Shown: positions 1 to 37,308 of the stretch, piece after piece | How positions within the stretch are numbered: the stretch's first letter is position 1 | Layout of the letters: each line of letters opens with the position of its first letter | Made by a program: the position numbers and the translations under genes | NCBI GenBank assembly: GCA_043743635.1 | Contig: JAYTWC010000571.1 | Coordinates: forward strand, 1 to 37,308 | DNA length: 37,308 nucleotides | Reading direction: 5' to 3' | Source of the DNA: Verrucomicrobiota bacterium | GTDB taxonomy: Bacteria > Verrucomicrobiota > Verrucomicrobiia > Opitutales > Opitutaceae | The notes under the pieces: model-generated | What the model was told of the DNA's origin: nothing | Seen by the model: the letters and a program-made list of their open reading frames with translations, nothing else | Database searches by the model: none

Positions 1-160
1 CTGTGTTCAAGACCTTCGAGCGTTTGCGGGAATGGCTAAACGAACCGGTGCTAGCAGGCAGTTGGGCACCCGGAGGCGCCACGCCAGCCGAACTAATACA
101 GCGAGGCAAAAAGGAAGATATCGTTGGCGCACTTGTCGGCCTTGCCAACGGGAATTTCTT

Positions 161-928
161 ATGAAGACACTCGTCTTTCCGGACTTGCACCAACCATCGT
201 TGGCGTGCATCGACGCTATCGAGCGTTTGATCGCTCATGAGCGGCCTGATCAGACTGTGTTTCTCGGCGATTATTTCGACCAATTCCATGACACGCCTGC
301 CGACCAAGAATGCACAGCACGGTGGCTCAAGGAGAGTCTTACCAAACCAAACCGAGTGCACCTAATCGGCAACCACGACGCCAGCTATCTTTGGCCATCG
401 CCAGCGACAGCGTGTCCCGGGTGGACCCTCGAAAAGCAAAATGTTGTTGATTCTATCTTGGGAACGGGGCGTCTGACTGACAAATTTCACTTCTTTCTTC
501 CGGTAGACGGCTGGCTACTCACCCACGCAGGCCTCTCGGACGTATGGGTGGAACGGGACGTCTACTATGCCAGATGTCTGAAAATCGCCGAACCAACCGA
601 GCAACTCCAACGGCTCGTGACTTGGCTTCGCGCCGAGGAGGACAACGCTAGAGCCGCGTTTGAAGGTAGGTGTAGCCATTGGTTCGCAGCGATCGGCGAA
701 CTCCGAGGCGGAGCTTCGCCGGCAGGTGGGCTACTTTGGGCCGACTGGAGGGAAAAGAGGTACGGCGTAAAACAACTCTTCGGCCACACGCCATCGCGTT
801 GGGTGCGACGTGACGACCGTAGTGTTTGTCTGGATACGAACGTTCGCCATGGCGTTGAAAACTACGCGATCATCTCGGACGGCGACCTCAAAACCAACGA
901 TTTGTCGCTGCCAAAACTTCCACGATGA
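161..928 (+). CDS. Calcineurin-like metallophosphoesterase (lambda-phosphatase/ApaH-like subfamily)
   Basis: Track ORF is 32..928. The ordered MPE motifs DLH, GDYFD, GNHD, THAG and GHTP are all present. The first 43 codons of the track ORF are Arg-rich and not protein-like, so ATG161 (MKTLVFPDLH) is preferred. The stop overlaps the next start (ATGA at 925). Confidence 0.8.
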   Translation: MKTLVFPDLHQPSLACIDAIERLIAHERPDQTVFLGDYFDQFHDTPADQECTARWLKESLTKPNRVHLIGNHDASYLWPSPATACPGWTLEKQNVVDSILGTGRLTDKFHFFLPVDGWLLTHAGLSDVWVERDVYYARCLKIAEPTEQLQRLVTWLRAEEDNARAAFEGRCSHWFAAIGELRGGASPAGGLLWADWREKRYGVKQLFGHTPSRWVRRDDRSVCLDTNVRHGVENYAIISDGDLKTNDLSLPKLPR

Positions 929-1377
929 CAGCGCATAAACGACCGGGACCCAAGGGTAGGAGCGCCGCGCCGGCAGACGATACCCACGAATTCATGCGAG
1001 CAGCCGCGGCCAAGATTGGTGCCGCGCTCGATGCGGAGGAGGCTCAAAACGTGAAGTCTGGCACATGGACCAAGGTTCGCGGCACCGCCCGCGTCTTCGA
1101 GAAGGACGGGCAGCTCTTCCTGCGATTCCCGAAGTCAATCATCGTGCTCTTTGGTCTCAAAGCTGGCGATAATGCGAGGTTCAGGAAATGCCCTAGAAAA
1201 CGTCCGCTGTCTCCGGAGAAACTCACTGCAATTACTCGAAAAATGGTGGAGGCCAAAACACCACATGCAGCGCAGAAACTAACGGATCAACTGGTCGACG
1301 GCTTTTACGGGAAACCACTTTCGTTCCTCGTGACGTTTTTTCGGGCCGGGAAACAACTGATGCCGAAGAAAAAATGA
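925..1377 (+). CDS. Hypothetical protein, possible SpoVT/AbrB-like DNA-binding segment
   Basis: 150 aa ORF with ATGA overlaps to both neighbours. The segment FLRFPKSIIVLFGLKAGDNARF resembles the AbrB/SpoVT swapped-hairpin motif, but this was judged by eye only. Confidence 0.5.
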   Translation: MTAHKRPGPKGRSAAPADDTHEFMRAAAAKIGAALDAEEAQNVKSGTWTKVRGTARVFEKDGQLFLRFPKSIIVLFGLKAGDNARFRKCPRKRPLSPEKLTAITRKMVEAKTPHAAQKLTDQLVDGFYGKPLSFLVTFFRAGKQLMPKKK

Positions 1378-1631
1378 AAGCCACACACAAGACTCCGTGG
1401 CTCGTCAAAGAGCGCGATCTACGCAGGTATTTTGGCCGAGCTATCGATGCCTGCATGTCGGGACGGGTGGTCTTTGTCTACCACAACTATACGCAATCAC
1501 CTAAACGAGGGTTGTTGATGCTCGCGCCGTACCCAGATCTTGAGTCCACGCTCCAAGCCGCCCGCCTAGCCTTCAAAATGGGAAAATACCGCGAGGTAGT
1601 GCTCGCCGATTTACGGAGGAAAAGACGATGA
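1374..1631 (+). CDS. Small conserved protein, paralog 1 (Phd/YefM-antitoxin-like?)
   Basis: 85 aa, about 60% identical to the 81 aa product of 2121..2366 (shared KTPWLVKERDLRRY.GRA..AC.SGRVVF.Y and C-terminal basic tail). ATGA overlaps on both sides. Confidence 0.6.
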   Translation: MKATHKTPWLVKERDLRRYFGRAIDACMSGRVVFVYHNYTQSPKRGLLMLAPYPDLESTLQAARLAFKMGKYREVVLADLRRKRR

Positions 1632-2032
1632 ATAAACCGAAACTACCGCCACCGCCTGACTTTGCCTCGTGGTTAGAATACGCAATCGCGACGATGGACA
1701 CGAGGTCGCTCGACAACGATATTTCCTGGGGTAATGCGCCGCAGTGGCCGGAAAACACCTCTCGCGAAGACATGCAGGAAGCTGCACGAAACGAACTCGC
1801 CGAGTTGGAACGGCACAACCGAATAGTAGATACCAAAGGGCCTGGACTATCGGCTGTGGTACACTATCTCACCGACGAGTCACTCTACGAAGGCTATTTC
1901 GTCGGCGTAAAAGGAATGTACTGGCGAGCGCCAACGCTTGATGAATTGACCCGAATACTCACCGAGCAAGGAAAAGACTTAGAGCACCGGCCGGATCGCG
2001 TGGCTCTGGCTGTGCTGCATTTTAATAACTAA
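1628..2032 (+). CDS. Hypothetical protein (C-terminal part faintly HicB-like)
   Basis: 134 aa ORF whose ATG overlaps the upstream stop (ATGA). The segment VVHYLTDESLYEGYFVGVKGMYWRAPTLDELTRIL resembles the HicB-type fold signature only weakly. Confidence 0.45.
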   Translation: MNKPKLPPPPDFASWLEYAIATMDTRSLDNDISWGNAPQWPENTSREDMQEAARNELAELERHNRIVDTKGPGLSAVVHYLTDESLYEGYFVGVKGMYWRAPTLDELTRILTEQGKDLEHRPDRVALAVLHFNN

Positions 2033-2120
2033 TCAAAACCGACATAAAGGTAAAAAGACAAAACAATTTTCTCCACCGAAGGTATAAGGGTATGAAGCGA
2101 CTGTTAGCAATAAAGGTTAA

Positions 2121-2366
2121 ATGAAACCAAAGACTCCCTGGCTTGTAAAAGAACGTGACCTGCGCCGCTACCTTGGTCGGGCACTAGGCGCGTGCAAGTC
2201 CGGCCGTGTCGTATTTTTCTACCGTACTTACGAAGGCTCACCCCAATTGATGGCGCTCTCGCCGTATCCAGATGATGATGACGTTTTGCCCGCCGCACGC
2301 GATGCGATGGCGAATGGCAGGTACCGCAAGGTTGTGCTTCAAAATTTGCCGAGAAAAAAACGATGA
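2121..2366 (+). CDS. Small conserved protein, paralog 2 (Phd/YefM-antitoxin-like?)
   Basis: 81 aa, a paralog of 1374..1631. It heads a second ATGA-coupled chain (2121->2366->2779->3447). Confidence 0.6.
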   Translation: MKPKTPWLVKERDLRRYLGRALGACKSGRVVFFYRTYEGSPQLMALSPYPDDDDVLPAARDAMANGRYRKVVLQNLPRKKR

Positions 2367-2779
2367 AAAAAAAGATCCGTTTTGTTGACATACCCACCAC
2401 CTACAACGCACTCGTCGCTTTTCACCCGCCTCGCATACTCCATGACGAGGGCGAATTCGCAAAAACGATCACTGTAGTCGATGCCCTTGCCGGACACCGT
2501 CTCACAAAAGACCAAGACGACTACCTGGAACTGCTTAGCTGGATCGTCGAAAATTACGAGGACGAAACCATACCAGAACCTGACGATATCGTCAAGATCG
2601 CGGAGAAGCTTGCCGCGGCTACGAAAAAGTCCGAGATACGCAGGCTCCACCGTCAATTTTTCATCGCGTGGTACGGCCGGGACCATTGCAACAAACCGGA
2701 CGTTAAAAAGTTTATCGCTTACGGCGGCAAAAGGCTGTGCGCGTTGGATCTCGCAGATTTACCGTGGAGGAAAAGATGA
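2363..2779 (+). CDS. Hypothetical protein (HigA-type antitoxin N-terminal-like region?)
   Basis: 138 aa with ATGA overlap at both ends. The pattern ...RILHDEGEFAKTITVVDAL...LTKDQDDYLELLSWIVENYEDE resembles the N-terminal helix pair of HigA/XRE-type antitoxins. No clear HTH was seen. Confidence 0.45.
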   Translation: MKKKIRFVDIPTTYNALVAFHPPRILHDEGEFAKTITVVDALAGHRLTKDQDDYLELLSWIVENYEDETIPEPDDIVKIAEKLAAATKKSEIRRLHRQFFIAWYGRDHCNKPDVKKFIAYGGKRLCALDLADLPWRKR

Positions 2780-3447
2780 AAATGCTTGGACTACTCGATC
2801 TCTCGGATTGCCCGATCGACGACAAATATTCGCACCTTGCCATCCCGGCCGAATTGGCCGCACAGATGAAATTGACGGTGCTTGGCACGCGAATGATTGA
2901 TCTCGACGGTAAAAAAATGCACGTCCCATATGTTGGCCCGGTTGAGTTCTACTTCGCGGGACGGGCTGGGTTTTGCGGAGCCATCGTGACGGGCGACCGC
3001 GTAGTAGTCGGACGCATACCGCGCTTGGATATCGAAGCGTGTGGAAATCAGCTATGCGCGATAGAGGAAGTCCGGCTCCGATCAATCGGGGTAGAGGAAG
3101 AACTCCTCGCCGAAGAAGGCGGAGCACTATCAGCGCACCAATTCGCCAAAGCTCTCGGCGTTAGCCTTTCCTCCGTGCAAAAATTCCGTGAGCACCGAAC
3201 CATCATCGCTGTACCGAACGGCGTGAGAACTTTCAGGTACCCGGCATGGCAAATACACAATCGGAGAATTCTGCCCGGGCTCGCTGAAACTATCAAAGCC
3301 CTCGGAGACCTCGAACCTCTCGGAATCTGCACGTACTTCCTCACTCCGGCCGAAGCGTTCGACGACAAACGTCCTCTCGATCTCCTTCGAGCCGGTAATG
3401 TCGAAAAAGTCATCCCGCACGCACGCCACCACGGCGACCGTCGTTAA
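2776..3447 (+). CDS. Hypothetical protein with Xre/MbcA/ParS-like (DUF2384-like) C-terminal domain
   Basis: Track ORF is 2737..3447. ATG2776 is preferred because GGAGG lies 6 nt upstream and ATGA overlaps the upstream stop. The C-terminus (...FLTPAEAFDDKRPLDLLRAGNVEKVI) looks like the DUF2384 antitoxin toxin-binding domain, preceded by an HTH-like segment (SAHQFAKALGVSLSSVQKF). Confidence 0.5.
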   Translation: MKMLGLLDLSDCPIDDKYSHLAIPAELAAQMKLTVLGTRMIDLDGKKMHVPYVGPVEFYFAGRAGFCGAIVTGDRVVVGRIPRLDIEACGNQLCAIEEVRLRSIGVEEELLAEEGGALSAHQFAKALGVSLSSVQKFREHRTIIAVPNGVRTFRYPAWQIHNRRILPGLAETIKALGDLEPLGICTYFLTPAEAFDDKRPLDLLRAGNVEKVIPHARHHGDRR

Positions 3448-3498
3448 ACAGGTTGCTGCACGTCTCAACCTGGAACCGTCTGGCAATACGAACTCTCA

Positions 3499-4731
3499 AT
3501 GAAAACGCTCATCTTGACCATTGATCCCACCCTCACAGATCCCCTCGCGGTAGAAAAAATCCGTAGGTATTGGACTCGGAGCGAAGACGGGTGGACTTAC
3601 CGGCTGAAGGATCTTGTCGACGTGGCGACGCCGAGTACGGCAAAACTCCATGCTTTCGCAGCTCTCTATTCGAGTGTCCAAATTGAGGGTTTGATTTGTG
3701 CAACTCCCAACTGCGGAAAACCATTTAGGCTGGTGCGCCGGACCGACTCTGATCGCGTCTTTATGATTCCGGCAGAACACCGATTTTGCGGCGAATGCGC
3801 CAACAAGCGGGAGATGGAATTCCAGCGCATACAAGCCGAGCAATATGAGGCAGAACGCCGGGTCGAACAAGCACGGTGTGAAGCGGAAAGCAAAGCACGA
3901 GAAGACCAGGCGGCACGGGTGCGGAAAGCCGTTGAGGAAGCGTGTAGCGGCTACGTGGAATTATCGGTTCTCGAACAACTCGACGTTAGGCTAACGGCAG
4001 CGCTCTTGGGGTTGCTGGAGTTCCGGGGGAAGCAGCCGAATACGGTTGGCCCCTTGATCGCCAGAGACCACCCAGTGCGTTTTTCTCCTGCACTGCCTTG
4101 GGGCCGAAAACTGTTGGCCGAATTGATCGCTGCCCACGTGATCGCGCCGCAATGGGCCGAAGGGTTGTTCGACGCCGACGGTTCGCTGGTTGCGGTCGAG
4201 CAGGTGATCTGGCAAGTCAGGATCGACCCGGCCGTCGATTTGTCGGCTCTCCGGCGAAGCATCATAGAAAAATTGCGTTCCGCATGGACTGCTGCCGACG
4301 GCCCGAGCCCGCAGCTAAAATCGTTTATGCGGGAGTTGTGTAGCTGGGAAGCGATCGGCTTTCTACTCGCGATGTTTGGCGAGCGAGGAATGGGAGACTT
4401 CAATCCGGGAGAAGGGACAATTCAGGTTGTGGACACCGCCTTGGATCACTTCACGCTGGGCCAGGTTTGGTGCCTGATGTATCAGGGGGCTGCCCACGCT
4501 GGTGATCAAATTTCGCAGGGTGTCTCACGTCGCCACGCGGCAAACAAAGGAATCGCGAGAATGGATTCTCGGCTGATGAACGCTGTTGCCAACAAGATTA
4601 CCCTCCGGCCGTTCACCCGCAATTCCTCATTGATGCCGCTCTCGGCCGTCTCACGGCTTGCATTTGTTGAGATTTGCCATGCAAACGACGACAGCTTCGG
4701 ACCAGAATTATGGGCCAATGGGCGCCCCTGA
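3499..4731 (+). CDS. Hypothetical protein with Zn-ribbon-like CxxC...CxxC and a charged coiled segment
   Basis: 410 aa ORF containing CATPNCGKPF...FCGECANK followed by an E/R/A-rich helix. No family recognised. Confidence 0.55.
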   Translation: MKTLILTIDPTLTDPLAVEKIRRYWTRSEDGWTYRLKDLVDVATPSTAKLHAFAALYSSVQIEGLICATPNCGKPFRLVRRTDSDRVFMIPAEHRFCGECANKREMEFQRIQAEQYEAERRVEQARCEAESKAREDQAARVRKAVEEACSGYVELSVLEQLDVRLTAALLGLLEFRGKQPNTVGPLIARDHPVRFSPALPWGRKLLAELIAAHVIAPQWAEGLFDADGSLVAVEQVIWQVRIDPAVDLSALRRSIIEKLRSAWTAADGPSPQLKSFMRELCSWEAIGFLLAMFGERGMGDFNPGEGTIQVVDTALDHFTLGQVWCLMYQGAAHAGDQISQGVSRRHAANKGIARMDSRLMNAVANKITLRPFTRNSSLMPLSAVSRLAFVEICHANDDSFGPELWANGRP

Positions 4732-5660
4732 CCTCTTAGCCGCCAGCAACGGTTCAGTGACATCAAGCGCTTCAAAGGAACGGTAGGCGAATTGCCGAGG
4801 GCCATGCAGCCAACGTAAAAGGTAGTTGATACCTAGGTGCGGCGAAGAAACAGCTTTCGAAATAACCGAGGTAAGTTCCGGCCTTCGAACCTCGCGGGGC
4901 AAAACAGGTAAAACGCATGTCATCCGTTTGTTGCCTTCGAACACCTACGACGTATCCTGTCGCATCGTTGTGATCTGCTGCACCAAGTTATCCACTCGCG
5001 GACAGGCTGGGCCAAGATTGAGCGTAAGCCGATCACAGCCATCATTGAAAAGTTGCTCGGACCGTCCAGCACGGCCGAAACTACTGATACCGACAAACCG
5101 TGCACCCGTTACCATCGCAGGCATAGCATCAGATTCCCTCGGCCGCATCTGCAACGACGCGGAGAACCCCCGCACGGCCTGCCGCTCAGTACACGTCTTC
5201 AATGGAAGCTAAGTTCGGGTGAACAGTGAAGATCACCGCTCCCGAACAAACTAGTTTTGAATCGGGCGGATATTAACTTTCTTGCGACGCATGGCGCAGA
5301 GCGACCAGCACACCGCGGCCGCGAACGCGCTACCATCAAAGTCACAGGCGCTCCAGGGCATGCCAATTTGTTGCACTCAGTAAATCGGCCGCTGGTTACA
5401 TAAATCCCGCTTCCGTAACGTTTCCGCTGTTGCCGCCAGAATAAAAGCAGTTTCAAATTCCATTTCCAGTAATGACCACCCCGGAGGCCTTCGTATGCGA
5501 GTTTCCGTTCGCGCTGCCTTTTGCATCACGCCAGGCTTCCGTCTCCTCGCAGCCAGCATCTTACTGCTCAAATCGGACTCGATTTCCTTTTCAAACCCAC
5601 GCCCGTACTTCAAAGAATACCCGCCGCATCTCCGCGATTCTTCAAAGTTCCATCCTGATC

Positions 5661-6281
5661 GTGCCTCCCGAAAACCTAGTTTCCTTTAGCTTTACTGCTG
5701 CCTCGCTCCGTCCGGAGCTTATCCGGGTCATTGCGAACGCCTTTTTAGAAACGGGGTCCTGGGAGTTAGCCAAAAAAAAGATCCGTTCATCGAACGCCCT
5801 TCAGTCGCGCAGCCCCCGCACAGCGGTCAGAATGGAAATTGAGCTGAGACAGCGCCTCATGCGTCTCACTCCCGGCGAAATCCAATTGGCCGCCCACGGT
5901 ATCGCAGAGGAGCGCACGGCGATCGCATGGCTCGCCGCTTTGAAAGCGAGCCGCTACATTCACGCATTCGCGTCCGAAGTCCTCCGGGGCAAACTGTCCT
6001 CGCTCGATCCGGTGGTTCGAGCGTCCGACTACGAAACCTTTTTCGAGAACCAAAGCGCCGTCTATCCTTCGATCGCCACTCTGGCCACGTCGTCGCGAGC
6101 CAAGATACGTTCAATTCTGCTGACGATGATCTGCGAGGCCGGGATCGGTCAACGCGCTGGTCGCGAGGTTCGGATCCATCGGCCCGTTGTCCCTCCATCT
6201 GTTTATTCGGCACTGCTCGCCGATTCCCCACACTGGCTGGCCGGTTTTCTCGTGCCGGACTCAGAGATTCCTTCCAATTGA
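5661..6281 (+). CDS. brxA: BREX protein BrxA (DUF1819 family)
   Basis: It lies directly upstream of brxB/brxC. The sequence (FSFTAASL...NALQSRSPRTAVRMEIELRQRL..L...E...LA......E..AIAWLAALKASRYIHAFASEVLR.K) fits BrxA. The track ORF begins at ATG5472, but its first 63 codons are low-complexity, and an in-frame GTG5661 gives the typical length of about 206 aa. The start is therefore uncertain (5472 or 5661). Confidence 0.75.
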   Translation: MPPENLVSFSFTAASLRPELIRVIANAFLETGSWELAKKKIRSSNALQSRSPRTAVRMEIELRQRLMRLTPGEIQLAAHGIAEERTAIAWLAALKASRYIHAFASEVLRGKLSSLDPVVRASDYETFFENQSAVYPSIATLATSSRAKIRSILLTMICEAGIGQRAGREVRIHRPVVPPSVYSALLADSPHWLAGFLVPDSEIPSN

Positions 6282-6289
6282 CGCCCCCC

Positions 6290-6889
6290 ATGGCCGAAGA
6301 CACCGTCGAAACCCTATATCTCAAGCTTCGGAATCCGGACTTCCTCGCGATGAAGGGGCTGTCCGGTGAGGTGCCGATCTTCATCCACGCCTATGAGGCC
6401 ACCGAGGAGGATGTTGCCCGGCAAACCGCCGACGCCCTCACCACCCGACTGCGAAACGACGGCATCGCTTGCGCCAAAATTGACCTCTTTGAATTGGTTC
6501 TGGAGCAATTAGTCGAGGAGGGCCGCCTCGATCGCATCCTCGAAAAGGAGTCTCAAATCGGCAAAGCAAAGCTCTTTGAGACGATGACCAACCTCACCGA
6601 TGCCAAGACCCGCTTGGTGCCAAGGCTAATGCGCCGCCTGGAGGCAGAGGATGCCAAGCTTTCCATCTTAACGGGCGTCGGACGCGTGTATCCTTTCCTT
6701 CGGACACACACGATTCTCGATTCCCTACAGCCGGCAATGATGCGGCAGCCGGTAGTCATGTTTTTCCCCGGGCATTACACCCAAGAACAGGGCATCGGCT
6801 CCCAACTTCGCCTCTTTGGTTCGCTACCAGCCCCTATGCTCTATCGCCCCTACTATCGTGCCTTCAATCTCGCGCACTACCGAGTTTAA
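6290..6889 (+). CDS. brxB: BREX protein BrxB (DUF1788 family)
   Basis: Internal ATG6290 of track ORF 5927..6889 gives 199 aa, the expected size and position between brxA and brxC. The sequence reads MAEDTVETLYLKLRNPDFL...IPIFIHAYEA...GVGRVYPFLRTHTILDSLQ. Confidence 0.8.
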   Translation: MAEDTVETLYLKLRNPDFLAMKGLSGEVPIFIHAYEATEEDVARQTADALTTRLRNDGIACAKIDLFELVLEQLVEEGRLDRILEKESQIGKAKLFETMTNLTDAKTRLVPRLMRRLEAEDAKLSILTGVGRVYPFLRTHTILDSLQPAMMRQPVVMFFPGHYTQEQGIGSQLRLFGSLPAPMLYRPYYRAFNLAHYRV

Positions 6890-6893
6890 TCCC

Positions 6894-9800
6894 ATGCAAA
6901 TCCAGCAACTCTTTGCCAAGCCCGTCGATCGCCCCATCGAAGGCGTCATCAAGGCCGATGACTCCCGTCATCTTCGCACCGAGCTGGAAGAATACGTCGT
7001 CACCGCCGAGATAAACAAAGGACTGGGTGAATTCTGTGAGCGTTATCTCAACGAGACCAACGCCAATGGCGTGTGGATTTCCGGTTTTTTCGGGTCGGGT
7101 AAATCTCACCTGCTGAAAATCCTTTCCCTCATCCTCGACCAGAGTCCGCTGGAGGGGGGCGGTCGGGCCGCCGATCTGCTCCTGCCGCGCATCGAGGACG
7201 AAATCCTTCGAGGCGAACTATCCCGCATCACCAAGATCCCATCGCGCAGCATCCTTTTCAACATCGACCAAAAATCCGACGCCATCGGCGGCGACCGCGG
7301 CTCACCCGTGCTGGAGGTCTTCGTGAAAGTGCTCAACGAGCTTCAGGGCTACTACGCCCAGCTCCCCTACGTTGCTCAGTTCGAGGCCGATCTCGATGCC
7401 CGTGGTCAGCTCGCTCCGTTCAAAGCCGCTTACCTGAAGGCAACAGGACGCTCGTGGGAGAAAGATCTGCCCACGATCAACACCTTGGAGAACGAGGATT
7501 TTGCCAAGGTCTATGCCGAATTCTTCAGCAAAGCCTATGACGAGGGACTCCGCCTCTTCGATCGCGCCCGCGAGAGCTACCGCGTTTCAATCGAGTCGTT
7601 CGCTCAACGCGTACAGGCCTACCTCGCGAAACAGGGAAAAGATTTCCGTCTCAACTTTTTCGTCGATGAAGCCGGCCAGTTCATCGGCCAGGACACGAAG
7701 TTGATGCTCAATCTGCAAACCATCGCCGAATCCCTCAGCACGGTCTGCAAAGGACGTGCGTGGGTTCTCGTCACCTCACAAGGCGACTTGCAGCGCGTGC
7801 TCGGTGAGTTGGATGGTGCCGCCGCTCAGGATTTCACGAAGATTCAAGCGCGCTTCAAAACACGCCTCACACTGACCAGTGCCGATGTCCGCGAGGTCAT
7901 CCAAAAGCGATTGCTCGCCAAAAAGGAACCCGAGCCCGAGGTGCTGACCTCTATTTTCGATACAGAGAAAGATAACTTCCAGACCCTTTTACGCTTTGGC
8001 GATGGTTCGGTGGAATATAAGGGCTGGCGTGGCTCCGACGAGTTCTGCGCCTTCTATCCTTTTCATCCTTATCAGTTCGATCTCTTCCAACGTGCGATCG
8101 AACAATTATCCAGGCACAATGCATTTACCGGTAAACACACTTCGATCGGCGAACGGTCGATGCTCTCCGTGTTTCAAGAGGTCATTAAACAGCTAAAGCA
8201 AGACCCCGTCGGCCGCTTGGCGAGCTTCGATAAATTCTTCGAGGGCATAGCGACCGCATTGCAGGGTCAGCTTTTGACTTCGGTCCGCCAGGCCGAGCGC
8301 CAACTCGATAACCCTGTCGCGATCCGGATTCTCAAAGCGCTCTTCCTTCTCAAATGGGTACGCGAGTTCAAGGCCACACCACGCAACATCGCTATTCTCC
8401 TGCTCGATCAACCCACGGTGGATATCCGCGCCCACGAGAAAACCGTCCATGAAGCCCTCGCCTTGCTGGAGGGCCAGTCTTATCTCCAACATCACGGCGA
8501 ATGTTATGAATTCCTCACCGACGTCGAAAAAGACATCGAGGTCGAGATCAAGAACACCGACATCGATGATTCCGCCCTTGCGAAATTGGTTTCCGATATT
8601 CTCTACGCAGATATTCTGCGCGATCCCAAGATCCGCTACGAAGGCAACGGCCAGGACTACGCCTACGTGCGCCGACTCGATGACGAGTTGATGGGGCGGG
8701 ATGGCGACCTCGCGGTGAATATCATCACCACCGAACACACCAATCACGGTGACCTTGGTGTGCTCGCTGCGCAAAACACAGGTAAGCCTGAGCTGCTCGT
8801 CGTGCTGCCGCCTGACGCCCGGATGATGGACGAGGCGCGGCTGATTCTCAAAACCAACAAATATATCCAGCACAACACGGGCTTGGACATCGACGCAGCG
8901 CGGCGTTCAATTCTCACCCAGCGCGGGCAGCAAAACAGTGTGCGCCGAACCAATTTACAGGAACTATGCTCAGAACTGCTCGGCAAAGCACCTCTGTTTT
9001 TGAACGGTTCGCGACTCAGCGACATCGGTGAAGGCGATGCACGTAACCGCCTCGCCAAGGGCTGCCAGGCCCTCATCAGCTTCGCCTACCCAAGCCTGCG
9101 TATGCTCCGCGGCAATTATGACGAGCCCATGCTGGCGAAGACGCTTCTTGATGCTGACGATCTCCTCGCTGCCGGCGGTATGGCCCTCTCTGAGGCTGAA
9201 CAAGAGGTCCTCACCTATGTGATGCGCAACCAGGCCAGTGGAGAGCGCACCAGCGTCGAAGCCATCGTACGCGAACTGGGTCGCCGTCCCTACGGCTGGT
9301 ATCCTCTTGCGATCGTCACGCTTCTCGCCCGCCTGTTCCGGTTGGGCAAAGTGGAACTCCGCACCGCCGAATTGCTCGATGCCCGTTCTGCCCTAGAAGC
9401 ACTTCGCAATCCCCGCCAACATGGCAGTGTACGCGTGCGGCCTCAGGAAACTTTCGATGCCTCGAAGGTGAATGCTTTGAAACGCTTTCATCAGGATTTC
9501 TTCGACCGCACCAACCTTGGTACAGATCCACGCTCGGCCGGGCTTGCGACGGTCTCCGCCTTCGCGACCGAAAAGACGATCCTCAAAGACCTGCTCGCAC
9601 AGTCCACGCGATATCCGTTCCTCAGCACTCTGGATTCCGTTGCCGAGCGCATCGGCAAACTCGCCGATCGGGATTACGCCCATGTGATCAACCAACTCCC
9701 CGAGTTCCAAGATCCGCTGCTCGACGCCAAGCAGGACCTGCTCGATCCCGTCAAAAGCTTCATGGCCGGCGCCCAACGCACCGCCTACGACGAAGCGATC

Positions 9801-10406
9801 GCTTACCTCCGTGAAGAGGAGGCTAACTTCGCCGATCTCCCCTCAGCCGCCGTGCAGCCGCTGCGCGATCTCGCCTCCTCCTCCGCACCTTATCGCGGCC
9901 AGGTGCTGCCGTTGGCACGAACGGCGCTCACGCAAGTCCGCACCGAAATCGCCAAACGTCTGGAAGCCGAACGGACCACCGCGCTCGGAATCCTCGACGA
10001 GCGCGAGACTCAACTCCGGAGCACTCCAGAATTCCAAGGGCTCAACGACACCTCGATCCAACAAGTGCTGCGCCTGACCTCCGAGGCTCGGAAAACAATC
10101 AAAGAGGCCCGCTTCATCCCGGCGATTCGCGACCGCGTCTCGCGCTATACGGCGCAGGATTATCCCACCCAACTTGCCGTTGCCTCTAACTATGCCGCAG
10201 CTACCAAAAGCGCGGCATCCAGTCCTTTACCTGGAGCGGTCCAGGAAAGCCCGACGAAATCGCCGACCTACGTCGCTGCCACCTCCCTCCGCGCTTCCTG
10301 CGGCCTGTCCTACATCGCGAACGAGGCCGACCTCGACAAGTGGCTGGCTGCCTTGCGGTCGACCGCCGCCGCTGAACTGGCCAAGGGCAATCGGATCAGT
10401 CTTTGA
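6894..10406 (+). CDS. brxC: BREX ATPase BrxC/PglY (P-loop NTPase)
   Basis: 1170 aa from ATG6894, 4 nt after the brxB stop. Walker A is GFFGSGKSH and Walker B is RLNFFVDEAG. Size and position are typical of type 1 BREX BrxC. Confidence 0.9.
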   Translation: MQIQQLFAKPVDRPIEGVIKADDSRHLRTELEEYVVTAEINKGLGEFCERYLNETNANGVWISGFFGSGKSHLLKILSLILDQSPLEGGGRAADLLLPRIEDEILRGELSRITKIPSRSILFNIDQKSDAIGGDRGSPVLEVFVKVLNELQGYYAQLPYVAQFEADLDARGQLAPFKAAYLKATGRSWEKDLPTINTLENEDFAKVYAEFFSKAYDEGLRLFDRARESYRVSIESFAQRVQAYLAKQGKDFRLNFFVDEAGQFIGQDTKLMLNLQTIAESLSTVCKGRAWVLVTSQGDLQRVLGELDGAAAQDFTKIQARFKTRLTLTSADVREVIQKRLLAKKEPEPEVLTSIFDTEKDNFQTLLRFGDGSVEYKGWRGSDEFCAFYPFHPYQFDLFQRAIEQLSRHNAFTGKHTSIGERSMLSVFQEVIKQLKQDPVGRLASFDKFFEGIATALQGQLLTSVRQAERQLDNPVAIRILKALFLLKWVREFKATPRNIAILLLDQPTVDIRAHEKTVHEALALLEGQSYLQHHGECYEFLTDVEKDIEVEIKNTDIDDSALAKLVSDILYADILRDPKIRYEGNGQDYAYVRRLDDELMGRDGDLAVNIITTEHTNHGDLGVLAAQNTGKPELLVVLPPDARMMDEARLILKTNKYIQHNTGLDIDAARRSILTQRGQQNSVRRTNLQELCSELLGKAPLFLNGSRLSDIGEGDARNRLAKGCQALISFAYPSLRMLRGNYDEPMLAKTLLDADDLLAAGGMALSEAEQEVLTYVMRNQASGERTSVEAIVRELGRRPYGWYPLAIVTLLARLFRLGKVELRTAELLDARSALEALRNPRQHGSVRVRPQETFDASKVNALKRFHQDFFDRTNLGTDPRSAGLATVSAFATEKTILKDLLAQSTRYPFLSTLDSVAERIGKLADRDYAHVINQLPEFQDPLLDAKQDLLDPVKSFMAGAQRTAYDEAIAYLREEEANFADLPSAAVQPLRDLASSSAPYRGQVLPLARTALTQVRTEIAKRLEAERTTALGILDERETQLRSTPEFQGLNDTSIQQVLRLTSEARKTIKEARFIPAIRDRVSRYTAQDYPTQLAVASNYAAATKSAASSPLPGAVQESPTKSPTYVAATSLRASCGLSYIANEADLDKWLAALRSTAAAELAKGNRISL

Positions 10407-10537
10407 ACTCAACATTCAAGAACGATCCGCATTTCTCGTTGTGCGAAAATAATTTGTAAGCTATTACCCTCCATTTAACTAAACTTATAAAGCACGATAA
10501 ACTTGAATAGTTTACCGTGCATTGTAAGTATATCGTC
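10407..10537 (+). promoter_or_regulatory. AT-rich 131-bp spacer inside the BREX operon, candidate internal promoter/operator
   Basis: This is the only markedly AT-rich intergenic stretch inside the operon. It contains repeated TTGTAAG (10454-10460, 10522-10528) and TAAACTT motifs just upstream of the wHTH gene. No promoter elements were assigned with confidence. Confidence 0.35.
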
Positions 10538-11524
10538 ATGGTATCGCTCAAAGACCGGCTGATAAAGCATGTGGAAGCCCTCACCGGTGATCGCCTTGAT
10601 CTGTCCGCGAAGGAGGCTTCGTCACTGCCCTTGTTCCTACGCGAAAGGTATGCGGTGTTTTCCGCCCGGTTGTTTGGGCGAAAATCAATCATAGCCCTTG
10701 AAGCTGAAGGCTGGGAGATTGGGTCACCCGGCGAATATCGAAAGCATGCGGACGCCCTCAGCCAAACTCTCAATGAGCCGGTCGTGTTGGTTCTGCCAAT
10801 TCTCCCGTCCTATGCCAGAAATCGGATGGTCCAGATGGGCGTTCCGTTCATTGTCCCGGGCAGCCAAACCTTTCTCCCCGCCGGCTTGATTGATTTGCGT
10901 GAGCGGTTTGCCCAGCCCGGTCTCAAACGGCGCGAAACCCTCAGTCCTGCCGCGCAATGCACCCTCCTCTACCACCTGCTGCGCGGCCCGCTCGCAGGCA
11001 GGCCGCTCAAGGAGATCGCGGAGAAACTGCACTACTCGCCGATGATGATCACGAAGGTGAAAGACGAGTTTGAGGCGGCAGAAATCTGCCAGATTGTCCG
11101 GAGCGGTCGCTCAACCGTCTTGAATTTCACCGCAACCGGGTACGACCTTTGGAAACGCGTTGCTCCTCATCTGACTTCCCCCGTCAAAAAAACGCGTTGG
11201 GTAAATTGGGGTAAGCCAACAGCCCCCGCATTGCTTGCCGGGATGAGCGCGCTGAGCGAGCGCACCATGATCAGCGCCGAGCGCCTGCCCACCTATGCCC
11301 TGACGCTCACGGCCTATCAGGACCTGTTGGAGCGAGGGGGCATGGCAGGTTGCCGCGATGCCGAGAGCGCGACGGCAAGCATTGAGGTCTGGTCCTACAA
11401 TCCGCACCTCTTCGGCGACGTCCGGATGGTGGACCCGCTCTCCCTCTACCTGAGTCTCCGTGCGACAGAAGACGAGCGCGTTCAGCAGCAGCTGAATCGG
11501 CTTATCGAGGAGGTCAAATGGTAG
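10538..11524 (+). CDS. wHTH protein, AbiEi-like antitoxin/regulator candidate
   Basis: Track ORF starts at GTG10517, but ATG10538 (MVSLKDRL) is preferred. There is a central winged-helix-like segment (LLYHLLRGPLAGRPLKEIAEKLHYSPMMITKVKDEF) and a C-terminal VDPLSLYLSLRATEDERV motif like the partners of AbiEii NTases. Its 3' end overlaps the next gene by 7 nt. Confidence 0.55.
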   Translation: MVSLKDRLIKHVEALTGDRLDLSAKEASSLPLFLRERYAVFSARLFGRKSIIALEAEGWEIGSPGEYRKHADALSQTLNEPVVLVLPILPSYARNRMVQMGVPFIVPGSQTFLPAGLIDLRERFAQPGLKRRETLSPAAQCTLLYHLLRGPLAGRPLKEIAEKLHYSPMMITKVKDEFEAAEICQIVRSGRSTVLNFTATGYDLWKRVAPHLTSPVKKTRWVNWGKPTAPALLAGMSALSERTMISAERLPTYALTLTAYQDLLERGGMAGCRDAESATASIEVWSYNPHLFGDVRMVDPLSLYLSLRATEDERVQQQLNRLIEEVKW

Positions 11525-12300
11525 GGGGCCTCGATCTTTTTCGTGAGCGTTTCAAAGAATTTGAAGGCTCCTTTGTCCTGATTGGTGGAGCTGCCTGCGA
11601 CGAGTGGTTTGGGACCGCCGGGCTGGAATTCCGGGGCACCAAGGATCTCGATATCGTCCTGATCATCGAAGTGCTGTCCCCGGCTGCCATCAAGGCGCTG
11701 CGGACGTTTGTCTCCGACGGAGGTTATGAGATTCGCGAAAAAACCGAGGGAGTTCCAGTGCTCTATCGTTTTGCCAAGCCTAAGAACGAAGCTTTCCCAT
11801 ACATGCTGGAGTTCTTCAGCCGCAAACCTGAAGGCATCCAACTGGGCGAGAAGCAGGGCATCGTTCCCGTGCGGGCCGATGCAGATCAGCACAGCTTGTC
11901 GGCCCTGCTGCTGGATGACGCCTACTATTCGTTGATCCAAAAACACCATGCCGTTCACGACGGGCTCCCCTTTGCCACCGCGACCGCGCTCATTCCCCTG
12001 AAGGCCTTGGCCTGGCACAACCTGACCCGAGACAAAGCCGCCGGGCTTAAGGTTGATTCAAAGAATATCACCAAGCATCGAAACGACGTCTTCCGCCTAG
12101 CCGGCACTCTGCCCGGCCAGCCAGGTCCAGAACTGCCAAAGTCCATTACGGACGAGCTCGACCGTTTTCTCCATTCCTTCCCAGAGAAATCACCGGAATG
12201 GCCATCGATCCTCGCTGCGCTGAAAAACACCTTGGGCGGCAGGATTCAACCGGCTGCCTTGCGCTTGGCGATTCAGGTCTTTTTCCGTCTCACTCCATGA
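11518..12300 (+). CDS. Pol-beta-fold nucleotidyltransferase, AbiEii/AbiGii-like toxin candidate
   Basis: 260 aa. The NTase signature is FVLIGGAAC...GTKDLDIVL (GG-x-A ... D-x-D). Its stop overlaps the pglX start (ATGA at 12297-12300). Confidence 0.6.
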   Translation: MVGGLDLFRERFKEFEGSFVLIGGAACDEWFGTAGLEFRGTKDLDIVLIIEVLSPAAIKALRTFVSDGGYEIREKTEGVPVLYRFAKPKNEAFPYMLEFFSRKPEGIQLGEKQGIVPVRADADQHSLSALLLDDAYYSLIQKHHAVHDGLPFATATALIPLKALAWHNLTRDKAAGLKVDSKNITKHRNDVFRLAGTLPGQPGPELPKSITDELDRFLHSFPEKSPEWPSILAALKNTLGGRIQPAALRLAIQVFFRLTP

Positions 12301-15300
12301 ACCTTTCCGCCCTCAAGACCTTCGCCCCCGCCGTTCGCCTCCAACTGATGGAGGCTGTCACGCGCAAACTGGACTTCGTACTGACCGGGGACACCGCCGA
12401 TCTGCGCGCCATGAGCGCTCAGCGCGCGGTCTTGCGCGGTGAGGCCACGCGGAACCGTGCGGGGCTTGTCGAACGCGTCGCCTATATTTGGTTCAATCGC
12501 CTGGCTGCGCTTCGTTTCATCGATGCACAGGGTTGGCATCCGTTTGGCGCTCGCGTGCTCACCGCCAAAACCAGTGACGAGACCCAACCTGAACTCCTCC
12601 GTCTGGTTCGTTCCGGACAACTCCCCGCGGAGCTCGCACCGCACACCGATCCTGACCGGCTCAATCGCCTGCTCGATGGCGAGCTACCCTCGCCGAACCC
12701 GCAGGCCGAGGTTTATCGTCACCTCGTGCTCGCCGCCTGTCGCTTTTATCACGCATTGCTGCCCGCGCTGTTTGAAAAACTCGACGACGAAACCGAACTG
12801 CTCCTGCCCGACGATTTGCTCACGGAGCATTCTGTCGTTCACGGTTTCCGCACCGCAATCGCCGACGCCGACTGCGCGGAGGTCGAGATCCTGGGCTGGC
12901 TGTATCAATTCTATATTTCGGAAAAGAAGGACCAGGTCATGGCGCGAAAGAGCGCGGTACCCACAGAGGATATCCCTGCGGTCACCCAGCTTTTTACTCC
13001 GCATTGGATAGTTCGGTATCTCGTGGAGAATTCCCTCGGACGGCTTTGGTTGCTCAATCGGCCGCAGTCGAAACTCCGGGAAAAGATGCCTTACTATATC
13101 GAAGGTGAACCGGAGGCAGATTTCCTGAAGATCGGCAAACCGGAGGAAATAAAAATTATCGATCCGGCCTGCGGCAGCGGGCACATGCTCACGTATGCGT
13201 TTGATCTGCTCCAAGCGATCTACGAGGAAGAAGGTTATGCTCCGTCCGATATCGCGGGGTTGATCCTGCGGCACAATCTCCACGGCGTGGAAATCTGTGA
13301 TCGCGCCGCCACCCTCGCTGCCTTTGCGCTTTGCATGAAGGCGCGCAGCTGCGACAAGCGCTTCTTCAGCCGCGTGGCCCAACCGCAGATAATCGCTTTG
13401 CAGGAAGTGCGCTTTGAAGAAGGCGAACTTTCGGCCTATTTCAGTGCGCTCGGTGCTCAGCCTTCAACGCTCCACCCTGAATTCACTCGACTCCTCAACC
13501 AATTCGAAGAAGCCAAGAATTTCGGGTCGTTGATTCAACCCTGTCTGACCGAGCCGGAGATTCAGCGTGTCCGTTCCGAGATCGAAAATCGTAAATCGAA
13601 AATCGTAAACGACGCCGACCTCTTGGTCGGCGCGACGCACCTCAAAGTCCTTCGCGTGCTCGAACAAGCCCAGGCCCTCACCCAGCGGTATCACGTCGTC
13701 GTGGCTAATCCGCCGTATATGGGGAGCGGCTCGATGAATACAGGGCTAAAGACTTACGCAGAGACGTACTATGCGAGGTCACAATCAGACCTTTTCGCTA
13801 TGTTCATCGAAGCTAACCTCCGGTTGTCGCGATCTGGTGGCTATGCCGCTCTGATAACGATGCATAGTTGGATGTTCATCTCGTCCTTCGAAGAATTACG
13901 AAGTGCTTTAGTTACCCAGCACGCATTCCTGTCAATGATTCATCTCGGGCCTCGTGCCTTTGACTCAATTGGTGGGGAGGTCGTCCAGACGACCGCTTTC
14001 GTGCTTCAAACACGAAGGCCTACTAAACGCACGACTGTATTCAAGAGGCTTACGAAAGGCGCCTGTGAAGCGGAAAAACGGGCCCTATTTGAGGTGGAAG
14101 CTAACACCTACGTCCGCCCTGTTAACCTGTTTGAATGTGTTCCAGGGAAGCCTTTCGCGTATTGGGCAAGTCCGTCGCTTTTAACTGCCTTTAAGAAGGG
14201 CACTGCTCTTGGGGAGCTTGGTAAGCCAAGGAAGGGGCTCGTGACACTGGACGACCGCCGATTCACACGGAGCTGGTGGGAAGTAGATGGTTGTAATATC
14301 GCGCTCGGCTGCAAGACCCGCAACGCAGCAAAGGAGACGCAAAAAAAATGGTTTCCAATAAATAAAGGGGGTGGTTTCCGGCGATGGTTTGGTTTTGCTG
14401 AGCAAGTCATCAACTGGTATCGCGACGGAGAGGAACTCAAGTCATTCATCGTCAGTCGCTATGGCGGCGGATCATATACCAAAGAAATTCGCAGTGAAGA
14501 ATACTATTTCAAACCGTCAATAACGTGGGGAAAAATAAACACCACGGCGCCGAGCTTTAGAGTCAGCCCAGGTGGATTCATCATGGGAGATGCGGGCCCC
14601 TGTATATTTATCGAGCTGGATTTGCTTCCAGTTCTTGGCCTACTGAACTCCAAAGTAAGCCACTCAGTTATCGAGTTGCTGTGCCCGACAGTGAACGCAG
14701 GTTCTGGTGACATCTCGAAAATACCCGTGTTGTTTGCCCCGAGCCGAAGTGATCACGGAACGGTAGTATCGGAGGCCGTAACGATTTCGCGCGCCGACTG
14801 GGACAACTTTGAGACCTCATGGGATTTTCGCGACCAGCCGTTGCTGCGGTCGGGGCTGAAGGGCGCGACGCTGGAGACGAGCTGGCGGAATTGGGAGGCG
14901 CAGAGCACCGCCGCCATCCGGCGTATGCAAGAATTGGAGACGGAGAACAATCGGCTCTTTATTACCGCCTACGGCCTCAACGGCGAATTGTCGCCGGAAG
15001 TGCCCGAGGAGCAAATCACCCTCGCCCGCGCCGACGCCCGCCGCGACATGGCCGCGTTCCTCTCCTACGCCGTCGGCTGCATGATGGGCCGCTACTCGCT
15101 CGACCTCCCCGGCCTCATCCTCGCCGACGCCGGCGCGACCGTGCAGGACTACCTAGCCAAAGTACCCAAACCAACCTTCGTTCCCGACGAGGATGGCATC
15201 CTGCCCGTACTCGACGGCGAATGGTTCGAGGACGACATCGTCAGCCGCTTCCGCGAATTCCTCCGCGTGACCTTCGGCGACGCCACGCTCAACGAGAATA

Positions 15301-15773
15301 TCCGCTTCATCGAAGAGTCACTCGGTCGAGATCTCCGCAAATACTTCCTCACCGACTTCTACAAGAACCATCTTCAAACCTACAAGAAGCGCCCCATTTA
15401 CTGGCTCTTCCGCAGTCCGAAAGGTGCCTTCGCCGCGCTGGTCTATCTGCACCGGATGACCCGCGACACGCCGAACCTGATTCTCAACCGCTACCTCCGC
15501 GACTACCTGCAAAAACTCCGCGCCCGCCTTGAGCACCTCGTCCACGCCGAAGCCACCGCCGGCACCGCCCGCGAAAAAACCGCAGCGCGCAAAGAGAGCG
15601 ATCAGCTCAAGAAAAACCTCCGCGAATGTGAAGAATGGGAACGCGACGTGTTGTTGCCCCTGGCCCAAAGCCGCCCCGAACTCGACCTCGACGACGGCGT
15701 AAAGGTCAACTACCTCAAACTCGGCGAAGCCCTCTCCCCCATCCCGGGTCTGGCGACGAAGGAGGAGGACTAA
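12297..15773 (+). CDS. pglX: BREX N6-adenine DNA methyltransferase PglX
   Basis: 1158 aa from ATG12297 (MNLSALKTFAP...), internal to track ORF 12198..15773. SAM motif I is IIDPACGSGHML and catalytic motif IV is VVANPPYMGS. The conserved C-terminal tail is DLDDGVKVNYLKLGE. Confidence 0.9.
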   Translation: MNLSALKTFAPAVRLQLMEAVTRKLDFVLTGDTADLRAMSAQRAVLRGEATRNRAGLVERVAYIWFNRLAALRFIDAQGWHPFGARVLTAKTSDETQPELLRLVRSGQLPAELAPHTDPDRLNRLLDGELPSPNPQAEVYRHLVLAACRFYHALLPALFEKLDDETELLLPDDLLTEHSVVHGFRTAIADADCAEVEILGWLYQFYISEKKDQVMARKSAVPTEDIPAVTQLFTPHWIVRYLVENSLGRLWLLNRPQSKLREKMPYYIEGEPEADFLKIGKPEEIKIIDPACGSGHMLTYAFDLLQAIYEEEGYAPSDIAGLILRHNLHGVEICDRAATLAAFALCMKARSCDKRFFSRVAQPQIIALQEVRFEEGELSAYFSALGAQPSTLHPEFTRLLNQFEEAKNFGSLIQPCLTEPEIQRVRSEIENRKSKIVNDADLLVGATHLKVLRVLEQAQALTQRYHVVVANPPYMGSGSMNTGLKTYAETYYARSQSDLFAMFIEANLRLSRSGGYAALITMHSWMFISSFEELRSALVTQHAFLSMIHLGPRAFDSIGGEVVQTTAFVLQTRRPTKRTTVFKRLTKGACEAEKRALFEVEANTYVRPVNLFECVPGKPFAYWASPSLLTAFKKGTALGELGKPRKGLVTLDDRRFTRSWWEVDGCNIALGCKTRNAAKETQKKWFPINKGGGFRRWFGFAEQVINWYRDGEELKSFIVSRYGGGSYTKEIRSEEYYFKPSITWGKINTTAPSFRVSPGGFIMGDAGPCIFIELDLLPVLGLLNSKVSHSVIELLCPTVNAGSGDISKIPVLFAPSRSDHGTVVSEAVTISRADWDNFETSWDFRDQPLLRSGLKGATLETSWRNWEAQSTAAIRRMQELETENNRLFITAYGLNGELSPEVPEEQITLARADARRDMAAFLSYAVGCMMGRYSLDLPGLILADAGATVQDYLAKVPKPTFVPDEDGILPVLDGEWFEDDIVSRFREFLRVTFGDATLNENIRFIEESLGRDLRKYFLTDFYKNHLQTYKKRPIYWLFRSPKGAFAALVYLHRMTRDTPNLILNRYLRDYLQKLRARLEHLVHAEATAGTAREKTAARKESDQLKKNLRECEEWERDVLLPLAQSRPELDLDDGVKVNYLKLGEALSPIPGLATKEED
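15660..15737 (+). repeat. Direct repeat copy A (functional pglX 3' tail) matching 19456-19533
   Basis: Hand alignment gives 70/78 nt identical to 19456-19533, in the same reading frame (LAQSRPELDLDDGVKVNYLKLGEALS vs LAQSRLELDLNDGAKVNNLKLGESLS). Confidence 0.8.
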
Positions 15774-15777
15774 ACCC

Positions 15778-16977
15778 ATGGCCGACGATGCATCACAATT
15801 TTCGGCATCCGAGCCCGCACTGGGTTACTTGTATCAAATTCGATACGCTTTGCTGGAGGTTTTTCACCAGCCGGAGGAATCCGTCTGCTATATAGAAAAA
15901 GACGATGATGTAGATTTCAGCGATCCGGAGGAAGGCCGCATCCTAGCATCACTGAAGCATAAGGCACCCGGTGACACGCTTACGAATTTGTCGCCCGACT
16001 TTTGGAAATCAGTGCGCATTTGGCTAACCGATTACCTTAAAGATCCGGATTCTATAGTCCCGGCACGTTATTATTTGGTTACCACGGGAAAGGTTCAGAT
16101 TGGGTCGTTGCTAGCTTCATTTTTGCCGAACGCTCAGCCACCAGGAGATCTTCAAACCCAGATCGACGGGGTACTCGCTAGCTCCACATCGAAGACGATA
16201 AAAAAGACCCGCGATCTATTGGCTTTGCTCCCCCCGGCAAAATGGAGCCATTTTTTCCAGCGGATCACTATCTTCGATATTCAAGAAAGGATTAACGAGA
16301 TACCCCAGCGGATCATGAGCGGATTTCGATCAGTTCGTCCAAAATTCCGCCTTCCCGTTTATCAACGTCTAGTGGGATGGTGGGATGAGGAGTGCATCAA
16401 GCTCTTAACCGGCCAACGCAAGGAGCCGTTCCGCGGCGCAGAAGTATCTGAGATGCTCAGTTTTTTTTCGGAGCAGTTTCGAGATGACAATCTCCCAATC
16501 GATTTCGAAAAAGCCGAACCCGAAGGCGGCGTAAATCCTGATTCGGATAACCGGTACTTCGTTAAACAGCTTCGAGCGATCGGGCTTAAATCAGACCGCA
16601 TTACCAGAGCGATTCTCGACTACTATCGCGCCTCAGAACAACGCGGCGCGTGGCTCCGTGAAAACGTCACGCTCGACGGCGAGGTAGAGAGATACGACGA
16701 TCGGTTGGTTGAGGAGTGGGCTCGCATTCGCGAGATCACCTTCGAAGACCTAAGCGACGACGCTTCCGAAGAAGTGCTTCAGCAATTGGGCAAAAAACTG
16801 CTGACCGACCTTTCAACACGAGATAATCCCAATCTCCGCATTCGGAGGGAGGTCACGGCGAGCTTCGTATCAATGGGCAGCTATCATATCCTCGCCAATG
16901 ATACGTGTCCACGGGTACACTGGCACCCCCGTTTCACAGAACGCGTCGCCGAAATTCTCCACGGGAGGAAAACATGA
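15778..16977 (+). CDS. ABC-3C effector component: DUF4297/Cap4-type PD-(D/E)xK nuclease N-domain plus ABC-3C C-terminal domain
   Basis: 399 aa starting 4 nt after the pglX stop. The N-terminus GYLYQIRYALLE...CYIEKDDDVDF...ASLKHK matches the DUF4297 nuclease pattern. It is the first gene of an ATGA-coupled triplet with a middle component and a DUF3732 ATPase. Confidence 0.7.
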   Translation: MADDASQFSASEPALGYLYQIRYALLEVFHQPEESVCYIEKDDDVDFSDPEEGRILASLKHKAPGDTLTNLSPDFWKSVRIWLTDYLKDPDSIVPARYYLVTTGKVQIGSLLASFLPNAQPPGDLQTQIDGVLASSTSKTIKKTRDLLALLPPAKWSHFFQRITIFDIQERINEIPQRIMSGFRSVRPKFRLPVYQRLVGWWDEECIKLLTGQRKEPFRGAEVSEMLSFFSEQFRDDNLPIDFEKAEPEGGVNPDSDNRYFVKQLRAIGLKSDRITRAILDYYRASEQRGAWLRENVTLDGEVERYDDRLVEEWARIREITFEDLSDDASEEVLQQLGKKLLTDLSTRDNPNLRIRREVTASFVSMGSYHILANDTCPRVHWHPRFTERVAEILHGRKT

Positions 16978-17465
16978 AAACGTGGGACAAACGACCTCGC
17001 GAAGTTCGCACCCTTTTCAACCCTGCCTTCTGCGGATTGGTTTTGGCCAGAGGGATCGAGGGCTTCGCCACAGAAGCCGGCCGCCCCATGCCATTTTCGC
17101 TAACATTGTTGATCCTTCCACTGTGCTTGCACAAACGAACCCGCGAGCTGCTCAAAGACGCCAATCGATCTTACCTGACGAACATTCTTCAGGAGCATCC
17201 AGAGATTCGCGTCGATCTGGCGCAACGGGCTCGCGGTTTGTTTTCCTACACCATGGAGGCGTTCGCCTATCTCATGGCGTGCGAGGTCATTGAGGTAGAC
17301 GGCAGCGGAGGGATAGCCTTGCGCGCCGACGCCCGCGTCAGGAAAACCATTGCTGGGTCTCAGGACACTAAAGACTGCCAAACCGTAGCTCGTGCCTTGG
17401 GCACAAAGCTGGCCCGGATCAATGATCGGGCGACCATTTATACAACGCTAGGAATCAGACCATGA
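16974..17465 (+). CDS. ABC-3C middle component
   Basis: 163 aa from ATG16974, internal to track ORF 16905..17465, with GGAGG upstream and ATGA overlap with the upstream stop. MKTWDKRPREVRTLFNPAFCGLVL...LTLLILPLCLHKRTRELL is typical of three-component ABC system middle components. Confidence 0.65.
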   Translation: MKTWDKRPREVRTLFNPAFCGLVLARGIEGFATEAGRPMPFSLTLLILPLCLHKRTRELLKDANRSYLTNILQEHPEIRVDLAQRARGLFSYTMEAFAYLMACEVIEVDGSGGIALRADARVRKTIAGSQDTKDCQTVARALGTKLARINDRATIYTTLGIRP

Positions 17466-19408
17466 ATATACGCGATATCGTAATCTACAGCCACACCGGC
17501 GACATCAGGCGGATCACCTTCAAGATTCACGGCCTCAACATCATCACCGGCCGATCTTCTACCGGCAAATCGGCGCTCTCGGACATCGTCGAATATTGCA
17601 TGGGGCGCAGCGACTTTAATATCCCCGAAGGTCCCATCCGGGACAAAGTTGCTTGGTATGCAGTGATTTTCCAGTTTAGCGGCGAACAAGTCTTGATCGC
17701 CAAACCTGCCCCGGCATCCAACGCAGCCAACTGTTCGAGAGCCATGATCCTGCGTGGTGCAGCGATTGAGCCACCCACATTGGGGGAGCTGAACCAGAAT
17801 TCAGACGATGAGGGGGTCAATTCGCTGCTGTCGGAATTGCTCGGCATACCCGTGGCAAAAACCGAGGTACCGGAAAAACAAAGTCGGGCTTCCTACTTCG
17901 CGTCGATCAAGCATACGCTGTTTTACCTCTTCCAAAAGCAAGGACTCATCGCCAACAAGGATCAGCTCTTTTATCGGCAGAGTGAGCCCTTCATACCGCA
18001 GACGATAAAAGACACGATGCCCATTCTGCTCGGATTGGCTGCGGACAAGCGCCTAGAAACAGACCAGAAACTTCGAATTGCCCGGCGCGATCTCAAGATC
18101 GCGCAGAAACAGTGGTCCGAAGCCGAGCAATTCAGCGAGCAACTAAGCATGCGCGCTATTGGACTCATTTCGGAGGCGCAGCAGGTGGGCATCTTGGCTC
18201 GCCGTCCAATCCCTGCCCAATCTACTGAAGCCCTGGAAGTTCTAACCGCCATCACGCAGTGGAAGCCCACCGCCATCCCCGAAGAGGATACACGTCGGAT
18301 CGCCGGGCTGGAGGACGAGATCGCAGCTCTGCGTAGGGAAAGAATCGGTGTCAGCGAAACGCTCCGGGCGACGCAGCTATTCACTGACAAAGAGGTCGGA
18401 TTTACCAACGAGGCCAACGAACAGAAAAGTCGATTGGAATCCATCCACGCACTACCTAAGCATCCCGAGACCGGTAAATGGCAATGGCCCTTCGCCCAAA
18501 AAGATCTAGGGCTCGATACCCCGATTGGAGCTGCATTGCTTCGCGAACTTGAGTCGTTGGATCAAGAATTAAATACCGTGCAAGGCGAGCGGCCGCATCT
18601 GGAACAATATACTCTCCAAGTGCACGCTCAGCTCGACGAACTGAACCAGCAGATGAAGAGTAAAACCGAGGCTCTCGACGCAGCCATCGCCGCCAACGCA
18701 GCCATCGCTGAAATGGGGAACCGAAATGCGGCTGCGGCAAGGATTGTGGGGCGAGTGAGCTTGTTTATGGAAACATATCGACCCGATGATGATCTCACTG
18801 GATTGAAGAAGCGAATGGAGGAATTGCAGGAAATCGTTGAACGATTGGAGAAGGCCACTGGTGTAGATGACGGCGCAGAGCGCCTCGCATCGACGATCAA
18901 CATCATCTCTAATCGTATCAGTCGCTATGTTAAGGAACTGGAAGCAGAATTTTCTGAGTTCCCCTTCCGTTTTGATCTAAACCACTTGACCGTAGTGGCC
19001 GATCGACCGGAGCGGCCGGTGCCTATGAACAAAACCGGCGGCGGAGCCAATCATTTGGCCTATCATTTGGGAGCGTTGCTCGCGTTACATCACTTCACTT
19101 CGAACAACCACAAGCCCATGCCGGCTTTTCTCTTTTTGGATCAGCCTACGCAGGTCTATTTTCCATCCGAGCAGGTATACAAGTCAGCGGCTGGTTCGGT
19201 TGAGGAAACGGAACGGGATTCAGATTTGGAGAAGGTGAGAAAACTATTTGCTATGCTCTACGACTTCACAACCAAGGAGGCTCCGGGATTCCAGATAATC
19301 GTTACCGAGCATGCCAATCTCCGAGATCAATGGTTCCAAGATTCCATCGTCGAAACTCCATGGACTAAGCCGCCTGCGCTGGTCCCGTCCGAATGGCCTA
19401 ATTTTTAA
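17462..19408 (+). CDS. ABC-3C ABC/SMC-like ATPase (DUF3732 family)
   Basis: 648 aa with ATGA overlap to the upstream gene. Walker A is GRSSTGKSA, followed by a long coiled-coil insert. C-terminal signature/Walker B region: GGGANHLAYHLGALLAL...FLFLDQPTQVYFP. Confidence 0.75.
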   Translation: MNIRDIVIYSHTGDIRRITFKIHGLNIITGRSSTGKSALSDIVEYCMGRSDFNIPEGPIRDKVAWYAVIFQFSGEQVLIAKPAPASNAANCSRAMILRGAAIEPPTLGELNQNSDDEGVNSLLSELLGIPVAKTEVPEKQSRASYFASIKHTLFYLFQKQGLIANKDQLFYRQSEPFIPQTIKDTMPILLGLAADKRLETDQKLRIARRDLKIAQKQWSEAEQFSEQLSMRAIGLISEAQQVGILARRPIPAQSTEALEVLTAITQWKPTAIPEEDTRRIAGLEDEIAALRRERIGVSETLRATQLFTDKEVGFTNEANEQKSRLESIHALPKHPETGKWQWPFAQKDLGLDTPIGAALLRELESLDQELNTVQGERPHLEQYTLQVHAQLDELNQQMKSKTEALDAAIAANAAIAEMGNRNAAAARIVGRVSLFMETYRPDDDLTGLKKRMEELQEIVERLEKATGVDDGAERLASTINIISNRISRYVKELEAEFSEFPFRFDLNHLTVVADRPERPVPMNKTGGGANHLAYHLGALLALHHFTSNNHKPMPAFLFLDQPTQVYFPSEQVYKSAAGSVEETERDSDLEKVRKLFAMLYDFTTKEAPGFQIIVTEHANLRDQWFQDSIVETPWTKPPALVPSEWPNF

Positions 19409-19455
19409 ATGTCCTTCCAAACGCCATCGCCGATGCACTGGAGAACATTGAGTAG

Positions 19456-19575
19456 TTGGCCCAAAGCCGCCTCGAACTCGACCTCAACGACGGCGCAAAG
19501 GTCAACAATCTCAAACTCGGCGAATCCCTCTCGCATCAACCGTCCAGAGGTAAAAAAACTGATTGGTCATCCTAG
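19456..19575 (+). pseudogene. Relic 3' end of a pglX-type methyltransferase gene (40 codons including stop)
   Basis: Reads LAQSRLELDLNDGAKVNNLKLGESLSHQPSRGKKTDWSS* and is about 90% identical at nt level to 15660-15737. It is immediately preceded by an in-frame TAG (19453-19455). Its stop lies 9 nt before the next gene's start. Confidence 0.75.
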
Positions 19576-19596
19576 ACTGCCCCAATGACTAATCAG
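19559..19596 (+). promoter_or_regulatory. 12-bp stem / 14-nt loop hairpin that sequesters the start codon of the 19585 gene
   Basis: CUGAUUGGUCAU (19559-19570) pairs with AUGACUAAUCAG (19585-19596), giving 11 Watson-Crick pairs plus one G-U. The right arm begins with the AUG. Confidence 0.4.
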
Positions 19597-20541
19597 CAGC
19601 GCATTGAAGATTTCCTTCAACCCAAACCTAGCGGTTGGTGTGACAAATGCCTGTCCATTGAACTTACCATAACGCCGACCAATCAAGTGAACGGCATATG
19701 TGCTAAGTCCCAGCTGATTTGTCGGTCGGTTGGGGTCTGTGATGGTTGCGGCGAGAATCGACAGATTAACACATTTAGACCTGACTCAGATCCGATTTCG
19801 CCCCCGCCGCGAAAACCGAAACAGGCAAAGACTAAGGTGGAAAATTACCTGCGTGAGGAAGACATCAAGGAGAGGATCAATAGCACACTGGTCGAAGCAC
19901 TCGGAATACCTGCGCAAGACTACTATTCTCAAATGGGGTTTTGTAATCTCCTCCTGCTGAAATCCGGCCTCGCTCGCATTCACGATATAATCACCCTGAA
20001 ACTCACCCTGGCACTGGTGGAACGGATGGGGCAGCGATTCAATCTCGACGAAGCCGCGTTGGCCAAACTCAGGCAATCCGTGAGCGGGATCCATCCGAAT
20101 GCCGCAGGATTTGATCTTGATATCAAAGACCCCAACCTCATCGGCGAAGTGAAGGGGAATATTCCGGTGAACAAAGGATCGACCTTTGGCGCAGACCAAC
20201 TCAAGGGGCTGAGAAACGACGTGCTTCAAATGCTAGGCCATCCTGCTCGGGCCAATGAAAAGAACGAGCCATCTGAACGAGCTAAAATCAATCGTGCCGG
20301 GCGTGATAAAGCCATCAAAGTCCTCGGTCTTTACGACTCGCCTGAAGTGAGAGCAGCCACCGACAAGTGGCGAAAGAGCCTCATGGCCTCACCAGCGTGG
20401 AAGCCGCTGAGCGTCTTCTCGATTCAGGAACTACCAGAAACCGGCAATCTCTCGCCTGATATCGTTTACCTCATATATCTCACGCCGAAGCATGGGATAG
20501 ATCCAATCACGTCTAGCCTCGCAACAAAGGAGAATGAATGA
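19585..20541 (+). CDS. Hypothetical protein: N-terminal Zn-ribbon (CDKC...CDGC) plus PD-(D/E)xK-like motif
   Basis: 318 aa. The candidate nuclease core is GFDLDIKDPNLIGEVKGNIP (D ... E-x-K). Its stop overlaps the start of the DUF262 gene (ATGA at 20538). Confidence 0.55.
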   Translation: MTNQQRIEDFLQPKPSGWCDKCLSIELTITPTNQVNGICAKSQLICRSVGVCDGCGENRQINTFRPDSDPISPPPRKPKQAKTKVENYLREEDIKERINSTLVEALGIPAQDYYSQMGFCNLLLLKSGLARIHDIITLKLTLALVERMGQRFNLDEAALAKLRQSVSGIHPNAAGFDLDIKDPNLIGEVKGNIPVNKGSTFGADQLKGLRNDVLQMLGHPARANEKNEPSERAKINRAGRDKAIKVLGLYDSPEVRAATDKWRKSLMASPAWKPLSVFSIQELPETGNLSPDIVYLIYLTPKHGIDPITSSLATKENE

Positions 20542-22733
20542 GCGTCTCCTCTGCCATCGACCCGACGGCGGGGCCTTCCAGTTTTGCTCTGCCACTACGG
20601 CATATCGCCTCCTGGCATGACATCCCTGAAATCACCGAACGTCCGCAGCCACGAGCAAGCGTGCCCGTGTTGCAACGCGGCCTCGTTTGGAACCCTGCGC
20701 AGATCGAATTACTTTGGGACTCGATTCTTCGAGGATTCCCAATCGGAGCGTTAGTTTTGAGCGCCAAAATATCGGGGCAAACCAAGGCCAATGAAGAGAC
20801 AAGAACCGATATCACACATCATTTGCTAGATGGGCAACAACGATGCGATGCTATCGCGCTTGGTTATAAAGATCCGTTCGGCACCTTGCATGGACAATCT
20901 GAAAGCAAAGCCGGCACATCCATTCTTTGGCTTGATCTCGATCCCCTAAAAAATCAGTGGAGCACGCGGGAATTCGTCGTCCGCCTGACCACGCCCTCGC
21001 ACCCGTGGGGTTATACGCGAAACGATGATGCCTTTCCGCTCGGCGCACAAATCATCCGGGAAGCTCTGAAACGTATCGGCCAAAATCCTGCGGCAGAAAA
21101 TTACCGGCGGCCGACACCCGCCGAGCTTTGTCCTCAAGCTGCGAAAACACCAGTACCCTTGGCCTGGCTGCTCCTCAATGGGCAAGAGGCTGATTTTTGG
21201 GGCACTCTGCTCACGCACTTACCGGAGAAGGATGATTTGCCGTGGCACGGCAGCCTCCGCGATTTCCTTAAGGACCCAGAGAAAGAGCCGCAACGTACAC
21301 GTATTTTGAATGCGGTCCGGCGAATCGAGCACACCAGAATCATTGGCCTATGTGCGCCAAATTTGGACTTGGATTCCCGGCAGGAGACTGAGAGTGCGCC
21401 CGAGCGCGCCAATATTTCCAGTATCGAGCACCTCTTTCAGCGGCTCAATCAGCAAGGCACTCCGCTCGACGGTGAGGAGCTGGCCTACTCTATGATCAAG
21501 GCCTACTGGCCGGAGCTCGCAAGTCCCATAGACACAATCGAGAAACCGATGCCTGCCACTCGGCTAATTTCACTTGGTATCCGCGCCGCATTGGCTGGAG
21601 AGAATCGCGAACACCTTCCCGCCGCCTTGGGAGTAAGCCAAATCCGCAAGTTGGCGGGCAAACAGGATGACCGGACATCGCTCGTATATAAATACATTAA
21701 CAATGACCTGGCGCACGGGTGCAAACGGGTGAGCCAATGGCTGCGCTACGATGCAGAGCTAAACCCGAGTGGGCTCCTTCCGGTGCATATCGCCTGTATA
21801 GCCCATGACTCGCCGGACCTTTTCCTGCTGCTACTAACCTTCGCCCAACGCCCAGACACAGATTGGCAGATCCCAGAGTCAGAGCGAGCGCGTTGCATAC
21901 AAGCCATGGCTACAGTCGTGCATTGGTTCGGTCGCGACAAACCGGCCATTGCCAACCGCCTTTTTGCGGCCTGCGGAGAGCACATCACCCACCAAAAGAT
22001 CCAACTCGCTTTAGCCGGGGCGCTGCAAGCGGGCCACCTCCGCCCTGTCCACTCTCCGAAGACAGTCGAGGCCTTTTTCCATGAAATGCCTCAGACCGTC
22101 CTTCTGAATTGGAACTGGGGGACCATAGGACATGGCGACAAGTCTGACGAAGAGCGTAAGAAAATCTGGGATCGCTGGGGCGAGTTTCTCTGGTTCAGAG
22201 ACAAGAAAGAGCTGCTCGTGTATGCCCAACGCGATTTTCTCCATCGGCGATTTCCCGAATACGATCCGGCCCGGAAAGATTTTTGGAAGGGCCACAACCG
22301 TCCGTGGGATTACGACCACATCCTGGCCAATACCTACGTTCACGGTAAGCAGGGTGATTATAAAAGCGCTTGTGCGGAATGGGTGAACACCATTGGAAAT
22401 TTCCGAGCTTGGCCGATGGAGGACAATCGTTCGGATCAAGAGGAGACCGCGCAGAAGAAAGTACCGGAGACCGATGCGACATCGAAAACAAACTCGCGAA
22501 GAGACAGTTTTCTCGAAAACGATAACCTCGCTGCATTCTCTCAGGGGCACGAGACAAGGAAGAAACCGGAACTCGCGGCGGCTTTCATCGCAGCCTGCCG
22601 CGATCGAATGCTCAGAATCTATCGGACTTGGTATGAATCGGTCGGAGTTGCAGATTTGATCACCCCAGATCAAAAACCTACTCGTGCCATTGAATCACAC
22701 CCAACCTCACTGATCGCTTCGGCGACGCCTTAA
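20538..22733 (+). CDS. DUF262/DUF1524 protein, GmrSD-family type IV restriction enzyme (BrxU-like)
   Basis: 731 aa. The N-terminal DUF262 motifs are LQRGLVWNPAQIELLWDSILRGFPIG and DGQQR. The C-terminal His-Me finger-like region is WDYDHILA...NTIGNFRAWPMEDNRSD. The position inside a BREX locus parallels BrxU. Confidence 0.8.
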   Translation: MSVSSAIDPTAGPSSFALPLRHIASWHDIPEITERPQPRASVPVLQRGLVWNPAQIELLWDSILRGFPIGALVLSAKISGQTKANEETRTDITHHLLDGQQRCDAIALGYKDPFGTLHGQSESKAGTSILWLDLDPLKNQWSTREFVVRLTTPSHPWGYTRNDDAFPLGAQIIREALKRIGQNPAAENYRRPTPAELCPQAAKTPVPLAWLLLNGQEADFWGTLLTHLPEKDDLPWHGSLRDFLKDPEKEPQRTRILNAVRRIEHTRIIGLCAPNLDLDSRQETESAPERANISSIEHLFQRLNQQGTPLDGEELAYSMIKAYWPELASPIDTIEKPMPATRLISLGIRAALAGENREHLPAALGVSQIRKLAGKQDDRTSLVYKYINNDLAHGCKRVSQWLRYDAELNPSGLLPVHIACIAHDSPDLFLLLLTFAQRPDTDWQIPESERARCIQAMATVVHWFGRDKPAIANRLFAACGEHITHQKIQLALAGALQAGHLRPVHSPKTVEAFFHEMPQTVLLNWNWGTIGHGDKSDEERKKIWDRWGEFLWFRDKKELLVYAQRDFLHRRFPEYDPARKDFWKGHNRPWDYDHILANTYVHGKQGDYKSACAEWVNTIGNFRAWPMEDNRSDQEETAQKKVPETDATSKTNSRRDSFLENDNLAAFSQGHETRKKPELAAAFIAACRDRMLRIYRTWYESVGVADLITPDQKPTRAIESHPTSLIASATP

Positions 22734-22746
22734 ATTCGATTCCCGC

Positions 22747-25251
22747 ATGAAGCGCATCCACGAAAGCCTCAAACTCGTTCTCCAGCGCCACCGGCTCGTT
22801 TTCTGGTATGACGCGACCCGCGAATGGGAGAAAGCCTACGAAGCCTTCGTTGCCGACGGAGTGCGTAAAATCACAGTCGCGGGCACGGAGTTTGGCGCCA
22901 AAGTTGCCATCCATCGTGCACCCGAGGAACGGTTCCTCGTCTATCTACCCAGCGCCCGCCCCCTCGATGCGGACAACTGGCTGCTCGATCTCTTGCTCCA
23001 GGGTCATGAGTACAAAGCCGATCGCGCTTCACTCGCATTGCAGGATGTCGGTCTTCCCTACGAACTGCGGCCCGTGATCGAGGCGCATGTGAGCTTTTTC
23101 GATTCGCCCAAACGAATTGAGACGTTGCGCGGATTGCTCGTGTCAAACGAGGAGCCTGCCTCCCTTCGGCGAAAGCTCATGGCGGTAGCGGCTGGTTCAA
23201 CTTTGCCCGAGATTGATGCCGTGTTGCTGGCCTTCCTCGCCCGCACTCAAGAAGCTCAAGGCAACGACCTGGTCGATATGGTACAAGGAACATTTGGCGG
23301 TTTTGGCTTGACCGTTCCGTTTTGGCGAGAGGTAAACCTCGCTTTCAGCTACGAAAGTGAAACGCCGTCACTGAAGGACTTTTCGCGGTCGCTCTTTCGG
23401 GCCGCCAACCCACTCGACCACGGGATAAAGCTGAGCGCACACGCGCAGGTGTTTCTCCAACACTGGAAAGACAGCCAGGCATTTAGTCCCGCCTATCGTC
23501 GTTGGGCCGCGCTGATGGAAAGCGAACTCAACCTTGACCATCAGCTGGACGCCCTGGATGACATGCGGCTGCTCGGCAATTGTGATGCCTTTCCTCTGAT
23601 GGAACGCTACGTTTTGCATCGGCTTTGCGGAGCGTTTGAGACCGACAGCCTGTCCAGCACCGAGCTACTGGCCCGCATCCAACAACGAAAGAGCTCTTTT
23701 TGGTACAGCGATCACCGTCACGGTTACGCCGCGCTGGAGCAGGCCATCGACCTTAAGCAACGGCTCGCTGGTGCTGAGTTAAGAATCGAGTCAATCGACG
23801 TCGGTATTCAGCGGTACACGACAACGTGGCATCGCATCGATACGGCCTATCGCAAGTTTCACTTCCATGCGCGCAGCTACGGTCAGATCGGGCTTTTGGG
23901 CCGAATTGCCGAACGAGTTGAAAAGACCTATCTGGCTAACTTCTTGCTACCGCTAGCAGATCGCTGGGGCGACCAAGTTGCAAAGCTGCCAGCGTGGCCA
24001 GGAGAGGTTTCGGTGGCGAAGCAGGTGGATTTCTACGACCGCTACGTGAAGCCATTTGTCGAGAAGGGACAAAAGGTCTGCGTTATTATTTCTGACGCAC
24101 TTCGATACGAGATCGGTGTGGAACTGATGGAGCGTCTGCTTGCCGAAAACCGGTGGAAAGCGGAAATCGAGCCCCTGTTAGGCGTATTGCCAAGTTATAC
24201 CCAGCTCGGCATGGCCGCACTTCTACCTGGATCGGTTCGGTCGATAAATCTCGATACCCGCACGGTGACAATCGACGGCAAGTCTTCCGCTGGCACTGAA
24301 GCCAGAAATGAAATTCTCGCGGCCGCAGTTTCATCACCGGCGGGTGCGTTGAAGGCAGAGGATTTCATGGAGATGAATACCGGGACCGAAGCTCGCGCCG
24401 TGATCCGTGATCACCAAGTCATCTACATCTACCACAATGTCATTGATGACACCGGGGACAAACTCGCCACCGAAGCACAGACCACCGAGGCGATCGAAGA
24501 GGCACTCGATGGTCTGCTAAAGCTGATAAAAAAAGCAGTGAATGCTAACGCCAGCCAGATACTGCTCACCGCCGACCACGGGTTTCTATTTCAACAAACT
24601 GATGTTTCAGAGACGGACGACTTACCGCTTCCTTCGGCCGAGTGGCTCTTCCCCCACCGGCGTTTCGCACTCGGACGCAACCTCAGGTCTTCAACGGGGG
24701 TAAAGACTTTCACCGCCGAGGCGCTCGGTCTGACCGGCGACTTTGTCGCGGCCTTCCCGCTGGCACTCGGACGATTTCCACTAAAAGGATCTGGCAAACG
24801 ATTCGTCCACGGAGGCTTCAGCCTACAGGAAGTGCTGGTGCCGGTTCTGCGTATCCATAAAACCCGTACAGACGACACTGAACGCGTCGAAATCGACCTG
24901 CTCCGAGCTCCAACCAAGATCACGACGGGACGCGTGTCGCTCACGCTTTACCAAGACCGACCGACAGCGACTAAGGTGCTCGGCCGTAACCTACGTGTGG
25001 GTATCTTCACAGTGGATGGAGTAGCCATCTCGGAACTCAAAACACTCGCGTTTGACTCAACTGAGGCAGAGGCGCGCCAGCGTGAAACCGTGATCGATTT
25101 GGCGCTCTCCCGTGCGGCCGATCCTTTCAACGGGAAAGAAGTCGAGATCCGCATTGAGGAAGTGACCGCCGGCAACCAGAATGCCCTGCCCTATAAATAC
25201 CACCGCCTGAAATTGCAGAAACCATTCGCAACCGACTTCGATGAGCTCTGA
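22747..25251 (+). CDS. pglZ: BREX alkaline-phosphatase-superfamily protein PglZ
   Basis: 834 aa. The N-terminus has RLVFWYD. PglZ-domain motifs are VCVIISDALRYEIG and LLTADHGF. It is followed by brxL with an 11-nt overlap. Confidence 0.9.
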   Translation: MKRIHESLKLVLQRHRLVFWYDATREWEKAYEAFVADGVRKITVAGTEFGAKVAIHRAPEERFLVYLPSARPLDADNWLLDLLLQGHEYKADRASLALQDVGLPYELRPVIEAHVSFFDSPKRIETLRGLLVSNEEPASLRRKLMAVAAGSTLPEIDAVLLAFLARTQEAQGNDLVDMVQGTFGGFGLTVPFWREVNLAFSYESETPSLKDFSRSLFRAANPLDHGIKLSAHAQVFLQHWKDSQAFSPAYRRWAALMESELNLDHQLDALDDMRLLGNCDAFPLMERYVLHRLCGAFETDSLSSTELLARIQQRKSSFWYSDHRHGYAALEQAIDLKQRLAGAELRIESIDVGIQRYTTTWHRIDTAYRKFHFHARSYGQIGLLGRIAERVEKTYLANFLLPLADRWGDQVAKLPAWPGEVSVAKQVDFYDRYVKPFVEKGQKVCVIISDALRYEIGVELMERLLAENRWKAEIEPLLGVLPSYTQLGMAALLPGSVRSINLDTRTVTIDGKSSAGTEARNEILAAAVSSPAGALKAEDFMEMNTGTEARAVIRDHQVIYIYHNVIDDTGDKLATEAQTTEAIEEALDGLLKLIKKAVNANASQILLTADHGFLFQQTDVSETDDLPLPSAEWLFPHRRFALGRNLRSSTGVKTFTAEALGLTGDFVAAFPLALGRFPLKGSGKRFVHGGFSLQEVLVPVLRIHKTRTDDTERVEIDLLRAPTKITTGRVSLTLYQDRPTATKVLGRNLRVGIFTVDGVAISELKTLAFDSTEAEARQRETVIDLALSRAADPFNGKEVEIRIEEVTAGNQNALPYKYHRLKLQKPFATDFDEL

Positions 25252-27409
25252 CCCAATGCTGCCTCCCGTTCCGCCCGAACCTGCATCTGCGGAAGAGACA
25301 ACGCCCCCACCCCCACCGGTCAATCTCGGCCCCTTGGATCGGAAGATTGTCGACGCCTTCCCCGGCTTGGTTGTCCGCAAAGACATCACCAAGGGCCTGA
25401 AACAAAATGCGGTCGTGCCCACGTACGTTCTCGAATATCTGCTGGGCCAGCACTGCGCCACGGACGATGAGGCAACCATCCGCACGGGCCTGGAGTCGGT
25501 AAAACGGATTCTCGCCAAGCACTACGTTCATCGCAACGAAGCGGAATTGACGAAGTCGATCATCAAGGAACGCAGTCGGCACAAAGTCATCGACAAGGTG
25601 ACGGTGGAGCTGAACGACAAGATCGGTATTTATGAGGCGGAGTTTACCAATCTTGGCCTGCGCAAAGTACCCACGCCCGACGATTTCGTCCGCCGCCATC
25701 CTAAACTATTGGTAGGTGGAATCTGGTGTATCACGGAAATCACTTACGAGGTGAACGAGGATGGCAAGGCCAGCCCTTGGCACATCGATAGCCTCAAGCC
25801 GATTCAGGTTTCGAAAGTCGACTACGAGGAATACCTGAAAGCTCGGGCCAAATTTAGCACAGACGAATGGATCGACACGCTCGTACAGAGCCTCGGCTTC
25901 AATCCCGAAATGCTGACTCGCCGGGCAAAGCTACTTCAGCTGTTGCGCTTCGTGCCGTTCTGCGAACGTAACTACAACCTGCTTGAGCTCGGTCCGAAGG
26001 GTACCGGCAAATCTCACGTTTATGCGGAATTTTCTCCACATGGCATGTTAATCTCGGGGTCGGAAGTCACCGCGCCAAAACTTTTTGTCAGCAATTCATC
26101 GGGCAAGATCGGCCTCGTCGGCTTCTGGGATTGCGTGTGCTTCGATGAGTTCGCCGGAAAGGACAAGAAAGTCGACAAGGCCCTTGTCGACATCATGAAA
26201 AACTACATGGCCAACCGGTCATTTTCACGCGGCATCGAGCAGCTCACTGCGGAGGCCTCGATGGTTTTCATGGGCAACACCAAGAAGTCGGTCGCGTACA
26301 TGTTGAAGCACTCACACTTCTTCGAGCAGCTGCCGGACAAATATATCGATTCCGCGTTTCTCGATCGTCTGCATGCGTTCAGCCCTGGCTGGGAAGTCGC
26401 GCCGATCCGCAACGATCTTTTCACGAACGGCTATGGCTTCATCGTCGATTACTTCGCCGAAATTCTGAAACACCAGCGTACAGAAGATTTCACCAGTGCT
26501 TACAAGACGGGTTTTGAAATTACGTCTGAAATCTCCACTCGTGATCAGACCGGCCTTGAGAAGACATTTTCCGGGATGATGAAGATTCTGCATCCTCACG
26601 GTGGTGCCACGGCTGACGAGATCGAAGAACTGCTTTCGTTTTCGATGGAATGCAGACGACGCGTGCGGGAGCACTTGCTGCGCATCGACGACACCTTCAA
26701 GCCACACGACTTCATCTATCGCAGGAAGGATAGTGGCGCGACGAAGACCGTGCTCACGCCCGAGGAAATTCAATATCCGGCCTTCGCAGGAGCCCATCGC
26801 CCCCAACTCGATGGAGAGACAAATGAACCGCTCGCCGAAACCATCGCCAGCGCCACGGCCAACGAACCAATCAGTAAAATTGTGGCCCCTGCCGCCGTCA
26901 TACCCAAAATTGTAGCTACTGTTGGTGCACAGCCTGGGCATATCGTGATTCCGGAGAACACGAAGGGATGGAGCTATCGCCGGATATTCGCGAAACACCT
27001 AGAGGGCGCGCACAAAATCACCGTACGCGATCCCTTCGTTCGTGCATTCTTTCAAGCCCGCAATTTCATGGAGTTTCTCCAGGTCGTGCATGACGTGGTA
27101 CCCGAAGGCGACGAGGTGGAGGTGCATTTGATCACCCAGTCCGACATGGACACATGCGTGAAGCAGGAAGAAAACCTAAACCAATTGGTGCAGAGTTTTA
27201 CCGGCTCCCGTGTCGCATTCTCGTGGGAGTTAGACCACAGCCCCAACTTCCACGCGAGAAGCATTACAACAGACAGCGGCTGGAAAATCATGATCGACCG
27301 TGGTCTCGATATATTTCAACGCTTCGAGACCGGCGCTTTTTCTCTGGAGCAAGCAATGCAGGAAGCGCGGCTTACACGCGGCGCCGAAGTGACGTACGTT
27401 AAGCTTTGA
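25241..27409 (+). CDS. brxL: BREX Lon-like protease/ATPase BrxL
   Basis: 722 aa. It shows the typical BrxL N-terminal region (FPGLVVRKD...VPTYVLEYLLGQ), Walker A (GPKGTGKSH) and Walker B-like (CFDEFAG). It is the last gene of the type 1 BREX order. Confidence 0.9.
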   Translation: MSSDPMLPPVPPEPASAEETTPPPPPVNLGPLDRKIVDAFPGLVVRKDITKGLKQNAVVPTYVLEYLLGQHCATDDEATIRTGLESVKRILAKHYVHRNEAELTKSIIKERSRHKVIDKVTVELNDKIGIYEAEFTNLGLRKVPTPDDFVRRHPKLLVGGIWCITEITYEVNEDGKASPWHIDSLKPIQVSKVDYEEYLKARAKFSTDEWIDTLVQSLGFNPEMLTRRAKLLQLLRFVPFCERNYNLLELGPKGTGKSHVYAEFSPHGMLISGSEVTAPKLFVSNSSGKIGLVGFWDCVCFDEFAGKDKKVDKALVDIMKNYMANRSFSRGIEQLTAEASMVFMGNTKKSVAYMLKHSHFFEQLPDKYIDSAFLDRLHAFSPGWEVAPIRNDLFTNGYGFIVDYFAEILKHQRTEDFTSAYKTGFEITSEISTRDQTGLEKTFSGMMKILHPHGGATADEIEELLSFSMECRRRVREHLLRIDDTFKPHDFIYRRKDSGATKTVLTPEEIQYPAFAGAHRPQLDGETNEPLAETIASATANEPISKIVAPAAVIPKIVATVGAQPGHIVIPENTKGWSYRRIFAKHLEGAHKITVRDPFVRAFFQARNFMEFLQVVHDVVPEGDEVEVHLITQSDMDTCVKQEENLNQLVQSFTGSRVAFSWELDHSPNFHARSITTDSGWKIMIDRGLDIFQRFETGAFSLEQAMQEARLTRGAEVTYVKL

Positions 27410-27430
27410 TAACGTGAAGGCGCCGCGCCA

Positions 27431-27949
27431 ATGACACGTGAGCAATTCCGGGCAATCTATCCCCAACTAATTGACTGGATCGAACAAACGCTAGTTGATT
27501 ACTCGACCAAGACCCAGTCAGTGGTGTCGCTCCGGTTTCGACGACTGCCGCAATACTTCAGCAAAGAGTTCCTTGCGTCGGCAAAGGTTGTGCCGGTCGA
27601 AAATGTACCAATGCCGCCGCTCTCCAAATTCGGCGCAACGGATTTCGACGCATTTGAACAAATGGAGGCGGCCGGTATCACCTACCTCGATACCTTTTTC
27701 GTCAACCAACTTTACGCAACCGACGAGTCCCTGCATTTCCACGAGCTGGTTCACGTGGTGCAATGGAGCCTGCTCGGCCCCGAACGATTCCTCGCCGCCT
27801 ATGCCGATGGATTGGAGCACTTCGGCTACCGCAACAGCCCGCTAGAAACAATGGCCTACGACGCACAGGCTTGGTTTGAAGATAATCCGGCCCCGTTCAA
27901 TGCCGAACAGTCCGTTCAAAATCAATTACAACACCTAAATCTGATCTGA
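27431..27949 (+). CDS. Hypothetical protein with HExxH zincin-like motif
   Basis: 172 aa starting 21 nt after brxL. LHFHELVHVVQW is the only recognisable motif. Confidence 0.55.
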   Translation: MTREQFRAIYPQLIDWIEQTLVDYSTKTQSVVSLRFRRLPQYFSKEFLASAKVVPVENVPMPPLSKFGATDFDAFEQMEAAGITYLDTFFVNQLYATDESLHFHELVHVVQWSLLGPERFLAAYADGLEHFGYRNSPLETMAYDAQAWFEDNPAPFNAEQSVQNQLQHLNLI

Positions 27950-27956
27950 ACCATAT

Positions 27957-28796
27957 ATGCACTGTAGACGTTACTTCACCGCCCTCGTCGTTATAGCCGT
28001 CGGCTACCTTAGCCAGATCGCACAGGCCGATGTTCCTGAACTTGCGAAAATCAAGGCCGCAGCGGAGGCCGGCAATCCAGAAGCCCAATACGTCTTCGCA
28101 AAATCTTTTGGCGCCGGAGGCTCGGATTGGAAACGATGGATGGGTGCGGCGGCCGCACAGGGATATGGCCCCGCCGAAGACGATCTGGCCTGGACCTCAA
28201 ATTGGGCAATTTTCGCAACGTCACATTCAGATCCAAAGACAAAAGCATATGTCGTCAAAAATAACGGTGCACAAATGCGCCAAGCATTGATCCTCGCCAG
28301 TAGTGCAGCCGATAAGGGGTTTCATCACTCTAGGCTGCTCCTGGCCTACGCGTATAAAGAGGGATACATGGTGACCGTCGATCGAGTGGAAGCGTACAAA
28401 TGGGTACTGCTCGCAGGCGGCGACGAACTCCTTGCGGGCATATCAACCAGTTCGGTCAAAAACGAACTCGTCAAGTCGATGTCGATGACCGAAGTGAAGG
28501 AAGGCGAAGCTCGCGCAGAAAACTATCGCCCAGGTGAAACTGCGATTCTGATCCGAAATGCCATGATCGTTCCCAGACTGAAACTCGCCGGAATTGCATC
28601 CAGCGGCGGCGAACGCGTAGCGATTCTCAATGGAACGAAGATTTCCTCCGGCCAGAACGCACAATTAAGAATCGATGGCCTGACGGTGGAGATACACTGC
28701 GTCAGCATCGATGACAAGGAGGCCACCGTCACGCTCCCACCTGACGATACGCCAATCACGCTTCGAACTGGCAGCATGCGAGGCATCTCTCAATAA
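27957..28796 (+). CDS. Secreted Sel1-like (TPR-family) repeat protein
   Basis: 279 aa with an N-terminal signal-peptide-like segment (FTALVVIAVGYLSQIAQA/D). Sel1-type repeats are present (AAEAGNPEAQYVFAKSF; AAAQGYGPAEDDLAW; AADKGFHHSRLLLAYAY..G; EAYKWVLLA). There is a C-terminal beta-rich domain. Confidence 0.65.
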   Translation: MHCRRYFTALVVIAVGYLSQIAQADVPELAKIKAAAEAGNPEAQYVFAKSFGAGGSDWKRWMGAAAAQGYGPAEDDLAWTSNWAIFATSHSDPKTKAYVVKNNGAQMRQALILASSAADKGFHHSRLLLAYAYKEGYMVTVDRVEAYKWVLLAGGDELLAGISTSSVKNELVKSMSMTEVKEGEARAENYRPGETAILIRNAMIVPRLKLAGIASSGGERVAILNGTKISSGQNAQLRIDGLTVEIHCVSIDDKEATVTLPPDDTPITLRTGSMRGISQ

Positions 28797-28814
28797 CTTT
28801 CAGCCACTCCTAAA

Positions 28815-29330
28815 ATGCCTCCCATCCTCATTTTCGTCATCATAATCGCTTTTGTACTCGTGGCCGTTGTTGCCGTGCTGAAGGCAAAACTCGGCTCGAC
28901 CGACGACAACAAGGGCGACGGCAGCGCCTATGAATTGAGAGGCCCGATCCTGACACCGGCGGAACGTTCGTTCATCGGTGTATTGGAAAACTCACTACCT
29001 GACGGCATCAGCTTGTTGGCCAAAGTGCGTCTCGGCGACATCTTCAAACCCCGCAGAGGCCTCTCTCCTGCCCTCCGCACTCGCGCCGGCAATAAGATCA
29101 ACCAAAAGCACGTGGACTTTTTGCTCGTACGCACGACCGACGTCACGCCGGTAGCAGGAATCGAACTTGATGATCGCTCGCACGAACGAGCCGACAGAAA
29201 ACAACGCGACACCTTCGTCGATGAAGTCTTCCGCGCCTGCAATCTACCGCTCCTCCACGTCCCCGCGAAAGCCACATATAGCGTCACCGAACTACGCAGC
29301 CAGATCGCTGGAGTGATTCACCGCCAATAA
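28815..29330 (+). CDS. DUF2726-like membrane-anchored protein (restriction-endonuclease-like fold)
   Basis: 171 aa with an N-terminal TM helix (ILIFVIIIAFVLVAVVAVL). The pattern ILTPAERSF...LAKVRLGDIF...QKHVDFLLV...PVAGIELDDRSHE...RDTFVD is typical of DUF2726. Confidence 0.65.
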   Translation: MPPILIFVIIIAFVLVAVVAVLKAKLGSTDDNKGDGSAYELRGPILTPAERSFIGVLENSLPDGISLLAKVRLGDIFKPRRGLSPALRTRAGNKINQKHVDFLLVRTTDVTPVAGIELDDRSHERADRKQRDTFVDEVFRACNLPLLHVPAKATYSVTELRSQIAGVIHRQ

Positions 29331-29626
29331 TTCGCTTAGCCGTTTCCCAACCCTCGCGCATTTATCGTGAGCGGGCAAGACGGCAGCACGACACACGCCC
29401 GTGAAATCACATTCCCTCAACCCCAGACTTGACCAATCAAGTCGCAGCCACCTCCCTCGCCATAACCATCCACTTTCGCCAATAGTGTTCCATCTTTTAC
29501 CCAAGTCGCCCCGGACTCAGGCACAGTTCCGCCTCGCCTGCCCGACGCATATTGCTGCCACCCATAACGCTGGGTTCTAAAAACCATACGGAAGCGGAAA
29601 CATTGTTACTATATTTTCGGATTCTA

Positions 29627-29645
29627 GTCGGTCATCTATTGTCCG
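29627..29645. promoter_or_regulatory. Palindromic operator candidate, site 1: TCGGTCA-TCTAT-TGTCCGA
   Basis: 7-5-7 inverted repeat with one mismatch, 56 nt upstream of ATG29702 at the head of the small-ORF/WYL-regulator unit. The same motif occurs at 33273-33291 and 34691-34709. Confidence 0.55.
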
Positions 29646-29701
29646 ACCAATGGAGGTATTCTTAGGGCGTTTCAAAACCCACCCACCATCGTCCTCCTTC
29701 C

Positions 29702-29920
29702 ATGAACCGAACGCCCACCGCCGCCAAAATCACATCGGGTCGCATTGTCGATATCTATGATCGGTGCGGAAATTACCTGCACCGCGTCAATGTCAGCCCA
29801 CGTCAGGCAATCGCTGCCGTGGTCACACCGGATACGCTCACCGTCAGCCTCGTTGATGGACACGTGCAGGTGTTTGCACTGAGCAAAAATACTTCGCCCG
29901 TACTGCGCTACACTCGGTGA
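29702..29920 (+). CDS. Small hypothetical protein (72 aa) upstream of the WYL regulator
   Basis: ORF with GC3-rich codon usage similar to its neighbours. No motif recognised, and whether it is coding is uncertain. Confidence 0.35.
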   Translation: MNRTPTAAKITSGRIVDIYDRCGNYLHRVNVSPRQAIAAVVTPDTLTVSLVDGHVQVFALSKNTSPVLRYTR

Positions 29921-30000
29921 AAACGGCACGCTCAGGCAGCATCGTGAGTGTTCATGCTTGGCGGTGGTTCCTGTCCCAGCTAGGCTCGCTCCACCTCCAG

Positions 30001-30993
30001 ATGCCCCCCATCGCCAAGCTTTCACGCCCTCCGCTGGCCCGGATGCTCAAGATCGACGAATTGCTCCAGTCGGGAAAATATCCCAACTGCTCCTCCGTCG
30101 CCAAACTGCTGGAAATCTCCGTCAAAACCGCGCAGCGCGACATTGAGTTCATGCGCGACCAGATGAACCGACCGATCGAATACGACCAGCCCCATCGCGG
30201 TTATTATTACACAGAGAAAGTTTCGGGTTTCCCCACCGTTCAAGTGAGCGAGGGCGAAGTGCTGGCGCTCCTCGTCGCCGGCAAGGTCTTGGAGCAATAC
30301 CAAGGCACACCCTATGAAAAACAGCTCACCGCCGCCTTCGAGAAACTGACCGGCGCACTCGATCAGACGATCAGTTTCACGCCCGGCGCAGGACTGGCAG
30401 CCGTGTCGTTTGGTAGTGTCGGCCAGGCCGAGATGGATCTCACGACTTATGACGCGTTAAGCAAAGCCGTACTCGGCCGACACGAGATCGAGTTCGACTA
30501 TCGGAAGCCCGGTTCCAAAAAGCCCGAGCGCCGCCGCGTGCAGCCGTACCACCTAGCCTACCGCGACAACCTCTGCTACGTCATCGGCCAGGATGTCACC
30601 AAAAAAGCACTACGCCAGTTCGCCCTGCCGCGCATGAGCAACGTGAGCCTGCGCAAGGAAACCTTCACGGTACCGGCGGATTTTTCAGCCGAGGAGTATT
30701 TCAAAGGCGCGTTCGGCGCTCAAGGCGGCACCGGCGATTATCACGTGCGCATCCGCTTCGACGCCCAAGCCGCGTTCTATATTAAGGAACGTCGGTGGCA
30801 TCCGACTCAGAAAATAAAAGAACTGCGCGGAGGCGCGATCGAACTATCCCTCCACCTCAGCGATCTCGAAGAAGTCGAACGCTGGATACTGAGCTGGGGA
30901 GTGCATGCAGAGGTGATCGACCCCGCCGAATTTTCTGCGCAGATACTAAAAACTGTACATCAACTATATCTAAAATTATCACAGTCTCCATGA
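30001..30993 (+). CDS. HTH-WYL-WCX transcriptional regulator (BrxR/CapW/PafBC-like)
   Basis: Track ORF starts at GTG29917, but ATG30001 (MPPIAKLSRPPLARMLKIDELLQSGKYPN) fits the family N-terminus. The HTH is SSVAKLLEISVKTAQRDIEFMRD. The WYL core is RRVQPYHLAYRDNLCYVIGQD...LRQFALPRMSNVSL. The C-terminal WCX-like region is RWHPTQKI...WILSWGVHAEVIDP. Confidence 0.8.
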   Translation: MPPIAKLSRPPLARMLKIDELLQSGKYPNCSSVAKLLEISVKTAQRDIEFMRDQMNRPIEYDQPHRGYYYTEKVSGFPTVQVSEGEVLALLVAGKVLEQYQGTPYEKQLTAAFEKLTGALDQTISFTPGAGLAAVSFGSVGQAEMDLTTYDALSKAVLGRHEIEFDYRKPGSKKPERRRVQPYHLAYRDNLCYVIGQDVTKKALRQFALPRMSNVSLRKETFTVPADFSAEEYFKGAFGAQGGTGDYHVRIRFDAQAAFYIKERRWHPTQKIKELRGGAIELSLHLSDLEEVERWILSWGVHAEVIDPAEFSAQILKTVHQLYLKLSQSP

Positions 30994-31598
30994 AATCACT
31001 GCCCATCGATAAGAAAGCAAAGTCGCAATGGGAACGAGCACAACATGCATACGATCATTATAGACTTTACGTGACCAATAAAAATGGCAATGCGCCCTTT
31101 GCCTTATCATTTATCGACTTTATTTACGTAAAGAATTTCAAAGGCGGTTCTGCCACAATAGCTGAGCCACGTGAATCTTTTGATAAGAAGAAGATTGTTT
31201 ATGAAAAAAAATTAGAGGCGTTCGCTTCTTTCACAAAAAAGAAATGGGCTGCAATGAATGATTCCGAGCATAAATCCTTGAGCGAGCAGATAGTTTCCTT
31301 TGCAGCTATTCCAAGCCATGATGAATCACATATATCTGGTTTCGGTGAGTCATTTTCATCGGCATTGCTGCATTTTCATTTTCCTAATCATGCTCCTATT
31401 CTTGATAAGCGAGCCCTCAATGGAGCAAGAATCGATGGAATGATAGTAGATGCATATAAAAACGTCAAAAATATGCTTAGCCTATACCCTCGTTTATTAG
31501 ACTTTTTTTATGAACGCTTGAAAGAAAACAAAGAAAGTACTGTGCGGGTAATTGATCAGGAATTATTTATTCAACCCCTTAGGGCACCTCTTAAATAA
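30990..31598 (+). CDS. Orphan hypothetical protein, strongly low-GC
   Basis: 202 aa from ATG30990, internal to track ORF 30795..31598, with ATGA overlap to the WYL gene stop. Hand counts over 31021-31260 give about 33-42% GC, against about 55-60% in flanking genes. The protein is K/F/N-rich and no family is recognised. Confidence 0.6.
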   Translation: MKSLPIDKKAKSQWERAQHAYDHYRLYVTNKNGNAPFALSFIDFIYVKNFKGGSATIAEPRESFDKKKIVYEKKLEAFASFTKKKWAAMNDSEHKSLSEQIVSFAAIPSHDESHISGFGESFSSALLHFHFPNHAPILDKRALNGARIDGMIVDAYKNVKNMLSLYPRLLDFFYERLKENKESTVRVIDQELFIQPLRAPLK

Positions 31599-31617
31599 GT
31601 ATATTGTATTTGCACAC

Positions 31618-32394
31618 TCAGTACCCCAACTCCATCCTCGCCATCATTTCCTCCGACAGGCCTGCCGCTTTCATCACAGCGATGCAGGCCTTTATATTGT
31701 AGGCGACACGGATGAAGGTCGCGCTGAATTTGTCAGTATCATAAATCATATATTGTGCTCGCGGGTCCGGTTGGTGAATCGGTGTGCGCGGGTTTCCGAC
31801 GCTCCCTGGATTTAGCGCGTAACGGAAGTTCGGTCCCAGCCTGAACGTGCAGGTTTTCGGTTGTGCAGGGATAAACCGATCTCCGCCTTCCTGCCAGAAA
31901 CCAGCCGCGTGCGTGTGCCCGTAAAAGGCGGTACGCGTGGGTTGCCTCCGAAACGAAGCCGCCGCCTCATTCGGCGTGTCGAGATAGCCCCACTTCTCCG
32001 GCTGATGAAAACTGCCATGCGTACACGCCACGCCCCATGCCTGAGCGGTGTAGGGCAGTTGACGCAGCCAATCCCTCGAATCCTTCGTCGATCGGCGCTT
32101 CGTGCAGTCCATTCCCGAAATCGCCGTCGGCGCAGTTTCCTCAGGAGGCATGGCAACGGGCTGCAACGCCCAAACATCATGGTTGCCTTTGACGGTGACC
32201 GCCCCAATCGACCGAACCAGTTGAACACATTCCTCCGGCTGCGCGCCGTAGCCCACGATATCACCGAGGCAGAAGAAGCCGTCCGCACCGCGTCGCCGGG
32301 CGTCTTTCAACACGGCTTCGAATGCGTGGAGATTCGCGTGAATGTCGGAGAGCACGGCGATCTTCATAATATTACGGGATGATTGCTGAAGCAT
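31618..32394 (-). CDS. Metallophosphoesterase (YfcE/MJ0936-like), paralog 1
   Basis: Motifs are LSDIH, GDIVGYG, GNHD, THGS and GHTH. An alternative start is ATG at 32367 (MKIAVLSDIH). It lies 4 nt downstream of the LRR gene stop. It is a paralog of the partial CDS at 36657. Confidence 0.8.
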   Translation of the reverse strand: MLQQSSRNIMKIAVLSDIHANLHAFEAVLKDARRRGADGFFCLGDIVGYGAQPEECVQLVRSIGAVTVKGNHDVWALQPVAMPPEETAPTAISGMDCTKRRSTKDSRDWLRQLPYTAQAWGVACTHGSFHQPEKWGYLDTPNEAAASFRRQPTRTAFYGHTHAAGFWQEGGDRFIPAQPKTCTFRLGPNFRYALNPGSVGNPRTPIHQPDPRAQYMIYDTDKFSATFIRVAYNIKACIAVMKAAGLSEEMMARMELGY

Positions 32395-32398
32395 CCTC

Positions 32399-33250
32399 TC
32401 AGGCTTCCTCCGCAGAATCGTGCTCCGTCAGCTCTTGGTAAAAGGGCGAACTGTGCAGGTTGCGGTTCCAGACCAGAAGCAGTCCGCGCTCAGCGCAGAC
32501 ATCCGAGAAGCGACGGGCCTCGGCGGCGGGCACGCAAAAATCGCAACACGACAATCCACGGAGTGATGGCATTTCCAGGACAAACCATGGAAGCGCCTGA
32601 AGCGGGTTGCCGTCCGCATGGAGAAAGCGCAGGTGGCCCAGGTTGATGAGCCCGCCGGGAAGTTCGCGCAACAGATTGTTATCCACGCGCAATTCGCGTA
32701 ACTGGCGCAAACCGCCAAACGAACCATGGAGCTTACTCAGACGATTATTTGAGAGCGTGAGGTGAGTAAGCCGACGGCACAGGCCGAGGCTCGATGGAAT
32801 CGCAGGCAGCTCATTGCCCAACGTGAGATGGCGCAGTTGAGTGAGGCGGCCGATACTGAACGGTACGGATTCTAGGTTCCCACCAGCGACGATGAGTGTC
32901 TTGAGCTGCGCCAACTCTCCGATGCGTTCGGAAATATTCCGCACCTGAGTAAAACTGAACTCCAGCATTTCCAATTGCTGAAGCGCGTCGATGGCATCCG
33001 GGATTTTTCCGATCCGGTTGCCCATGAAATAGACCTTTCTCAATTCAGTGCAGGAAAAGATCTCGTTCGGTATCTGTTGAAACCGGTTCATATTCGCGTC
33101 CAGCGAGGTAATGCCTGTTGTGCGCGGCAGAGCGAAAGGCCACTGCTCAAGATCGCGACAAGCAACATCGAGTCGTCCTTTTTCCGAATCGAAACAGTGG
33201 TCGAAATCGAGAGGCGCATTGCCCAGTGGTGATTCGTTTTCATTTTGCAT
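32399..33250 (-). CDS. Leucine-rich repeat (LRR) protein
   Basis: 283 aa with about 9 tandem repeats of roughly 23 aa, of the LxxLxLxxNxLxxLP type (e.g. LTHLTLSNNRLSKLHGSFGGLRQLRELRVDNNLLRELPGGL). Confidence 0.8.
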   Translation of the reverse strand: MQNENESPLGNAPLDFDHCFDSEKGRLDVACRDLEQWPFALPRTTGITSLDANMNRFQQIPNEIFSCTELRKVYFMGNRIGKIPDAIDALQQLEMLEFSFTQVRNISERIGELAQLKTLIVAGGNLESVPFSIGRLTQLRHLTLGNELPAIPSSLGLCRRLTHLTLSNNRLSKLHGSFGGLRQLRELRVDNNLLRELPGGLINLGHLRFLHADGNPLQALPWFVLEMPSLRGLSCCDFCVPAAEARRFSDVCAERGLLLVWNRNLHSSPFYQELTEHDSAEEA

Positions 33251-33272
33251 GAAATCACCCTATCAAACGGCA

Positions 33273-33291
33273 TCGGACATTCGCTGTCCGA
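33273..33291. promoter_or_regulatory. Palindromic operator candidate, site 2: TCGGACA-TTCGC-TGTCCGA (followed by GTGAA)
   Basis: Perfect 7-5-7 inverted repeat in the 89-bp gap between the 442-aa gene and the LRR gene. It lies 22 nt from the LRR start codon. Confidence 0.55.
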
Positions 33292-33339
33292 GTGAACATG
33301 TTGCTCACGTTTTCATGGTCTGTGACGGTTACTCACGAG

Positions 33340-34668
33340 TTAGCCCACAAACCGCCACCAGAGCATCCGCTCACCGAGACAGGCGTTGATCCATTTCTCG
33401 AAATTGATCCCGGGAGGGAATATCTTGGCGATCTGTTTAATATGCTCTAACGGAATCTCGACATTACGCGGCCCTTTGATGTCGAGGATTTGCTTCTCTT
33501 CATCACCCATCGGACCGTTAAAAATCGCGAGCGTAGCCCGTACGGGCGCCATGACCCGGTAGAATGCAATCCGCCCACCCATGGCCGCACGGACGCATTT
33601 AATTGCACCAAGACAATTCAACATTTCATCGCCTTCCATCATCAATTTCTCCGGTGTGGCTATATACTCGATTTTGTCCGTACCTGGCACAGGCGCTGGC
33701 GGAAATACCAACTCTTTCAAATAGGGGCGCAGCCATTCCATAGGAGCCCGTGACGGCTTGCACCATTGAAGCGTTTTCGCGGTCTCAATATCGATAAATT
33801 TGGCATCTAGAAATTCGTTTATTTTCCAAAGGTGCCCGTGAAGCATTCTATTCATAACTCTCTTTGACTGCTTCAAACAACGAGGATCAAACCACTGCGC
33901 GGTCATGGGGTGAGTCAGGAAGATGATCAACGTGGCCAGTTCTCCTCCCGCCCGCTTCAAAATCGGGCCAAGAACCGGATCGCTCAGAAAAGTGAGGATG
34001 CGCTTGATCGCCATACCTGCACAAGATGTTCTGGCTGGCTTCAAAAGCCGCTCCAGCGCGTTGAGTGTGGATTGCTCCGGCGAAAAACCTAACCAGCCAA
34101 GAATATCGCGCCTTCGTCTGCCAATCTGCTGGCGCACCTCCGGCCAGTTTTTGCAGCGAACCCCAGGAAACTCCCAGTGCCGGGCAAGCGCGGTGGCGAG
34201 CAAGGGATTATGCTCAACCAAATCCATCGCGGCGGGTGCCTGTACAAACAATTCCACTGCGGAGAAAAAATCGCATTCAAGACGACCTGCGCATCGGAGA
34301 AGCGAAACAGGCAACATCGCCAACAGCTGCCGCCAGTGATGGCATCCATAGGCAAACCTGCGCTCGGGGTTTTCCATGACCCAGGCCATGCAAACCTGCC
34401 CAGTGCTTCGCTCGTAGAACGCATTCCCGTGAGGGATAAAAATGATACCGTTCCGAAACACGTATGAATCACCCCAAAAACCAGCAACCAGGAGGTCTCG
34501 GAAAGCGCAGCGTATCGACTGCCAGTCGTTTTTCGCCTGACGGCGCTCGGCAATCACTTCCGGCCAGACACGAAAGCGAAACAGCTCCTCGTCGTCGCTG
34601 TAATAGAGCCAGCCGTCACGAAAACCAAAACGAGGATGCGCTACCGCATGAGTGACATTTTTCAGCAT
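33340..34668 (-). CDS. Hypothetical protein, C-terminal region weakly PcfJ-like
   Basis: 442 aa. The C-terminal segment ATPEKLMMEGDEMLNCLGAIKCVRAAMGGRIAFYRV...RATLAIF...ILDIKGPRN resembles the PcfJ-like domain pattern, with H replaced by N. This is an assignment by eye only. Confidence 0.5.
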   Translation of the reverse strand: MLKNVTHAVAHPRFGFRDGWLYYSDDEELFRFRVWPEVIAERRQAKNDWQSIRCAFRDLLVAGFWGDSYVFRNGIIFIPHGNAFYERSTGQVCMAWVMENPERRFAYGCHHWRQLLAMLPVSLLRCAGRLECDFFSAVELFVQAPAAMDLVEHNPLLATALARHWEFPGVRCKNWPEVRQQIGRRRRDILGWLGFSPEQSTLNALERLLKPARTSCAGMAIKRILTFLSDPVLGPILKRAGGELATLIIFLTHPMTAQWFDPRCLKQSKRVMNRMLHGHLWKINEFLDAKFIDIETAKTLQWCKPSRAPMEWLRPYLKELVFPPAPVPGTDKIEYIATPEKLMMEGDEMLNCLGAIKCVRAAMGGRIAFYRVMAPVRATLAIFNGPMGDEEKQILDIKGPRNVEIPLEHIKQIAKIFPPGINFEKWINACLGERMLWWRFVG

Positions 34669-34690
34669 ACCCCCATGGTATTACTAGGCC

Positions 34691-34709
34691 TCGGACAACT
34701 GTTGTCCGA
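34691..34709. promoter_or_regulatory. Palindromic operator candidate, site 3: TCGGACA-ACTGT-TGTCCGA (followed by GTGAA)
   Basis: Perfect 7-5-7 inverted repeat centred in the 64-bp divergent intergenic region. It lies 22 nt from the 442-aa gene ATG and 23 nt from the DUF2779 ATG. Confidence 0.6.
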
Positions 34710-34732
34710 GTGAATGCAGTATTCTCCTCCCC

Positions 34733-36652
34733 ATGAAAAAGCCTTCGCCCTACCTCACCAAGTCCGACTTCAAGGCCTGTTTGGATTGCCGAACTAAGCT
34801 GTACTACCGCAAATACCGGTACGCCAGTTCGCTCGATGATGACGACTACATGCGTTTCCTCGCTGACGGTGGCTTCATGGTCGAAACAGTCGCAAAGGCT
34901 AAATATCCGTCGGGTGTCGATCTCGCCGACGAACGCGATCCACAAAAGGCATTTGCCGAGACAAAGCGGCGCATTGAAGCTGGCGATTGCGTGCTGTTCG
35001 AGGCTGCCGCGATTGCTGGAAAATACTATGTGCGGACAGATATATTAAAACGAGAAGGTCGTGTGCTACACCTGATCGAGGTGAAGTCATCGTCGCTCGG
35101 CGAAGAAGAGGAGGACGTGATGTCACCGTTTCTCACTAAGAAAGGCGAAGTCGCCAGTAAATGGTATCCGTACCTGACGGATGTGTCCTTTCAAACCCAT
35201 GTTCTGCGGCTAGCGTTTCCGGAATTTGAAGTGCGTCCGCAACTTTGCGTCATCGACAAAACCCAGCGCGTAACCGCAGCCGAAACCTTGGCTCACTTCA
35301 GCCTGCAACGTGATGCCGGCAACCCCAAGTCACGACCCGAGGTCAGCTATTCTGGCGATTTGAAAGATTTATTGGAGGCCAAGGTCGTCTGCTTCCATCC
35401 AGTTGAACACGAGGTGAGCTTACTGATGCCCGAGGTAACAGCCCGAGCCGAGGAATTGGCTGAATTGATCGCGCCCGATGGCACAACGACACGCGCCAAA
35501 GAAGATATTGCCGACAAATACCGGACATGCCGCGCATGCGAATATCGTCTTCACGACGATCCAAAAGACGGATTTCACGAATGCTGGCATCAACTGGCTG
35601 ACGCCAAACCCCACATACTCGAACTCTATCAGATTGGACGGATCGGTGGCGCCAAAGTGATCGATCCGGTCCCAGCGTTGCTGAAAAGAGGTAAGGCCTC
35701 ACTCCTAGATCTGGAAGCGTTCGAGTTAGGCAAGGAAGGGAACTTGCAACAGCGCCGACTGCTCCAGTGGCAGCATTCCAAAGATGGCGGCTCCGAGCAT
35801 CTGCCGACCGAACTGATCGCTGAGCTAAAATCCCACGAGACAAACCCAGGATGGCCGCTCCACTTCATGGATTTTGAAGCCTGCAACATCGCACTTCCTC
35901 ATCACGCCGGTTTGAAGCCGTACGAGCGGGTTGCCTTCCAATGGAGTGTTCACACCGTCAACCGCGATGGCTCGCTAGCTCATGCCGAATGGTTAAACAC
36001 AAAGAAGGATTTCCCGAATTTCGCCTTTGCGCAAACGCTCCGTGCGCAGATTAAAGACTCTGGCACGGTGTACGTGTGGTCGCCTTACGAAAAATCCACG
36101 CTCAGCCGTGTGTTGATCCAGATCGGCGAGTGGATTCACCGTGATTGCGAAGAGGCGGTGCGCGTTTCCGGCCTGCCCACACGAGCTGCACTGATGGACC
36201 TCGCCCAGTGGATTGACCAACTGCTCGGGCCAGAGGACGTCGACGGGAAACGGAACCACTCAACGCGAATTCGTGATCTGCACGACTTAGCCCGCAGTTA
36301 CTATTTCCATCCACGGATGGCCGGCCGTACATCCATCAAGGTGGTATTGCCCGCCATCTGGGAGTCCGATGCCGCGATCAGAAATCACCCGTGGTTTAAG
36401 AAATACCTAAAACTCGATCTCAATGGTAAACCACTCGACCCCTACAAGACGCTGCCGCCGTTGCCAGTCGAAGATGGAGAAGACGACGTCGTCCGTGAAG
36501 GCTCTGGCGCGGTTCGCGTTTATCAGGATCTAATTTTCACCGACACATCCGAACGCGACACCGAGAGTCGGCGCAGGCTTCTGCTTCAATACTGCGAACT
36601 GGATACCGCGGCCATGGTCATGATCTGGATGCATTGGAAAGCAGGAAAATAG
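34733..36652 (+). CDS. DUF2779 protein (N-terminal PD-(D/E)xK nuclease plus C-terminal RNase H-like/DEDD-like exonuclease module)
   Basis: 639 aa. The N-terminus is LTKSDFKACLDCRTKLYY. The nuclease core is D...LHLIEVKSS. The hallmark DUF2779 block is HFMDFEACNIALPHHAGLKPYERVAFQWSVH. Confidence 0.75.
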   Translation: MKKPSPYLTKSDFKACLDCRTKLYYRKYRYASSLDDDDYMRFLADGGFMVETVAKAKYPSGVDLADERDPQKAFAETKRRIEAGDCVLFEAAAIAGKYYVRTDILKREGRVLHLIEVKSSSLGEEEEDVMSPFLTKKGEVASKWYPYLTDVSFQTHVLRLAFPEFEVRPQLCVIDKTQRVTAAETLAHFSLQRDAGNPKSRPEVSYSGDLKDLLEAKVVCFHPVEHEVSLLMPEVTARAEELAELIAPDGTTTRAKEDIADKYRTCRACEYRLHDDPKDGFHECWHQLADAKPHILELYQIGRIGGAKVIDPVPALLKRGKASLLDLEAFELGKEGNLQQRRLLQWQHSKDGGSEHLPTELIAELKSHETNPGWPLHFMDFEACNIALPHHAGLKPYERVAFQWSVHTVNRDGSLAHAEWLNTKKDFPNFAFAQTLRAQIKDSGTVYVWSPYEKSTLSRVLIQIGEWIHRDCEEAVRVSGLPTRAALMDLAQWIDQLLGPEDVDGKRNHSTRIRDLHDLARSYYFHPRMAGRTSIKVVLPAIWESDAAIRNHPWFKKYLKLDLNGKPLDPYKTLPPLPVEDGEDDVVREGSGAVRVYQDLIFTDTSERDTESRRRLLLQYCELDTAAMVMIWMHWKAGK

Positions 36653-36656
36653 ACCC

Positions 36657-37308
36657 ATGCACAGACAAAGAGAGCTCAGAGCGCCTGATCAAAAAACTGT
36701 GCCCGCCAGAATCGCTGTCCTGTCGGACATTCATTCCAATCTGGACGCACTCAAAGCCGTGCTCCGGGACGCACGTCAGCGCGGAGTGGAAGCGTATCTC
36801 TGCTTGGGCGATATTGTGGGGTTCGGCCCAAAGCCAGAGGCATGCGTCCGGCTTATTCGTGCCACCGGCATGCCCACGATCCTTGGCAACCATGACGAAT
36901 GGGCGGTGTCGGCTGTTGGCAGGCAGGCAACGCCTTCGGCTGGGGCGGATTTCAAGGGTTTCAAAGACCCACTCTCGCCGCTCCACGCCGCATCCCGCGA
37001 ATGGCTGCGCACCCGGCCTCATCTTTTCGAGTCATGGGGGATGTCAGCGGCGCACAGTTCTTTCGCTTGTCCCGAAAAATGGAATTACCTCATCACACGC
37101 CAAGCGGCCATCGACTCCTTCCTTCAACAACCGACTGATATCGCCTTTTTCGGCCATACTCACACCCAGGGTTTTTGGGATGAGTCCAGTTCTTCATTCA
37201 CCGCGCCCACCGATTCGACTGAGTTCGCCCTGTGTCCCAATCGGCGTTACGCAATCAATCCCGGCAGTGTCGGCAACCCCCTTGATGATTCAGCGTTAGA
37301 GGCCTGTT
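36657..37308 (+). CDS. Metallophosphoesterase (YfcE/MJ0936-like), paralog 2, 3'-truncated by window end
   Basis: It is not in the ORF track because it has no stop within the window. My translation from ATG36657 is MHRQRELRAPDQKTVPARIAVLSDIHSNLDALKAVLRDARQRGVEAYLCLGDIVGFG...GNHDEW...FFGHTHTQGFW...YAINPGSVGNP. It starts 4 nt after the DUF2779 stop and is collinear with the 31618..32394 protein. Confidence 0.8.
   Translation, partial: MHRQRELRAPDQKTVPARIAVLSDIHSNLDALKAVLRDARQRGVEAYLCLGDIVGFGPKPEACVRLIRATGMPTILGNHDEWAVSAVGRQATPSAGADFKGFKDPLSPLHAASREWLRTRPHLFESWGMSAAHSSFACPEKWNYLITRQAAIDSFLQQPTDIAFFGHTHTQGFWDESSSSFTAPTDSTEFALCPNRRYAINPGSVGNPLDDSALEAC

Follow-up and report, generated by a model that had tools for sequence, protein, structure and literature searches.

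A complete type 1 BREX operon with two variable internal junctions occupied by four separable, putative defence modules

A type 1 BREX operon, complete by HMM assignment of its six core genes, spans positions 5661-27409 of the window, the whole 37,308-nucleotide stretch of metagenome-derived Verrucomicrobiota DNA analyzed here. We propose, with a probability of roughly 0.8, that the operon is intact and that its two internal junctions, brxC-pglX and pglX-pglZ, act as cargo slots for four autonomous modules: an AbiE-like pair, a Lamassu system, a wHTH + putative nuclease gene, and a GmrSD-like type IV enzyme. The features of the operon are as follows.

5661..6281, + strand: brxA (PADLOC BrxA, E 2.9e-31; Pfam PF08849, E 2.2e-29; predicted GTG start)
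6290..6889, + strand: brxB (PADLOC BrxB, E 1.5e-48; Pfam PF08747)
6894..10406, + strand: brxC, core ATPase (PADLOC BrxC, E 0, residues 1-1170/1172; Pfam BrxC domains)
10407..10537, + strand: AT-rich spacer of the gene 4-gene 5 cassette (131 bp, 34% GC)
10538..11524, + strand: gene 4, 328-aa protein with a MarR-like wHTH and, at the C-terminus, a sub-threshold AbiEi-like domain
11518..12300, + strand: gene 5, 260-aa nucleotidyltransferase-fold protein, sharing 7 nt with gene 4 and 4 nt with the pglX start
12297..15773, + strand: pglX, methyltransferase (PADLOC PglX, E 0, residues 1-1151; Pfam Eco57I/N6_Mtase)
15778..16977, + strand: lmuA, Lamassu/ABC-3C effector with CTD7 (PADLOC LmuA, E 4.1e-57; Pfam PF20283 CTD7, E 1.4e-37)
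16974..17465, + strand: lmuC, ABC-3C middle component MC3 (PADLOC LmuC, E 2e-13; Pfam PF20131 MC3, E 3.2e-51)
17462..19408, + strand: lmuB, SMC/ABC-like ATPase (PADLOC LmuB, E 6.9e-123; Pfam DUF3732/LmuB_C, E 9.4e-50)
19457..19532, + strand: pglX 3' relic, direct repeat of pglX 15661-15736
19585..20541, + strand: gene 10, uncharacterised 318-aa protein
20538..22733, + strand: DUF262/GmrSD-like protein, 731 aa (Pfam GmrSD_N, 71.9 bits; cut-off 33.2)
22747..25251, + strand: pglZ (PADLOC PglZ, E 1.4e-234; Pfam PF08665)
25241..27409, + strand: brxL (PADLOC BrxL, E 1.4e-297; Pfam BrxL_N, BrxL_ATPase, MIT_C)

The first-pass annotation had read six BREX genes in canonical order on one strand, and PADLOC and Pfam bear this out, placing all six in BREX families. 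BrxC, PglX, PglZ, and BrxL are full length against their profiles, and the six core ORFs are intact and free of frameshifts, with the NPPY motif of PglX and the Walker A motif of BrxC readable in the translations. BrxL is a variant carrying an MIT_C/PLD-like (HKD) domain at its C-terminus; the gene caller places its start at 25256 rather than 25241, and the L166 counterpart is called as a 717-aa protein. A WYL+WCX protein is encoded on the same strand at 29917-30993, 2.5 kb downstream of brxL, and no wHTH-WYL-WCX gene of the BrxR type lies upstream of brxA. A Pfam search revealed no recombinase gene within or adjoining the operon. GC3 ranges from 0.55 to 0.63 in the cargo of the pglX-pglZ junction, compared with 0.63-0.69 in the core genes.

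The brxC-pglX junction contains two genes, as first annotated, preceded by a spacer whose AT-richness is real (about 57% GC in the genes). Within the spacer, a 24-nt imperfect palindrome (10480-10503/10509-10532), whose core GCACGATA..TATCGTGC recurs in L081 and L086, marks the probable operator/promoter of the cassette; the spacer shares 81% nucleotide identity over 113 nt with the one upstream of gene 4 in the non-BREX loci L081/L082. Gene 4, searched against Pfam, PADLOC, and NCBIfam, has no match at E<0.01 and aligns only sub-threshold to Pfam AbiEi_2 (E 0.06, residues 218-316). MarR matches 20 of 33 members of its family, its homologues are labelled 'MarR family regulator' at JGI, and we regard it as a putative antitoxin/autorepressor. 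Gene 5 belongs to a family with an invariant GG..T.D.D motif, and its AF2 model (pLDDT 82) retrieves Pol-beta-type NTases as top, weak Foldseek matches. Pfam AbiEii (DUF1814, PF08843) matches 31 of 45 diverse family members at E<=0.1 (best 3.6e-6), with gene 5 itself sub-threshold (E 0.099; 13 bits against a cut-off of 22.5) and not matched by the PADLOC AbiE model. PDB sequence searches with genes 4 and 5, as single sequences and as family profiles, returned nothing significant, only weak matches to MenT1 and an NTase-like protein (E 0.1-0.2), the former between the gene 5 family profile and 8an4. Gene 5 may be a distant AbiEii/MenT-like toxin, and the two genes together appear to form a distant AbiE-like toxin-antitoxin/abortive-infection pair with its own predicted promoter region. 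The pair resembles AbiE (AbiEi/AbiEii, MenAT) in its overlapping genes, upstream palindrome, wHTH regulator, and GG..DxD NTase, whereas the sub-threshold scores of the window's own genes point to a sister family. This AbiE-like family, with about 2,900 cluster representatives, lies under the Pfam and PADLOC thresholds.

The pglX-pglZ junction contains the five genes annotated there, plus the pglX relic. The first three had been described as an 'ABC-3C' trio; the three-gene module stands, and by PADLOC its name is Lamassu (LmuA-LmuC-LmuB). Its genes are linked by ATGA overlaps, the Pfam CTD7, MC3, and DUF3732/LmuB_C domains all score over their cut-offs, and gene content and order agree with DdmABC-type Lamassu, to which the HMMs assign it. 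Gene 10 combines an N-terminal wHTH bearing CxxC pairs with an alpha/beta domain; it has no match in Pfam, PADLOC, NCBIfam, or PDB sequences, and 23 homologues among 5.8 billion proteins. Three residues invariant in this family (D177..E188-x-K190) are located on a beta-hairpin of the AF2 model (pLDDT 88), and we infer a putative PD-(D/E)xK nuclease; Foldseek recovered the wHTH alone, weakly, and no nuclease at E<0.08. The DUF262 protein carries an LLDGQQR motif (ParB-like NTPase) and, by eye, DYDHI..N, with a sub-threshold C-terminal match to GmrSD_C (DUF1524 His-Me finger; 16.3 bits, cut-off 23). PADLOC HEC-05 (E 2.6e-14) and PDB BrxU 7p9k (E 3.7e-4) align only with residues 39-82 and 41-105, respectively, and we rejected BrxU orthology because full-length BrxU/HEC-05 similarity is absent; true HEC-05 proteins (E 2.7e-193) are present in other related loci. 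Its domains suggest a divergent, putative GmrSD-like type IV (modification-dependent) restriction enzyme. NCBIfam matched none of the cargo genes. The Lamassu, GmrSD, and AbiE families are known to function autonomously.

Comparison with 160 related BREX loci, chosen for their PglX similarity and taken with 10-kb flanks, which censors large cargo loads, reveals that both junctions vary. Cargo occupies the brxC-pglX junction in 39 of 83 measurable loci and the pglX-pglZ junction in 78 of 132; of 73 loci, 26 have both filled and 19 have both empty, so cargo-free junctions do occur. Two statements of the first-pass annotation give way here. The cargo, described as unusually dense, is equalled or exceeded in 9/73 loci (at least 8.9 kb), besides the frequency with which both junctions are filled, and the three modules counted are four separable ones. 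Gene 10 is the sole pglX-pglZ cargo in L091, L094, and L161, while the DUF262 gene occurs without gene 10 in L043 and alone in L043 and L088; a single two-gene system was rejected because each is found without the other. Placement is strictly junction-specific: the gene 4-gene 5 pair is confined to brxC-pglX and the other modules to pglX-pglZ. Cargo in other loci consists mostly of known or candidate defence genes (HEC-05/BrxU, PtuA, PDC-S27, PDC-S02, AbiLi/AriA).

The nearest relative, L086 (BrxC 85%, BrxL 86%), has the order brxABC-g4g5-pglX-LmuACB-pglZ-brxL, with neither the relic nor gene 10 nor the DUF262 gene, whereas L002 reproduces the full 13-gene order at about 60% protein identity. 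PglZ of L043 is 78% identical, compared with <=58% in the other genome-set loci, and its PglX is 58% identical, suggesting mosaic ancestry. The best PglX match in a set of 185,579 species genomes reaches 63%, and that in JGI metagenomes 67%; besides the source scaffold, only one Logan assembly carries the identical locus. Outside BREX, the gene 4-gene 5 pair is present in L168 beside an integrase fragment and in L171 within a non-BREX defence island. Its closest homologues (gene 5, 86-90%; gene 4, 70-95%) are in the non-BREX loci L081-L085, flanked only by a brxC 3' stub of 51-55 codons and a pglX 5' stub of 77-83 codons.

The cargo at both internal junctions is co-oriented with BREX and tightly abuts it. 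The gene 5 stop overlaps the pglX ATG within an ATGA (12297-12300), LmuA starts 4 nt after the pglX stop, and 13 nt separate the DUF262 stop from the pglZ start, all as annotated. This tight wiring, present at the locus, is not special to it, as the last cargo ORF ends no more than 20 nt from the next core gene in 21/30 occupied brxC-pglX and 23/32 occupied pglX-pglZ junctions; abutting or overlap of cargo and core is the rule in the clade. A GGAGG Shine-Dalgarno motif, made up by the conserved ..KEED* codons at the PglX C-terminus, lies 9 nt before the LmuA ATG; 36/56 loci have GGAG/GAGG in the PglX tail, compared with 16% of control windows. The genes pglX and pglZ have no Shine-Dalgarno sites of their own and probably rely on read-through and re-initiation, and these missing motifs, together with the overlaps, suggest translational coupling between cargo and core. 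A sigma-70 consensus scan of 4700-24600, whose consensus may not fit this phylum, yielded no + strand promoter and gave fewer hits than shuffled sequence did; a terminator scan performed no better than chance.

The annotated pglX relic is confirmed at 92% identity over 76 nt (blastn E 1e-27). Its six differences from pglX are all non-synonymous and fall in conserved residues. It is immediately preceded by an in-frame TAG, lacks the canonical PIPGLAxKEE tail, and shares 80-88% identity with the functional pglX 3' ends of other loci. An assembly artefact is unlikely because the independent Logan assembly has the same arrangement. Judged by these features, the relic is a fossil of an earlier pglX-to-gene 10 junction. 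Relics of pglX 3' ends are located downstream of pglX in 14/145 loci, immediately 5' of lmuA in L106, and this recurrence, which is modestly new, probably reflects recombination scars. At the window's own junctions, no relic of the brxC 3', pglX 5', or pglZ 5' ends was found alongside it.

We propose that modules are gained, lost, and shuffled through recombination that uses the conserved ends of BREX core genes as anchors, that such events would leave scars like the pglX 3' relic, and that surviving insertions would be those keeping the operon co-oriented and tightly packed. A different reading, which we consider rather unlikely, takes the embedded genes as integrated auxiliary or back-up effectors that depend on BREX physically or regulatorily, e.g., via PglZ nicking or BREX inhibition, by analogy with the layered/back-up effectors of PMC12839542, a study that favours functional integration over cassette turnover, and with the PrrC-type guarding of embedded systems put forward in the accessible text of Payne et al. 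2024 (bioRxiv 10.1101/2024.01.29.577857). Strict placement and the gene order kept in L002 could indeed mean more functional integration than passive cargo slots, and the ATGA overlaps between cargo and core and the pglX-4 nt-lmuA junction conserved in L086, L002, and L007 are consistent with it. Nevertheless, close relatives with intact BREX miss some or all modules, the gene 4-gene 5 pair exists outside BREX, and the Lamassu, GmrSD, and AbiE families are known to need no BREX partner. BrxU alone is likewise sufficient (Picton et al. 2021, PMC8565348).

The stubs in L081-L085 indicate that BREX can erode around the gene 4-gene 5 pair, and, with the relic in the window, they would fit a decaying locus in which insertions have broken BREX expression and what is maintained is the cargo, above all the addictive TA-like pair. 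Full-length core ORFs without frameshifts, readable catalytic motifs, and junctions that would preserve coupling make this highly improbable. The relic could also be imagined as a programmed, shufflon-type phase-variation element swapping PglX C-termini, as PglX is strongly enriched among programmed-inversion targets and partial pglX copies occur nearby (PMC9881135). We rejected this idea, which has a negligible chance of being correct, because the repeat is direct rather than inverted and the operon and its neighbourhood contain no recombinase gene; its short length, altered conserved residues, and missing tail argue in the same direction.

Under the cargo-slot reading, the families involved suggest layered immunity, in which BREX would act against unmodified DNA and the GmrSD-like enzyme against modified DNA, with Lamassu and the AbiE-like pair as potential abortive back-ups. 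A more speculative extension, which we hold only tentatively, is that core-gene termini are portable homology arms for integrase-free cassette exchange, each cassette bringing a new pglX 3' end. The arms would comprise the 3' end of brxC, the 5' end of pglX, and the PglX C-terminal motif together with the Shine-Dalgarno site inside it; the old pglX end would shift downstream as a relic, so that relics would show in what order cassettes arrived, and AbiE-like cassettes would exit BREX carrying brxC and pglX stubs of about 55 and about 80 codons. The autoregulated AbiE-like promoter would then drive pglX and everything downstream, and cargo would set BREX expression. The occurrence of the AbiE-like cassette at non-BREX sites, with brxC and pglX stubs still bordering it, is modestly new, and relics and stubs offer a sequence-level handle on cassette entry to and exit from BREX loci. 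Assuming expression, the locus is a clean natural case of four putative defence layers in one BREX operon, and because close relatives differ by single modules, it suits tests of co-regulation, guarding, and hitch-hiking. 'Guilt by embedding' nominates two candidates, the AbiE-like pair and the rare wHTH + putative nuclease gene.

Genes embedded in BREX are already published at scale (BrxU, PARIS, Payne et al. 2024, PMC12839542), and the locus, which leaves that general picture unchanged, is a crowded but not unique case of an arrangement described for BREX. The accessible part of Payne et al. 2024, the source of the PADLOC HEC/PDC models, describes defence genes, often known systems, nested between core genes of BREX, DISARM, type I RM, and Hma, with proposed co-regulation and with co-orientation in 96.7% of BREX-embedded genes; that part contains no analysis of junction use, stop/start geometry, core-gene relics, or multi-module stacking. 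Unlike its catalogued systems, the AbiE-like pair and gene 10 match no PADLOC v2 model. On pEFER, BrxU, a GmrSD-family DUF262 enzyme within type 1 BREX that complements it by hitting modified DNA, is the sole embedded gene and lies between brxC and pglX (PMC8565348), whereas the window's DUF262 protein lies at pglX-pglZ and matches BrxU over about 65 N-terminal residues. In Salmonella StySA, PARIS, a two-gene module, likewise lies between pglX and pglZ and is missing from the related E. coli HS (Zaworski et al. 2022, PMC9009780). There, however, a single junction holds a single module, and its genes encode an OLD-ABC ATPase and DUF4435 where the window has Lamassu, GmrSD-like, and AbiE-like genes. 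The PARIS cargo contains internal transcription start sites that feed pglZ-brxL (PMC9009780), a finding that bears directly on whether BREX or cargo sets expression. A 2026 NAR study of >4,000 taxa (PMC12839542) reports REase, HNH/GmrSD, OLD-ABC, HEPN, and Schlafen genes in or beside core BREX and describes the BrxL-HKD fusion found in the window, while Lamassu, ABC-3C, and AbiE go unmentioned there. In concept, the locus resembles integrons and core-gene-flanked defence hot spots, with promoter-proximal, co-oriented stacks of interchangeable cassettes at a fixed site; unlike integrons, it has no integrase or attC sites, and exchange apparently proceeds via homology of BREX core-gene ends.

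The BREX operon spans 5661-27409 on the + strand and comprises 13 tightly packed genes, six of which PADLOC and Pfam identify as the type 1 BREX genes, arranged in the canonical order. All six core genes named by the first-pass annotation were thus matched to BREX families. The functions given here for all window genes derive from sequence.

Core genes and individually listed cargo genes of the operon
brxA, 5661-6281, + strand, PADLOC and Pfam
brxB, 6290-6889, + strand, PADLOC and Pfam
brxC, 6894-10406, + strand, PADLOC and Pfam, profile matched end to end
gene 4, 10538-11524, + strand, MarR-like wHTH, sub-threshold AbiEi_2 match (E 0.06)
gene 5, 11518-12300, + strand, invariant GG..T.D.D motif, Pfam AbiEii E 0.099
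pglX, 12297-15773, + strand, PADLOC and Pfam, profile matched end to end
gene 10, 19585-20541, + strand, wHTH N-terminus, invariant D177, E188 and K190
DUF262 gene, 20538-22733, + strand, above the Pfam GmrSD_N cut-off, GmrSD_C below threshold
pglZ, 22747-25251, + strand, PADLOC and Pfam, profile matched end to end
brxL, 25241-27409, + strand, PADLOC and Pfam, profile matched end to end

BrxL residues 576-721 form a C-terminal MIT_C/phospholipase-D-like (HKD) domain (Pfam PF16565, E 7e-34), a BrxL-HKD variant that has already been described (PMC12839542). The gene order is repeated in an independent Logan assembly, and the window belongs to a metagenome scaffold of 96.8 kb. In the species-genome set, the closest PglX proteins come from Verrucomicrobiota MAGs and are ≤63% identical, which makes this phylum the probable origin.

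Four cargo modules occupy the two internal junctions, brxC-pglX and pglX-pglZ, rather than the three first proposed, as gene 10 and the DUF262 gene occur apart in related loci. Module 1, genes 4 and 5, fills the brxC-pglX junction; Pfam, PADLOC and NCBIfam give neither gene a match at E<0.01. The gene 5 family is large (2,210 word-indexed homologues; 2,931 representatives at 50% clustering), and its GG..T.D.D motif is invariant across the family. Pfam AbiEii is matched by 31 of 45 diverse members, with a best E of 3.6e-6 versus 0.099 for the window protein, and an AF2 model of gene 5 (pLDDT 82) weakly resembles Pol-beta-type nucleotidyltransferases. The brxC-to-gene 4 spacer (10407-10537) is confirmed as 131 bp with 34% GC and contains, 5 nt ahead of where gene 4 starts, a 24-nt imperfect palindrome at 10480-10532. 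The palindrome core, GCACGATA..TATCGTGC, is also seen before gene 4 in two related loci (L081 and L086), with both arms changed in sequence, and the palindrome looks like a putative operator. We infer that the pair would constitute a distant AbiE-like toxin-antitoxin or abortive-infection module under an autoregulated promoter of its own.

Module 2 consists of the three genes initially read as ABC-3C; the trio itself stands, and its PADLOC identity is Lamassu (LmuA, LmuC and LmuB), with CTD7, MC3 and LmuB_C matched by Pfam. Module 3, gene 10, belongs to an extremely small family, with only 23 homologues among 5.8 billion proteins; the few with a source name come from Verrucomicrobiota/Opitutaceae MAGs, and some members are missing the N-terminal CxxC/wHTH domain. 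Its AF2 model is confident (pLDDT 88), Foldseek identifies the N-terminal domain as wHTH, and the invariant D177, E188 and K190 suggest a putative PD-(D/E)xK nuclease. Module 4, the DUF262 protein, resembles BrxU at the N-terminus only. Gene 10 stands alone at pglX-pglZ in L091, L094 and L161, and DUF262 is found without gene 10 in L043 and L088; by this distribution, the two are separable modules.

Cargo occupancy was compared across 160 type 1 BREX loci whose PglX is ≥40% identical to that of the window, with core genes placed by tblastn. The brxC-pglX junction is empty (≤150 nt) in 42/83 loci and occupied (≥500 nt) in 39/83, and pglX-pglZ is empty in 52/132 and occupied in 78/132; both are occupied in 26/73 and both empty in 19/73. 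Cargo ORFs of the related loci group into 114 sequence clusters. At brxC-pglX, the most frequent cargo is the gene 4-gene 5 pair (13 other loci), which occurs at pglX-pglZ in none; other cluster representatives match the known or candidate defence families HEC-05/BrxU, PtuA, PDC-S27, PDC-S02, AbiLi/AriA and RmrA/capP-like. The nearest locus, L086 (BrxC 85%, gene 5 88%, LmuB 82%, PglZ 77%, BrxL 86%), has the order brxABC-g4g5-pglX-LmuACB-pglZ-brxL and is missing the pglX relic, gene 10 and DUF262 of the window. Across the relatives, content varies at both junctions, in keeping with the variable junction content anticipated by the first-pass annotation. Its suggestion of unusual density is weakened: in nine of 73 loci the cargo equals or exceeds that of the window (8,863 nt), a count in which very large loads are censored because loci were picked by PglX similarity with 10-kb flanks, and L002 holds 13/13 genes in the window's order.

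The close wiring of cargo to core genes holds on inspection. The gene 5 stop overlaps the pglX ATG (ATGA at 12297-12300), lmuA starts 4 nt past the pglX stop, and 13 nt separate the DUF262 gene from pglZ. Among occupied junctions, the distance from the final cargo ORF to the core gene that follows is within ±20 nt in 21/30 loci at brxC-pglX and 23/32 at pglX-pglZ, with 4-nt overlaps in 15/21 and 12/23 of these, respectively; many related loci are MAG contigs, and ORF starts are approximate. Cargo-free loci are similarly tight (30/33 and 19/20), and close packing at the junctions is the norm across this clade. In the upstream 20-mers of the window, a GGAGG-type Shine-Dalgarno precedes gene 5, lmuA, lmuC and the DUF262 gene, and none precedes brxB, brxC, pglX or pglZ. 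The conserved PglX C-terminal KEE(D/E) (KEED-stop in the window, 15752-15777) is encoded as AAGGAGGAG, a Shine-Dalgarno for the next gene, which is pglZ in cargo-free loci and lmuA in the window. GGAG or GAGG is present in the PglX tail of 36/56 loci versus 16% of control windows. Together, junction spacing and this Shine-Dalgarno pattern make translational coupling of cargo and core genes plausible.

The relic, at 19457-19532 between lmuB and gene 10, proved to be a 76-nt direct repeat of pglX 15661-15736 with 92% identity, as first annotated. All six differences are non-synonymous, an in-frame TAG closes the upstream side, and the conserved PIPGLAxKEE tail is missing; the relic is a decayed piece of a pglX 3' end. 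Since it stands 52 nt before gene 10, it fits a fossil pglX-to-gene 10 junction, comparable to the living junctions in L091 and L094. A shufflon reading (PMC9881135) was rejected because the repeat is direct and a recombinase is absent. Direct-orientation pglX 3' relics lie downstream of functional pglX in 14/145 related loci, sometimes two per locus.

pglX 3' relics in related loci
L106, 11485-11601, 117 nt with the stop codon included, directly before lmuA
L018, 14865-14918 and 17134-17181, two relics
L047, 16757-17139 and 21704-21798, two relics
L112, 16350-16746, one relic
L139, 6315-6455, one relic
L092, L134 and L155, relics downstream of pglX

The PglZ of L043 is 78% identical to that of the window versus ≤58% elsewhere in the genome set, and its PglX is only 58% identical; judged by these identities, the core genes are mosaic. 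GC3 is lower in the pglX-pglZ cargo (0.55-0.63) than in core genes (0.63-0.69). Cargo exchange would proceed by recombination that uses pglX as its anchor at one end and illegitimate joining at the other.

Outside BREX, the closest gene 4-gene 5 homologues lie among metabolic genes in L081-L085 (L081 8720-11010; L084 8219-10458; also L082 and L085), with 86-90% identity for gene 5 and 70-95% for gene 4. These pairs are flanked by BREX fragments, a 51-55-codon brxC 3' stub and a 77-83-codon pglX 5' stub, and the conserved AT-rich spacer is detected in L081 and L082. The stubs, alike in length in two lineages with differing surroundings, may have been left by BREX erosion around an addictive gene 4-gene 5 pair, or they may be arms that travel with the cassette. 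More distant copies (L168, L169 and L171) carry no stubs: that of L168 adjoins an integrase fragment, that of L171 sits in a non-BREX defence island, and that of L169 (4919-11815) shares a BREX brxC-pglX junction with DUF6998 and DUF4357 genes. L169 also has a KAP NTPase gene after pglX.

Downstream of brxL, three co-oriented genes (27431-29330; gaps of 21, 7 and 18 nt) encode proteins of 172 aa (no matches), 279 aa (no matches) and 171 aa (DUF2726). They have no homologue in 165 related loci and may represent a third, 3'-appended cargo block. A WYL+WCX (BrxR-like) regulator gene lies on the same strand at 29917-30993, 2.5 kb downstream of brxL rather than ahead of brxA; in L171, a WYL protein of 39% identity adjoins the non-BREX gene 4-gene 5 copy. 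GC falls to 0.45-0.47 at 30500-32000 versus about 0.55 elsewhere, a patch that spans an ORF at 30978-31598 (no family matches) and takes in the beginning of a metallophosphoesterase gene on the reverse strand.

Defence-gene embedding in BREX is already established. In pEFER, BrxU lies between brxC and pglX (PMC8565348), and in Salmonella, PARIS occupies the pglX-pglZ junction and contains transcription start sites that feed pglZ-brxL (PMC9009780). One systematic survey counts 17,432 embedded genes across BREX, DISARM or RM systems, 96.7% of them co-oriented with the host system (10.1101/2024.01.29.577857), and auxiliary nucleases in BREX loci were catalogued in 2026 (PMC12839542). Against this background, the window adds a richly loaded example of a known arrangement; what it contributes beyond earlier work is the statistics on junctions, the pglX relics and the brxC and pglX stubs, and a pair of candidate modules that are uncharacterised.

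Follow-up and report, generated by a model that had tools for sequence, protein, structure and literature searches.

Integrative islands that sit in the 3′ ends of genes duplicate their att sites, and the orphan modules of Rhs/CDI loci show the same displacement-and-retention pattern as toxin orphan arrays. Duplicated pglX genes and phase-variable specificity in BREX were reportedly described by Goldfarb and co-workers in 2015, and homology-facilitated illegitimate recombination is said to have been described in natural transformation by de Vries and Wackernagel in 2002. T6SS arrays, according to the passages of PMC8189183 that employ this term, take up modules beside a conserved gene by homologous and homology-facilitated illegitimate recombination; older modules are shifted downstream and kept, and truncated pieces of the conserved gene persist. 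The same passages refer to sequential displacement of T6SS effector–immunity modules in V. cholerae (Kirchberger et al., 2017, as cited in PMC8189183).

The nesting of defence genes in BREX and other multi-gene systems is already known and has served in the discovery of new systems. Payne et al. (2024; bioRxiv 10.1101/2024.01.29.577857) catalogued embedded defence genes in BREX, DISARM, Hma and type I RM loci, and a passage of that work cites BrxU/GmrSD in the BREX locus of pEFER. Loci with pseudogenes were excluded from the catalogue, and the words 'recombination' and 'remnant' are absent from its text. How nested defence genes arrive seems to be unexplained in the literature, and descriptions of scars that hint at the arrival of nested systems in BREX appear to be missing from it.

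A type I BREX operon with two nested modules

In this study, we analysed a window of 37,308 nt from a Verrucomicrobiota bacterium (contig JAYTWC010000571.1). Its operon is a type I BREX system, the pglX–pglZ slot of which holds a Lamassu (ABC-3C) module and a GmrSD-like module made up of a 318-aa protein and a DUF262 protein (Table 1). The genes brxA, brxB, brxC, pglX, pglZ and brxL are co-oriented in one cluster, as identified with Pfam, PADLOC and NCBIfam, and both extra modules lie between pglX and pglZ with all genes on the + strand, which makes them embedded defence genes in the sense of Payne et al. (2024). The pglX ORF opens at 12198, ahead of the called start at 12297, and the C-terminal tail of its product is canonical, agreeing with all 120 homologues listed. 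The two conserved genes between brxC and pglX had no match in Pfam, PADLOC, NCBIfam or PHROG. The 318-aa protein had no family match, and its confident model (pLDDT 85) had no fold match in the PDB; it probably consists of an N-terminal Cys-rich winged-helix-like domain and a D...ExK domain, with invariant residues read from an alignment of the family (A3).

Table 1. Features of the BREX operon in the window (L numbers denote the loci compared)
Feature	Coordinates	Strand	Basis and remarks
brxA, brxB, brxC	5472..10406	+	Pfam BrxA, BrxB, BrxC; collinear with L164, ~76% nucleotide identity
Two conserved genes (about 328 aa and 260 aa), brxC–pglX interval	10517..12300	+	Pair also in L164, L166, L168, L169
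pglX, BREX-1 adenine methyltransferase, 1158 aa as called	12297..15773	+	PADLOC PglX 1327 bits; NCBIfam BREX_1_MTaseX
Live repeat copy, pglX codons for (L)AQSRPELDLDDGVKVNYLKLGEALS	15661..15736	+	Self-alignment
Lamassu/ABC-3C module	15778..19408	+	Pfam and PADLOC; orthologous module at the same junction in L164/165, L005, L026
LmuA (Pfam CTD7)	15778-16977	+	Pfam, PADLOC
LmuC (Pfam MC3)	16974-17465	+	Pfam, PADLOC
LmuB (Pfam DUF3732)	17462-19408	+	Pfam, PADLOC
5′ stump of DUF262/GmrSD_N gene (parent ~589 aa)	19409..19455	+	Alignment to the gene start in L175/176 and L163
pglX 3′ relic (core 19457-19532)	19456..19533	+	70/76 to live tail; frame open to stop 19573-19575
51-nt segment from relic to next gene	19534..19584	+	Length about that of the missing 37 nt of tail plus spacer
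318-aa gene, rare BREX-slot family	19585..20541	+	23 homologue clusters; directly after pglX in L166, L168, L169, L004
731-aa DUF262/GmrSD_N protein, partner of the 318-aa gene	20538..22733	+	Pfam GmrSD_N; same pair in L174, L173, L004, L005
pglZ	22747-25251	+	Pfam, PADLOC
brxL	25256-27409	+	Pfam, PADLOC

A second, decaying copy of the pglX 3′ end

A sequence-only reading of the window had noticed that the end of pglX recurs behind the Lamassu genes, in direct orientation and in the same codon phase. Formal alignment confirmed this: 15660–15737 and 19456–19533 are identical at 70 of 78 positions, the ungapped core (15661–15736 against 19457–19532) at 70 of 76 (92%), with a spacing of 3796 nt and the reading phase of pglX kept in copy 2. 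Chance similarity is ruled out by the local alignment score of 122, compared with 17.8 ± 2.6 (maximum 26) at ~300 random positions of the window. The repeat is by far the longest in the window (the runner-up has 29–30 nt at 67–79%), and its longest run of identity is 15 nt. Other details of the reading proved correct as well. The second copy has an in-frame TAG upstream (19453–19455) and its own stop (19573–19575), 9 nt ahead of the ATG at 19585, and three ABC-3C genes lie between the copies, with PADLOC scores of 410 bits for the SMC-like ATPase LmuB, 193 bits for the effector LmuA and 49 bits for the middle component LmuC. The lower GC ascribed to the cassette held against the pglX 3′ end (0.49–0.56 versus 0.61) but not against the remainder, as mid-pglX (0.515–0.55) and the downstream slot genes with pglZ (0.50–0.57) have similar values.

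The similarity breaks off abruptly on both sides, and neither the 47 nt to the left of the second copy nor the 51 nt to its right resemble the pglX tail. The copy, truncated left and right, is thus an internal piece of the tail without the canonical PglX end, spanning positions −113 to −37 as counted from the end of the stop codon. Polarisation with L164, L163 and L003 showed that all eight differences between the copies are derived in the second one. Five of the seven codon changes are non-synonymous, and substitutions hit D124, V127 and Y131, all of which are invariant in a 15-sequence alignment of PglX (A1). The earlier view of the second copy as a genuine pglX 3′ relic stands; the copy appears to be a non-functional fragment in neutral decay and is today an inert pseudogene piece without function.

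Every lineage-specific state of the live tail in the window is also present in the relic, which means that the parental haplotypes were very close relatives or that gene conversion has acted. The JC distance between relic and live tail is 0.11, compared with a dS of 1.4–2.2 between the window and L164 for brxC, lmuB, lmuC, pglZ and brxL. These distances indicate that the relic is much younger than the pglX–Lamassu junction: judged by divergence, the junction is old and the split of the relic from the live tail recent.

The relic adjoins the stump of another gene

The 47 nt that follow lmuB (19409–19455) correspond to the first ~18 codons of a ~589-aa DUF262/GmrSD_N gene, starting right behind the lmuB stop and damaged by a 1-nt deletion, a 6-nt deletion and a CAG-to-TAG change. 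The alignment score is 49, compared with 9.0 ± 3.6 (maximum 29) for shuffled sequences, and a 17-nt motif at the start of the DUF262 gene occurs once in the window, where chance would give none. The matching gene comes directly after pglX in the nearest relatives (L175/176 and L163). With a DUF262 5′ stump on the left and a pglX 3′ stump on the right, 19455/19456 joins two truncated genes. Since the left neighbour of the relic is the 5′ stump of another gene, the structure points to an illegitimate junction of two haplotypes rather than to a tail duplication made by a cassette. For the 51 nt on the right (19534–19584), comparison with the pglX tail, the L164 spacer and every locus fetched gave no match, and the L164 lmuB–pglZ spacer did not significantly resemble either the spacer of the window or the start of the DUF262 gene (p 0.07–0.2).

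Parental arrangements and independent stacking in relatives

The closest relatives were reached through protein look-ups, and the genome and metagenome comparisons rest on the matches listed, at most 600 stretches in each. Among these matches, no close relative (>90% nucleotide identity) carries either parental haplotype, the nearest locus being at ~76%. The separate arrangements do occur in more distant loci. The order pglX–Lamassu–pglZ is found in L164/165 and L026, and Lamassu follows pglX at the same junction as in the window (stop, 3–4 nt, ATG) in L164/165 and L005. The slot holds a 310-aa gene in L166/167 and L169–171, a 318-aa-like gene with a GmrSD gene in L004, and the 589-aa DUF262 gene in L175. 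The sequence-only reading had predicted relatives in which a pglX with the relic-type tail directly precedes the homologue of the 19585 gene. A complete pglX in that position was indeed found in L166/167, L168, L169–171 and L004; the tails of the relatives, however, are canonical (...PIPGLAAKEE and stop), and the relic-type end ...SHQPSRGKKTDWSS occurs in none. A different origin for the two halves of the operon was not detectable, L164 being closest for both the left and the right one.

A comparable event can be followed in Prosthecobacter, where L005 is L004 with 3.9 kb of additional DNA. This insert is made up of Lamassu, a spacer of 42 nt, 172 nt that copy the pglZ 5′ end with its ATG (83.5% identical to the resident pglZ) and a further 85 nt. 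The pglX genes of L005 and L004 are 96–97% identical, dropping to 67–85% across the last ~350 nt, and the diverged tail of L005 is probably donor-derived. The pair is consistent with an entry of Lamassu, together with a donor pglX tail, into a pglX–318like–GmrSD–pglZ locus by a crossover inside pglX; by this comparison, the same modules were stacked here independently, and the scar left is a fragment of the pglZ 5′ end. LmuB of the window and of L005 are 74% identical, compared with 55% for PglZ and 57% for BrxC, indicating that Lamassu has moved between BREX lineages.

Relics of pglX tails at other loci

A direct copy outside the gene was found for 6 of 129 pglX 3′ ends and for 9 of 802 other long ORFs (odds ratio 4.3, p 0.011), a modest enrichment (p about 0.01) on a base of ~130 loci. 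Downstream relics of the pglX tail occur at about 5% of the pglX loci surveyed, in several phyla. Four of the six copies at the survey threshold are short relics beside defence cassettes (L014, L030, L117, L145), L091 has a tandem full-length pglX and L047 a 150-nt tandem array; weaker relics were seen in L142, behind a kinase-like gene, and in L124. Cassettes beside the relics include Eleos, Septu, an HEPN protein, a DO-GTPase and a PLD nuclease, and the cassette genes that were scanned gave no match to an integrase family. A 23-nt 'relic' in L003, situated within pglZ, was dismissed as a chance match.

The copied part is only the C-terminal 19–113 codons and mostly runs through the stop to the next gene; a fragment from the 5′ end or the middle of pglX was found only in L126. 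The relics start at −41, −69, −72, −81, −113, −114 and −310, so that the loci do not share a constant crossover core as expected of att islands. Identities at the other loci range from 96% down to 75%. Most relics are nearest to the resident tail, and only those of L014, L124 and L030 are equally close or closer to other loci. The L014 relic differs from its live tail by 15 synonymous and 9 non-synonymous changes; this mostly synonymous pattern indicates that it came from another functional allele. Tandem full-length pairs (L091; P0007 and P0006 on one contig) have ends that are 88–96% identical and divergent specificity domains.

A probable recombination scar between two BREX operon versions

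Taking these results together, we consider it likely that the relic marks where two versions of a type I BREX operon, with different modules between pglX and pglZ, were joined illegitimately. Parent A would have had the order pglX–Lamassu–DUF262(~589 aa)–...–pglZ and parent B the order pglX–318aa–DUF262(731 aa)–pglZ. One ordinary homologous crossover would have taken place in conserved BREX sequence, in pglX on the left or in pglZ/brxL on the right, and one non-homologous join would have linked the DUF262 gene behind Lamassu, at codon ~18, to the pglX of the other version, at position −113. A complete pglX would thereby have been kept and both modules stacked, with two stumps left at the seam (19409–19455 and 19456–19533), a pattern such as would be expected of homology-facilitated illegitimate recombination. 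As expected of such a scar, 19455/19456 joins parts that are not adjacent in the putative parents, and in L004/L005 the homologous side lies inside pglX. A simple join predicts a relic that extends to the canonical stop, but the relic ends 37 nt short of it, so that the model requires either an additional event or a parental tail of unusual form; in the latter case, a pglX ending in ...HQPSRGKKTDWSS may have preceded the 318-aa gene. We infer the recombination pathway from the scars alone, and either version may have been the donor.

It is unlikely that the relic is instead as old as the first arrival of Lamassu behind pglX, with repeated gene conversion having preserved its likeness to the live tail and erosion of its edges having left a 76-nt core. 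Such a history would account for the sharp boundaries and the shared lineage-specific states, the right flank has about the length of the missing tail plus spacer, and the 318-aa family appears to have long occupied the slot in the clade of the window. However, conversion would have to be sustained over a dS above 1 in a repeat of about 100 nt or less, the DUF262 stump shows that Lamassu once preceded a different gene and not a tail, and no relic is detectable in L164.

Tandem full-length pglX pairs, as described above, make it conceivable that the relic is the remainder of a second pglX whose body was deleted or replaced. We nevertheless regard this as very unlikely: random deletion in a 3.5-kb gene should give fragments of broad size, but all relics found are short and C-terminal, and the relic in the window is bounded on the left by the DUF262 stump instead of pglX sequence and adjoins the 318-aa gene in the way complete pglX genes do in relatives.

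The sequence-only reading had favoured a mobile Lamassu cassette whose insertion into an intact tail of pglX created the duplicate, the repeats still acting as excision sites at which an intact pglX with an alternative tail is restored. Although same-phase direct repeats flank exactly the three Lamassu genes, relatives carry pglX directly before a gene of the 19585 family, and L004/L005 are consistent with Lamassu arriving alongside a pglX tail, this now seems highly improbable. Insertion into the tail is contradicted by the left neighbour of the relic, which is the stump of a different gene and no cassette end, and by the relic being much younger than the pglX–Lamassu junction. Neither integrase nor transposase families were found in 15778–22733 (Pfam, PADLOC), only lmuA, lmuC and lmuB lie between the repeats, and the relic site has no Rfam match or tRNA and a fold z-score of −0.11. 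Precise excision is unlikely, given that uninterrupted identity within the 76 nt (92%) extends over no more than 15 nt and that the recombinant PglX would be damaged, carrying up to five substitutions, three of them at invariant residues (15-sequence alignment), and lacking the last 12 residues with the conserved PIPGLAxKEED end. In Salmonella PglX, K1201 and D1213 near the C-terminus contribute to Ocr binding, and mutation of these charged CTD residues has probed the need for the CTD in DNA and Ocr binding (PMC11341690); the PglX end is thus probably not dispensable. Two of the four contigs with the 318-aa gene were retrieved; both are 100% identical to the window across the whole structure, retain Lamassu and include no deletion variant without it. 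The locus therefore does not have the properties of an excisable or phase-variable cassette, and deletion of Lamassu through the relic would be rare and would damage PglX. Nor is it a pglX specificity shufflon, as only the last 38–13 codons are copied, directly and with no recombinase nearby.

Hardly any credence can be given to a relic retained as a promoter or regulatory site of the downstream module or as a 39-codon ORF (TTG 19456 to stop 19575), for while relics directly precede the next gene at several loci and a GGAG precedes the ORF by 11 nt, 19409–19584 contains no promoter-like or terminator-like site, Rfam and fold scores give no support, substitutions have hit the most conserved residues, an open frame of this length arises by chance ~15% of the time, and the range of identities at other loci is as decay predicts.

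Implications and comparison with known systems

If the two-haplotype junction is the correct reading, the stumps would be sequence evidence for the route by which nested systems arrive: the window contributes the tail of pglX and the head of a DUF262 gene, L005 the head of pglZ, and about 5% of the loci surveyed the tail of pglX. The route proposed is an exchange between BREX operons anchored in the conserved pglX or pglZ ends, in which one illegitimate join leads to modules being stacked rather than swapped. Large surveys of scars and transformation assays could put it to the test, and it offers a rule for annotation, by which short pglX 3′ or pglZ 5′ fragments in the slot are read as module boundaries. 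A broader proposal, which we put forward only tentatively and with some doubt, is that the pglX 3′ and pglZ 5′ ends are universal homologous 'docking arms' for an integrase-free exchange of cassettes across phyla. If this were true, modules would travel on one arm, recombination of both arms would swap them and one illegitimate end would stack them, and through leftover stumps, homologous recombination or gene conversion could later add or remove modules. The pglX–pglZ slot would then be a recombination-driven counterpart of an integron or a toxin orphan array.

Like BREX loci with duplicated pglX, the window contains a second pglX-derived sequence; unlike duplicated or phase-variable pglX, this copy is direct, comprises 26 codons only and has no specificity domain or adjacent recombinase. 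The direct repeat of a gene 3′ end that flanks additional DNA while the gene stays intact recalls att duplications, from which the window differs by having no integrase or fixed crossover core (−41 to −310 across loci) and by the stump of a second gene at the junction. The T6SS, Rhs and CDI orphan arrays share with the slot the entry at a conserved gene and the leftover truncated piece, although the window locus is anti-phage and its anchor is the pglX 3′ end (or the pglZ 5′ end). In contrast to toxin arrays, a useful 're-fusion' is not expected here, because no functional alternative C-terminal domain lies behind the relic. As in homology-facilitated illegitimate recombination, one homologous anchor and one non-homologous join would have added foreign DNA beside the anchor; unlike in the transformation studies, the pathway is deduced from scars in uncultured bacteria, for which transformation, transduction or conjugation are all conceivable. 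Finally, Lamassu and the GmrSD-like genes are nested among BREX core genes in the same orientation, as in the embedded systems of Payne et al. (2024), and what our analysis brings into focus, unlike that catalogue, is the gene stumps at the module boundaries as a record of stacking.

Results

The type I BREX operon of the window carries a Lamassu/ABC-3C module and two further genes between pglX and pglZ (Table). The window derives from a metagenome scaffold; across 12.4 kb a second assembly matches it with 100% identity, and the PglX homologues indicate Verrucomicrobiota. A second copy of the pglX 3′ end behind Lamassu had been described from the sequence alone, and this observation was confirmed: nt 15660-15737 (the live tail) and 19456-19533 (the relic) are identical at 70/78 positions, the count already obtained by hand, with an ungapped core (15661-15736 versus 19457-19532) of 70/76. 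The copies lie 3796 nt apart in direct orientation and shared codon phase, and the in-frame TAG upstream of the relic (19453-19455) and the frame that stays open until the stop codon 19573-19575, 9 nt ahead of the ATG at 19585, are also as described. The local alignment scored 122; aligning the pglX end with about 300 randomly chosen positions of the window gave 17.8 ± 2.6 and at most 26. Self-comparison of the window revealed no second repeat near this one in size. The similarity ends sharply on both sides, none to the pglX tail being found in the 47 nt to the left or the 51 nt to the right. The lower GC content claimed for the cassette was not distinctive for the locus.

Table. Positions of features in the window and in BREX/pglX loci (L) of other genomes
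Locus	Feature	Position (nt)	Remark
Window	brxA, brxB, brxC		First genes of operon
Window	Two conserved genes (328-352 aa + 260 aa)	10517-11524, 11518-12300	Between brxC and pglX
L164	Same gene pair	6082-7844	
L166	Same gene pair	2716-4484	
Window	pglX	12297-15773	
Window	LmuA	15778-16977	Lamassu/ABC-3C module
Window	LmuC	16974-17465	Lamassu/ABC-3C module
Window	LmuB	17462-19408	Lamassu/ABC-3C module
Window	Spacer with relic		176 nt, between lmuB and 318-aa gene
Window	318-aa gene	19585-20541	
L166, L169	318-aa family	8001-8933 (each)	
L173	318-aa family	2598-3545	
L174	318-aa family	131-1057	
Window	731-aa DUF262/GmrSD_N gene	20538-22733	
Window	pglZ, brxL		After 731-aa gene, closing operon order
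Window	DUF2726 protein	28815-29330	Downstream of brxL
Window	WYL/WCX-domain protein	29917-30993	Downstream of brxL
L005	pglZ-head copy vs resident pglZ	14120-14291 vs 17638-17807	
L014	45-nt hairpin repeats	8930-8974, 10234-10278	
L047	Tandem array	2002-2609	150-nt unit, ~four copies
L091	Full-length pglX pair	3158-6676, 6680-10201	
L126	pglX N-terminal pieces	11603-11887	Residues 202-260, 24-47

The C-terminal ~40 residues of PglX (LPLAQxRxELDLDDGVKVNYLKLGEALAPIPGLAAKEED) belong to its best-conserved parts in the 120 homologues listed. The relic translates as LAQSRLELDLNDGAKVNNLKLGESLS and then diverges into HQPSRGKKTDWSS before its stop, an end present in 0 of these 120. When the differences between relic and live tail were polarised with the tails of L164, L163 and L003, 8/8 were assigned to the relic and none to the live tail. 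Seven codons are changed, five of them non-synonymously, and D124N, V127A and Y131N strike residues invariant in a 15-sequence PglX alignment. The relic is therefore evolving free of constraint on the protein. The five or six lineage-specific substitutions of the window, an unusual A-to-S in ...EALS among them, are all common to both copies (Jukes-Cantor distance 0.11), indicating a recent split of the relic from the window's own type of tail. The relic ends 37 nt ahead of the expected stop codon, and the following 51 nt, about the length of the missing tail end plus spacer, matched neither the pglX tail nor the fetched loci; a third small event, an odd parental tail or erosion of the relic's edges during gene conversion may account for this.

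The 47 nt right after the lmuB stop (ATGTCCTTCCAAACGCC...GAGAACATTGAGTAG) align with the opening 54 nt of a DUF262/GmrSD_N gene (~589 aa) located directly after the pglX stop in the close relatives L163 and L175/176; 39 positions match, and 1 nt and 6 nt are deleted (score 49 versus 9.0 ± 3.6, maximum 29, in 2000 shuffles). Its 17-nt start motif occurs once in the window, where chance predicts none. At position 19455/19456 two truncated genes thus meet, one as a 5′ stump and the other as a 3′ stump, which looks like an illegitimate join of two gene orders rather than a cassette insertion into an intact tail.

Both parental arrangements occur in relatives. The closest locus, L164/165 (~76% nucleotide identity, collinear from brxA to brxL), has the order pglX-LmuA-LmuC-LmuB-169 nt-pglZ, as does L026, and its pglX-stop/LmuA-ATG junction is the same as that of the window (TAG-ACTC-ATG against TAA-ACCC-ATG); no relic, 318-aa gene or DUF262 was found in L164/165. 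The sequence-only reading had predicted relatives in which a pglX with the relic-type tail is directly followed by the gene at 19585. Such a gene order, which is thus native in relatives, was found in L166/167 and L169-171 (pglX-(17-22 nt)-310aa-pglZ), L168 (homologue directly after pglX) and L004 (pglX-318like-GmrSD-pglZ), but the tails of these loci are canonical. L175/176 (pglX-DUF262(589)-pglZ) and L163 (pglX-DUF262(586)-helicase-TOTE-pglZ) differ again, showing that the pglX-pglZ slot is hypervariable in this clade. Given that dS between the window and L164 is 1.4-2.2 for brxC, lmuB, lmuC, pglZ and brxL (lmuA is saturated), the pglX-Lamassu junction is old and has diverged along with the operon. 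At a distance of only 0.11 from the live tail, the relic does not date from Lamassu's first arrival behind pglX. Much lower dS against L164 than in their neighbours (1.4-2.2) was seen for the 260-aa gene (11518-12297; 0.57) and the last 250 pglX codons (15021-15770; 0.72), which hints at later exchange or at homogenisation of conserved pglX ends.

Two Prosthecobacter MAGs, L004 and L005, are collinear at 80-87% identity apart from a 3.9-kb insert exactly behind the L005 pglX stop, comprising LmuA-LmuC-LmuB, 42 nt, a 172-nt copy of the pglZ 5′ end from its ATG (MKRIHYSLQHVFQRHRLVFWYD...; 83.5% to the resident pglZ) and 85 nt. Downstream, the 318-like gene, GmrSD and pglZ match L004. L005 thus shows the same two modules stacked a second time, independently and in the same order, with a pglZ head as scar instead of a pglX tail: the copy directly after Lamassu is the mirror image of the window's relic, and L004 is the matching 'empty' locus. 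Over the last kb of pglX, identity between L005 and L004 per 100 nt was 96, 97, 90, 86, 94, 88, 83, 67, 77 and 85%, the pattern expected if the last ~350 nt of the L005 gene had entered with Lamassu via homologous crossover within pglX. Between the window and L005, Lamassu (LmuB, 74%) is closer than the BREX core (PglZ, 55%; BrxC, 57%), so Lamassu has moved between BREX lineages.

We fetched 160 PglX loci and compared the last 450 nt of each pglX with the rest of the same locus. Direct copies of the tail were found downstream behind an Eleos LeoBC/LeoA module in the cyanobacterium L014 (310 nt, 92%), behind a Septu PtuA/PtuB module in L117/118 (69 nt, 96%), behind a PLD nuclease in L030 (Altibacter; 72 nt, 75%) and, as three relics (95%, 85% and 78%), between a HEPN gene, a DO-GTPase pair and a Hachiman module in L145; L142 and L124 have weaker ones. 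Only the C-terminal 19-113 codons are copied, most relics extend past the stop codon to the next gene's start, and scanning of the cassette genes gave no integrase-family match. By unbiased self-comparison, a direct copy outside the gene exists for 6/129 pglX 3′ ends versus 9/802 other long ORFs (odds ratio 4.3, p 0.011), a count that takes in the tandem loci L091 and L047 and leaves out the window. In L014, relic and live tail differ at 15 synonymous and 9 non-synonymous sites, so this relic derives from another working allele. It belongs to a block inserted relative to L013 and bounded by 45-nt hairpin repeats (CCATTCAGTCGGATTCTCAATAAAAGCCATTCATTGGGAATCCTG), which enclose the relic and a Fic/Doc toxin-antitoxin pair; a single repeat copy and no such block are present in L013, and recombination in the flanks of cyanobacterial BREX loci may have a hot spot at this repeat.

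Other pglX duplications were also seen. In L126, N-terminal pieces lie downstream of a complete pglX, the sole non-C-terminal duplicate found. The L047 (Nitrosomonas halophila) array is of a different kind, each unit opening with the last 41 nt of pglX including the stop codon, followed by a hairpin-forming stretch. Tandem full-length pglX pairs (L091; P0007 and P0006 on one 15.9-kb contig) are 88-96% identical in their N- and C-terminal parts and only 31-40% in the specificity region, a pattern that points to a second methylation specificity within one BREX operon and to homogenisation of the gene ends.

The 318-aa family is rare (23 clusters) and sits in the pglX-pglZ slot, either by itself or beside a ~730-aa DUF262 protein that may precede or follow it. 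No match was found in Pfam, NCBIfam, PHROG or PADLOC. Its invariant residues are C19, C22, C39, C52, C55 and G175-F176-D177...E188-x-K190, the latter a PD-(D/E)xK-like pattern. The AlphaFold model (pLDDT 85) gave no whole-protein fold match in the PDB, the N-terminus alone resembling a winged helix. The gene pair between brxC and pglX, without family match in four libraries, may be a clade-specific accessory pair of verrucomicrobial BREX. The WYL/WCX-domain protein, of the BrxR-like regulator type, is encoded downstream of brxL, not upstream of brxA; unannotated ORFs flank it and the DUF2726 gene, and the region looks like a larger defence island.

Discussion

We consider it fairly probable that the relic marks where two BREX haplotypes were illegitimately joined, an event that stacked Lamassu on the 318aa+DUF262 module. 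In the simplest history, a pglX-Lamassu-DUF262(589)-...-pglZ haplotype would have met a close relative of the order pglX-318aa-DUF262(731)-pglZ, and recombined with it through a single homologous crossover within conserved BREX sequence plus a single illegitimate join of DUF262 codon ~18 to pglX position -113 (counted back from the end of the stop codon); the end product would be identical whichever haplotype was the recipient. The earlier reading thus holds in that a real pglX relic is tied to module exchange via a pglX tail, but not as a target duplication or an excision device.

Excision of Lamassu through the repeats, proposed to regenerate an intact pglX, fits poorly. Efficient RecA-dependent exchange usually requires roughly 20-30 nt of identity, and the longest identical run here, 15 nt, counts against it. 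The crossover PglX would carry up to five substitutions in its best-conserved stretch and lack the final 12 residues, which are conserved. K1201 and D1213 of Salmonella PglX, near its C-terminus, contribute to Ocr binding, and mutating these charged C-terminal-domain residues probed the need for this domain in DNA and Ocr binding (PMC11341690). The full structure is kept in 2/2 contigs retrieved (of four with the 318-aa gene), and neither a promoter nor a terminator, Rfam family, tRNA or stable fold was found at the relic. Taking these results together, we treated the relic as inert.

The window's own relic is ordinary; the recurring stumps offer a testable route by which defence systems become nested in BREX. 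Nested defence genes, including GmrSD-like ones, have been described in a study that left out loci with pseudogenes and did not discuss recombination (Payne et al. 2024, bioRxiv 10.1101/2024.01.29.577857), and a 2026 BREX survey lists nested effectors without discussing scars (PMC12839542). The build-up of orphan modules at the Vibrio cholerae T6SS has been attributed to homologous and homology-facilitated illegitimate recombination, as summarised in PMC8189183 with reference to Kirchberger et al. 2017. That build-up is the nearest mechanistic parallel to the scar in the window. The orphan arrays of Rhs/CDI systems are a further parallel. The kind of scar is already known, and what is new here is its variant in a new type of locus.

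Follow-up and report, generated by a model that had tools for sequence, protein, structure and literature searches.

A predicted Cap4-type Lamassu cassette within a type 1 BREX operon of a Verrucomicrobiota bacterium

The window (the whole 37,308-nt stretch of contig JAYTWC010000571.1 analysed here) carries a type 1 BREX complement in one orientation (brxA, brxB, brxC, pglX, pglZ and brxL), which we identified from Pfam matches to the BrxA, BrxB and BrxC domains, Eco57I/N6_Mtase, PglZ and BrxL_N/BrxL_ATPase, from the PADLOC PglX and PglZ models and from the NCBIfam BrxL model (E 5e-172). All genes from brxA on are tightly packed on one strand. As listed in Table 1, the three genes that a sequence-only reading had described as a complete ABC-three-component (ABC-3C) cassette between pglX and pglZ do follow pglX directly, but two more genes precede pglZ. 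NCBIfam returned no model for unk318, for its GmrSD-like neighbour or for the two genes that separate brxC from pglX, and Rfam and tRNA scans of the window returned nothing. GC3 is 0.55-0.63 in the cargo versus 0.63-0.68 in the BREX core genes. A possible AbiE-like pair is also embedded in the same BREX locus.

Table 1. Features from pglX to pglZ, with positions in the window.
Feature	Position	Strand	Description and basis
pglX (BREX-1 methyltransferase)	12297..15773	+	PADLOC PglX E=0, aa 34-1184 of the long ORF; Pfam Eco57I/N6_Mtase/MmeI_Mtase; called as 1158 aa
Left repeat copy	15661..15736	+	Within the functional pglX 3' end
Shine-Dalgarno-like AAGGAGGAGGA	15759..15769	+	Last pglX codons (K-E-E-D), ~9 nt before the lmuA ATG
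lmuA	15778..16977	+	399 aa; predicted Lamassu effector, N-terminal Cap4-type nuclease domain and C-terminal CTD7
lmuC	16974..17465	+	163 aa; predicted Lamassu middle component, MC3 family
lmuB	17462..19408	+	648 aa; short SMC/Rad50-like ABC ATPase, predicted sensor
Right repeat copy and decayed tail	19457..19575 (repeat 19457-19532)	+	Non-functional pglX 3'-end remnant
unk318	19585-20541	+	318-aa protein, no assigned function; between lmuB and pglZ
GmrSD/BrxU-like DUF262 protein	20538-22733	+	731 aa; GmrSD_N 1e-19; HEC-05 2.6e-14; ATGA overlap with the unk318 gene
pglZ (downstream BREX core gene bounding the cargo)	22747..25251	+	Pfam PglZ 4.1e-55; PADLOC PglZ 1.4e-234

Coordinates and junction sequences agree with the earlier description of three plus-strand genes overlapping at ATGA. 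At both the lmuA/lmuC and the lmuC/lmuB junction the start overlaps the preceding stop in this way, and GGGAGGA lies upstream of the lmuC ATG. The reported 4-nt gap after pglX is seen as well, with the pglX stop TAA (15771-15773) followed by ACCC and then by the lmuA ATG. An alternative, longer GTG ORF for lmuC opens at 16905; because the Pfam MC3 match begins only at residue 27 of that ORF, the GTG start is not needed and we prefer the ATG at 16974.

Profile searches placed all three proteins. Pfam matched CTD7 in LmuA (aa 261-389, E 1.4e-37), MC3 in LmuC (5.1e-51) and DUF3732 in LmuB (9.4e-50), each far above the Pfam thresholds, and PADLOC classified the proteins as LmuA (4.1e-57, aa 7-388), LmuC (2.1e-13) and LmuB (6.9e-123, full length); NCBIfam has no model for LmuA or LmuC. 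These matches bear out the earlier picture of a complete cassette composed of an effector with an ABC-3C C-terminal domain, a small middle component with an FNPAF motif (present in the LmuC translation) and a DUF3732 ABC ATPase (with the Walker A sequence GRSSTGKS). ABC-3C has been equated with type II Lamassu (10.1101/2025.06.23.660979), and short Lamassu is recognized by a Gx4GK[S/T] Walker A and an hhhhD[Q/S/T/E] Walker B (PMC12663957). LmuB contains both motifs, a DUF3732 (LmuB_C) head half and a length in the ~600-650 aa range, while LmuC, an ABC-3C MC family member encoded between effector and ATPase, and LmuA, an effector N-terminal domain fused to an ABC-3C C-terminal domain, follow the type II layout. 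Gene order and domain content mark these genes as a type II ("short") Lamassu, lmuA-lmuC-lmuB, of the Cap4-nuclease/CTD7 + MC3 + DUF3732 subfamily, to which V. cholerae DdmABC also belongs. The earlier remarks that ABC-3C systems are mechanistically almost uncharacterized and that the naming was unsure are outdated, since cryo-EM structures and an activation mechanism for the Lamassu systems DdmABC and Salmonella LmuACB were published in 2025 (solved structures include 9HQU, 9HQX, 9HR5, 9NXX and 9NY5). The cassette is an ordinary member of an already named and structurally solved anti-phage system, and no new explanation is needed.

The N-terminal part of LmuA had been called a DUF4297/Cap4 nuclease, a label of which the Cap4 half is supported. 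A Pfam search with aa 1-260 matched no family at E<=10, DUF4297 (PF14130) included, and each of the 120 homologues listed is annotated in Pfam with PF20283 (CTD7) only. Over its full length the LmuA profile can be aligned with V. cholerae LmuA (9NXX_A, E 7e-10), and in this alignment E40 faces E38, D43-D44 face D41-D42 and K60 faces the catalytic K57. In a Foldseek search with the AF2 model of LmuA the best 15 matches were LmuA structures (E 1e-7 to 2e-4), followed by Cap4 (7YIA, 1.2e-2, prob 0.97) and DUF4297 (8ZGI, 3e-2); we used only the ranking of these matches because the model is moderate (mean pLDDT 63, with the active-site loop and the CTD low). Identity to the solved LmuA chains is only 13-20% in the Foldseek alignments. 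Profile alignment and predicted structure support a Cap4-type PD-(D/E)xK fold for the LmuA N-terminus. Across 27 homologues E40, D42-D44, D46, S58, K60 and K62 do not vary, and we propose E40, D43/D44 and S58-x-K60 as candidate catalytic residues of this PD-(D/E)xK domain, with S58 placing a serine at the usual acidic/Q position of the (D/E/Q)xK motif. By analogy to solved Lamassu complexes, CTD7 would serve as an oligomerization and sequestration domain.

LmuB aligns full length to Salmonella LmuB (9HQU_A, 1.9e-50) and V. cholerae LmuB (3.4e-40), whereas LmuC gave only a weak match to Salmonella LmuC (9HQU_D, E 0.022). The ATPase motifs of LmuB comprise a Walker A (G30-RSSTGKS37), a signature motif (T525-GGG-A-N), a deviant Walker B (FLFLD560-Q561) and the H-loop residue H617. 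When we checked the conservation of these motifs in 28 and in 82 homologues, Walker A and D560-Q561 were invariant in the 82, and the H-loop was invariant as well. The protein has no CxxC zinc hook and shows a conserved W340-Q-W-P-F at the coiled-coil apex. In Salmonella LmuB the signature-motif serine S536 is required for defence; its equivalent here is G527, a glycine that is invariant in 82 relatives, and ATP-head engagement may therefore differ in this protein. LmuB falls in a subclade with the TGGG signature and WQWPF apex, whose function we infer by homology to the characterized proteins.

A repeat search and local alignment revealed a 76-nt direct repeat whose two copies (92% identity, spacing 3796 nt) bracket the cassette. 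The right-hand pglX remnant, which reads LAQSRLELDLNDGAKVNNLKLGESLS..., has an in-frame stop before it and still runs up to the point where the 318-aa gene begins. Its identity is 92% with the pglX end of the window itself and 77-85% with other pglX ends. The decayed tail of the remnant and its spacer line up collinearly with pglX-stop/spacer/unk310-ATG in L086, a locus that lacks Lamassu. This locus belongs to a set of empty sites (L086-L089) in related Verrucomicrobial BREX operons, which are arranged as pglX-(17-22 nt)-unk310-pglZ. The unk318 family is rare and directly follows pglX in Lamassu-free relatives. A stand-alone close homologue of the cassette occurs in Ereboglobus luteus (LmuB 84%). 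Among the BREX-embedded loci the window alone has a pglX 3' remnant after lmuB; a search of the others found none. On this sequence evidence the 76-nt repeat of the pglX 3' end is an insertion scar, and the cassette would be a passenger that was inserted at the pglX 3' end of a Verrucomicrobial type 1 BREX operon, probably leaving the duplicated, decaying pglX 3' end behind. The idea that the 'KEED' tail of pglX travels with Lamassu was rejected, as the Lamassu-free loci L086 and L088 end likewise.

Because lmuA has its Shine-Dalgarno sequence within the final pglX codons, the cassette may plausibly be co-transcribed with pglX; a Shine-Dalgarno in the pglX tail is also found at the pglX-lmuA junctions of L004, L023, L018 and L010. 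A sigma-70 promoter and terminator scan of positions 10300-23000 detected no plus-strand promoter-like site, and the junctions gave no convincing candidate; promoter and terminator counts were not above those of shuffled controls. As the scan relies on an E. coli sigma-70 consensus, it may have missed a promoter inside the pglX coding sequence in a Verrucomicrobial host. The earlier suggestion that expression appears slaved to the pglX transcript is made plausible by the 4-nt gap, the Shine-Dalgarno in pglX and the lack of a sigma-70-like site or terminator at the junction, and it is something we infer rather than observe. The cassette would then most likely be transcribed from the BREX operon, with lmuA translated from the Shine-Dalgarno in the last pglX codons.

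A working mechanism can be carried over from the solved complexes 9HQU and 9NY5, from which an A1B2C1 assembly, DNA-end sensing, LmuA release and tetramerization, and protection against phage or plasmid would all be expected here. In the resting complex two LmuB and one LmuC would hold one LmuA monomer via CTD7 with the nuclease off. LmuB/LmuC would recognize an invader's DNA ends or replication-associated DNA structures, and slow ATP turnover at the deviant-Walker-B head would lead to release of LmuA. Freed LmuA would tetramerize through CTD7, and its Cap4-type PD-(D/E)xK domain (K60) would cut DNA indiscriminately and thereby abort the infection. Lamassu would in this way constitute an independent second, abortive-infection layer beside BREX.

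An alternative to independence is a functional integration of the two systems in this lineage. Lamassu might, for example, act as executioner or back-up once BREX is inhibited or has stalled on phage DNA, or its triggering might be modulated by BREX methylation or BREX complexes. At least 8 further Verrucomicrobiota loci share the pglX-lmuACB junction (L003, L004, L005, L010, L021, L023, L084 and, as a fragment, L018), and because lmuB overlaps pglZ in L003, L005 and L084 the operon is fully fused in these three. Translational coupling to pglX is likely, and BrxU and PrrC, discussed in 10.1101/2024.01.29.577857, are precedents for embedded systems that cooperate. LmuB identity, down to 57%, drops in parallel with PglZ identity (81/75 in L084, 74/55 in L023 and 57/38 in L021), but shared vertical descent within one phylum would also give parallel divergence. 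Moreover, close homologues occur apart from BREX (L083, LmuB 84%; L007, 73%), BREX is absent within 10 kb in 70 of the 80 genome loci, Lamassu-free BREX relatives exist, and cloned DdmABC and SalEnt LmuACB defend alone. We consider it unlikely that BREX and Cap4-type Lamassu form one co-inherited, translationally coupled and mechanistically cooperating operon (pglX-lmuACB-pglZ) in Verrucomicrobiota, and the executioner or back-up scheme seems to us equally doubtful. If the recurrent fusion did reflect cooperation and not hitch-hiking, it would offer a handle on an abortive-infection back-up of BREX: Lamassu might, for example, sense DNA ends or replication intermediates building up during an infection that BREX has blocked or failed to block, and BREX would gain an abortive-infection arm.

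It is very improbable that the cassette is a decaying or silent remnant without defence. A decaying pglX fragment does adjoin it, and the signature-motif Ser-to-Gly exchange and the SxK nuclease motif depart from characterized homologues, yet 27-82 homologues from many phyla show both deviations without exception, and we regard them as traits of the subfamily rather than lesions. None of the three ORFs is disrupted, no ATPase or nuclease motif is missing, and dN/dS values of 0.03-0.09 for lmuB and lmuC (versus L004 and L084) indicate purifying selection. The pseudogene reading was rejected on the basis of the intact ORFs, the invariant motifs and dN/dS below 0.1.

The chance that the genes encode another defence system (Menshen, Gabija, PARIS, Septu or Wadjet, all of which use ABC ATPases) or a CBASS Cap4 module mis-read as ABC-3C is negligible, because despite the Cap4-like LmuA N-domain and a weak GajA match all strong PADLOC matches of the three proteins are to Lmu models, the non-Lmu matches are weak and confined to LmuB (PDC-S06, E 0.0013; GajA, E 0.002), the Pfam CTD7, MC3 and DUF3732 matches are far over threshold, and neither a SAVED domain nor a CD-NTase turned up among the ORFs of the locus, which led us to reject the Menshen, CBASS and Gabija readings. 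The sequence-only reading had suggested a possibly Menshen-like system; no Menshen (NsnA-type) PADLOC model matched any cassette protein, and the only match of this type in the locus is a weak NsnA hit on the GmrSD-like neighbour (E 0.0015). Taken together, we think it very likely that the cassette is a Lamassu with the release/nuclease mechanism of its homologues, carried as passenger cargo in BREX and probably transcribed from the BREX operon. Lamassu (LmuA/LmuC/LmuB, Cap4 type) is a suitable annotation, with the 2025 structural mechanism as working model. The value of the locus lies in being a clean natural example of defence cargo swapped into a BREX operon: the occupied site can be compared with the empty one in relatives, the duplicated pglX 3' end shows the scar, and a close homologue that stands alone is available as well.

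Megablast of positions 15000-20000 found nothing in E. coli genomes and, among plasmids, only a short pglX stretch on an Azotobacter plasmid. In an Azotobacter plasmid BREX, different cargo occupies the brxC|pglX and pglX|pglZ intervals that are filled here, and both intervals behave as insertion hot spots. A search of the literature and supplements found no specific report of a Lamassu embedded in BREX. The nearest precedent is BrxU in the pEFER BREX ("guilt by embedding", Payne et al. 2024 preprint), and a BrxU-like GmrSD gene is also present in our locus. The case described here differs in that the embedded system is a Lamassu and in that an insertion scar and matching empty sites are visible.

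Among characterized Lamassu systems, V. cholerae DdmABC (Lamassu Vc-Cap4; 9NXX, 9NY1, 9NY5, 9NYG, 9UXH-L) shares the gene order (effector, middle component, ATPase), the Pfam families (Cap4-like NTD + CTD7, MC3, DUF3732), a short LmuB of ~650 aa without zinc hook and with a D-Q Walker B, and the aligned catalytic lysine (K60 here, K57 there). The two are set apart by low LmuA identity (13-16% in Foldseek alignments), by the nuclease motif (QxK there, SxK here), by the signature motif (IGSGAN there, TGGGAN here), by the conserved WQWPF apex found here and by context, which is a Vibrio genomic island there and a BREX operon here. Among PDB sequences, Salmonella enterica LmuACB (9HQU, 9HQX, 9HR5) gave the best matches to LmuB (1.9e-50), the LmuA CTD (6.6e-10) and LmuC (0.022). 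It belongs to the same subfamily, and the sequestration-release-tetramerization mechanism is presumably common to both. Defence by the Salmonella system depends on a CxxC zinc hook in its LmuB; the LmuB described here lacks such a hook, and the Salmonella signature-motif residue S536 corresponds to G527.

The + strand of the window encodes a complete BREX locus of type 1, in which the three genes of the cassette lie directly behind pglX. The four nucleotides ACCC separate the pglX stop codon (TAA, 15771-15773) from the ATG of lmuA, and ATGA is found at both junctions inside the cassette (lmuA/lmuC and lmuC/lmuB). The lmuC start is best set at the ATG at 16974 (163 aa), which has GGGAGGA 5' of it; a longer GTG ORF from 16905 is unnecessary, since the Pfam MC3 match starts at its residue 27. 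Between the cassette and pglZ stand two further cargo genes, a 318-codon gene (unk318) and a GmrSD/BrxU-like gene. ORFs, junction sequences and translations bear out what an earlier sequence-only reading had described here, namely the coordinates, the overlaps, the spacing from pglX, an FNPAF motif and a GKS Walker A.

Features of the BREX locus and its embedded cargo (window positions)
Feature	Position	Strand	Description
brxA, brxB		+	part of type 1 BREX locus
brxC	6816-10406	+	BREX core gene
brxC-pglX intergenic pair	10517-11524 and 11518-12300		overlapping genes without significant family match
pglX	12297 (real start)-15773	+	BREX core gene
left repeat copy	15661-15736		functional pglX 3' end
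lmuA	15778-16977	+	ORF directly 3' of pglX
lmuC	16974-17465	+	middle ORF of cassette
lmuB	17462-19408	+	third ORF of cassette
right repeat copy	19457-19532		translates as decayed PglX C-terminus
unk318	19585-20541	+	318 aa; no Pfam, PADLOC or NCBIfam match
GmrSD/BrxU-like gene	20538-22733	+	DUF262; GmrSD_N 1e-19, PADLOC HEC-05 2.6e-14, weak GmrSD_C
pglZ	22747-25251	+	BREX core gene
brxL	25241-27409	+	BREX core gene
DUF2726 gene	28815-29330		one of three small genes after brxL
WYL + WCX gene	29917-30993		BrxR/CapW-like regulator

In BrxL, the usual domains BrxL_N and ATPase are joined to a C-terminus that matches MIT_C (phospholipase-D-like, 7e-34) instead of a Lon-protease domain; the comparison loci L084 and L086-L089 encode BrxL of this architecture too. 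The WYL + WCX protein is encoded downstream of the BREX locus, not upstream, and three small genes separate it from brxL. PglX shares 61% identity overall with PglX of the Lamassu-free locus L086 (4471-7980), and its centre (about aa 590-830) is far more diverged than its ends, as would be expected for a variable target-recognition region.

The cassette belongs to the type II ("short") Lamassu systems, and its effector is a nuclease of the Cap4 type. Each of its proteins has a Pfam match (CTD7, 1.4e-37; MC3, 5.1e-51; DUF3732, 9.4e-50) and a PADLOC-DB match (LmuA, 4e-57; LmuC, 2e-13; LmuB, 7e-123 over its full length). All three also have PDB homologues, among them the Salmonella enterica LmuACB structures 9HQU, 9HQX and 9HR5 and the Vibrio cholerae LmuABC/DdmABC structures 9NXX, 9NY1, 9NY5, 9NYG and 9UXH-L. 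These two systems form the "NTD-Cap4-CTD7 and MC3" subfamily (10.1101/2025.03.14.643221), and the window cassette has the same family combination, with the gene order lmuA-lmuC-lmuB as in ddmABC. The middle-component and DUF3732 assignments of the sequence-only reading thus hold, but its description of an uncharacterised ABC-3C conflict system no longer applies, as ABC-3C is the earlier name of type II Lamassu (10.1101/2025.06.23.660979), for which structures and a mechanism are published. No PADLOC-DB model named Menshen matched any of the three cassette proteins.

The N-terminal domain of LmuA had been read as a DUF4297 nuclease. Residues 1-260 matched no Pfam family, even at E<=10, whereas a profile built from 27 homologues aligns full length with V. 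cholerae LmuA (E 7e-10) and pairs E40 with E38, D43/D44 with D41/D42, and K60 with the catalytic K57, a residue reported to be essential. An AlphaFold2 model of LmuA is of moderate quality (mean pLDDT 63; N-domain mostly 75-90, active-site loop low). Its best 15 Foldseek matches (E 1e-7 to 2e-4) are all LmuA structures; CBASS Cap4 ranks next (about 1e-2), and a DUF4297 crystal structure after that (3e-2). Profile and predicted structure therefore support a Cap4-type domain at the level of the fold, while membership of the Pfam family falls. In the (D/E/Q)xK motif a serine, S58, takes the acidic/Q position and is invariant within the clade.

Window LmuB aligns end to end with solved LmuB chains. 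Walker A GRSSTGKS, the H-loop histidine and a deviant Walker B, FLFLD-Q, of a type reported as typical of short Lamassu, are invariant in its relatives. Like V. cholerae LmuB, it is without the CxxC zinc hook present in Salmonella LmuB; the apex of the hook-less coiled coil has WQWPF (residues 340-344), invariant in the subfamily. The signature serine S536 of Salmonella LmuB, reported to be required for defence, corresponds to G527 in the window. Characterised LmuB proteins have a GSG signature, whereas residues 525-530 (about 19034-19051) read TGGG(A/E)N in all 82 collected relatives from many phyla, so that G527 is a subfamily trait. Both lmuB and lmuC are under strong purifying selection (dN/dS 0.03-0.09 against two other BREX-embedded copies, with dS saturated).

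Expression of the cassette had been described as slaved to the pglX transcript. This is reasonable given the 4-nt gap, the Shine-Dalgarno-type site AAGGAGGAGGA at 15759-15769 upstream of lmuA, and the close, same-strand packing of every gene from brxA past brxL, where no gap exceeds 21 nt apart from 110 nt after brxC and a 176-nt scar after lmuB. A scan of the pglX-lmuA junction found no promoter-like or terminator-like site. Because the scan used an E. coli consensus and would leave room for a promoter within the pglX reading frame, we infer co-transcription with BREX as the reasonable reading of this arrangement.

The cassette is flanked by an imperfect direct repeat of 76 nt (92% identity, spacing 3796 nt). 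The right copy has an in-frame stop ahead of it and, with its tail (19457-19575), still abuts unk318. It is 92% identical to the window's own pglX end versus 77-85% to other pglX ends, and its tail plus spacer run collinear with the pglX-stop/spacer/ATG stretch that leads into the unk318 homologue in Lamassu-free loci. In four such loci from Verrucomicrobiota MAGs and metagenomes (L086-L089) the order is brxC-unkA-unkB-pglX-[17-22 nt]-unk310-pglZ-brxL, unk310 being the unk318 homologue, and this arrangement is the empty site. We conclude from these data that the Lamassu genes entered an ancestral pglX|unk318 junction by insertion and brought a fresh pglX tail with them, and that the repeat with its decaying PglX fragment is a scar of insertion or recombination. 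In GC3 the cargo (0.55-0.63) lies somewhat under the BREX core genes (0.63-0.68).

The window corresponds to a metagenome scaffold of 96.8 kb (ENA ERZ28573527). Among 80 genome loci with LmuB relatives, Lamassu adjoins BREX genes in L003, L004, L005, L006, L010, L019, L021 and L023; the contig of L018 opens with a pglX C-terminus immediately upstream of lmuA, and metagenome locus L084 is arranged likewise. Every assignable BREX-adjacent locus is from Verrucomicrobiota, and an LmuB NJ tree groups most of them in a single clade, with a small second clade besides. In L004, L010, L018 and L023 pglX again stands tight against lmuA, and its last codons make up a Shine-Dalgarno sequence; in L003, L005 and L084 lmuB runs straight into pglZ. 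Identity to the window proteins drops in parallel for LmuB and PglZ (L084, 81/75; L023, 74/55; L021, 57/38). In contrast, 70 of the 80 loci have no BREX within 10 kb, and the closest cultured homologue, from Ereboglobus luteus (LmuB 84% identity), is a stand-alone Lamassu situated between genes for a UvrD helicase and a PLD-family protein, with an upstream gap of about 250 nt. The cassette therefore moves in and out of BREX and has long been retained there in one phylum. In L006 (9351-11950) a BrxA-like ORF continues into the final ~40 codons of lmuC, and behind it come an intact lmuB and then pglZ; the locus resembles a degraded Lamassu of the BREX-embedded kind, with lmuA and most of lmuC apparently deleted.

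The unk318 protein belongs to a rare family of 23 clusters, most of them from Verrucomicrobiota. Its homologues lie directly between pglX and pglZ in Lamassu-free relatives, so unk318 is a candidate accessory gene of BREX, specific to the lineage; the homologue in L090 is outside BREX. The GmrSD/BrxU-like gene, which overlaps unk318 by ATGA just 5' of pglZ, is missing from the empty-site loci and is therefore a second insertion. For the brxC-pglX pair, sub-threshold matches name the cognate AbiEi_2 (E 0.063) and AbiEii (E 0.099), so the two genes are a possible AbiE-like toxin-antitoxin/Abi module. Related Verrucomicrobial BREX loci (L023, L086-L089) keep the pair at the same position, and L054 has a pair of this type ~7 kb away from a non-BREX Lamassu.

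By homology to published systems (PMC12663957, 10.1101/2025.03.14.643221, 10.1101/2025.06.23.660979), an LmuA1-LmuB2-LmuC1 complex would keep the LmuA monomer inactive by sequestering its CTD7 oligomerisation domain at the folded coiled-coil apex. Slow ATP hydrolysis would promote release of LmuA, which would then form a tetramer with one active site per two Cap4 domains and abort infection by non-specific DNA cleavage. We infer this mechanism for the cassette, and nothing in the window sequence contradicts it. Our literature search found no paper reporting Lamassu within BREX. We consider it improbable that the two systems are functionally coupled in Verrucomicrobiota. The scar and empty site are a tidy but incremental addition, and the cassette adds one more system to the known, now well-understood Lamassu family. 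Defence systems that lie inside BREX in matching orientation have been described as a general phenomenon (10.1101/2024.01.29.577857), and an unrelated Azotobacter plasmid BREX carries other cargo at the window's two cargo positions.

Follow-up and report, generated by a model that had tools for sequence, protein, structure and literature searches.

The window, by which we mean the whole stretch of 37,308 nucleotides of Verrucomicrobiota DNA analysed here, carries in three intergenic regions a palindrome that is real and non-random, and that is kept together with a family of WYL-domain regulators at a fixed spacing; the adjoining WYL regulator very probably binds at this box. That the box serves this WYL family and that the genes next to it are co-regulated we hold, from sequence comparison, with good confidence, and the sequence, the position, and the relatives of the box point to an activator of the DNA-damage type—as are DriD, PafBC, SiwR, and DdaA—over a repressor of the BrxR/CapW type, activation being the regulatory mode that we favour with some reserve. 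The local regulon, of five or six genes, is probably real and probably induced by single-stranded DNA (ssDNA) or DNA damage.

A pattern search for TCGGWCA-N5-TGTCCGA returned three matches in 37 kb, where none was expected, in agreement with the initial annotation; the motif never occurred in 100 dinucleotide-preserving shuffles of the window, and the search found no extra site in the window at up to two mismatches. Box 1 (TCGGTCA-TCTAT-TGTCCGA, TCGGTCATCTATTGTCCGA; 29628–29646), previously placed one base too far to the left, has a single arm mismatch, T for A, and precedes a 72-aa ORF, the WYL gene, and a 202-aa ORF. Box 2 (TCGGACA-TTCGC-TGTCCGA, TCGGACATTCGCTGTCCGA; 33273–33291), flanked by a leucine-rich-repeat (LRR) gene and the 3' end of a gene for a 442-aa protein, and box 3 (TCGGACA-ACTGT-TGTCCGA, TCGGACAACTGTTGTCCGA; 34691–34709), central in the 64-bp divergent region 34669–34732, lie exactly where they had been reported; both are perfect 7-5-7 palindromes followed by the common extension GTGAA, and the start codons follow after 22 nt for the LRR gene (33250), 22 nt for the 442-aa gene (34668), and 23 nt for the DUF2779 gene (34733). 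With a position weight matrix made from 40 related sites, boxes 1, 2, and 3 scored 21.1, 25.5, and 24.6 bits, respectively, the top score among 50 shuffles being 17.9 bits; the scan of the window revealed nothing beyond the three boxes, the fourth-ranked position reaching 4.4 bits.

Downstream of box 1, on the forward strand, the 72-aa ORF (29702–29920), which has no Pfam family, is conserved upstream of this WYL clade and is 51% identical to the 72-aa ORF of loci L002, L003, L004, and L006, whose ATG in L002 lies 21 nt past the box, a leaderless geometry. The WYL regulator (30001–30993, +), with wHTH, WYL, and WCX domains (Pfam WYL, WCX), most likely starts at ATG 30001 and so has 330 aa, the frame being open from GTG 29917; its homologues have 325–330 aa, their alignment begins at MPPIAKLSRPP, and many match HTH_11. 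The 202-aa ORF (30990–31598, +), without a family match, has an ATG that overlaps the WYL stop codon (ATGA), the one feature by which we provisionally assign it to the WYL operon. At 45% GC, the stretch that holds this ORF is the poorest in GC in the window. The LRR protein (283 aa; 32399–33250, −; Pfam LRR_4, LRR_8, LRR_14) is first after box 2 and metallophosphoesterase 1 (258 aa; 31618–32394, −; Pfam Metallophos_2) is second in that operon, the latter being 63% identical to a phosphoesterase of L206 sited after a homologue of the 442-aa protein. According to BLASTP and hhalign, the 442-aa protein itself (33340–34668, −) is homologous over residues ~20–250 to a 208-aa protein encoded divergently from the canonical WYL genes (BLASTP E 1e-5 to 1e-8; hhalign probability 98.2%, E 4e-14); some homologues have a PcfJ-like C-terminal part (PF14284 in P0123, P0130, P0131, and P0133), and an AlphaFold2 model of the window protein (pLDDT 82.6) gave no PDB fold match. 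On the other side of box 3, the DUF2779 protein (639 aa; 34733–36652, +; Pfam DUF2779) may be a nuclease, since we read in it a Cas4/RecB-like N-terminus with a cysteine cluster and, in the DUF2779 domain, a DFE motif, a reading by sequence inspection with no tool match behind it; the WYL gene of L002 is directly followed by a DUF2779 gene (636 aa, Pfam PF11074). Metallophosphoesterase 2 (36657–37308, +), a paralogue of metallophosphoesterase 1 with 50% identity to the L206 phosphoesterase (tblastn), begins 5 nt past the DUF2779 stop and leaves the window at its end. A 221-aa ORF starting with TTG (36634–37299), proposed by the ORF finder in a frame different from that of metallophosphoesterase 2, looks spurious.

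On each used side of the boxes a TANNNT hexamer lies exactly 10 nt past the palindrome, a feature missed by the initial annotation, so that all four window promoters have the pattern TGTCCGA-N10-TANNNT. The predicted −10 elements, as read from the letters, are TATTCT past box 1 (29657–29662, +); TAGGGT past box 2 (33257–33262, −), 6 nt before ATG 33250 and with TGA in front, as in an extended −10; and, past box 3, TACCAT (34675–34680, −), 6 nt before ATG 34668, and TATTCT (34720–34725, +), 7 nt before ATG 34733. The hexamers 16–18 nt 5' of each −10, read by eye at the four window promoters, are unlike TTGACA, an absence that would carry little weight should Verrucomicrobiota promoters generally be without a −35. 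Since the ATG is only 6–7 nt past the −10 at three of the four promoters, these would give leaderless mRNAs, and for the box 1 unit transcription is predicted to start near 29670, with a leader of ~30 nt to ATG 29702; the relative L001 has TATGCT at the offset of the box 1 −10 and the conserved leader GGGC(C)GTTTCAAA. With the hexamer exactly 10 nt on and no −35, the box would span about −41 to −23, which would put the GTC of the proximal half-site TGTCCGA at about −28 to −26.

The same arrangement recurs in a comparative set of 80 metagenome loci from Verrucomicrobiota that encode WYL homologues (708 kb). GGACA-N5-TGTCC stands at the WYL gene's own promoter region in ~65 of the 80 loci (0–1 core mismatch; consensus TGGGACATTGCTTGTCCCAG), with ~50 exact core matches observed versus ~0.7 expected, which bears out the earlier view of the palindrome as an operator for a protein, with a link to the WYL regulator; at box 1's place, L001 (82% identity) and L002 (65%) have TCGGACA-N5-TGTCCAA. 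On the side of the 208-aa gene, TANNNT at an offset of 9–10 together with an ATG at 21–25 was found in 51 of 55 non-redundant sequences; of the other four, three are off-target sites with one mismatch. The N9–10 spacing is present at mutually non-orthologous promoters—four in the window, two in L205, three in L206, and one each in L001, L002, and L005—and we estimate the chance of a TANNNT at one of two set positions at ~0.02 per promoter. In L205 and L206 the homologues of the 442-aa protein have the box at the same spacing, while an Opitutaceae genome (L106) encodes a 42%-identical DUF2779 homologue with TCGGACA-N5-TGTCCGA-N10-TATCCT upstream; the occurrence of the box before these homologues elsewhere sustains the proposal that the genes from ~29.6 kb to the window end form one co-regulated set.

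The box is found beyond this locus, for in relatives it also precedes recC, two AddB-like nucleases (~1000 aa), an ERCC4 operon, and, in two genomes (L120 and L124), recA, far from any WYL gene. When five recA loci were picked independently of the motif, none had the box at up to one mismatch, and in one the box was degenerate, which makes the link to DNA damage weaker than it first appeared. Three of those five loci have GTGAAC-N4-GTTCAC or a near match, a LexA-like box.

Among solved proteins, the profile of the WYL family matched PafBC (3.7e-17), DriD (~1e-14), and PafB (1.8e-11) best, the values for CapW (2.2e-5) and BrxR (6.9e-4) being about ten orders of magnitude worse than those for PafBC and DriD. 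DriD of Caulobacter crescentus is a wHTH-WYL-WCX homodimer that, when bound to ssDNA, activates a LexA-independent DNA damage response; it has the same domain order and is among the nearest solved relatives. Five of eight ssDNA-contact residues of DriD are conserved here: Y168, S172, R178, Y192, and R204 are kept in the WYL family, W206 is replaced by F, and R176, R207, and Y240 are not conserved (residues as in PMC9186387). Its pseudo-palindrome ATACGACAGTAACTGTCGTAT includes CGACA-N5-TGTCG, and thus has the GACA-N5-TGTC core in common with the window box. The promoters served by DriD have no −35; the DriD site overlaps that position and keeps a constant distance from the −10, and the DriD gene shares one site with a divergent target operon (PMC13004042); by our count on the published promoter, ~10–11 nt separate TGTCG from the −10 (PMC13004042), versus 11–12 nt here. 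The differences are that identity reaches only ~25–30% over WYL-WCX, with no significant alignment of the HTH region, that the outer base of the half-site is G in the window and C for DriD, and that here leaderless mRNAs are predicted for three of the four targets, in another phylum and with other target genes. In the recognition helix the WYL family of the window has an invariant Lys, K42, which may stand where DriD has the first Arg of that helix.

The best PDB match is the actinobacterial PafBC, a heterodimer of WYL proteins, which activates by "sigma adaptation" using a −26 element (PMC8635444), and IMG labels many of the homologues "proteasome accessory factor B." The PafBC promoters likewise have a canonical −10 and no −35, and PafBC reads a GTC triplet at −23 to −28 (PMC8635444), a range into which the GTC of the window would fall. 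PafBC is, however, a heterodimer or a fusion acting on a single asymmetric site, whereas the single gene of the window and the two-fold symmetry of its 19-bp site imply a homodimer; moreover, the PafBC regulon covers ~150 genes, including canonical SOS genes, and that of the window a handful of accessory genes. SiwR, a WYL homodimer activator of Mycobacterium smegmatis induced by genotoxic stress (PMC10693628), has as its site an imperfect 19-bp palindrome, between the −35 and −10 positions of a ~60-bp divergent region, and controls a small adjacent gene set (PMC10693628), being by these traits box 3's closest match in scale and layout; its targets are DinB/YfiT-like and it has one site, against the three sites that would drive four transcripts here. 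DdaA of Moraxellaceae activates DNA-damage and anti-phage defence genes (PMC12392091), thereby coupling damage sensing to genes in defence loci, and its palindrome CGWCA-N5-TGWCG matches the window box in spacer and GWCA/TGWC core (PMC12392091). The position differs, the window box being at about −32, and DdaA has replaced LexA, while Verrucomicrobiota retain the LexA-like boxes at recA (in three of the five sampled loci).

We propose that a homodimeric wHTH-WYL-WCX regulator, from 30001–30993 or from a paralogue of the same specificity, would bind the three palindromes, very probably the local protein itself; it would fairly probably activate, supplying the contact that a −35 would otherwise make, in the manner of DriD, PafBC, and SiwR. 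By analogy with these activators, the switch could be ssDNA bound by the WYL domain during DNA damage or during phage or plasmid replication. Four transcripts, three of them leaderless, would then be induced together: the 72-aa ORF with the WYL gene and the 202-aa ORF, closing a positive feedback loop; the LRR protein with phosphoesterase 1; the 442-aa protein, with possible read-through into the LRR gene; and the DUF2779 protein with phosphoesterase 2.

The alternative that survives best, which we nonetheless consider rather improbable, is repression as by BrxR and CapW—WYL proteins that repress BREX, CBASS, and other defence islands—in which a WYL dimer would block RNA polymerase at the four promoters until released by a ligand such as ssDNA; the initial annotation had taken this view. 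The shared wHTH-WYL-WCX architecture, an inverted-repeat operator with a 5-bp spacer like that of BrxR (PMC9122601), and the BREX island that adjoins the locus all speak for it, and for a repressor a palindrome over a promoter, overlapping the RNA polymerase contact region, is the classical layout. At the canonical loci, too, the box on the WYL-gene side occupies the −35-to-spacer region, with TAAAAAAT 4–11 nt past it and the distal half-site GGGACA at the −35 position, a geometry that looks like autorepression, so that the family can probably repress as well. Against this reading stand the far poorer profile match to CapW and BrxR, the core of the DdaA/DriD type, and the position of the operator: that of BrxR, an 11-bp repeat, is located downstream of the −10, with steric block as its mode of action (PMC9122601), whereas at all four promoters here the box lies upstream at one fixed distance, with no −35. 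Nor are the regulated genes recognised defence systems, since PADLOC gave no match for them except a marginal one of metallophosphoesterase 1 (PDC-S10, E 0.0011), and the weight-matrix scan of the window found no box at the BREX promoters. Induction upon damage cannot separate activator from repressor, because CapW-type repressors sense ssDNA as well (PMC11662680).

It is unlikely that the boxes have another main reader—a canonical WYL paralogue elsewhere in the genome, or an unrelated factor, for instance the 208/442-aa family itself—while the local WYL protein is redundant or has another specificity. The window WYL protein does belong to a side clade that shares only ~50% identity with the canonical one, which uses the same core box, and a canonical WYL protein of the same genome could bind in its place or alongside it; the box also occurs at genes distant from any WYL gene (for example recA of L120 and L124), and the 208-aa family is its most constant neighbour. 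Yet all five side-clade members with recovered upstream sequence (those of the window, L001, L002/L006, and L205, with L048 left out) have the box beside their own WYL gene, a DNA-binding domain was not detectable in the 208/442-aa family, and the box is of the type bound by the WYL proteins DriD and DdaA.

Finally, we regard it as very improbable that the palindromes work at the RNA level as hairpins (as terminators, or in processing or stability, for example) instead of as DNA operators, for although each could form a hairpin of 7–10 bp (−10.6 to −14.4 kcal/mol) and box 2 sits 49 nt past the stop codon of the 442-aa gene, they have neither a U-tract nor an Rfam match, their fold z-scores are merely −1.2 to −3.2, boxes 1 and 3 would escape transcription by lying upstream of a predicted −10 and, for box 3, between two divergent start codons, and homologous loci have many uncompensated changes in a single arm that break pairing, for example TGAGACA...TGTCCCA and TGGGACA...TGGCCCA.

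A pattern search over the whole window of 37,308 bases located the palindrome TCGGWCA-N5-TGTCCGA at only three positions—29628–29646 (box 1), 33273–33291 (box 2) and 34691–34709 (box 3)—which pattern occurred in none of 100 dinucleotide-preserving shuffles of the window and gained no extra site there when two mismatches were allowed. With a weight matrix derived from 40 related sites, the boxes scored 21–25 bits, the next-best window position 4.4 bits, and the top of 50 shuffles 17.9 bits. The initial annotation had listed the same three sites, with the correct coordinates for boxes 2 and 3 and those of box 1 displaced by one base; its further observations—that boxes 2 and 3 are perfect palindromes, that both are followed by the extension GTGAA, that the distances to the three start codons are 22, 22, and 23 nt, and that box 3 occupies the midpoint of a 64-bp divergent region—held on reading the sequence. 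The GTGAA (33292–33296 and 34710–34714) is also the left half of GTGAAC-N4-GTTCAC, a palindrome found at recA in other Opitutales, whose right half is absent at both places, the sequences there being GTGAAC-ATGT-TGCTCA and GTGAAT-GCAG-TATTCT.

The window is a type 1 BREX island (BrxA, BrxB, BrxC, PglX, an inserted ABC-3C system, GmrSD, PglZ, and BrxL), after which come three small genes, one of them encoding a DUF2726 protein, and then the boxed region. Box 1 precedes, on the (+) strand, a 72-aa ORF (29702–29920), the gene of the WYL regulator (30001–30993), and a 202-aa ORF (30990–31598) whose ATG overlaps the WYL stop codon. On the (−) strand, box 2 precedes the genes of an LRR protein (32399–33250) and of phosphoesterase 1 (31618–32394), and box 3 that of a 442-aa protein (33340–34668); on its (+) side, box 3 precedes the genes of a DUF2779 protein (34733–36652) and of phosphoesterase 2, which latter starts 5 nt past the DUF2779 stop codon and runs from 36657 to the window end (37308). 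Phosphoesterase 2, a metallophosphoesterase paralogous to the product of 31618–32394, had been missed by the ORF lister; and since it belongs to the DUF2779 unit, both that unit and the 442-aa unit end in a phosphoesterase. A 221-aa TTG-initiated ORF at 36634–37299 is probably spurious, the real gene being phosphoesterase 2 in another frame. The lowest-GC kilobase of the window (31001–32000; 45%, against 55% overall) holds the 202-aa ORF, for which no family library contains a homologue, along with the 3′ part of the phosphoesterase 1 gene, and may be a recent acquisition.

On every used side of a box, a TANNNT hexamer stands exactly 10 nt past the palindrome, which hexamer we read as the predicted −10 element: TATTCT after box 1 (+), TAGGGT after box 2 (−), and TACCAT (−) and TATTCT (+) after box 3. 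At three of these four promoters the ATG follows 6–7 nt past the predicted −10, where transcription would start, so that three of the mRNAs would be leaderless; Shine–Dalgarno sequences were seen at few window genes. The hexamers 16–18 nt upstream of the −10 elements are unlike TTGACA, and a scan for consensus sigma-70 promoters found nothing at the boxes, the number of its sites being no higher than in shuffles; as judged from sequence, the window promoters would make sense only when read as −10-only. With the −10 set at −12 to −7, the palindrome would span −41 to −23 and the GTC of its proximal half-site would lie at about −28 to −26. On its unused (+) side (33292–33388), box 2 is followed by no more than a poor −10, TGCTCA at N10; 7 nt beyond this hexamer, an ATG opens an ORF of 24 codons that runs antisense to the 3′ end of the 442-aa gene. 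This side could be the remnant of a divergent promoter or could give rise to a short antisense RNA.

For the homologous loci we took 80 metagenome loci carrying WYL homologues plus five further loci. The first five related loci gave no match to the exact pattern, since the relatives have TGTCCAA or TGGGACA...TGTCCCA instead, and the core GGACA-N5-TGTCC was searched in its place. That core was found at the WYL promoter in about 65 of the 80 metagenome loci, with the consensus TGGGACATTGCTTGTCCCAG; at the canonical loci it separates the WYL gene from a divergently transcribed one, whose product has about 208 aa. Towards this latter gene, TANNNT occurs at an offset of 9–10 and the ATG at 21–25 in 51 of 55 non-redundant sequences, the intervening bases being variable; of the four sequences that deviate, three are off-target sites with one mismatch. 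The N9–10 spacing to a predicted −10 is thus common to those 51 promoters, the four of the window, and the related loci L001, L002, L005, L205, and L206. On the canonical WYL-gene side, TAAAAAAT stands at an offset of 4–11, which places the distal half-site GGGACA at the −35 position, a geometry that, from its sequence, looks like autorepression; the N9–10 geometry is also present on the WYL side at L005, L007, and L033, and in the window's own clade (L001 and L002). The box is real and conserved with the WYL family at a fixed spacing, and we consider it very probable that it is a WYL-family operator through which the genes are co-regulated.

At some loci, further boxes follow shortly after the WYL gene: at L080 (2326) the box is followed by a gene whose product begins with MLKGPAGALVYSPSDLIRFMESPF..., which looks like the N-terminus of a PD-(D/E)XK nuclease, and at L084 two boxes (5072 and 5138), separated by 66 bp, flank small ORFs that encode proteins with ...AAA or ...SAA at the C-terminus. 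The ~208-aa proteins beside the canonical WYL genes (L005–L083; for example L017 5958, minus side) nearly all end in ...(H/S)ALAA. That end resembles a C-terminal ssrA/ClpXP degradation tag, a likeness suggesting that the 208-aa protein might be kept short-lived; the 442-aa protein is without the ALAA tail.

The WYL protein matches the Pfam families WYL (7.6e-16) and WCX (1.3e-17), and HTH_11 is recorded in many of its homologues, whose lengths are 325–330 aa; it thus joins wHTH, WYL, and WCX in one polypeptide of ~320–330 aa, as do the DNA-damage-type WYL activators. More than 2,600 homologues were found at E ≤ 1e-20, and the organism-named ones among the top matches listed were all from Opitutaceae or other Verrucomicrobiota. 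Searched against the PDB, the family profile gave PafBC (3.7e-17), DriD (1.3e-14), PafB (1.8e-11), and PafC (3.5e-6) ahead of CapW (2.2e-5) and BrxR (6.9e-4), a closeness that is a ranking of scores among solved structures and not a phylogeny. The profile matches to CapW and BrxR were confined to a short part of the WYL domain (E 2e-5 to 6e-3), the single WYL sequence as query matched neither at E ≤ 0.01, and by sequence the protein falls outside the BrxR/CapW clade. Five of the eight residues by which DriD contacts ssDNA have kept equivalents (Y168, S172, R178, Y192, and R204); W206 is replaced by F, and R176, R207, and Y240 are not conserved. A neighbour-joining tree groups the regulators of the window, L001, L002/L006, L048, and L205 (61–82% identity) in a side clade apart from the large canonical clade, with ~50% identity between the two; the contexts of the side-clade genes vary, with nuclease-like genes among them.

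How such a regulator would act can be weighed from the operators of its relatives. DriD recognizes ATACGAC-N7-GTCGTAT, which contains CGACA-N5-TGTCG; its sites overlap the −35 position in promoters without a −35, their distance to the −10 being constant, and its own gene and a divergently transcribed target operon use one site in common (PMC13004042). PafBC, whose promoters likewise lack a −35, recognizes a triplet, GTC, at −23 to −28 (PMC8635444); the SiwR site, a palindrome of 19 bp, lies in a divergent region of ~60 bp (PMC10693628); and DdaA binds CGWCA-N5-TGWCG and activates damage-response and defence genes alike (PMC12392091). The window box resembles the sites of these activators in core, spacer, and position: a comparison of site sequences indicates that the putative GGACA-N5-TGTCC site has the GAC...GTC core of the DriD and DdaA sites and the GTC triplet of PafBC, and its location likewise coincides with or overlaps the −35 position of promoters that have no −35, the distance to the (here predicted) −10 being fixed. 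We therefore regard activation as the more probable mode. The WYL homodimer would bind each box, and its WYL domain, with ssDNA bound, would recruit RNA polymerase to the −10-only promoters, so that four transcripts, including that of the WYL protein itself, would be turned on together; binding by the window protein, activation, the signal, and the transcription starts are here inferred. The 318-aa gene at 19585 also has a TAGACT followed after 6 nt by an ATG (19565–19587), with no WYL box; leaderless, −10-only promoters may be common in the source organism, and this boxless promoter weakens the lack of a −35 as an argument for activation.

The main alternative, which the initial annotation had preferred, is repression of the kind exerted by BrxR and CapW on neighbouring defence operons. 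The BrxR operator is a repeat of 11 bp that lies downstream of the −10, and repression there works by steric block (PMC9122601). The WYL-gene side of the canonical homologous loci is indeed repressor-like, unlike the window promoters, at all four of which the box ends 10 nt upstream of the predicted −10 whereas R-BOX1 of BrxR lies downstream of it. Moreover, neither the mismatch search nor the weight matrix found a box above chance in 1–29600, where the brxA–brxL genes lie, and the boxed genes had no significant PADLOC match, phosphoesterase 1 being marginal (E 0.0011), so that no recognized adjacent defence system appears to be under the control of the boxes. Of the initial proposal, then, the WYL-family operator and co-regulation stand, while operator position, BREX promoters, and clade membership all speak against the repressor class, which we judge improbable. 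It is also unlikely that the boxes act as RNA hairpins, because they lie upstream of the predicted starts, changes in a single arm are uncompensated in homologous loci, and neither a U-tract nor an Rfam match is present, a search of 29000–37308 having returned nothing relevant.

Among the presumed targets, the 442-aa protein is related to the 208-aa protein, both by BLASTP (E 1e-5 to 1e-8) and by profile–profile comparison (probability 98.2%, E 4e-14, residues 27–253), and some of its homologues have a PcfJ-like C-terminal part; it matched nothing in Pfam, NCBIfam, or PADLOC, and its confident AlphaFold2 model had no PDB match (best E 1.1). Its homologues elsewhere are boxed at the same spacing: at L205, two boxes lie between an operon of HD, REase-ARP, and WYL genes and the 442-aa homologue, the second box reading N10-TATTCT-6-ATG; at L206, three boxes precede a small-ORF-plus-ERCC4 operon, a VWA gene, and the 442-aa homologue, which is followed by a phosphoesterase 63% identical to phosphoesterase 1 of the window. 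The DUF2779 protein, for its part, had no sequence match in the PDB and none in NCBIfam, and a homologue (42% identity) in an Opitutaceae genome is also boxed. At L002 the WYL gene is followed directly by a DUF2779 gene; the window block 30994–34732 thus sits between two genes that are adjacent in this relative.

To look further afield, a genome collection was scanned with TCGGACA-N5-TGTCCRA-N9-10-TANNNT, which pattern matched at least 80 loci. Eighteen of 80 among the matches listed belong to Verrucomicrobiota or related phyla, groups that we believe to account for just a few percent of the genomes in the collection. Roughly three quarters of the matches listed are chance matches in unrelated phyla; the source genome was not among the matches listed. 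An intergenic check of these matches was uninformative, since long stop-free frames are everywhere in such GC-rich genomes. At those eighteen loci among the matches listed, the box precedes recA in two genomes (L120 and L124; Pfam RecA 2e-131 for L124), recC (L140), two ~1000-aa PD-(D/E)XK proteins of AddB-like look (L110 and L147), WYL genes, and several small ORFs, these ORFs having the leaderless spacing. The boxed genes of the window are nuclease-like or of no assigned function, and not classical repair genes. Three non-Verrucomicrobiota loci among the matches listed are from Moraxella (L092, L118, and L152; Moraxella osloensis and Moraxella sp.), with the core GGACA rather than the published CGWCA of DdaA, and come from the family where that WYL activator was described.

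As the scan had selected for the motif, five Verrucomicrobiota recA loci picked without reference to it served as a control. None of the five had the box with up to one mismatch; one, from Pelagicoccus, had a degenerate ACGACA-N5-TGTCTGA-N10-TATATA, and three had GTGAAC-N4-GTTCAC or a close variant, which we take to be LexA-like from its resemblance to GAAC-N4-GTTC boxes; Erill et al., in 2016, reportedly dealt with the LexA motif of Verrucomicrobia. A phylum-wide recA or SOS-type box is accordingly rejected in that general form, and the box at recA is confined to some lineages. Among the few loci sampled, the LexA-like palindrome (L208 1410, L210 1410, and L209) and the WYL-type box (L120 1245, L124 2162, and L212) were never at the same recA locus, a distribution of motifs suggesting that one recA control may have been replaced by the other, lineage by lineage. 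The constant members of the regulon would be the WYL gene and the 208/442-aa family, while nuclease and recombination genes seem to come and go.

Taken jointly, these data allow a tentative reading, possible though by no means probable, in which Verrucomicrobiota have an undescribed WYL stress circuit of their own. Its core would be the palindrome common to the WYL gene and the divergent leaderless 208-aa gene with its ...ALAA end; in some lineages the circuit, and not LexA, would operate at recA; and the side-clade regulator would have gathered same-box cassettes beside BREX—a 442-aa fusion of the 208-aa-protein domain to a PcfJ-like domain, the LRR protein, two phosphoesterases, and a DUF2779 nuclease—which cassettes could be, instead of repair genes, a new anti-phage or anti-plasmid effector module induced by damage or ssDNA. 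The mechanism class is already established; what is unusual are the leaderless targets, the constant neighbour of unknown fold, and the clustering of three boxes beside BREX. The literature search found no paper on this WYL family or box in Verrucomicrobiota. WYL regulators that sense ssDNA are emerging as a second, LexA-independent coupling of DNA damage or phage attack to expression, worked out so far only in Actinobacteria, Caulobacter, and Moraxellaceae, and for a fourth phylum the window and its relatives now supply a box defined by sequence, promoters of fixed geometry, and a set of candidate genes. Several uncharacterized proteins are probable stress-induced effectors beside BREX, namely those of the 208/442-aa family, the putative DUF2779 nuclease, and the paired phosphoesterases; and, in annotation, a WYL gene beside a defence island should not always be taken for a BrxR-like repressor.

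Two features of the BREX genes themselves may be added. Between pglX and pglZ (15778–22733) the operon is split by a three-gene ABC-3C system (CTD7, MC3, and DUF3732 proteins), the 318-aa gene, and a GmrSD-type restriction enzyme, which insertion makes this a nested defence island. The BrxL homologue (25241–27409) has, in addition to the BrxL_N and BrxL_ATPase domains, a C-terminus (residues 576–721) that matches MIT_C, a phospholipase-D-like domain (E 7e-34).

What the first reader, a model, noticed from the sequence alone, without database searches (positions are those of the whole stretch)
31618..37308. Mirror-image divergent cluster [PcfJ-like? -> LRR -> MPE] <-> [DUF2779 nuclease -> MPE paralog]: candidate undescribed system
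Two operons diverge from a 64-bp region carrying the shared palindrome, and each ends in a paralogous YfcE/MJ0936-type metallophosphoesterase. The two MPEs are collinear, with identical motif order LSDIH/GDIVG.G/GNHD/GHTH/NPGSVGNP. One arm encodes a DUF2779 protein, which has a PD-(D/E)xK core (LIEVKSS) and the DFE...QWSVH exonuclease-like block. The other arm encodes an LRR protein, a typical ligand or protein-sensing scaffold, and a 442-aa protein with a PcfJ-like C-terminus. I do not know this combination as a named system. It sits next to BREX and a WYL regulator, the typical context of phage-defence genes. Possible roles are a sensor (LRR), nucleic-acid effectors (DUF2779, MPE) or nucleotide-signal turnover (MPE). 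All of these roles are speculative.
Basis: partly seen in the sequence, partly recalled or inferred. Interest (0 to 1): 0.85.

Follow-up and report, generated by a model that had tools for sequence, protein, structure and literature searches.

The report
Co-regulated nuclease and phosphoesterase gene modules
The five genes are real, but they form three separable gene modules that share one unusual promoter, probably switched on by the neighbouring WYL-type DNA-damage/invader sensor, rather than one fixed five-gene machine; what the modules do is still unknown.

Summary
All five genes, their domains, the two paralogous metallophosphoesterases (MPEs) and the 21-bp palindrome are confirmed. A survey of about 30 related loci shows that the five-gene "mirror" layout is not conserved. 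What recurs is a small MPE clade paired with one of three partners: an LRR protein, a PcfJ-like protein, or the DUF2779 nuclease (Cas4-like plus DEDD exonuclease). All 11 MPE contexts examined had one of these partners. The left arm PcfJ-like→LRR→MPE recurs once, and MPE relics and an IS-split LRR show gene flux.

The main new finding is a shared promoter: tcGGACA-N5-TGTCC, 12 nt, TAnnnT, then usually a start codon 6-8 nt later, with no -35 element. It heads ORF442, LRR–MPE-A, DUF2779–MPE-B, the next operon (MBL-fold hydrolase plus PD-(D/E)xK-like protein) and the adjacent WYL/WCX regulator's own operon. It does not occur in the BREX part of the window. It recurs in front of the same gene families in other Verrucomicrobia (27 instances against about 3 expected).

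The WYL protein resembles the activators PafBC and DriD far more than BrxR or CapW, and the promoter layout matches theirs. The best reading is an ssDNA-inducible WYL-activator regulon of modular nucleic-acid-processing genes in a defence island. No match to a known defence system was found.

The parts
29630..29662 (+). Hybrid promoter of the regulator operon: operator core GGTCA-N5-TGTCC at 29630-29644, a 12-nt spacer, and the -10 element TATTCT at 29657-29662.
   Evidence: The same arrangement precedes the orthologous small-ORF+WYL operon in L013 (12-nt spacer) and L028 (11-nt spacer).
29702..29920 (+). 72-aa ORF, the first gene of the regulator operon.
   Evidence: Conserved upstream of WYL orthologues in L013, L028 and L029 (50-58% identity).
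29944..30993 (+). WYL/WCX transcription factor, the presumed regulator of the modules.
   Evidence: Pfam WYL and WCX. A profile of the orthologues searched against PDB sequences gave PafBC 1.5e-22, DriD 5e-20, CapW 2e-5 and BrxR >=4e-3. Orthologues of 60-69% identity sit next to the same modules in six other loci.
30990..31598 (+). 202-aa gene overlapping the end of the WYL gene. It has low G+C (0.378) and occupies the position held by an OGG-like gene (PF21790) in the orthologous operons of L013 and L029.
   Evidence: (OGG-like, E 0.012, below the cut-off).
31618..32394 (-). MPE-A, a metallophosphoesterase of clade A with all the metal-binding motifs present.
32399..33250 (-). Cytoplasmic LRR protein, separated from MPE-A by a 4-nt gap.
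   Evidence: Homologues (50-62% identity) lie directly upstream of clade-A MPEs in L029, L031 and L032.
33257..33289 (-). Hybrid promoter of LRR–MPE-A: a perfect GGACA-N5-TGTCC core at 33275-33289, a 12-nt spacer, the -10 element TAGGGT, then 6 nt to the ATG.
   Evidence: Promoters of the same type precede the LRR genes in L029, L031 and L032.
33340..34668 (-). ORF442, a divergent full-length PcfJ-like protein: an N-terminal beta domain, a helical middle and a C-terminal PcfJ domain.
34675..34725 (.). Bidirectional hybrid promoter. The palindrome lies at 34690-34710 (core 34693-34707). A -10 element sits 12 nt away on each side: TATTCT at 34720-34725 towards DUF2779, and TACCAT (minus strand, 34675-34680) towards ORF442. 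The start codons follow 7 nt and 6 nt later.
   Evidence: The canonical sigma-70 scan found no promoter here.
34733..36652 (+). DUF2779 protein: a Cas4-like PD-(D/E)xK nuclease with a Cys cluster, followed by an RNase H-like DEDD 3'-5' exonuclease domain.
   Evidence: Invariant residues are D103, E116, K118; C266, C269, C284; D380, E382; Y620, D624. Literature: PMC3985635 and PMC13621843.
36657..37308 (+). MPE-B, a metallophosphoesterase of clade B, 4 nt after DUF2779. The window end truncates it; the complete gene ends at 37391 on contig L001.

Best explanation
The region holds three transcription units: ORF442; LRR–MPE-A; and DUF2779–MPE-B. They belong to one regulon together with the neighbouring 72-aa/WYL/202-aa operon and the next operon beyond the window (a possible small upstream ORF, then an MBL-fold hydrolase and a PD-(D/E)xK-like protein).

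Each unit is headed by the same hybrid promoter. The palindromic operator tcGGACA-N5-TGTCCga sits where a -35 element would be. Exactly 12 nt downstream lies a TAnnnT -10 element, and the start codon usually follows 6-8 nt later, so the mRNAs are probably leaderless.

Inferred mechanism: the adjacent homodimeric WYL/WCX factor, a PafBC/DriD-type activator, binds ssDNA produced by DNA damage or by an invading or replicating element. It then occupies the operator, helps RNA polymerase use these promoters that lack a -35 element, and switches on its own operon and the modules.

The products form a modular nucleic-acid-processing response. DUF2779 is a dual nuclease (Cas4-like plus DEDD exonuclease). 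A dedicated MPE clade always pairs with a variable partner (LRR, PcfJ-like or DUF2779), which probably targets or controls the MPE.

Shown here: the genes and domains, the promoter architecture and its recurrence, the modular co-occurrence, and the WYL protein's similarity to PafBC and DriD. Inferred: that the WYL protein is the factor binding the operator, that it activates rather than represses, that ssDNA is the signal, that the mRNAs are leaderless, and all biochemical roles.
For: Promoter. There are four operator sites (five promoters) in the window plus its extension, all intergenic and all correctly oriented. Across 328 kb of related loci there are 27 operator-plus-(-10) instances against 2.9 expected, and 23 of the 27 have a 12-nt spacer. 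These reduce to 22 unique sequences with the consensus cTCGGaCAgCnaTTGTCCgAc-N9-TAnnnT, and 15 of the 22 have a start codon 5-9 nt after the -10. No canonical -35/-10 promoter was found in these spacers.

The same promoter precedes PcfJ-like genes (L005, L006, L007, L009, L010, L012, L013, L014), VWA genes (L006, L012, L013), LRR genes (L029, L031, L032), an MPE gene (L028), DUF2779 (L018, and the WYL-DUF2779 operon in L028) and the WYL operon itself (L013, L028).

Regulator. WYL orthologues of 60-69% identity lie beside the modules in L005, L007, L013, L019, L028 and L029. The profile of these orthologues hits PafBC at 1.5e-22 and DriD at 5e-20, against CapW at 2e-5 and BrxR at >=4e-3. Published PafBC promoters read tGTCgg(N10)tA(N3)T with a -26 element and no -35 (PMC8635444). 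DriD binds a pseudo-palindrome over the -35 position at a fixed distance from the -10 (PMC13004042).

Modularity. The MPE clade sits with LRR, PcfJ-like or DUF2779 in 11 of 11 contexts.
Against: There are no expression or binding data. The transcription start sites, and whether the factor activates or represses, are inferred from position alone. An operator that overlaps the promoter is also what a repressor would use.

The paralogous module PcfJ486–172aa–MPE3, just beyond the window, lacks the motif. So do the DUF2779 loci L020, L022 and L024. I could not scan whole genomes, so I do not know whether recA or uvr-type genes carry the motif, that is, whether this is a general damage regulon or an island-specific circuit.

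Many of the loci come from related Verrucomicrobia, and some are near-duplicates of one another. The number of independent observations is therefore smaller than the raw counts. The biochemical function of the MPE, PcfJ-like and LRR proteins is unknown.
Confidence: 0.6

Rival explanations
1. The operator and regulator are the same, but the WYL protein acts as a repressor (like BrxR or CapW). It sits on the promoters of otherwise constitutive defence genes and is released on infection.
For: The operator overlaps the core promoter and is centred in a 64-bp bidirectional spacer. WYL repressors of defence islands are well documented (PMC9122601). The locus is in a defence island.
Against: The protein is much closer to the activators PafBC and DriD than to CapW or BrxR. 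The promoters lack any -35 element, and the operator-to-(-10) distance is fixed at 12 nt. That is the layout of activator-dependent PafBC and DriD promoters.
Confidence: 0.2
2. One reading: all five genes form one obligate anti-phage system, with an LRR sensor and DUF2779/MPE effectors.
For: The genes share a promoter type and sit in a defence island. They match no known system. The left arm PcfJ-like→LRR→MPE recurs in L032.
Against: The five-gene layout occurs only in this organism. The modules occur separately elsewhere (L006, L013, L029, L031, L034). L027 and L032 come from the same metagenome sample and carry DUF2779 and PcfJ-like→LRR→MPE on separate contigs; in L027, DUF2779 has other neighbours. 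Six DUF2779 loci have no MPE of this clade (none detected in the fetched flanks). MPE relics and an IS-split LRR are tolerated.
Confidence: 0.12
3. The genes are cargo of an integrated mobile element and serve its own DNA processing, establishment or anti-defence, rather than host defence or repair.
For: Close DUF2779 relatives sit beside relaxase/NikA and integrase genes (L020, L021, L022). A more distant relative sits on a conjugative plasmid next to an annotated zincin-like metallopeptidase gene (L025). The PcfJ fold is shared with proteins of large phages, and the family is named after a gene of plasmid pCF10 (my recollection). A TraG-like gene neighbours LRR–MPE in L031. Transposases lie nearby in L029.
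Against: The 21-kb stretch around the cluster that I could see holds no integrase, relaxase or tRNA gene. No relatives were found on viral contigs, and none on plasmids for ORF442. Control by a PafBC/DriD-like host-type regulator fits an inducible cellular response.
Confidence: 0.12
4. The genes are unrelated and juxtaposed by chance, and the palindrome is incidental.
For: Defence islands accumulate unrelated genes.
Against: The promoter recurs far above expectation (27 against 2.9), and the MPE is paired with the same partners in 11 of 11 contexts.
Confidence: 0.03

Closest known systems
DriD (Caulobacter) and PafBC (mycobacteria): WYL-domain activators of SOS-independent DNA-damage regulons
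   Same: The domain set is WYL plus WCX, and these are the best PDB sequence matches. The operator lies over the -35 position at a fixed distance from a -10 element, and the promoters lack a -35. The half-site TGTCC followed by 12 nt and TAnnnT is close to the PafBC motif tGTCgg(N10)tA(N3)T. The regulator's own operon carries a site.
   Different: The phylum is different (Verrucomicrobia). The operator is a 15-bp perfect palindrome, as for the homodimeric DriD but with a different sequence. The target genes seen here are island-borne modules (PcfJ-like, LRR, MPE, DUF2779, MBL-fold, VWA, HD/REase-ARP), not recA, didA or similar. Activation by ssDNA is untested.
BrxR and CapW: WYL regulators of defence islands
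   Same: A WYL transcription factor lies next to BREX in a defence island and has a palindromic operator.
   Different: The sequence relationship is weak (CapW 2e-5, BrxR >=4e-3). The gene lies downstream of brxL, not at the head of BREX. No operator was found in the BREX part of the window.
DdaA of Moraxellaceae: a WYL activator controlling both DNA-damage and anti-phage genes (PMC12392091)
   Same: The concept is the same: one WYL activator turns on both repair-type and defence-type genes under DNA stress.
   Different: No orthology was tested. The target genes and the motif are different.
DUF2779 (PF11074) family
   Same: The protein is a full member, with Cas4-like and RNase H-like exonuclease domains and intact catalytic residues (PMC3985635, PMC13621843).
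   Different: Here it is coupled to an MPE and driven by the WYL-type promoter. The family's function is unknown everywhere.
PcfJ-like proteins (PF14284) of conjugative plasmids and large phages
   Same: ORF442 shares the C-terminal domain and the overall fold.
   Different: ORF442 itself scores below the Pfam threshold. It belongs to a chromosomal clade paired with an MPE. No function is known for any member.
3RQZ and ApaH-type calcineurin-like phosphoesterases
   Same: All the metal-binding motifs are present. The best solved match is 3RQZ (E 3e-36), then the S. pneumoniae entry 3QFM (which I recall as SapH; E 1e-12). The PHROG 'NinI-like Ser/Thr phosphatase' family matches at E 8e-14.
   Different: This is a distinct small clade (about 14 close members), defined by its gene partners. 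Its substrate is unknown.

Membership tests
DUF2779 (PF11074) | Pfam score above the gathering cut-off. | tested here: met
   82.6 bits against a cut-off of 23.3.
DUF2779 (PF11074) | N-terminal Cas4-like PD-(D/E)xK triad plus a C-terminal DEDD-type exonuclease motif. | tested here: met
   D103/E116/K118, C266/C269/C284, D380/E382 and Y620/D624 are invariant across 12 homologues, including a plasmid protein of 31% identity.
Calcineurin-like metallophosphoesterase (Metallophos_2) | Pfam score above the cut-off, and the DxH / GD / GNH(D/E) / H / GHxH motifs. | tested here: met
   70.1 and 58.9 bits against a cut-off of 27. The motifs can be read directly from the sequences.
YfcE subfamily (TIGR00040) or ApaH (TIGR00668) | NCBIfam score above the curated cut-off. 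| tested here: not met
   29.6 bits against 56.25 for YfcE, and 17 bits against 222.85 for ApaH.
PcfJ-like (PF14284) | Pfam score above the gathering cut-off for ORF442 itself. | tested here: not met
   No hit even at E<=1.
PcfJ-like (PF14284) | Homology to proteins that pass the cut-off, and a shared fold. | tested here: met
   The paralogue scores 30.2 bits, P0003 32.1, P0010 37.7 and P0015 26.5 (cut-off 25). 50 of 60 wider family members hit PF14284 at E <= 0.001. Foldseek gives probability 1.0 to phage PcfJ-like proteins.
LRR proteins | Multiple LRR Pfam models above the cut-off. | tested here: met
   LRR_4 74 bits, LRR_14 64.7 bits, LRR_8 60.9 bits.
PafBC/DriD-type WYL activator regulon | The regulator has WYL and WCX domains and is closest to PafBC or DriD. 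| tested here: met
PafBC/DriD-type WYL activator regulon | Target promoters have the operator over the -35 position at a fixed distance from a -10 element, and no -35 element. | tested here: met
   compared with PMC8635444 and PMC13004042. This is computational only.
PafBC/DriD-type WYL activator regulon | ssDNA binding to the WYL domain activates transcription, and the regulon is induced by DNA damage. | not testable with these tools
   This needs EMSA, in vitro transcription and RNA-seq.
BREX | The five proteins match BREX components. | tested here: not met
   PADLOC gave no BREX hits for them. The BREX genes lie at about 5472-27409.
Any catalogued defence system (PADLOC-DB 2.0) | A significant match to a system model. 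| tested here: not met
   The only hit among the five genes was MPE-A to PDC-S10 at E 1e-3, 16 bits. Among the neighbouring proteins only the WYL regulator matched PADLOC models (CRISPR-associated WYL signalling models), and the 333-aa protein hit Cas4 marginally at E 0.0027.

The most novel reading that the evidence does not exclude
A previously undescribed, ssDNA-induced modular immune or repair system. A dedicated metallophosphoesterase is the constant catalytic core, and it is directed by interchangeable partners: an LRR ligand sensor, a PcfJ-like protein, or a Cas4–DEDD nuclease. All are wired to one DriD/PafBC-like activator through leaderless promoters that lack a -35 element. If true, this would also give the first functional context for the large PcfJ-like and DUF2779 families.
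Probability: 0.25. Interest if true: 0.8.

Novelty: new variant of a known kind. Interest (0 to 1): 0.6.

Why it matters
WYL-domain activators such as PafBC, DriD and DdaA are emerging as alternatives to the SOS response, and as switches for defence. I found no paper describing one in Verrucomicrobia among the titles my literature searches returned.

This locus offers a predicted operator, a predicted promoter architecture and a set of target modules, and each can be tested directly. It also ties three families of unknown function to a specific metallophosphoesterase clade and to a nucleic-acid-stress signal. The three families are PcfJ-like (about 4,900 cluster representatives), DUF2779 (quasi-essential in the minimal cell JCVI-syn3.0) and a cytoplasmic LRR protein. 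That narrows the experiments needed to find out what they do.

Tried and rejected
- **PADLOC** on the five genes and ten neighbours gave no system match for the module proteins; only the WYL regulator hit PADLOC's CRISPR-associated WYL models.
- **PHROGs** gave only generic phosphatase and LRR families.
- **Solved structures for ORF442:** the PDB sequence search found nothing meaningful, and Foldseek against the PDB found nothing at E<=1 despite a good model (pLDDT 82.6).
- **DUF2779 against PDB sequences:** no hit.
- **Plasmid collection:** nothing for ORF442. DUF2779 is present but distant.
- **Phage collection and viral contigs:** no close relatives of the PcfJ-like clade or of DUF2779.
- **Family size:** the first word-index search suggested only 16 homologues of ORF442. 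The exhaustive HMMER search showed this was a sensitivity artefact: 4,945 representatives at E <= 0.001.
- **Canonical sigma-70 and terminator scan:** nothing above background.
- **Rfam and tRNA scans** of the window: nothing.
- **Promoter of the paralogous module** PcfJ486–172aa–MPE3: I looked for the operator or another palindromic promoter in front of it and found none.
- **TerY-P-like triad:** I considered a vWA/kinase/phosphatase analogy for the VWA→PcfJ-like→MPE loci. I dropped it because nothing in the PcfJ-like protein resembles a kinase.
- **MPE-B origin:** I considered that MPE-B travelled with DUF2779. Instead, MPE-B and MPE3 share 82.6% nucleotide identity over the coding region only, which points to a within-genome duplication or gene conversion.
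Full report
**1. What is there**

- MPE-A, 31618-32394(-), 258 aa
- LRR protein, 32399-33250(-), 283 aa
- ORF442, 33340-34668(-), 442 aa
- a 64-bp spacer, 34669-34732
- DUF2779 protein, 34733-36652(+), 639 aa
- MPE-B, from 36657(+), cut by the window end

Pfam confirms Metallophos_2 for both MPEs, several LRR models, and DUF2779. The two MPEs are 49% identical (E 2e-66). The spacer holds the perfect palindrome CTCGGACAAC-T-GTTGTCCGAG at 34690-34710. Upstream lie a type-1 BREX system with an embedded ABC-3C module and a GmrSD gene, then a DUF2726 gene, then a WYL/WCX gene.

**2. Extending the window**

ORF442 lies on a 96.8-kb metagenomic scaffold. The 21.3-kb stretch of it fetched as L001 is 100% identical to window 23340-37308. 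On that scaffold MPE-B is complete (244 aa, ending at 37391). The following genes come next on the same strand:
- an MBL-fold hydrolase (419 aa)
- a 333-aa protein with a PD-(D/E)xK-like D…EVK motif and weak, sub-threshold PD-(D/E)xK/Cas4 hits
- a 236-aa protein
- an IstB/DnaA-like ATPase fragment
- a second module, PcfJ-like (486 aa) → 172 aa → MPE3
- a second WYL/WCX gene

MPE3 and MPE-B share 82.6% nucleotide identity over 579 bp, restricted to the coding region.

**3. The individual proteins**

*DUF2779.* The literature predicts a Cas4-like PD-(D/E)xK nuclease fused to an RNase H-like 3'-5' exonuclease (PMC3985635, PMC13621843). The catalytic residues are invariant here: D103/E116/K118, three Cys, D380/E382 and Y620/D624.

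*MPE.* The closest solved structure is the uncharacterised 3RQZ (E 3e-36), then the S. pneumoniae entry 3QFM, which I recall as SapH. It does not reach the YfcE or ApaH cut-offs.

*ORF442.* It has no Pfam hit of its own. Its paralogue and several homologues pass the PF14284 (PcfJ) cut-off. An AlphaFold model (pLDDT 82.6) matches phage "PcfJ-like" proteins over its full length (Foldseek probability 1.0). Nothing in the PDB matches it. An exhaustive profile search finds 4,945 cluster representatives at E <= 0.001 (765 at E <= 1e-30), and 50 of 60 sampled members hit PF14284. Residues E345, C352, R377, T379 and N402 are invariant across that sample. The family is therefore large, and its function is unknown.

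*Known defence systems.* None of the five proteins matches a PADLOC model, apart from a marginal hit of MPE-A to PDC-S10. Among ten neighbouring proteins only the WYL regulator matched PADLOC models, those for CRISPR-associated WYL signalling.

**4. Neighbourhood survey**

I fetched about 30 related loci and screened them with tblastn and HMMs. The close MPE relatives form two clades, A and B, with about 14 close members in the protein search. The arrangements found were:

| Arrangement | Loci |
|---|---|
| PcfJ-like→LRR→MPE | window, L032 |
| LRR→MPE | L029 (LRR split by an IS), L031 |
| PcfJ-like→MPE | L006, L013, L034/L035 |
| PcfJ-like→172 aa→MPE3 | L001 extension |
| MPE within two genes of DUF2779 | window, L027, L028 |

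So the MPE has one of the three partners in 11 of 11 contexts. The flux runs the other way too:
- Several PcfJ-like genes are followed only by a 25-45-aa MPE stub (L005, L007, L009, L010, L012).
- Six DUF2779 loci have no MPE of this clade in the fetched flanks. Some sit beside relaxase and integrase genes, or on a conjugative plasmid.
- DUF2779 is adjacent to a PcfJ-like gene three times, each time in a different orientation (window, L018, L024).

The five-gene mirror layout appears only in this organism. The genes are linked, but as interchangeable modules.

**5. The shared promoter**

Searching for the palindrome in the other loci revealed a common core, GGACA-N5-TGTCC. There are 35 sites in 328 kb against about 10 expected. 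When each site is oriented towards its gene, a fixed architecture appears: tcGGACA-N5-TGTCCga, then 12 nt, then TAnnnT, then usually 6-8 nt to an ATG or GTG.
- 27 operator-plus-(-10) instances were found against 2.9 expected, and 23 of them have a spacer of exactly 12 nt.
- These reduce to 22 unique sequences, and 15 of those have a start codon 5-9 nt after the -10.
- There is no -35 element, and the canonical sigma-70 scan finds nothing in these spacers.

In the window and its extension the promoter occurs at five places (the coordinates give the first base of the operator core):
- 29630(+), heading the 72-aa / WYL / 202-aa operon
- 33275(-), heading LRR–MPE-A
- 34693, in both directions, heading ORF442 and DUF2779–MPE-B
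- 37503(+), heading the MBL-fold operon, possibly via a small upstream ORF

It does not occur in the BREX part of the window, 1-29000. Elsewhere it precedes PcfJ-like, VWA, LRR, MPE and DUF2779 genes and the WYL operon itself.

**6. The regulator**

Orthologues of the window's WYL protein (60-69% identity) accompany the modules in six other loci. A profile of these orthologues, searched against PDB sequences, ranks the hits as follows:
- PafBC, 1.5e-22
- DriD, 5e-20
- PafB/PafC, 5e-14
- CapW, 2e-5
- BrxR, 4e-3 to 0.6

PafBC promoters read tGTCgg(N10)tA(N3)T, with a -26 element and no -35; the mechanism is called "sigma adaptation" (PMC8635444). DriD is a homodimer that binds a pseudo-palindrome over the missing -35, at a fixed distance from the -10 (PMC13004042). 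The promoters found here have the same layout. A WYL activator that controls both damage-response and defence genes is also on record (DdaA, PMC12392091).

**7. Interpretation**

The best reading is a DriD/PafBC-like, probably ssDNA-triggered, autoregulated regulon. Its targets are modular nucleic-acid-processing genes sitting in a defence island.

Shown: the genes, the domains, the promoter architecture and its recurrence, the modular co-occurrence, and the regulator's affinities.

Inferred: which factor binds the operator, whether it activates or represses, the signal, leaderless translation, and all biochemistry.

Rivals, each dealt with in its own section: a BrxR-like repressor; one obligate five-gene system; mobile-element cargo; and chance.

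Weak points:
- There are no expression data.
- The paralogous PcfJ486 module lacks the motif.
- The sampled loci are phylogenetically related, and some are near-duplicates of one another.
- I could not scan whole genomes for the motif.

**8. Novelty**

The kind of circuit, a WYL activator regulon, is known. The operator, the phylum and the target modules (an MPE clade with LRR, PcfJ-like or DUF2779 partners) did not turn up in my literature searches. I rate it a new variant of a known kind, with interest 0.6. The more novel reading is an MPE-centred modular immune or repair system, at probability about 0.25.

Noticed in passing
window 15661-15736 and 19457-19532: A 76-bp direct repeat (92% identity) brackets the ABC-3C/DUF3732 genes, which sit between pglX and the rest of BREX. 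The first copy lies inside the 3' end of pglX. This suggests the ABC-3C module was inserted into the BREX operon as a cassette.
   Followed up: no
L001 129-174, 3191-3236 and 3934-3979 (= 44495, 41433 and 40690 in extended window numbering; outside the window): A repeat of about 40 bp, TAAGTGCATAGCCAAAAT…GG..CTTGGTTTTGCGT, starts exactly at the TAA stop codons of three genes (the 236-aa gene, the IstB-like gene and MPE3). It may be a terminator, a REP-like element or a cassette boundary.
   Followed up: partly
window 30990-31598: The 202-aa gene, which overlaps the end of the WYL gene and is presumably co-transcribed with it, has a G+C of 0.378, against 0.53-0.58 for its neighbours. It occupies the position held by an OGG-like gene (PF21790) in the orthologous operons of L013 and L029, and has only a sub-threshold OGG-like hit (E 0.012). 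It looks like a recent replacement.
   Followed up: partly
L029 6865-7575 and 9744-9977: In a 5.16-Mb genome, the LRR gene upstream of the MPE is split by an rve-family IS element. The MPE and the convergent small-ORF / WYL / OGG operon keep the same synteny as in the window.
   Followed up: yes
L005 11296-11427, L007 11262-11520, L009 2304-2420, L010 3154-3285, L012 11290-11560: Decayed N-terminal stubs of the MPE gene (25-45 aa, some with degenerate SDIH motifs or early stop codons) remain downstream of intact PcfJ-like genes.
   Followed up: yes
window 29702-29920, and L001 2882-3073 (= 41596-41787 in extended numbering): A small ORF (72 aa) is conserved upstream of the WYL orthologues. A weakly similar 64-aa ORF with an internal repeat (…IYDAxTGSxKRS…) precedes the second PcfJ-like module (pairwise E 0.003).
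   Followed up: partly
window 25241-27409: BrxL carries a C-terminal MIT_C / phospholipase D-like domain (PF16565, E 7e-34) in addition to its Lon-like ATPase.
   Followed up: no
window 32-928: There is a third metallophosphoesterase gene at the start of the window. It is only about 18-23% identical to MPE-A and MPE-B, so it does not belong to their clade.
   Followed up: partly
L022 10233-10685: A partial second copy of DUF2779 (HMM E 8e-58) lies just downstream of the full-length DUF2779 gene, in an integrase- and TIR-containing island.
   Followed up: no
L006 7369-8751, L012 8537-9919, L013 3623-5002, L009 3-848: A 460-aa VWA-domain gene with its own copy of the hybrid promoter sits directly upstream of PcfJ-like(→MPE) in four loci. 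HD plus REase-ARP genes, followed in L005 and L007 by the WYL gene, form the divergent partner operon in L005, L007, L010 and L014.
   Followed up: partly
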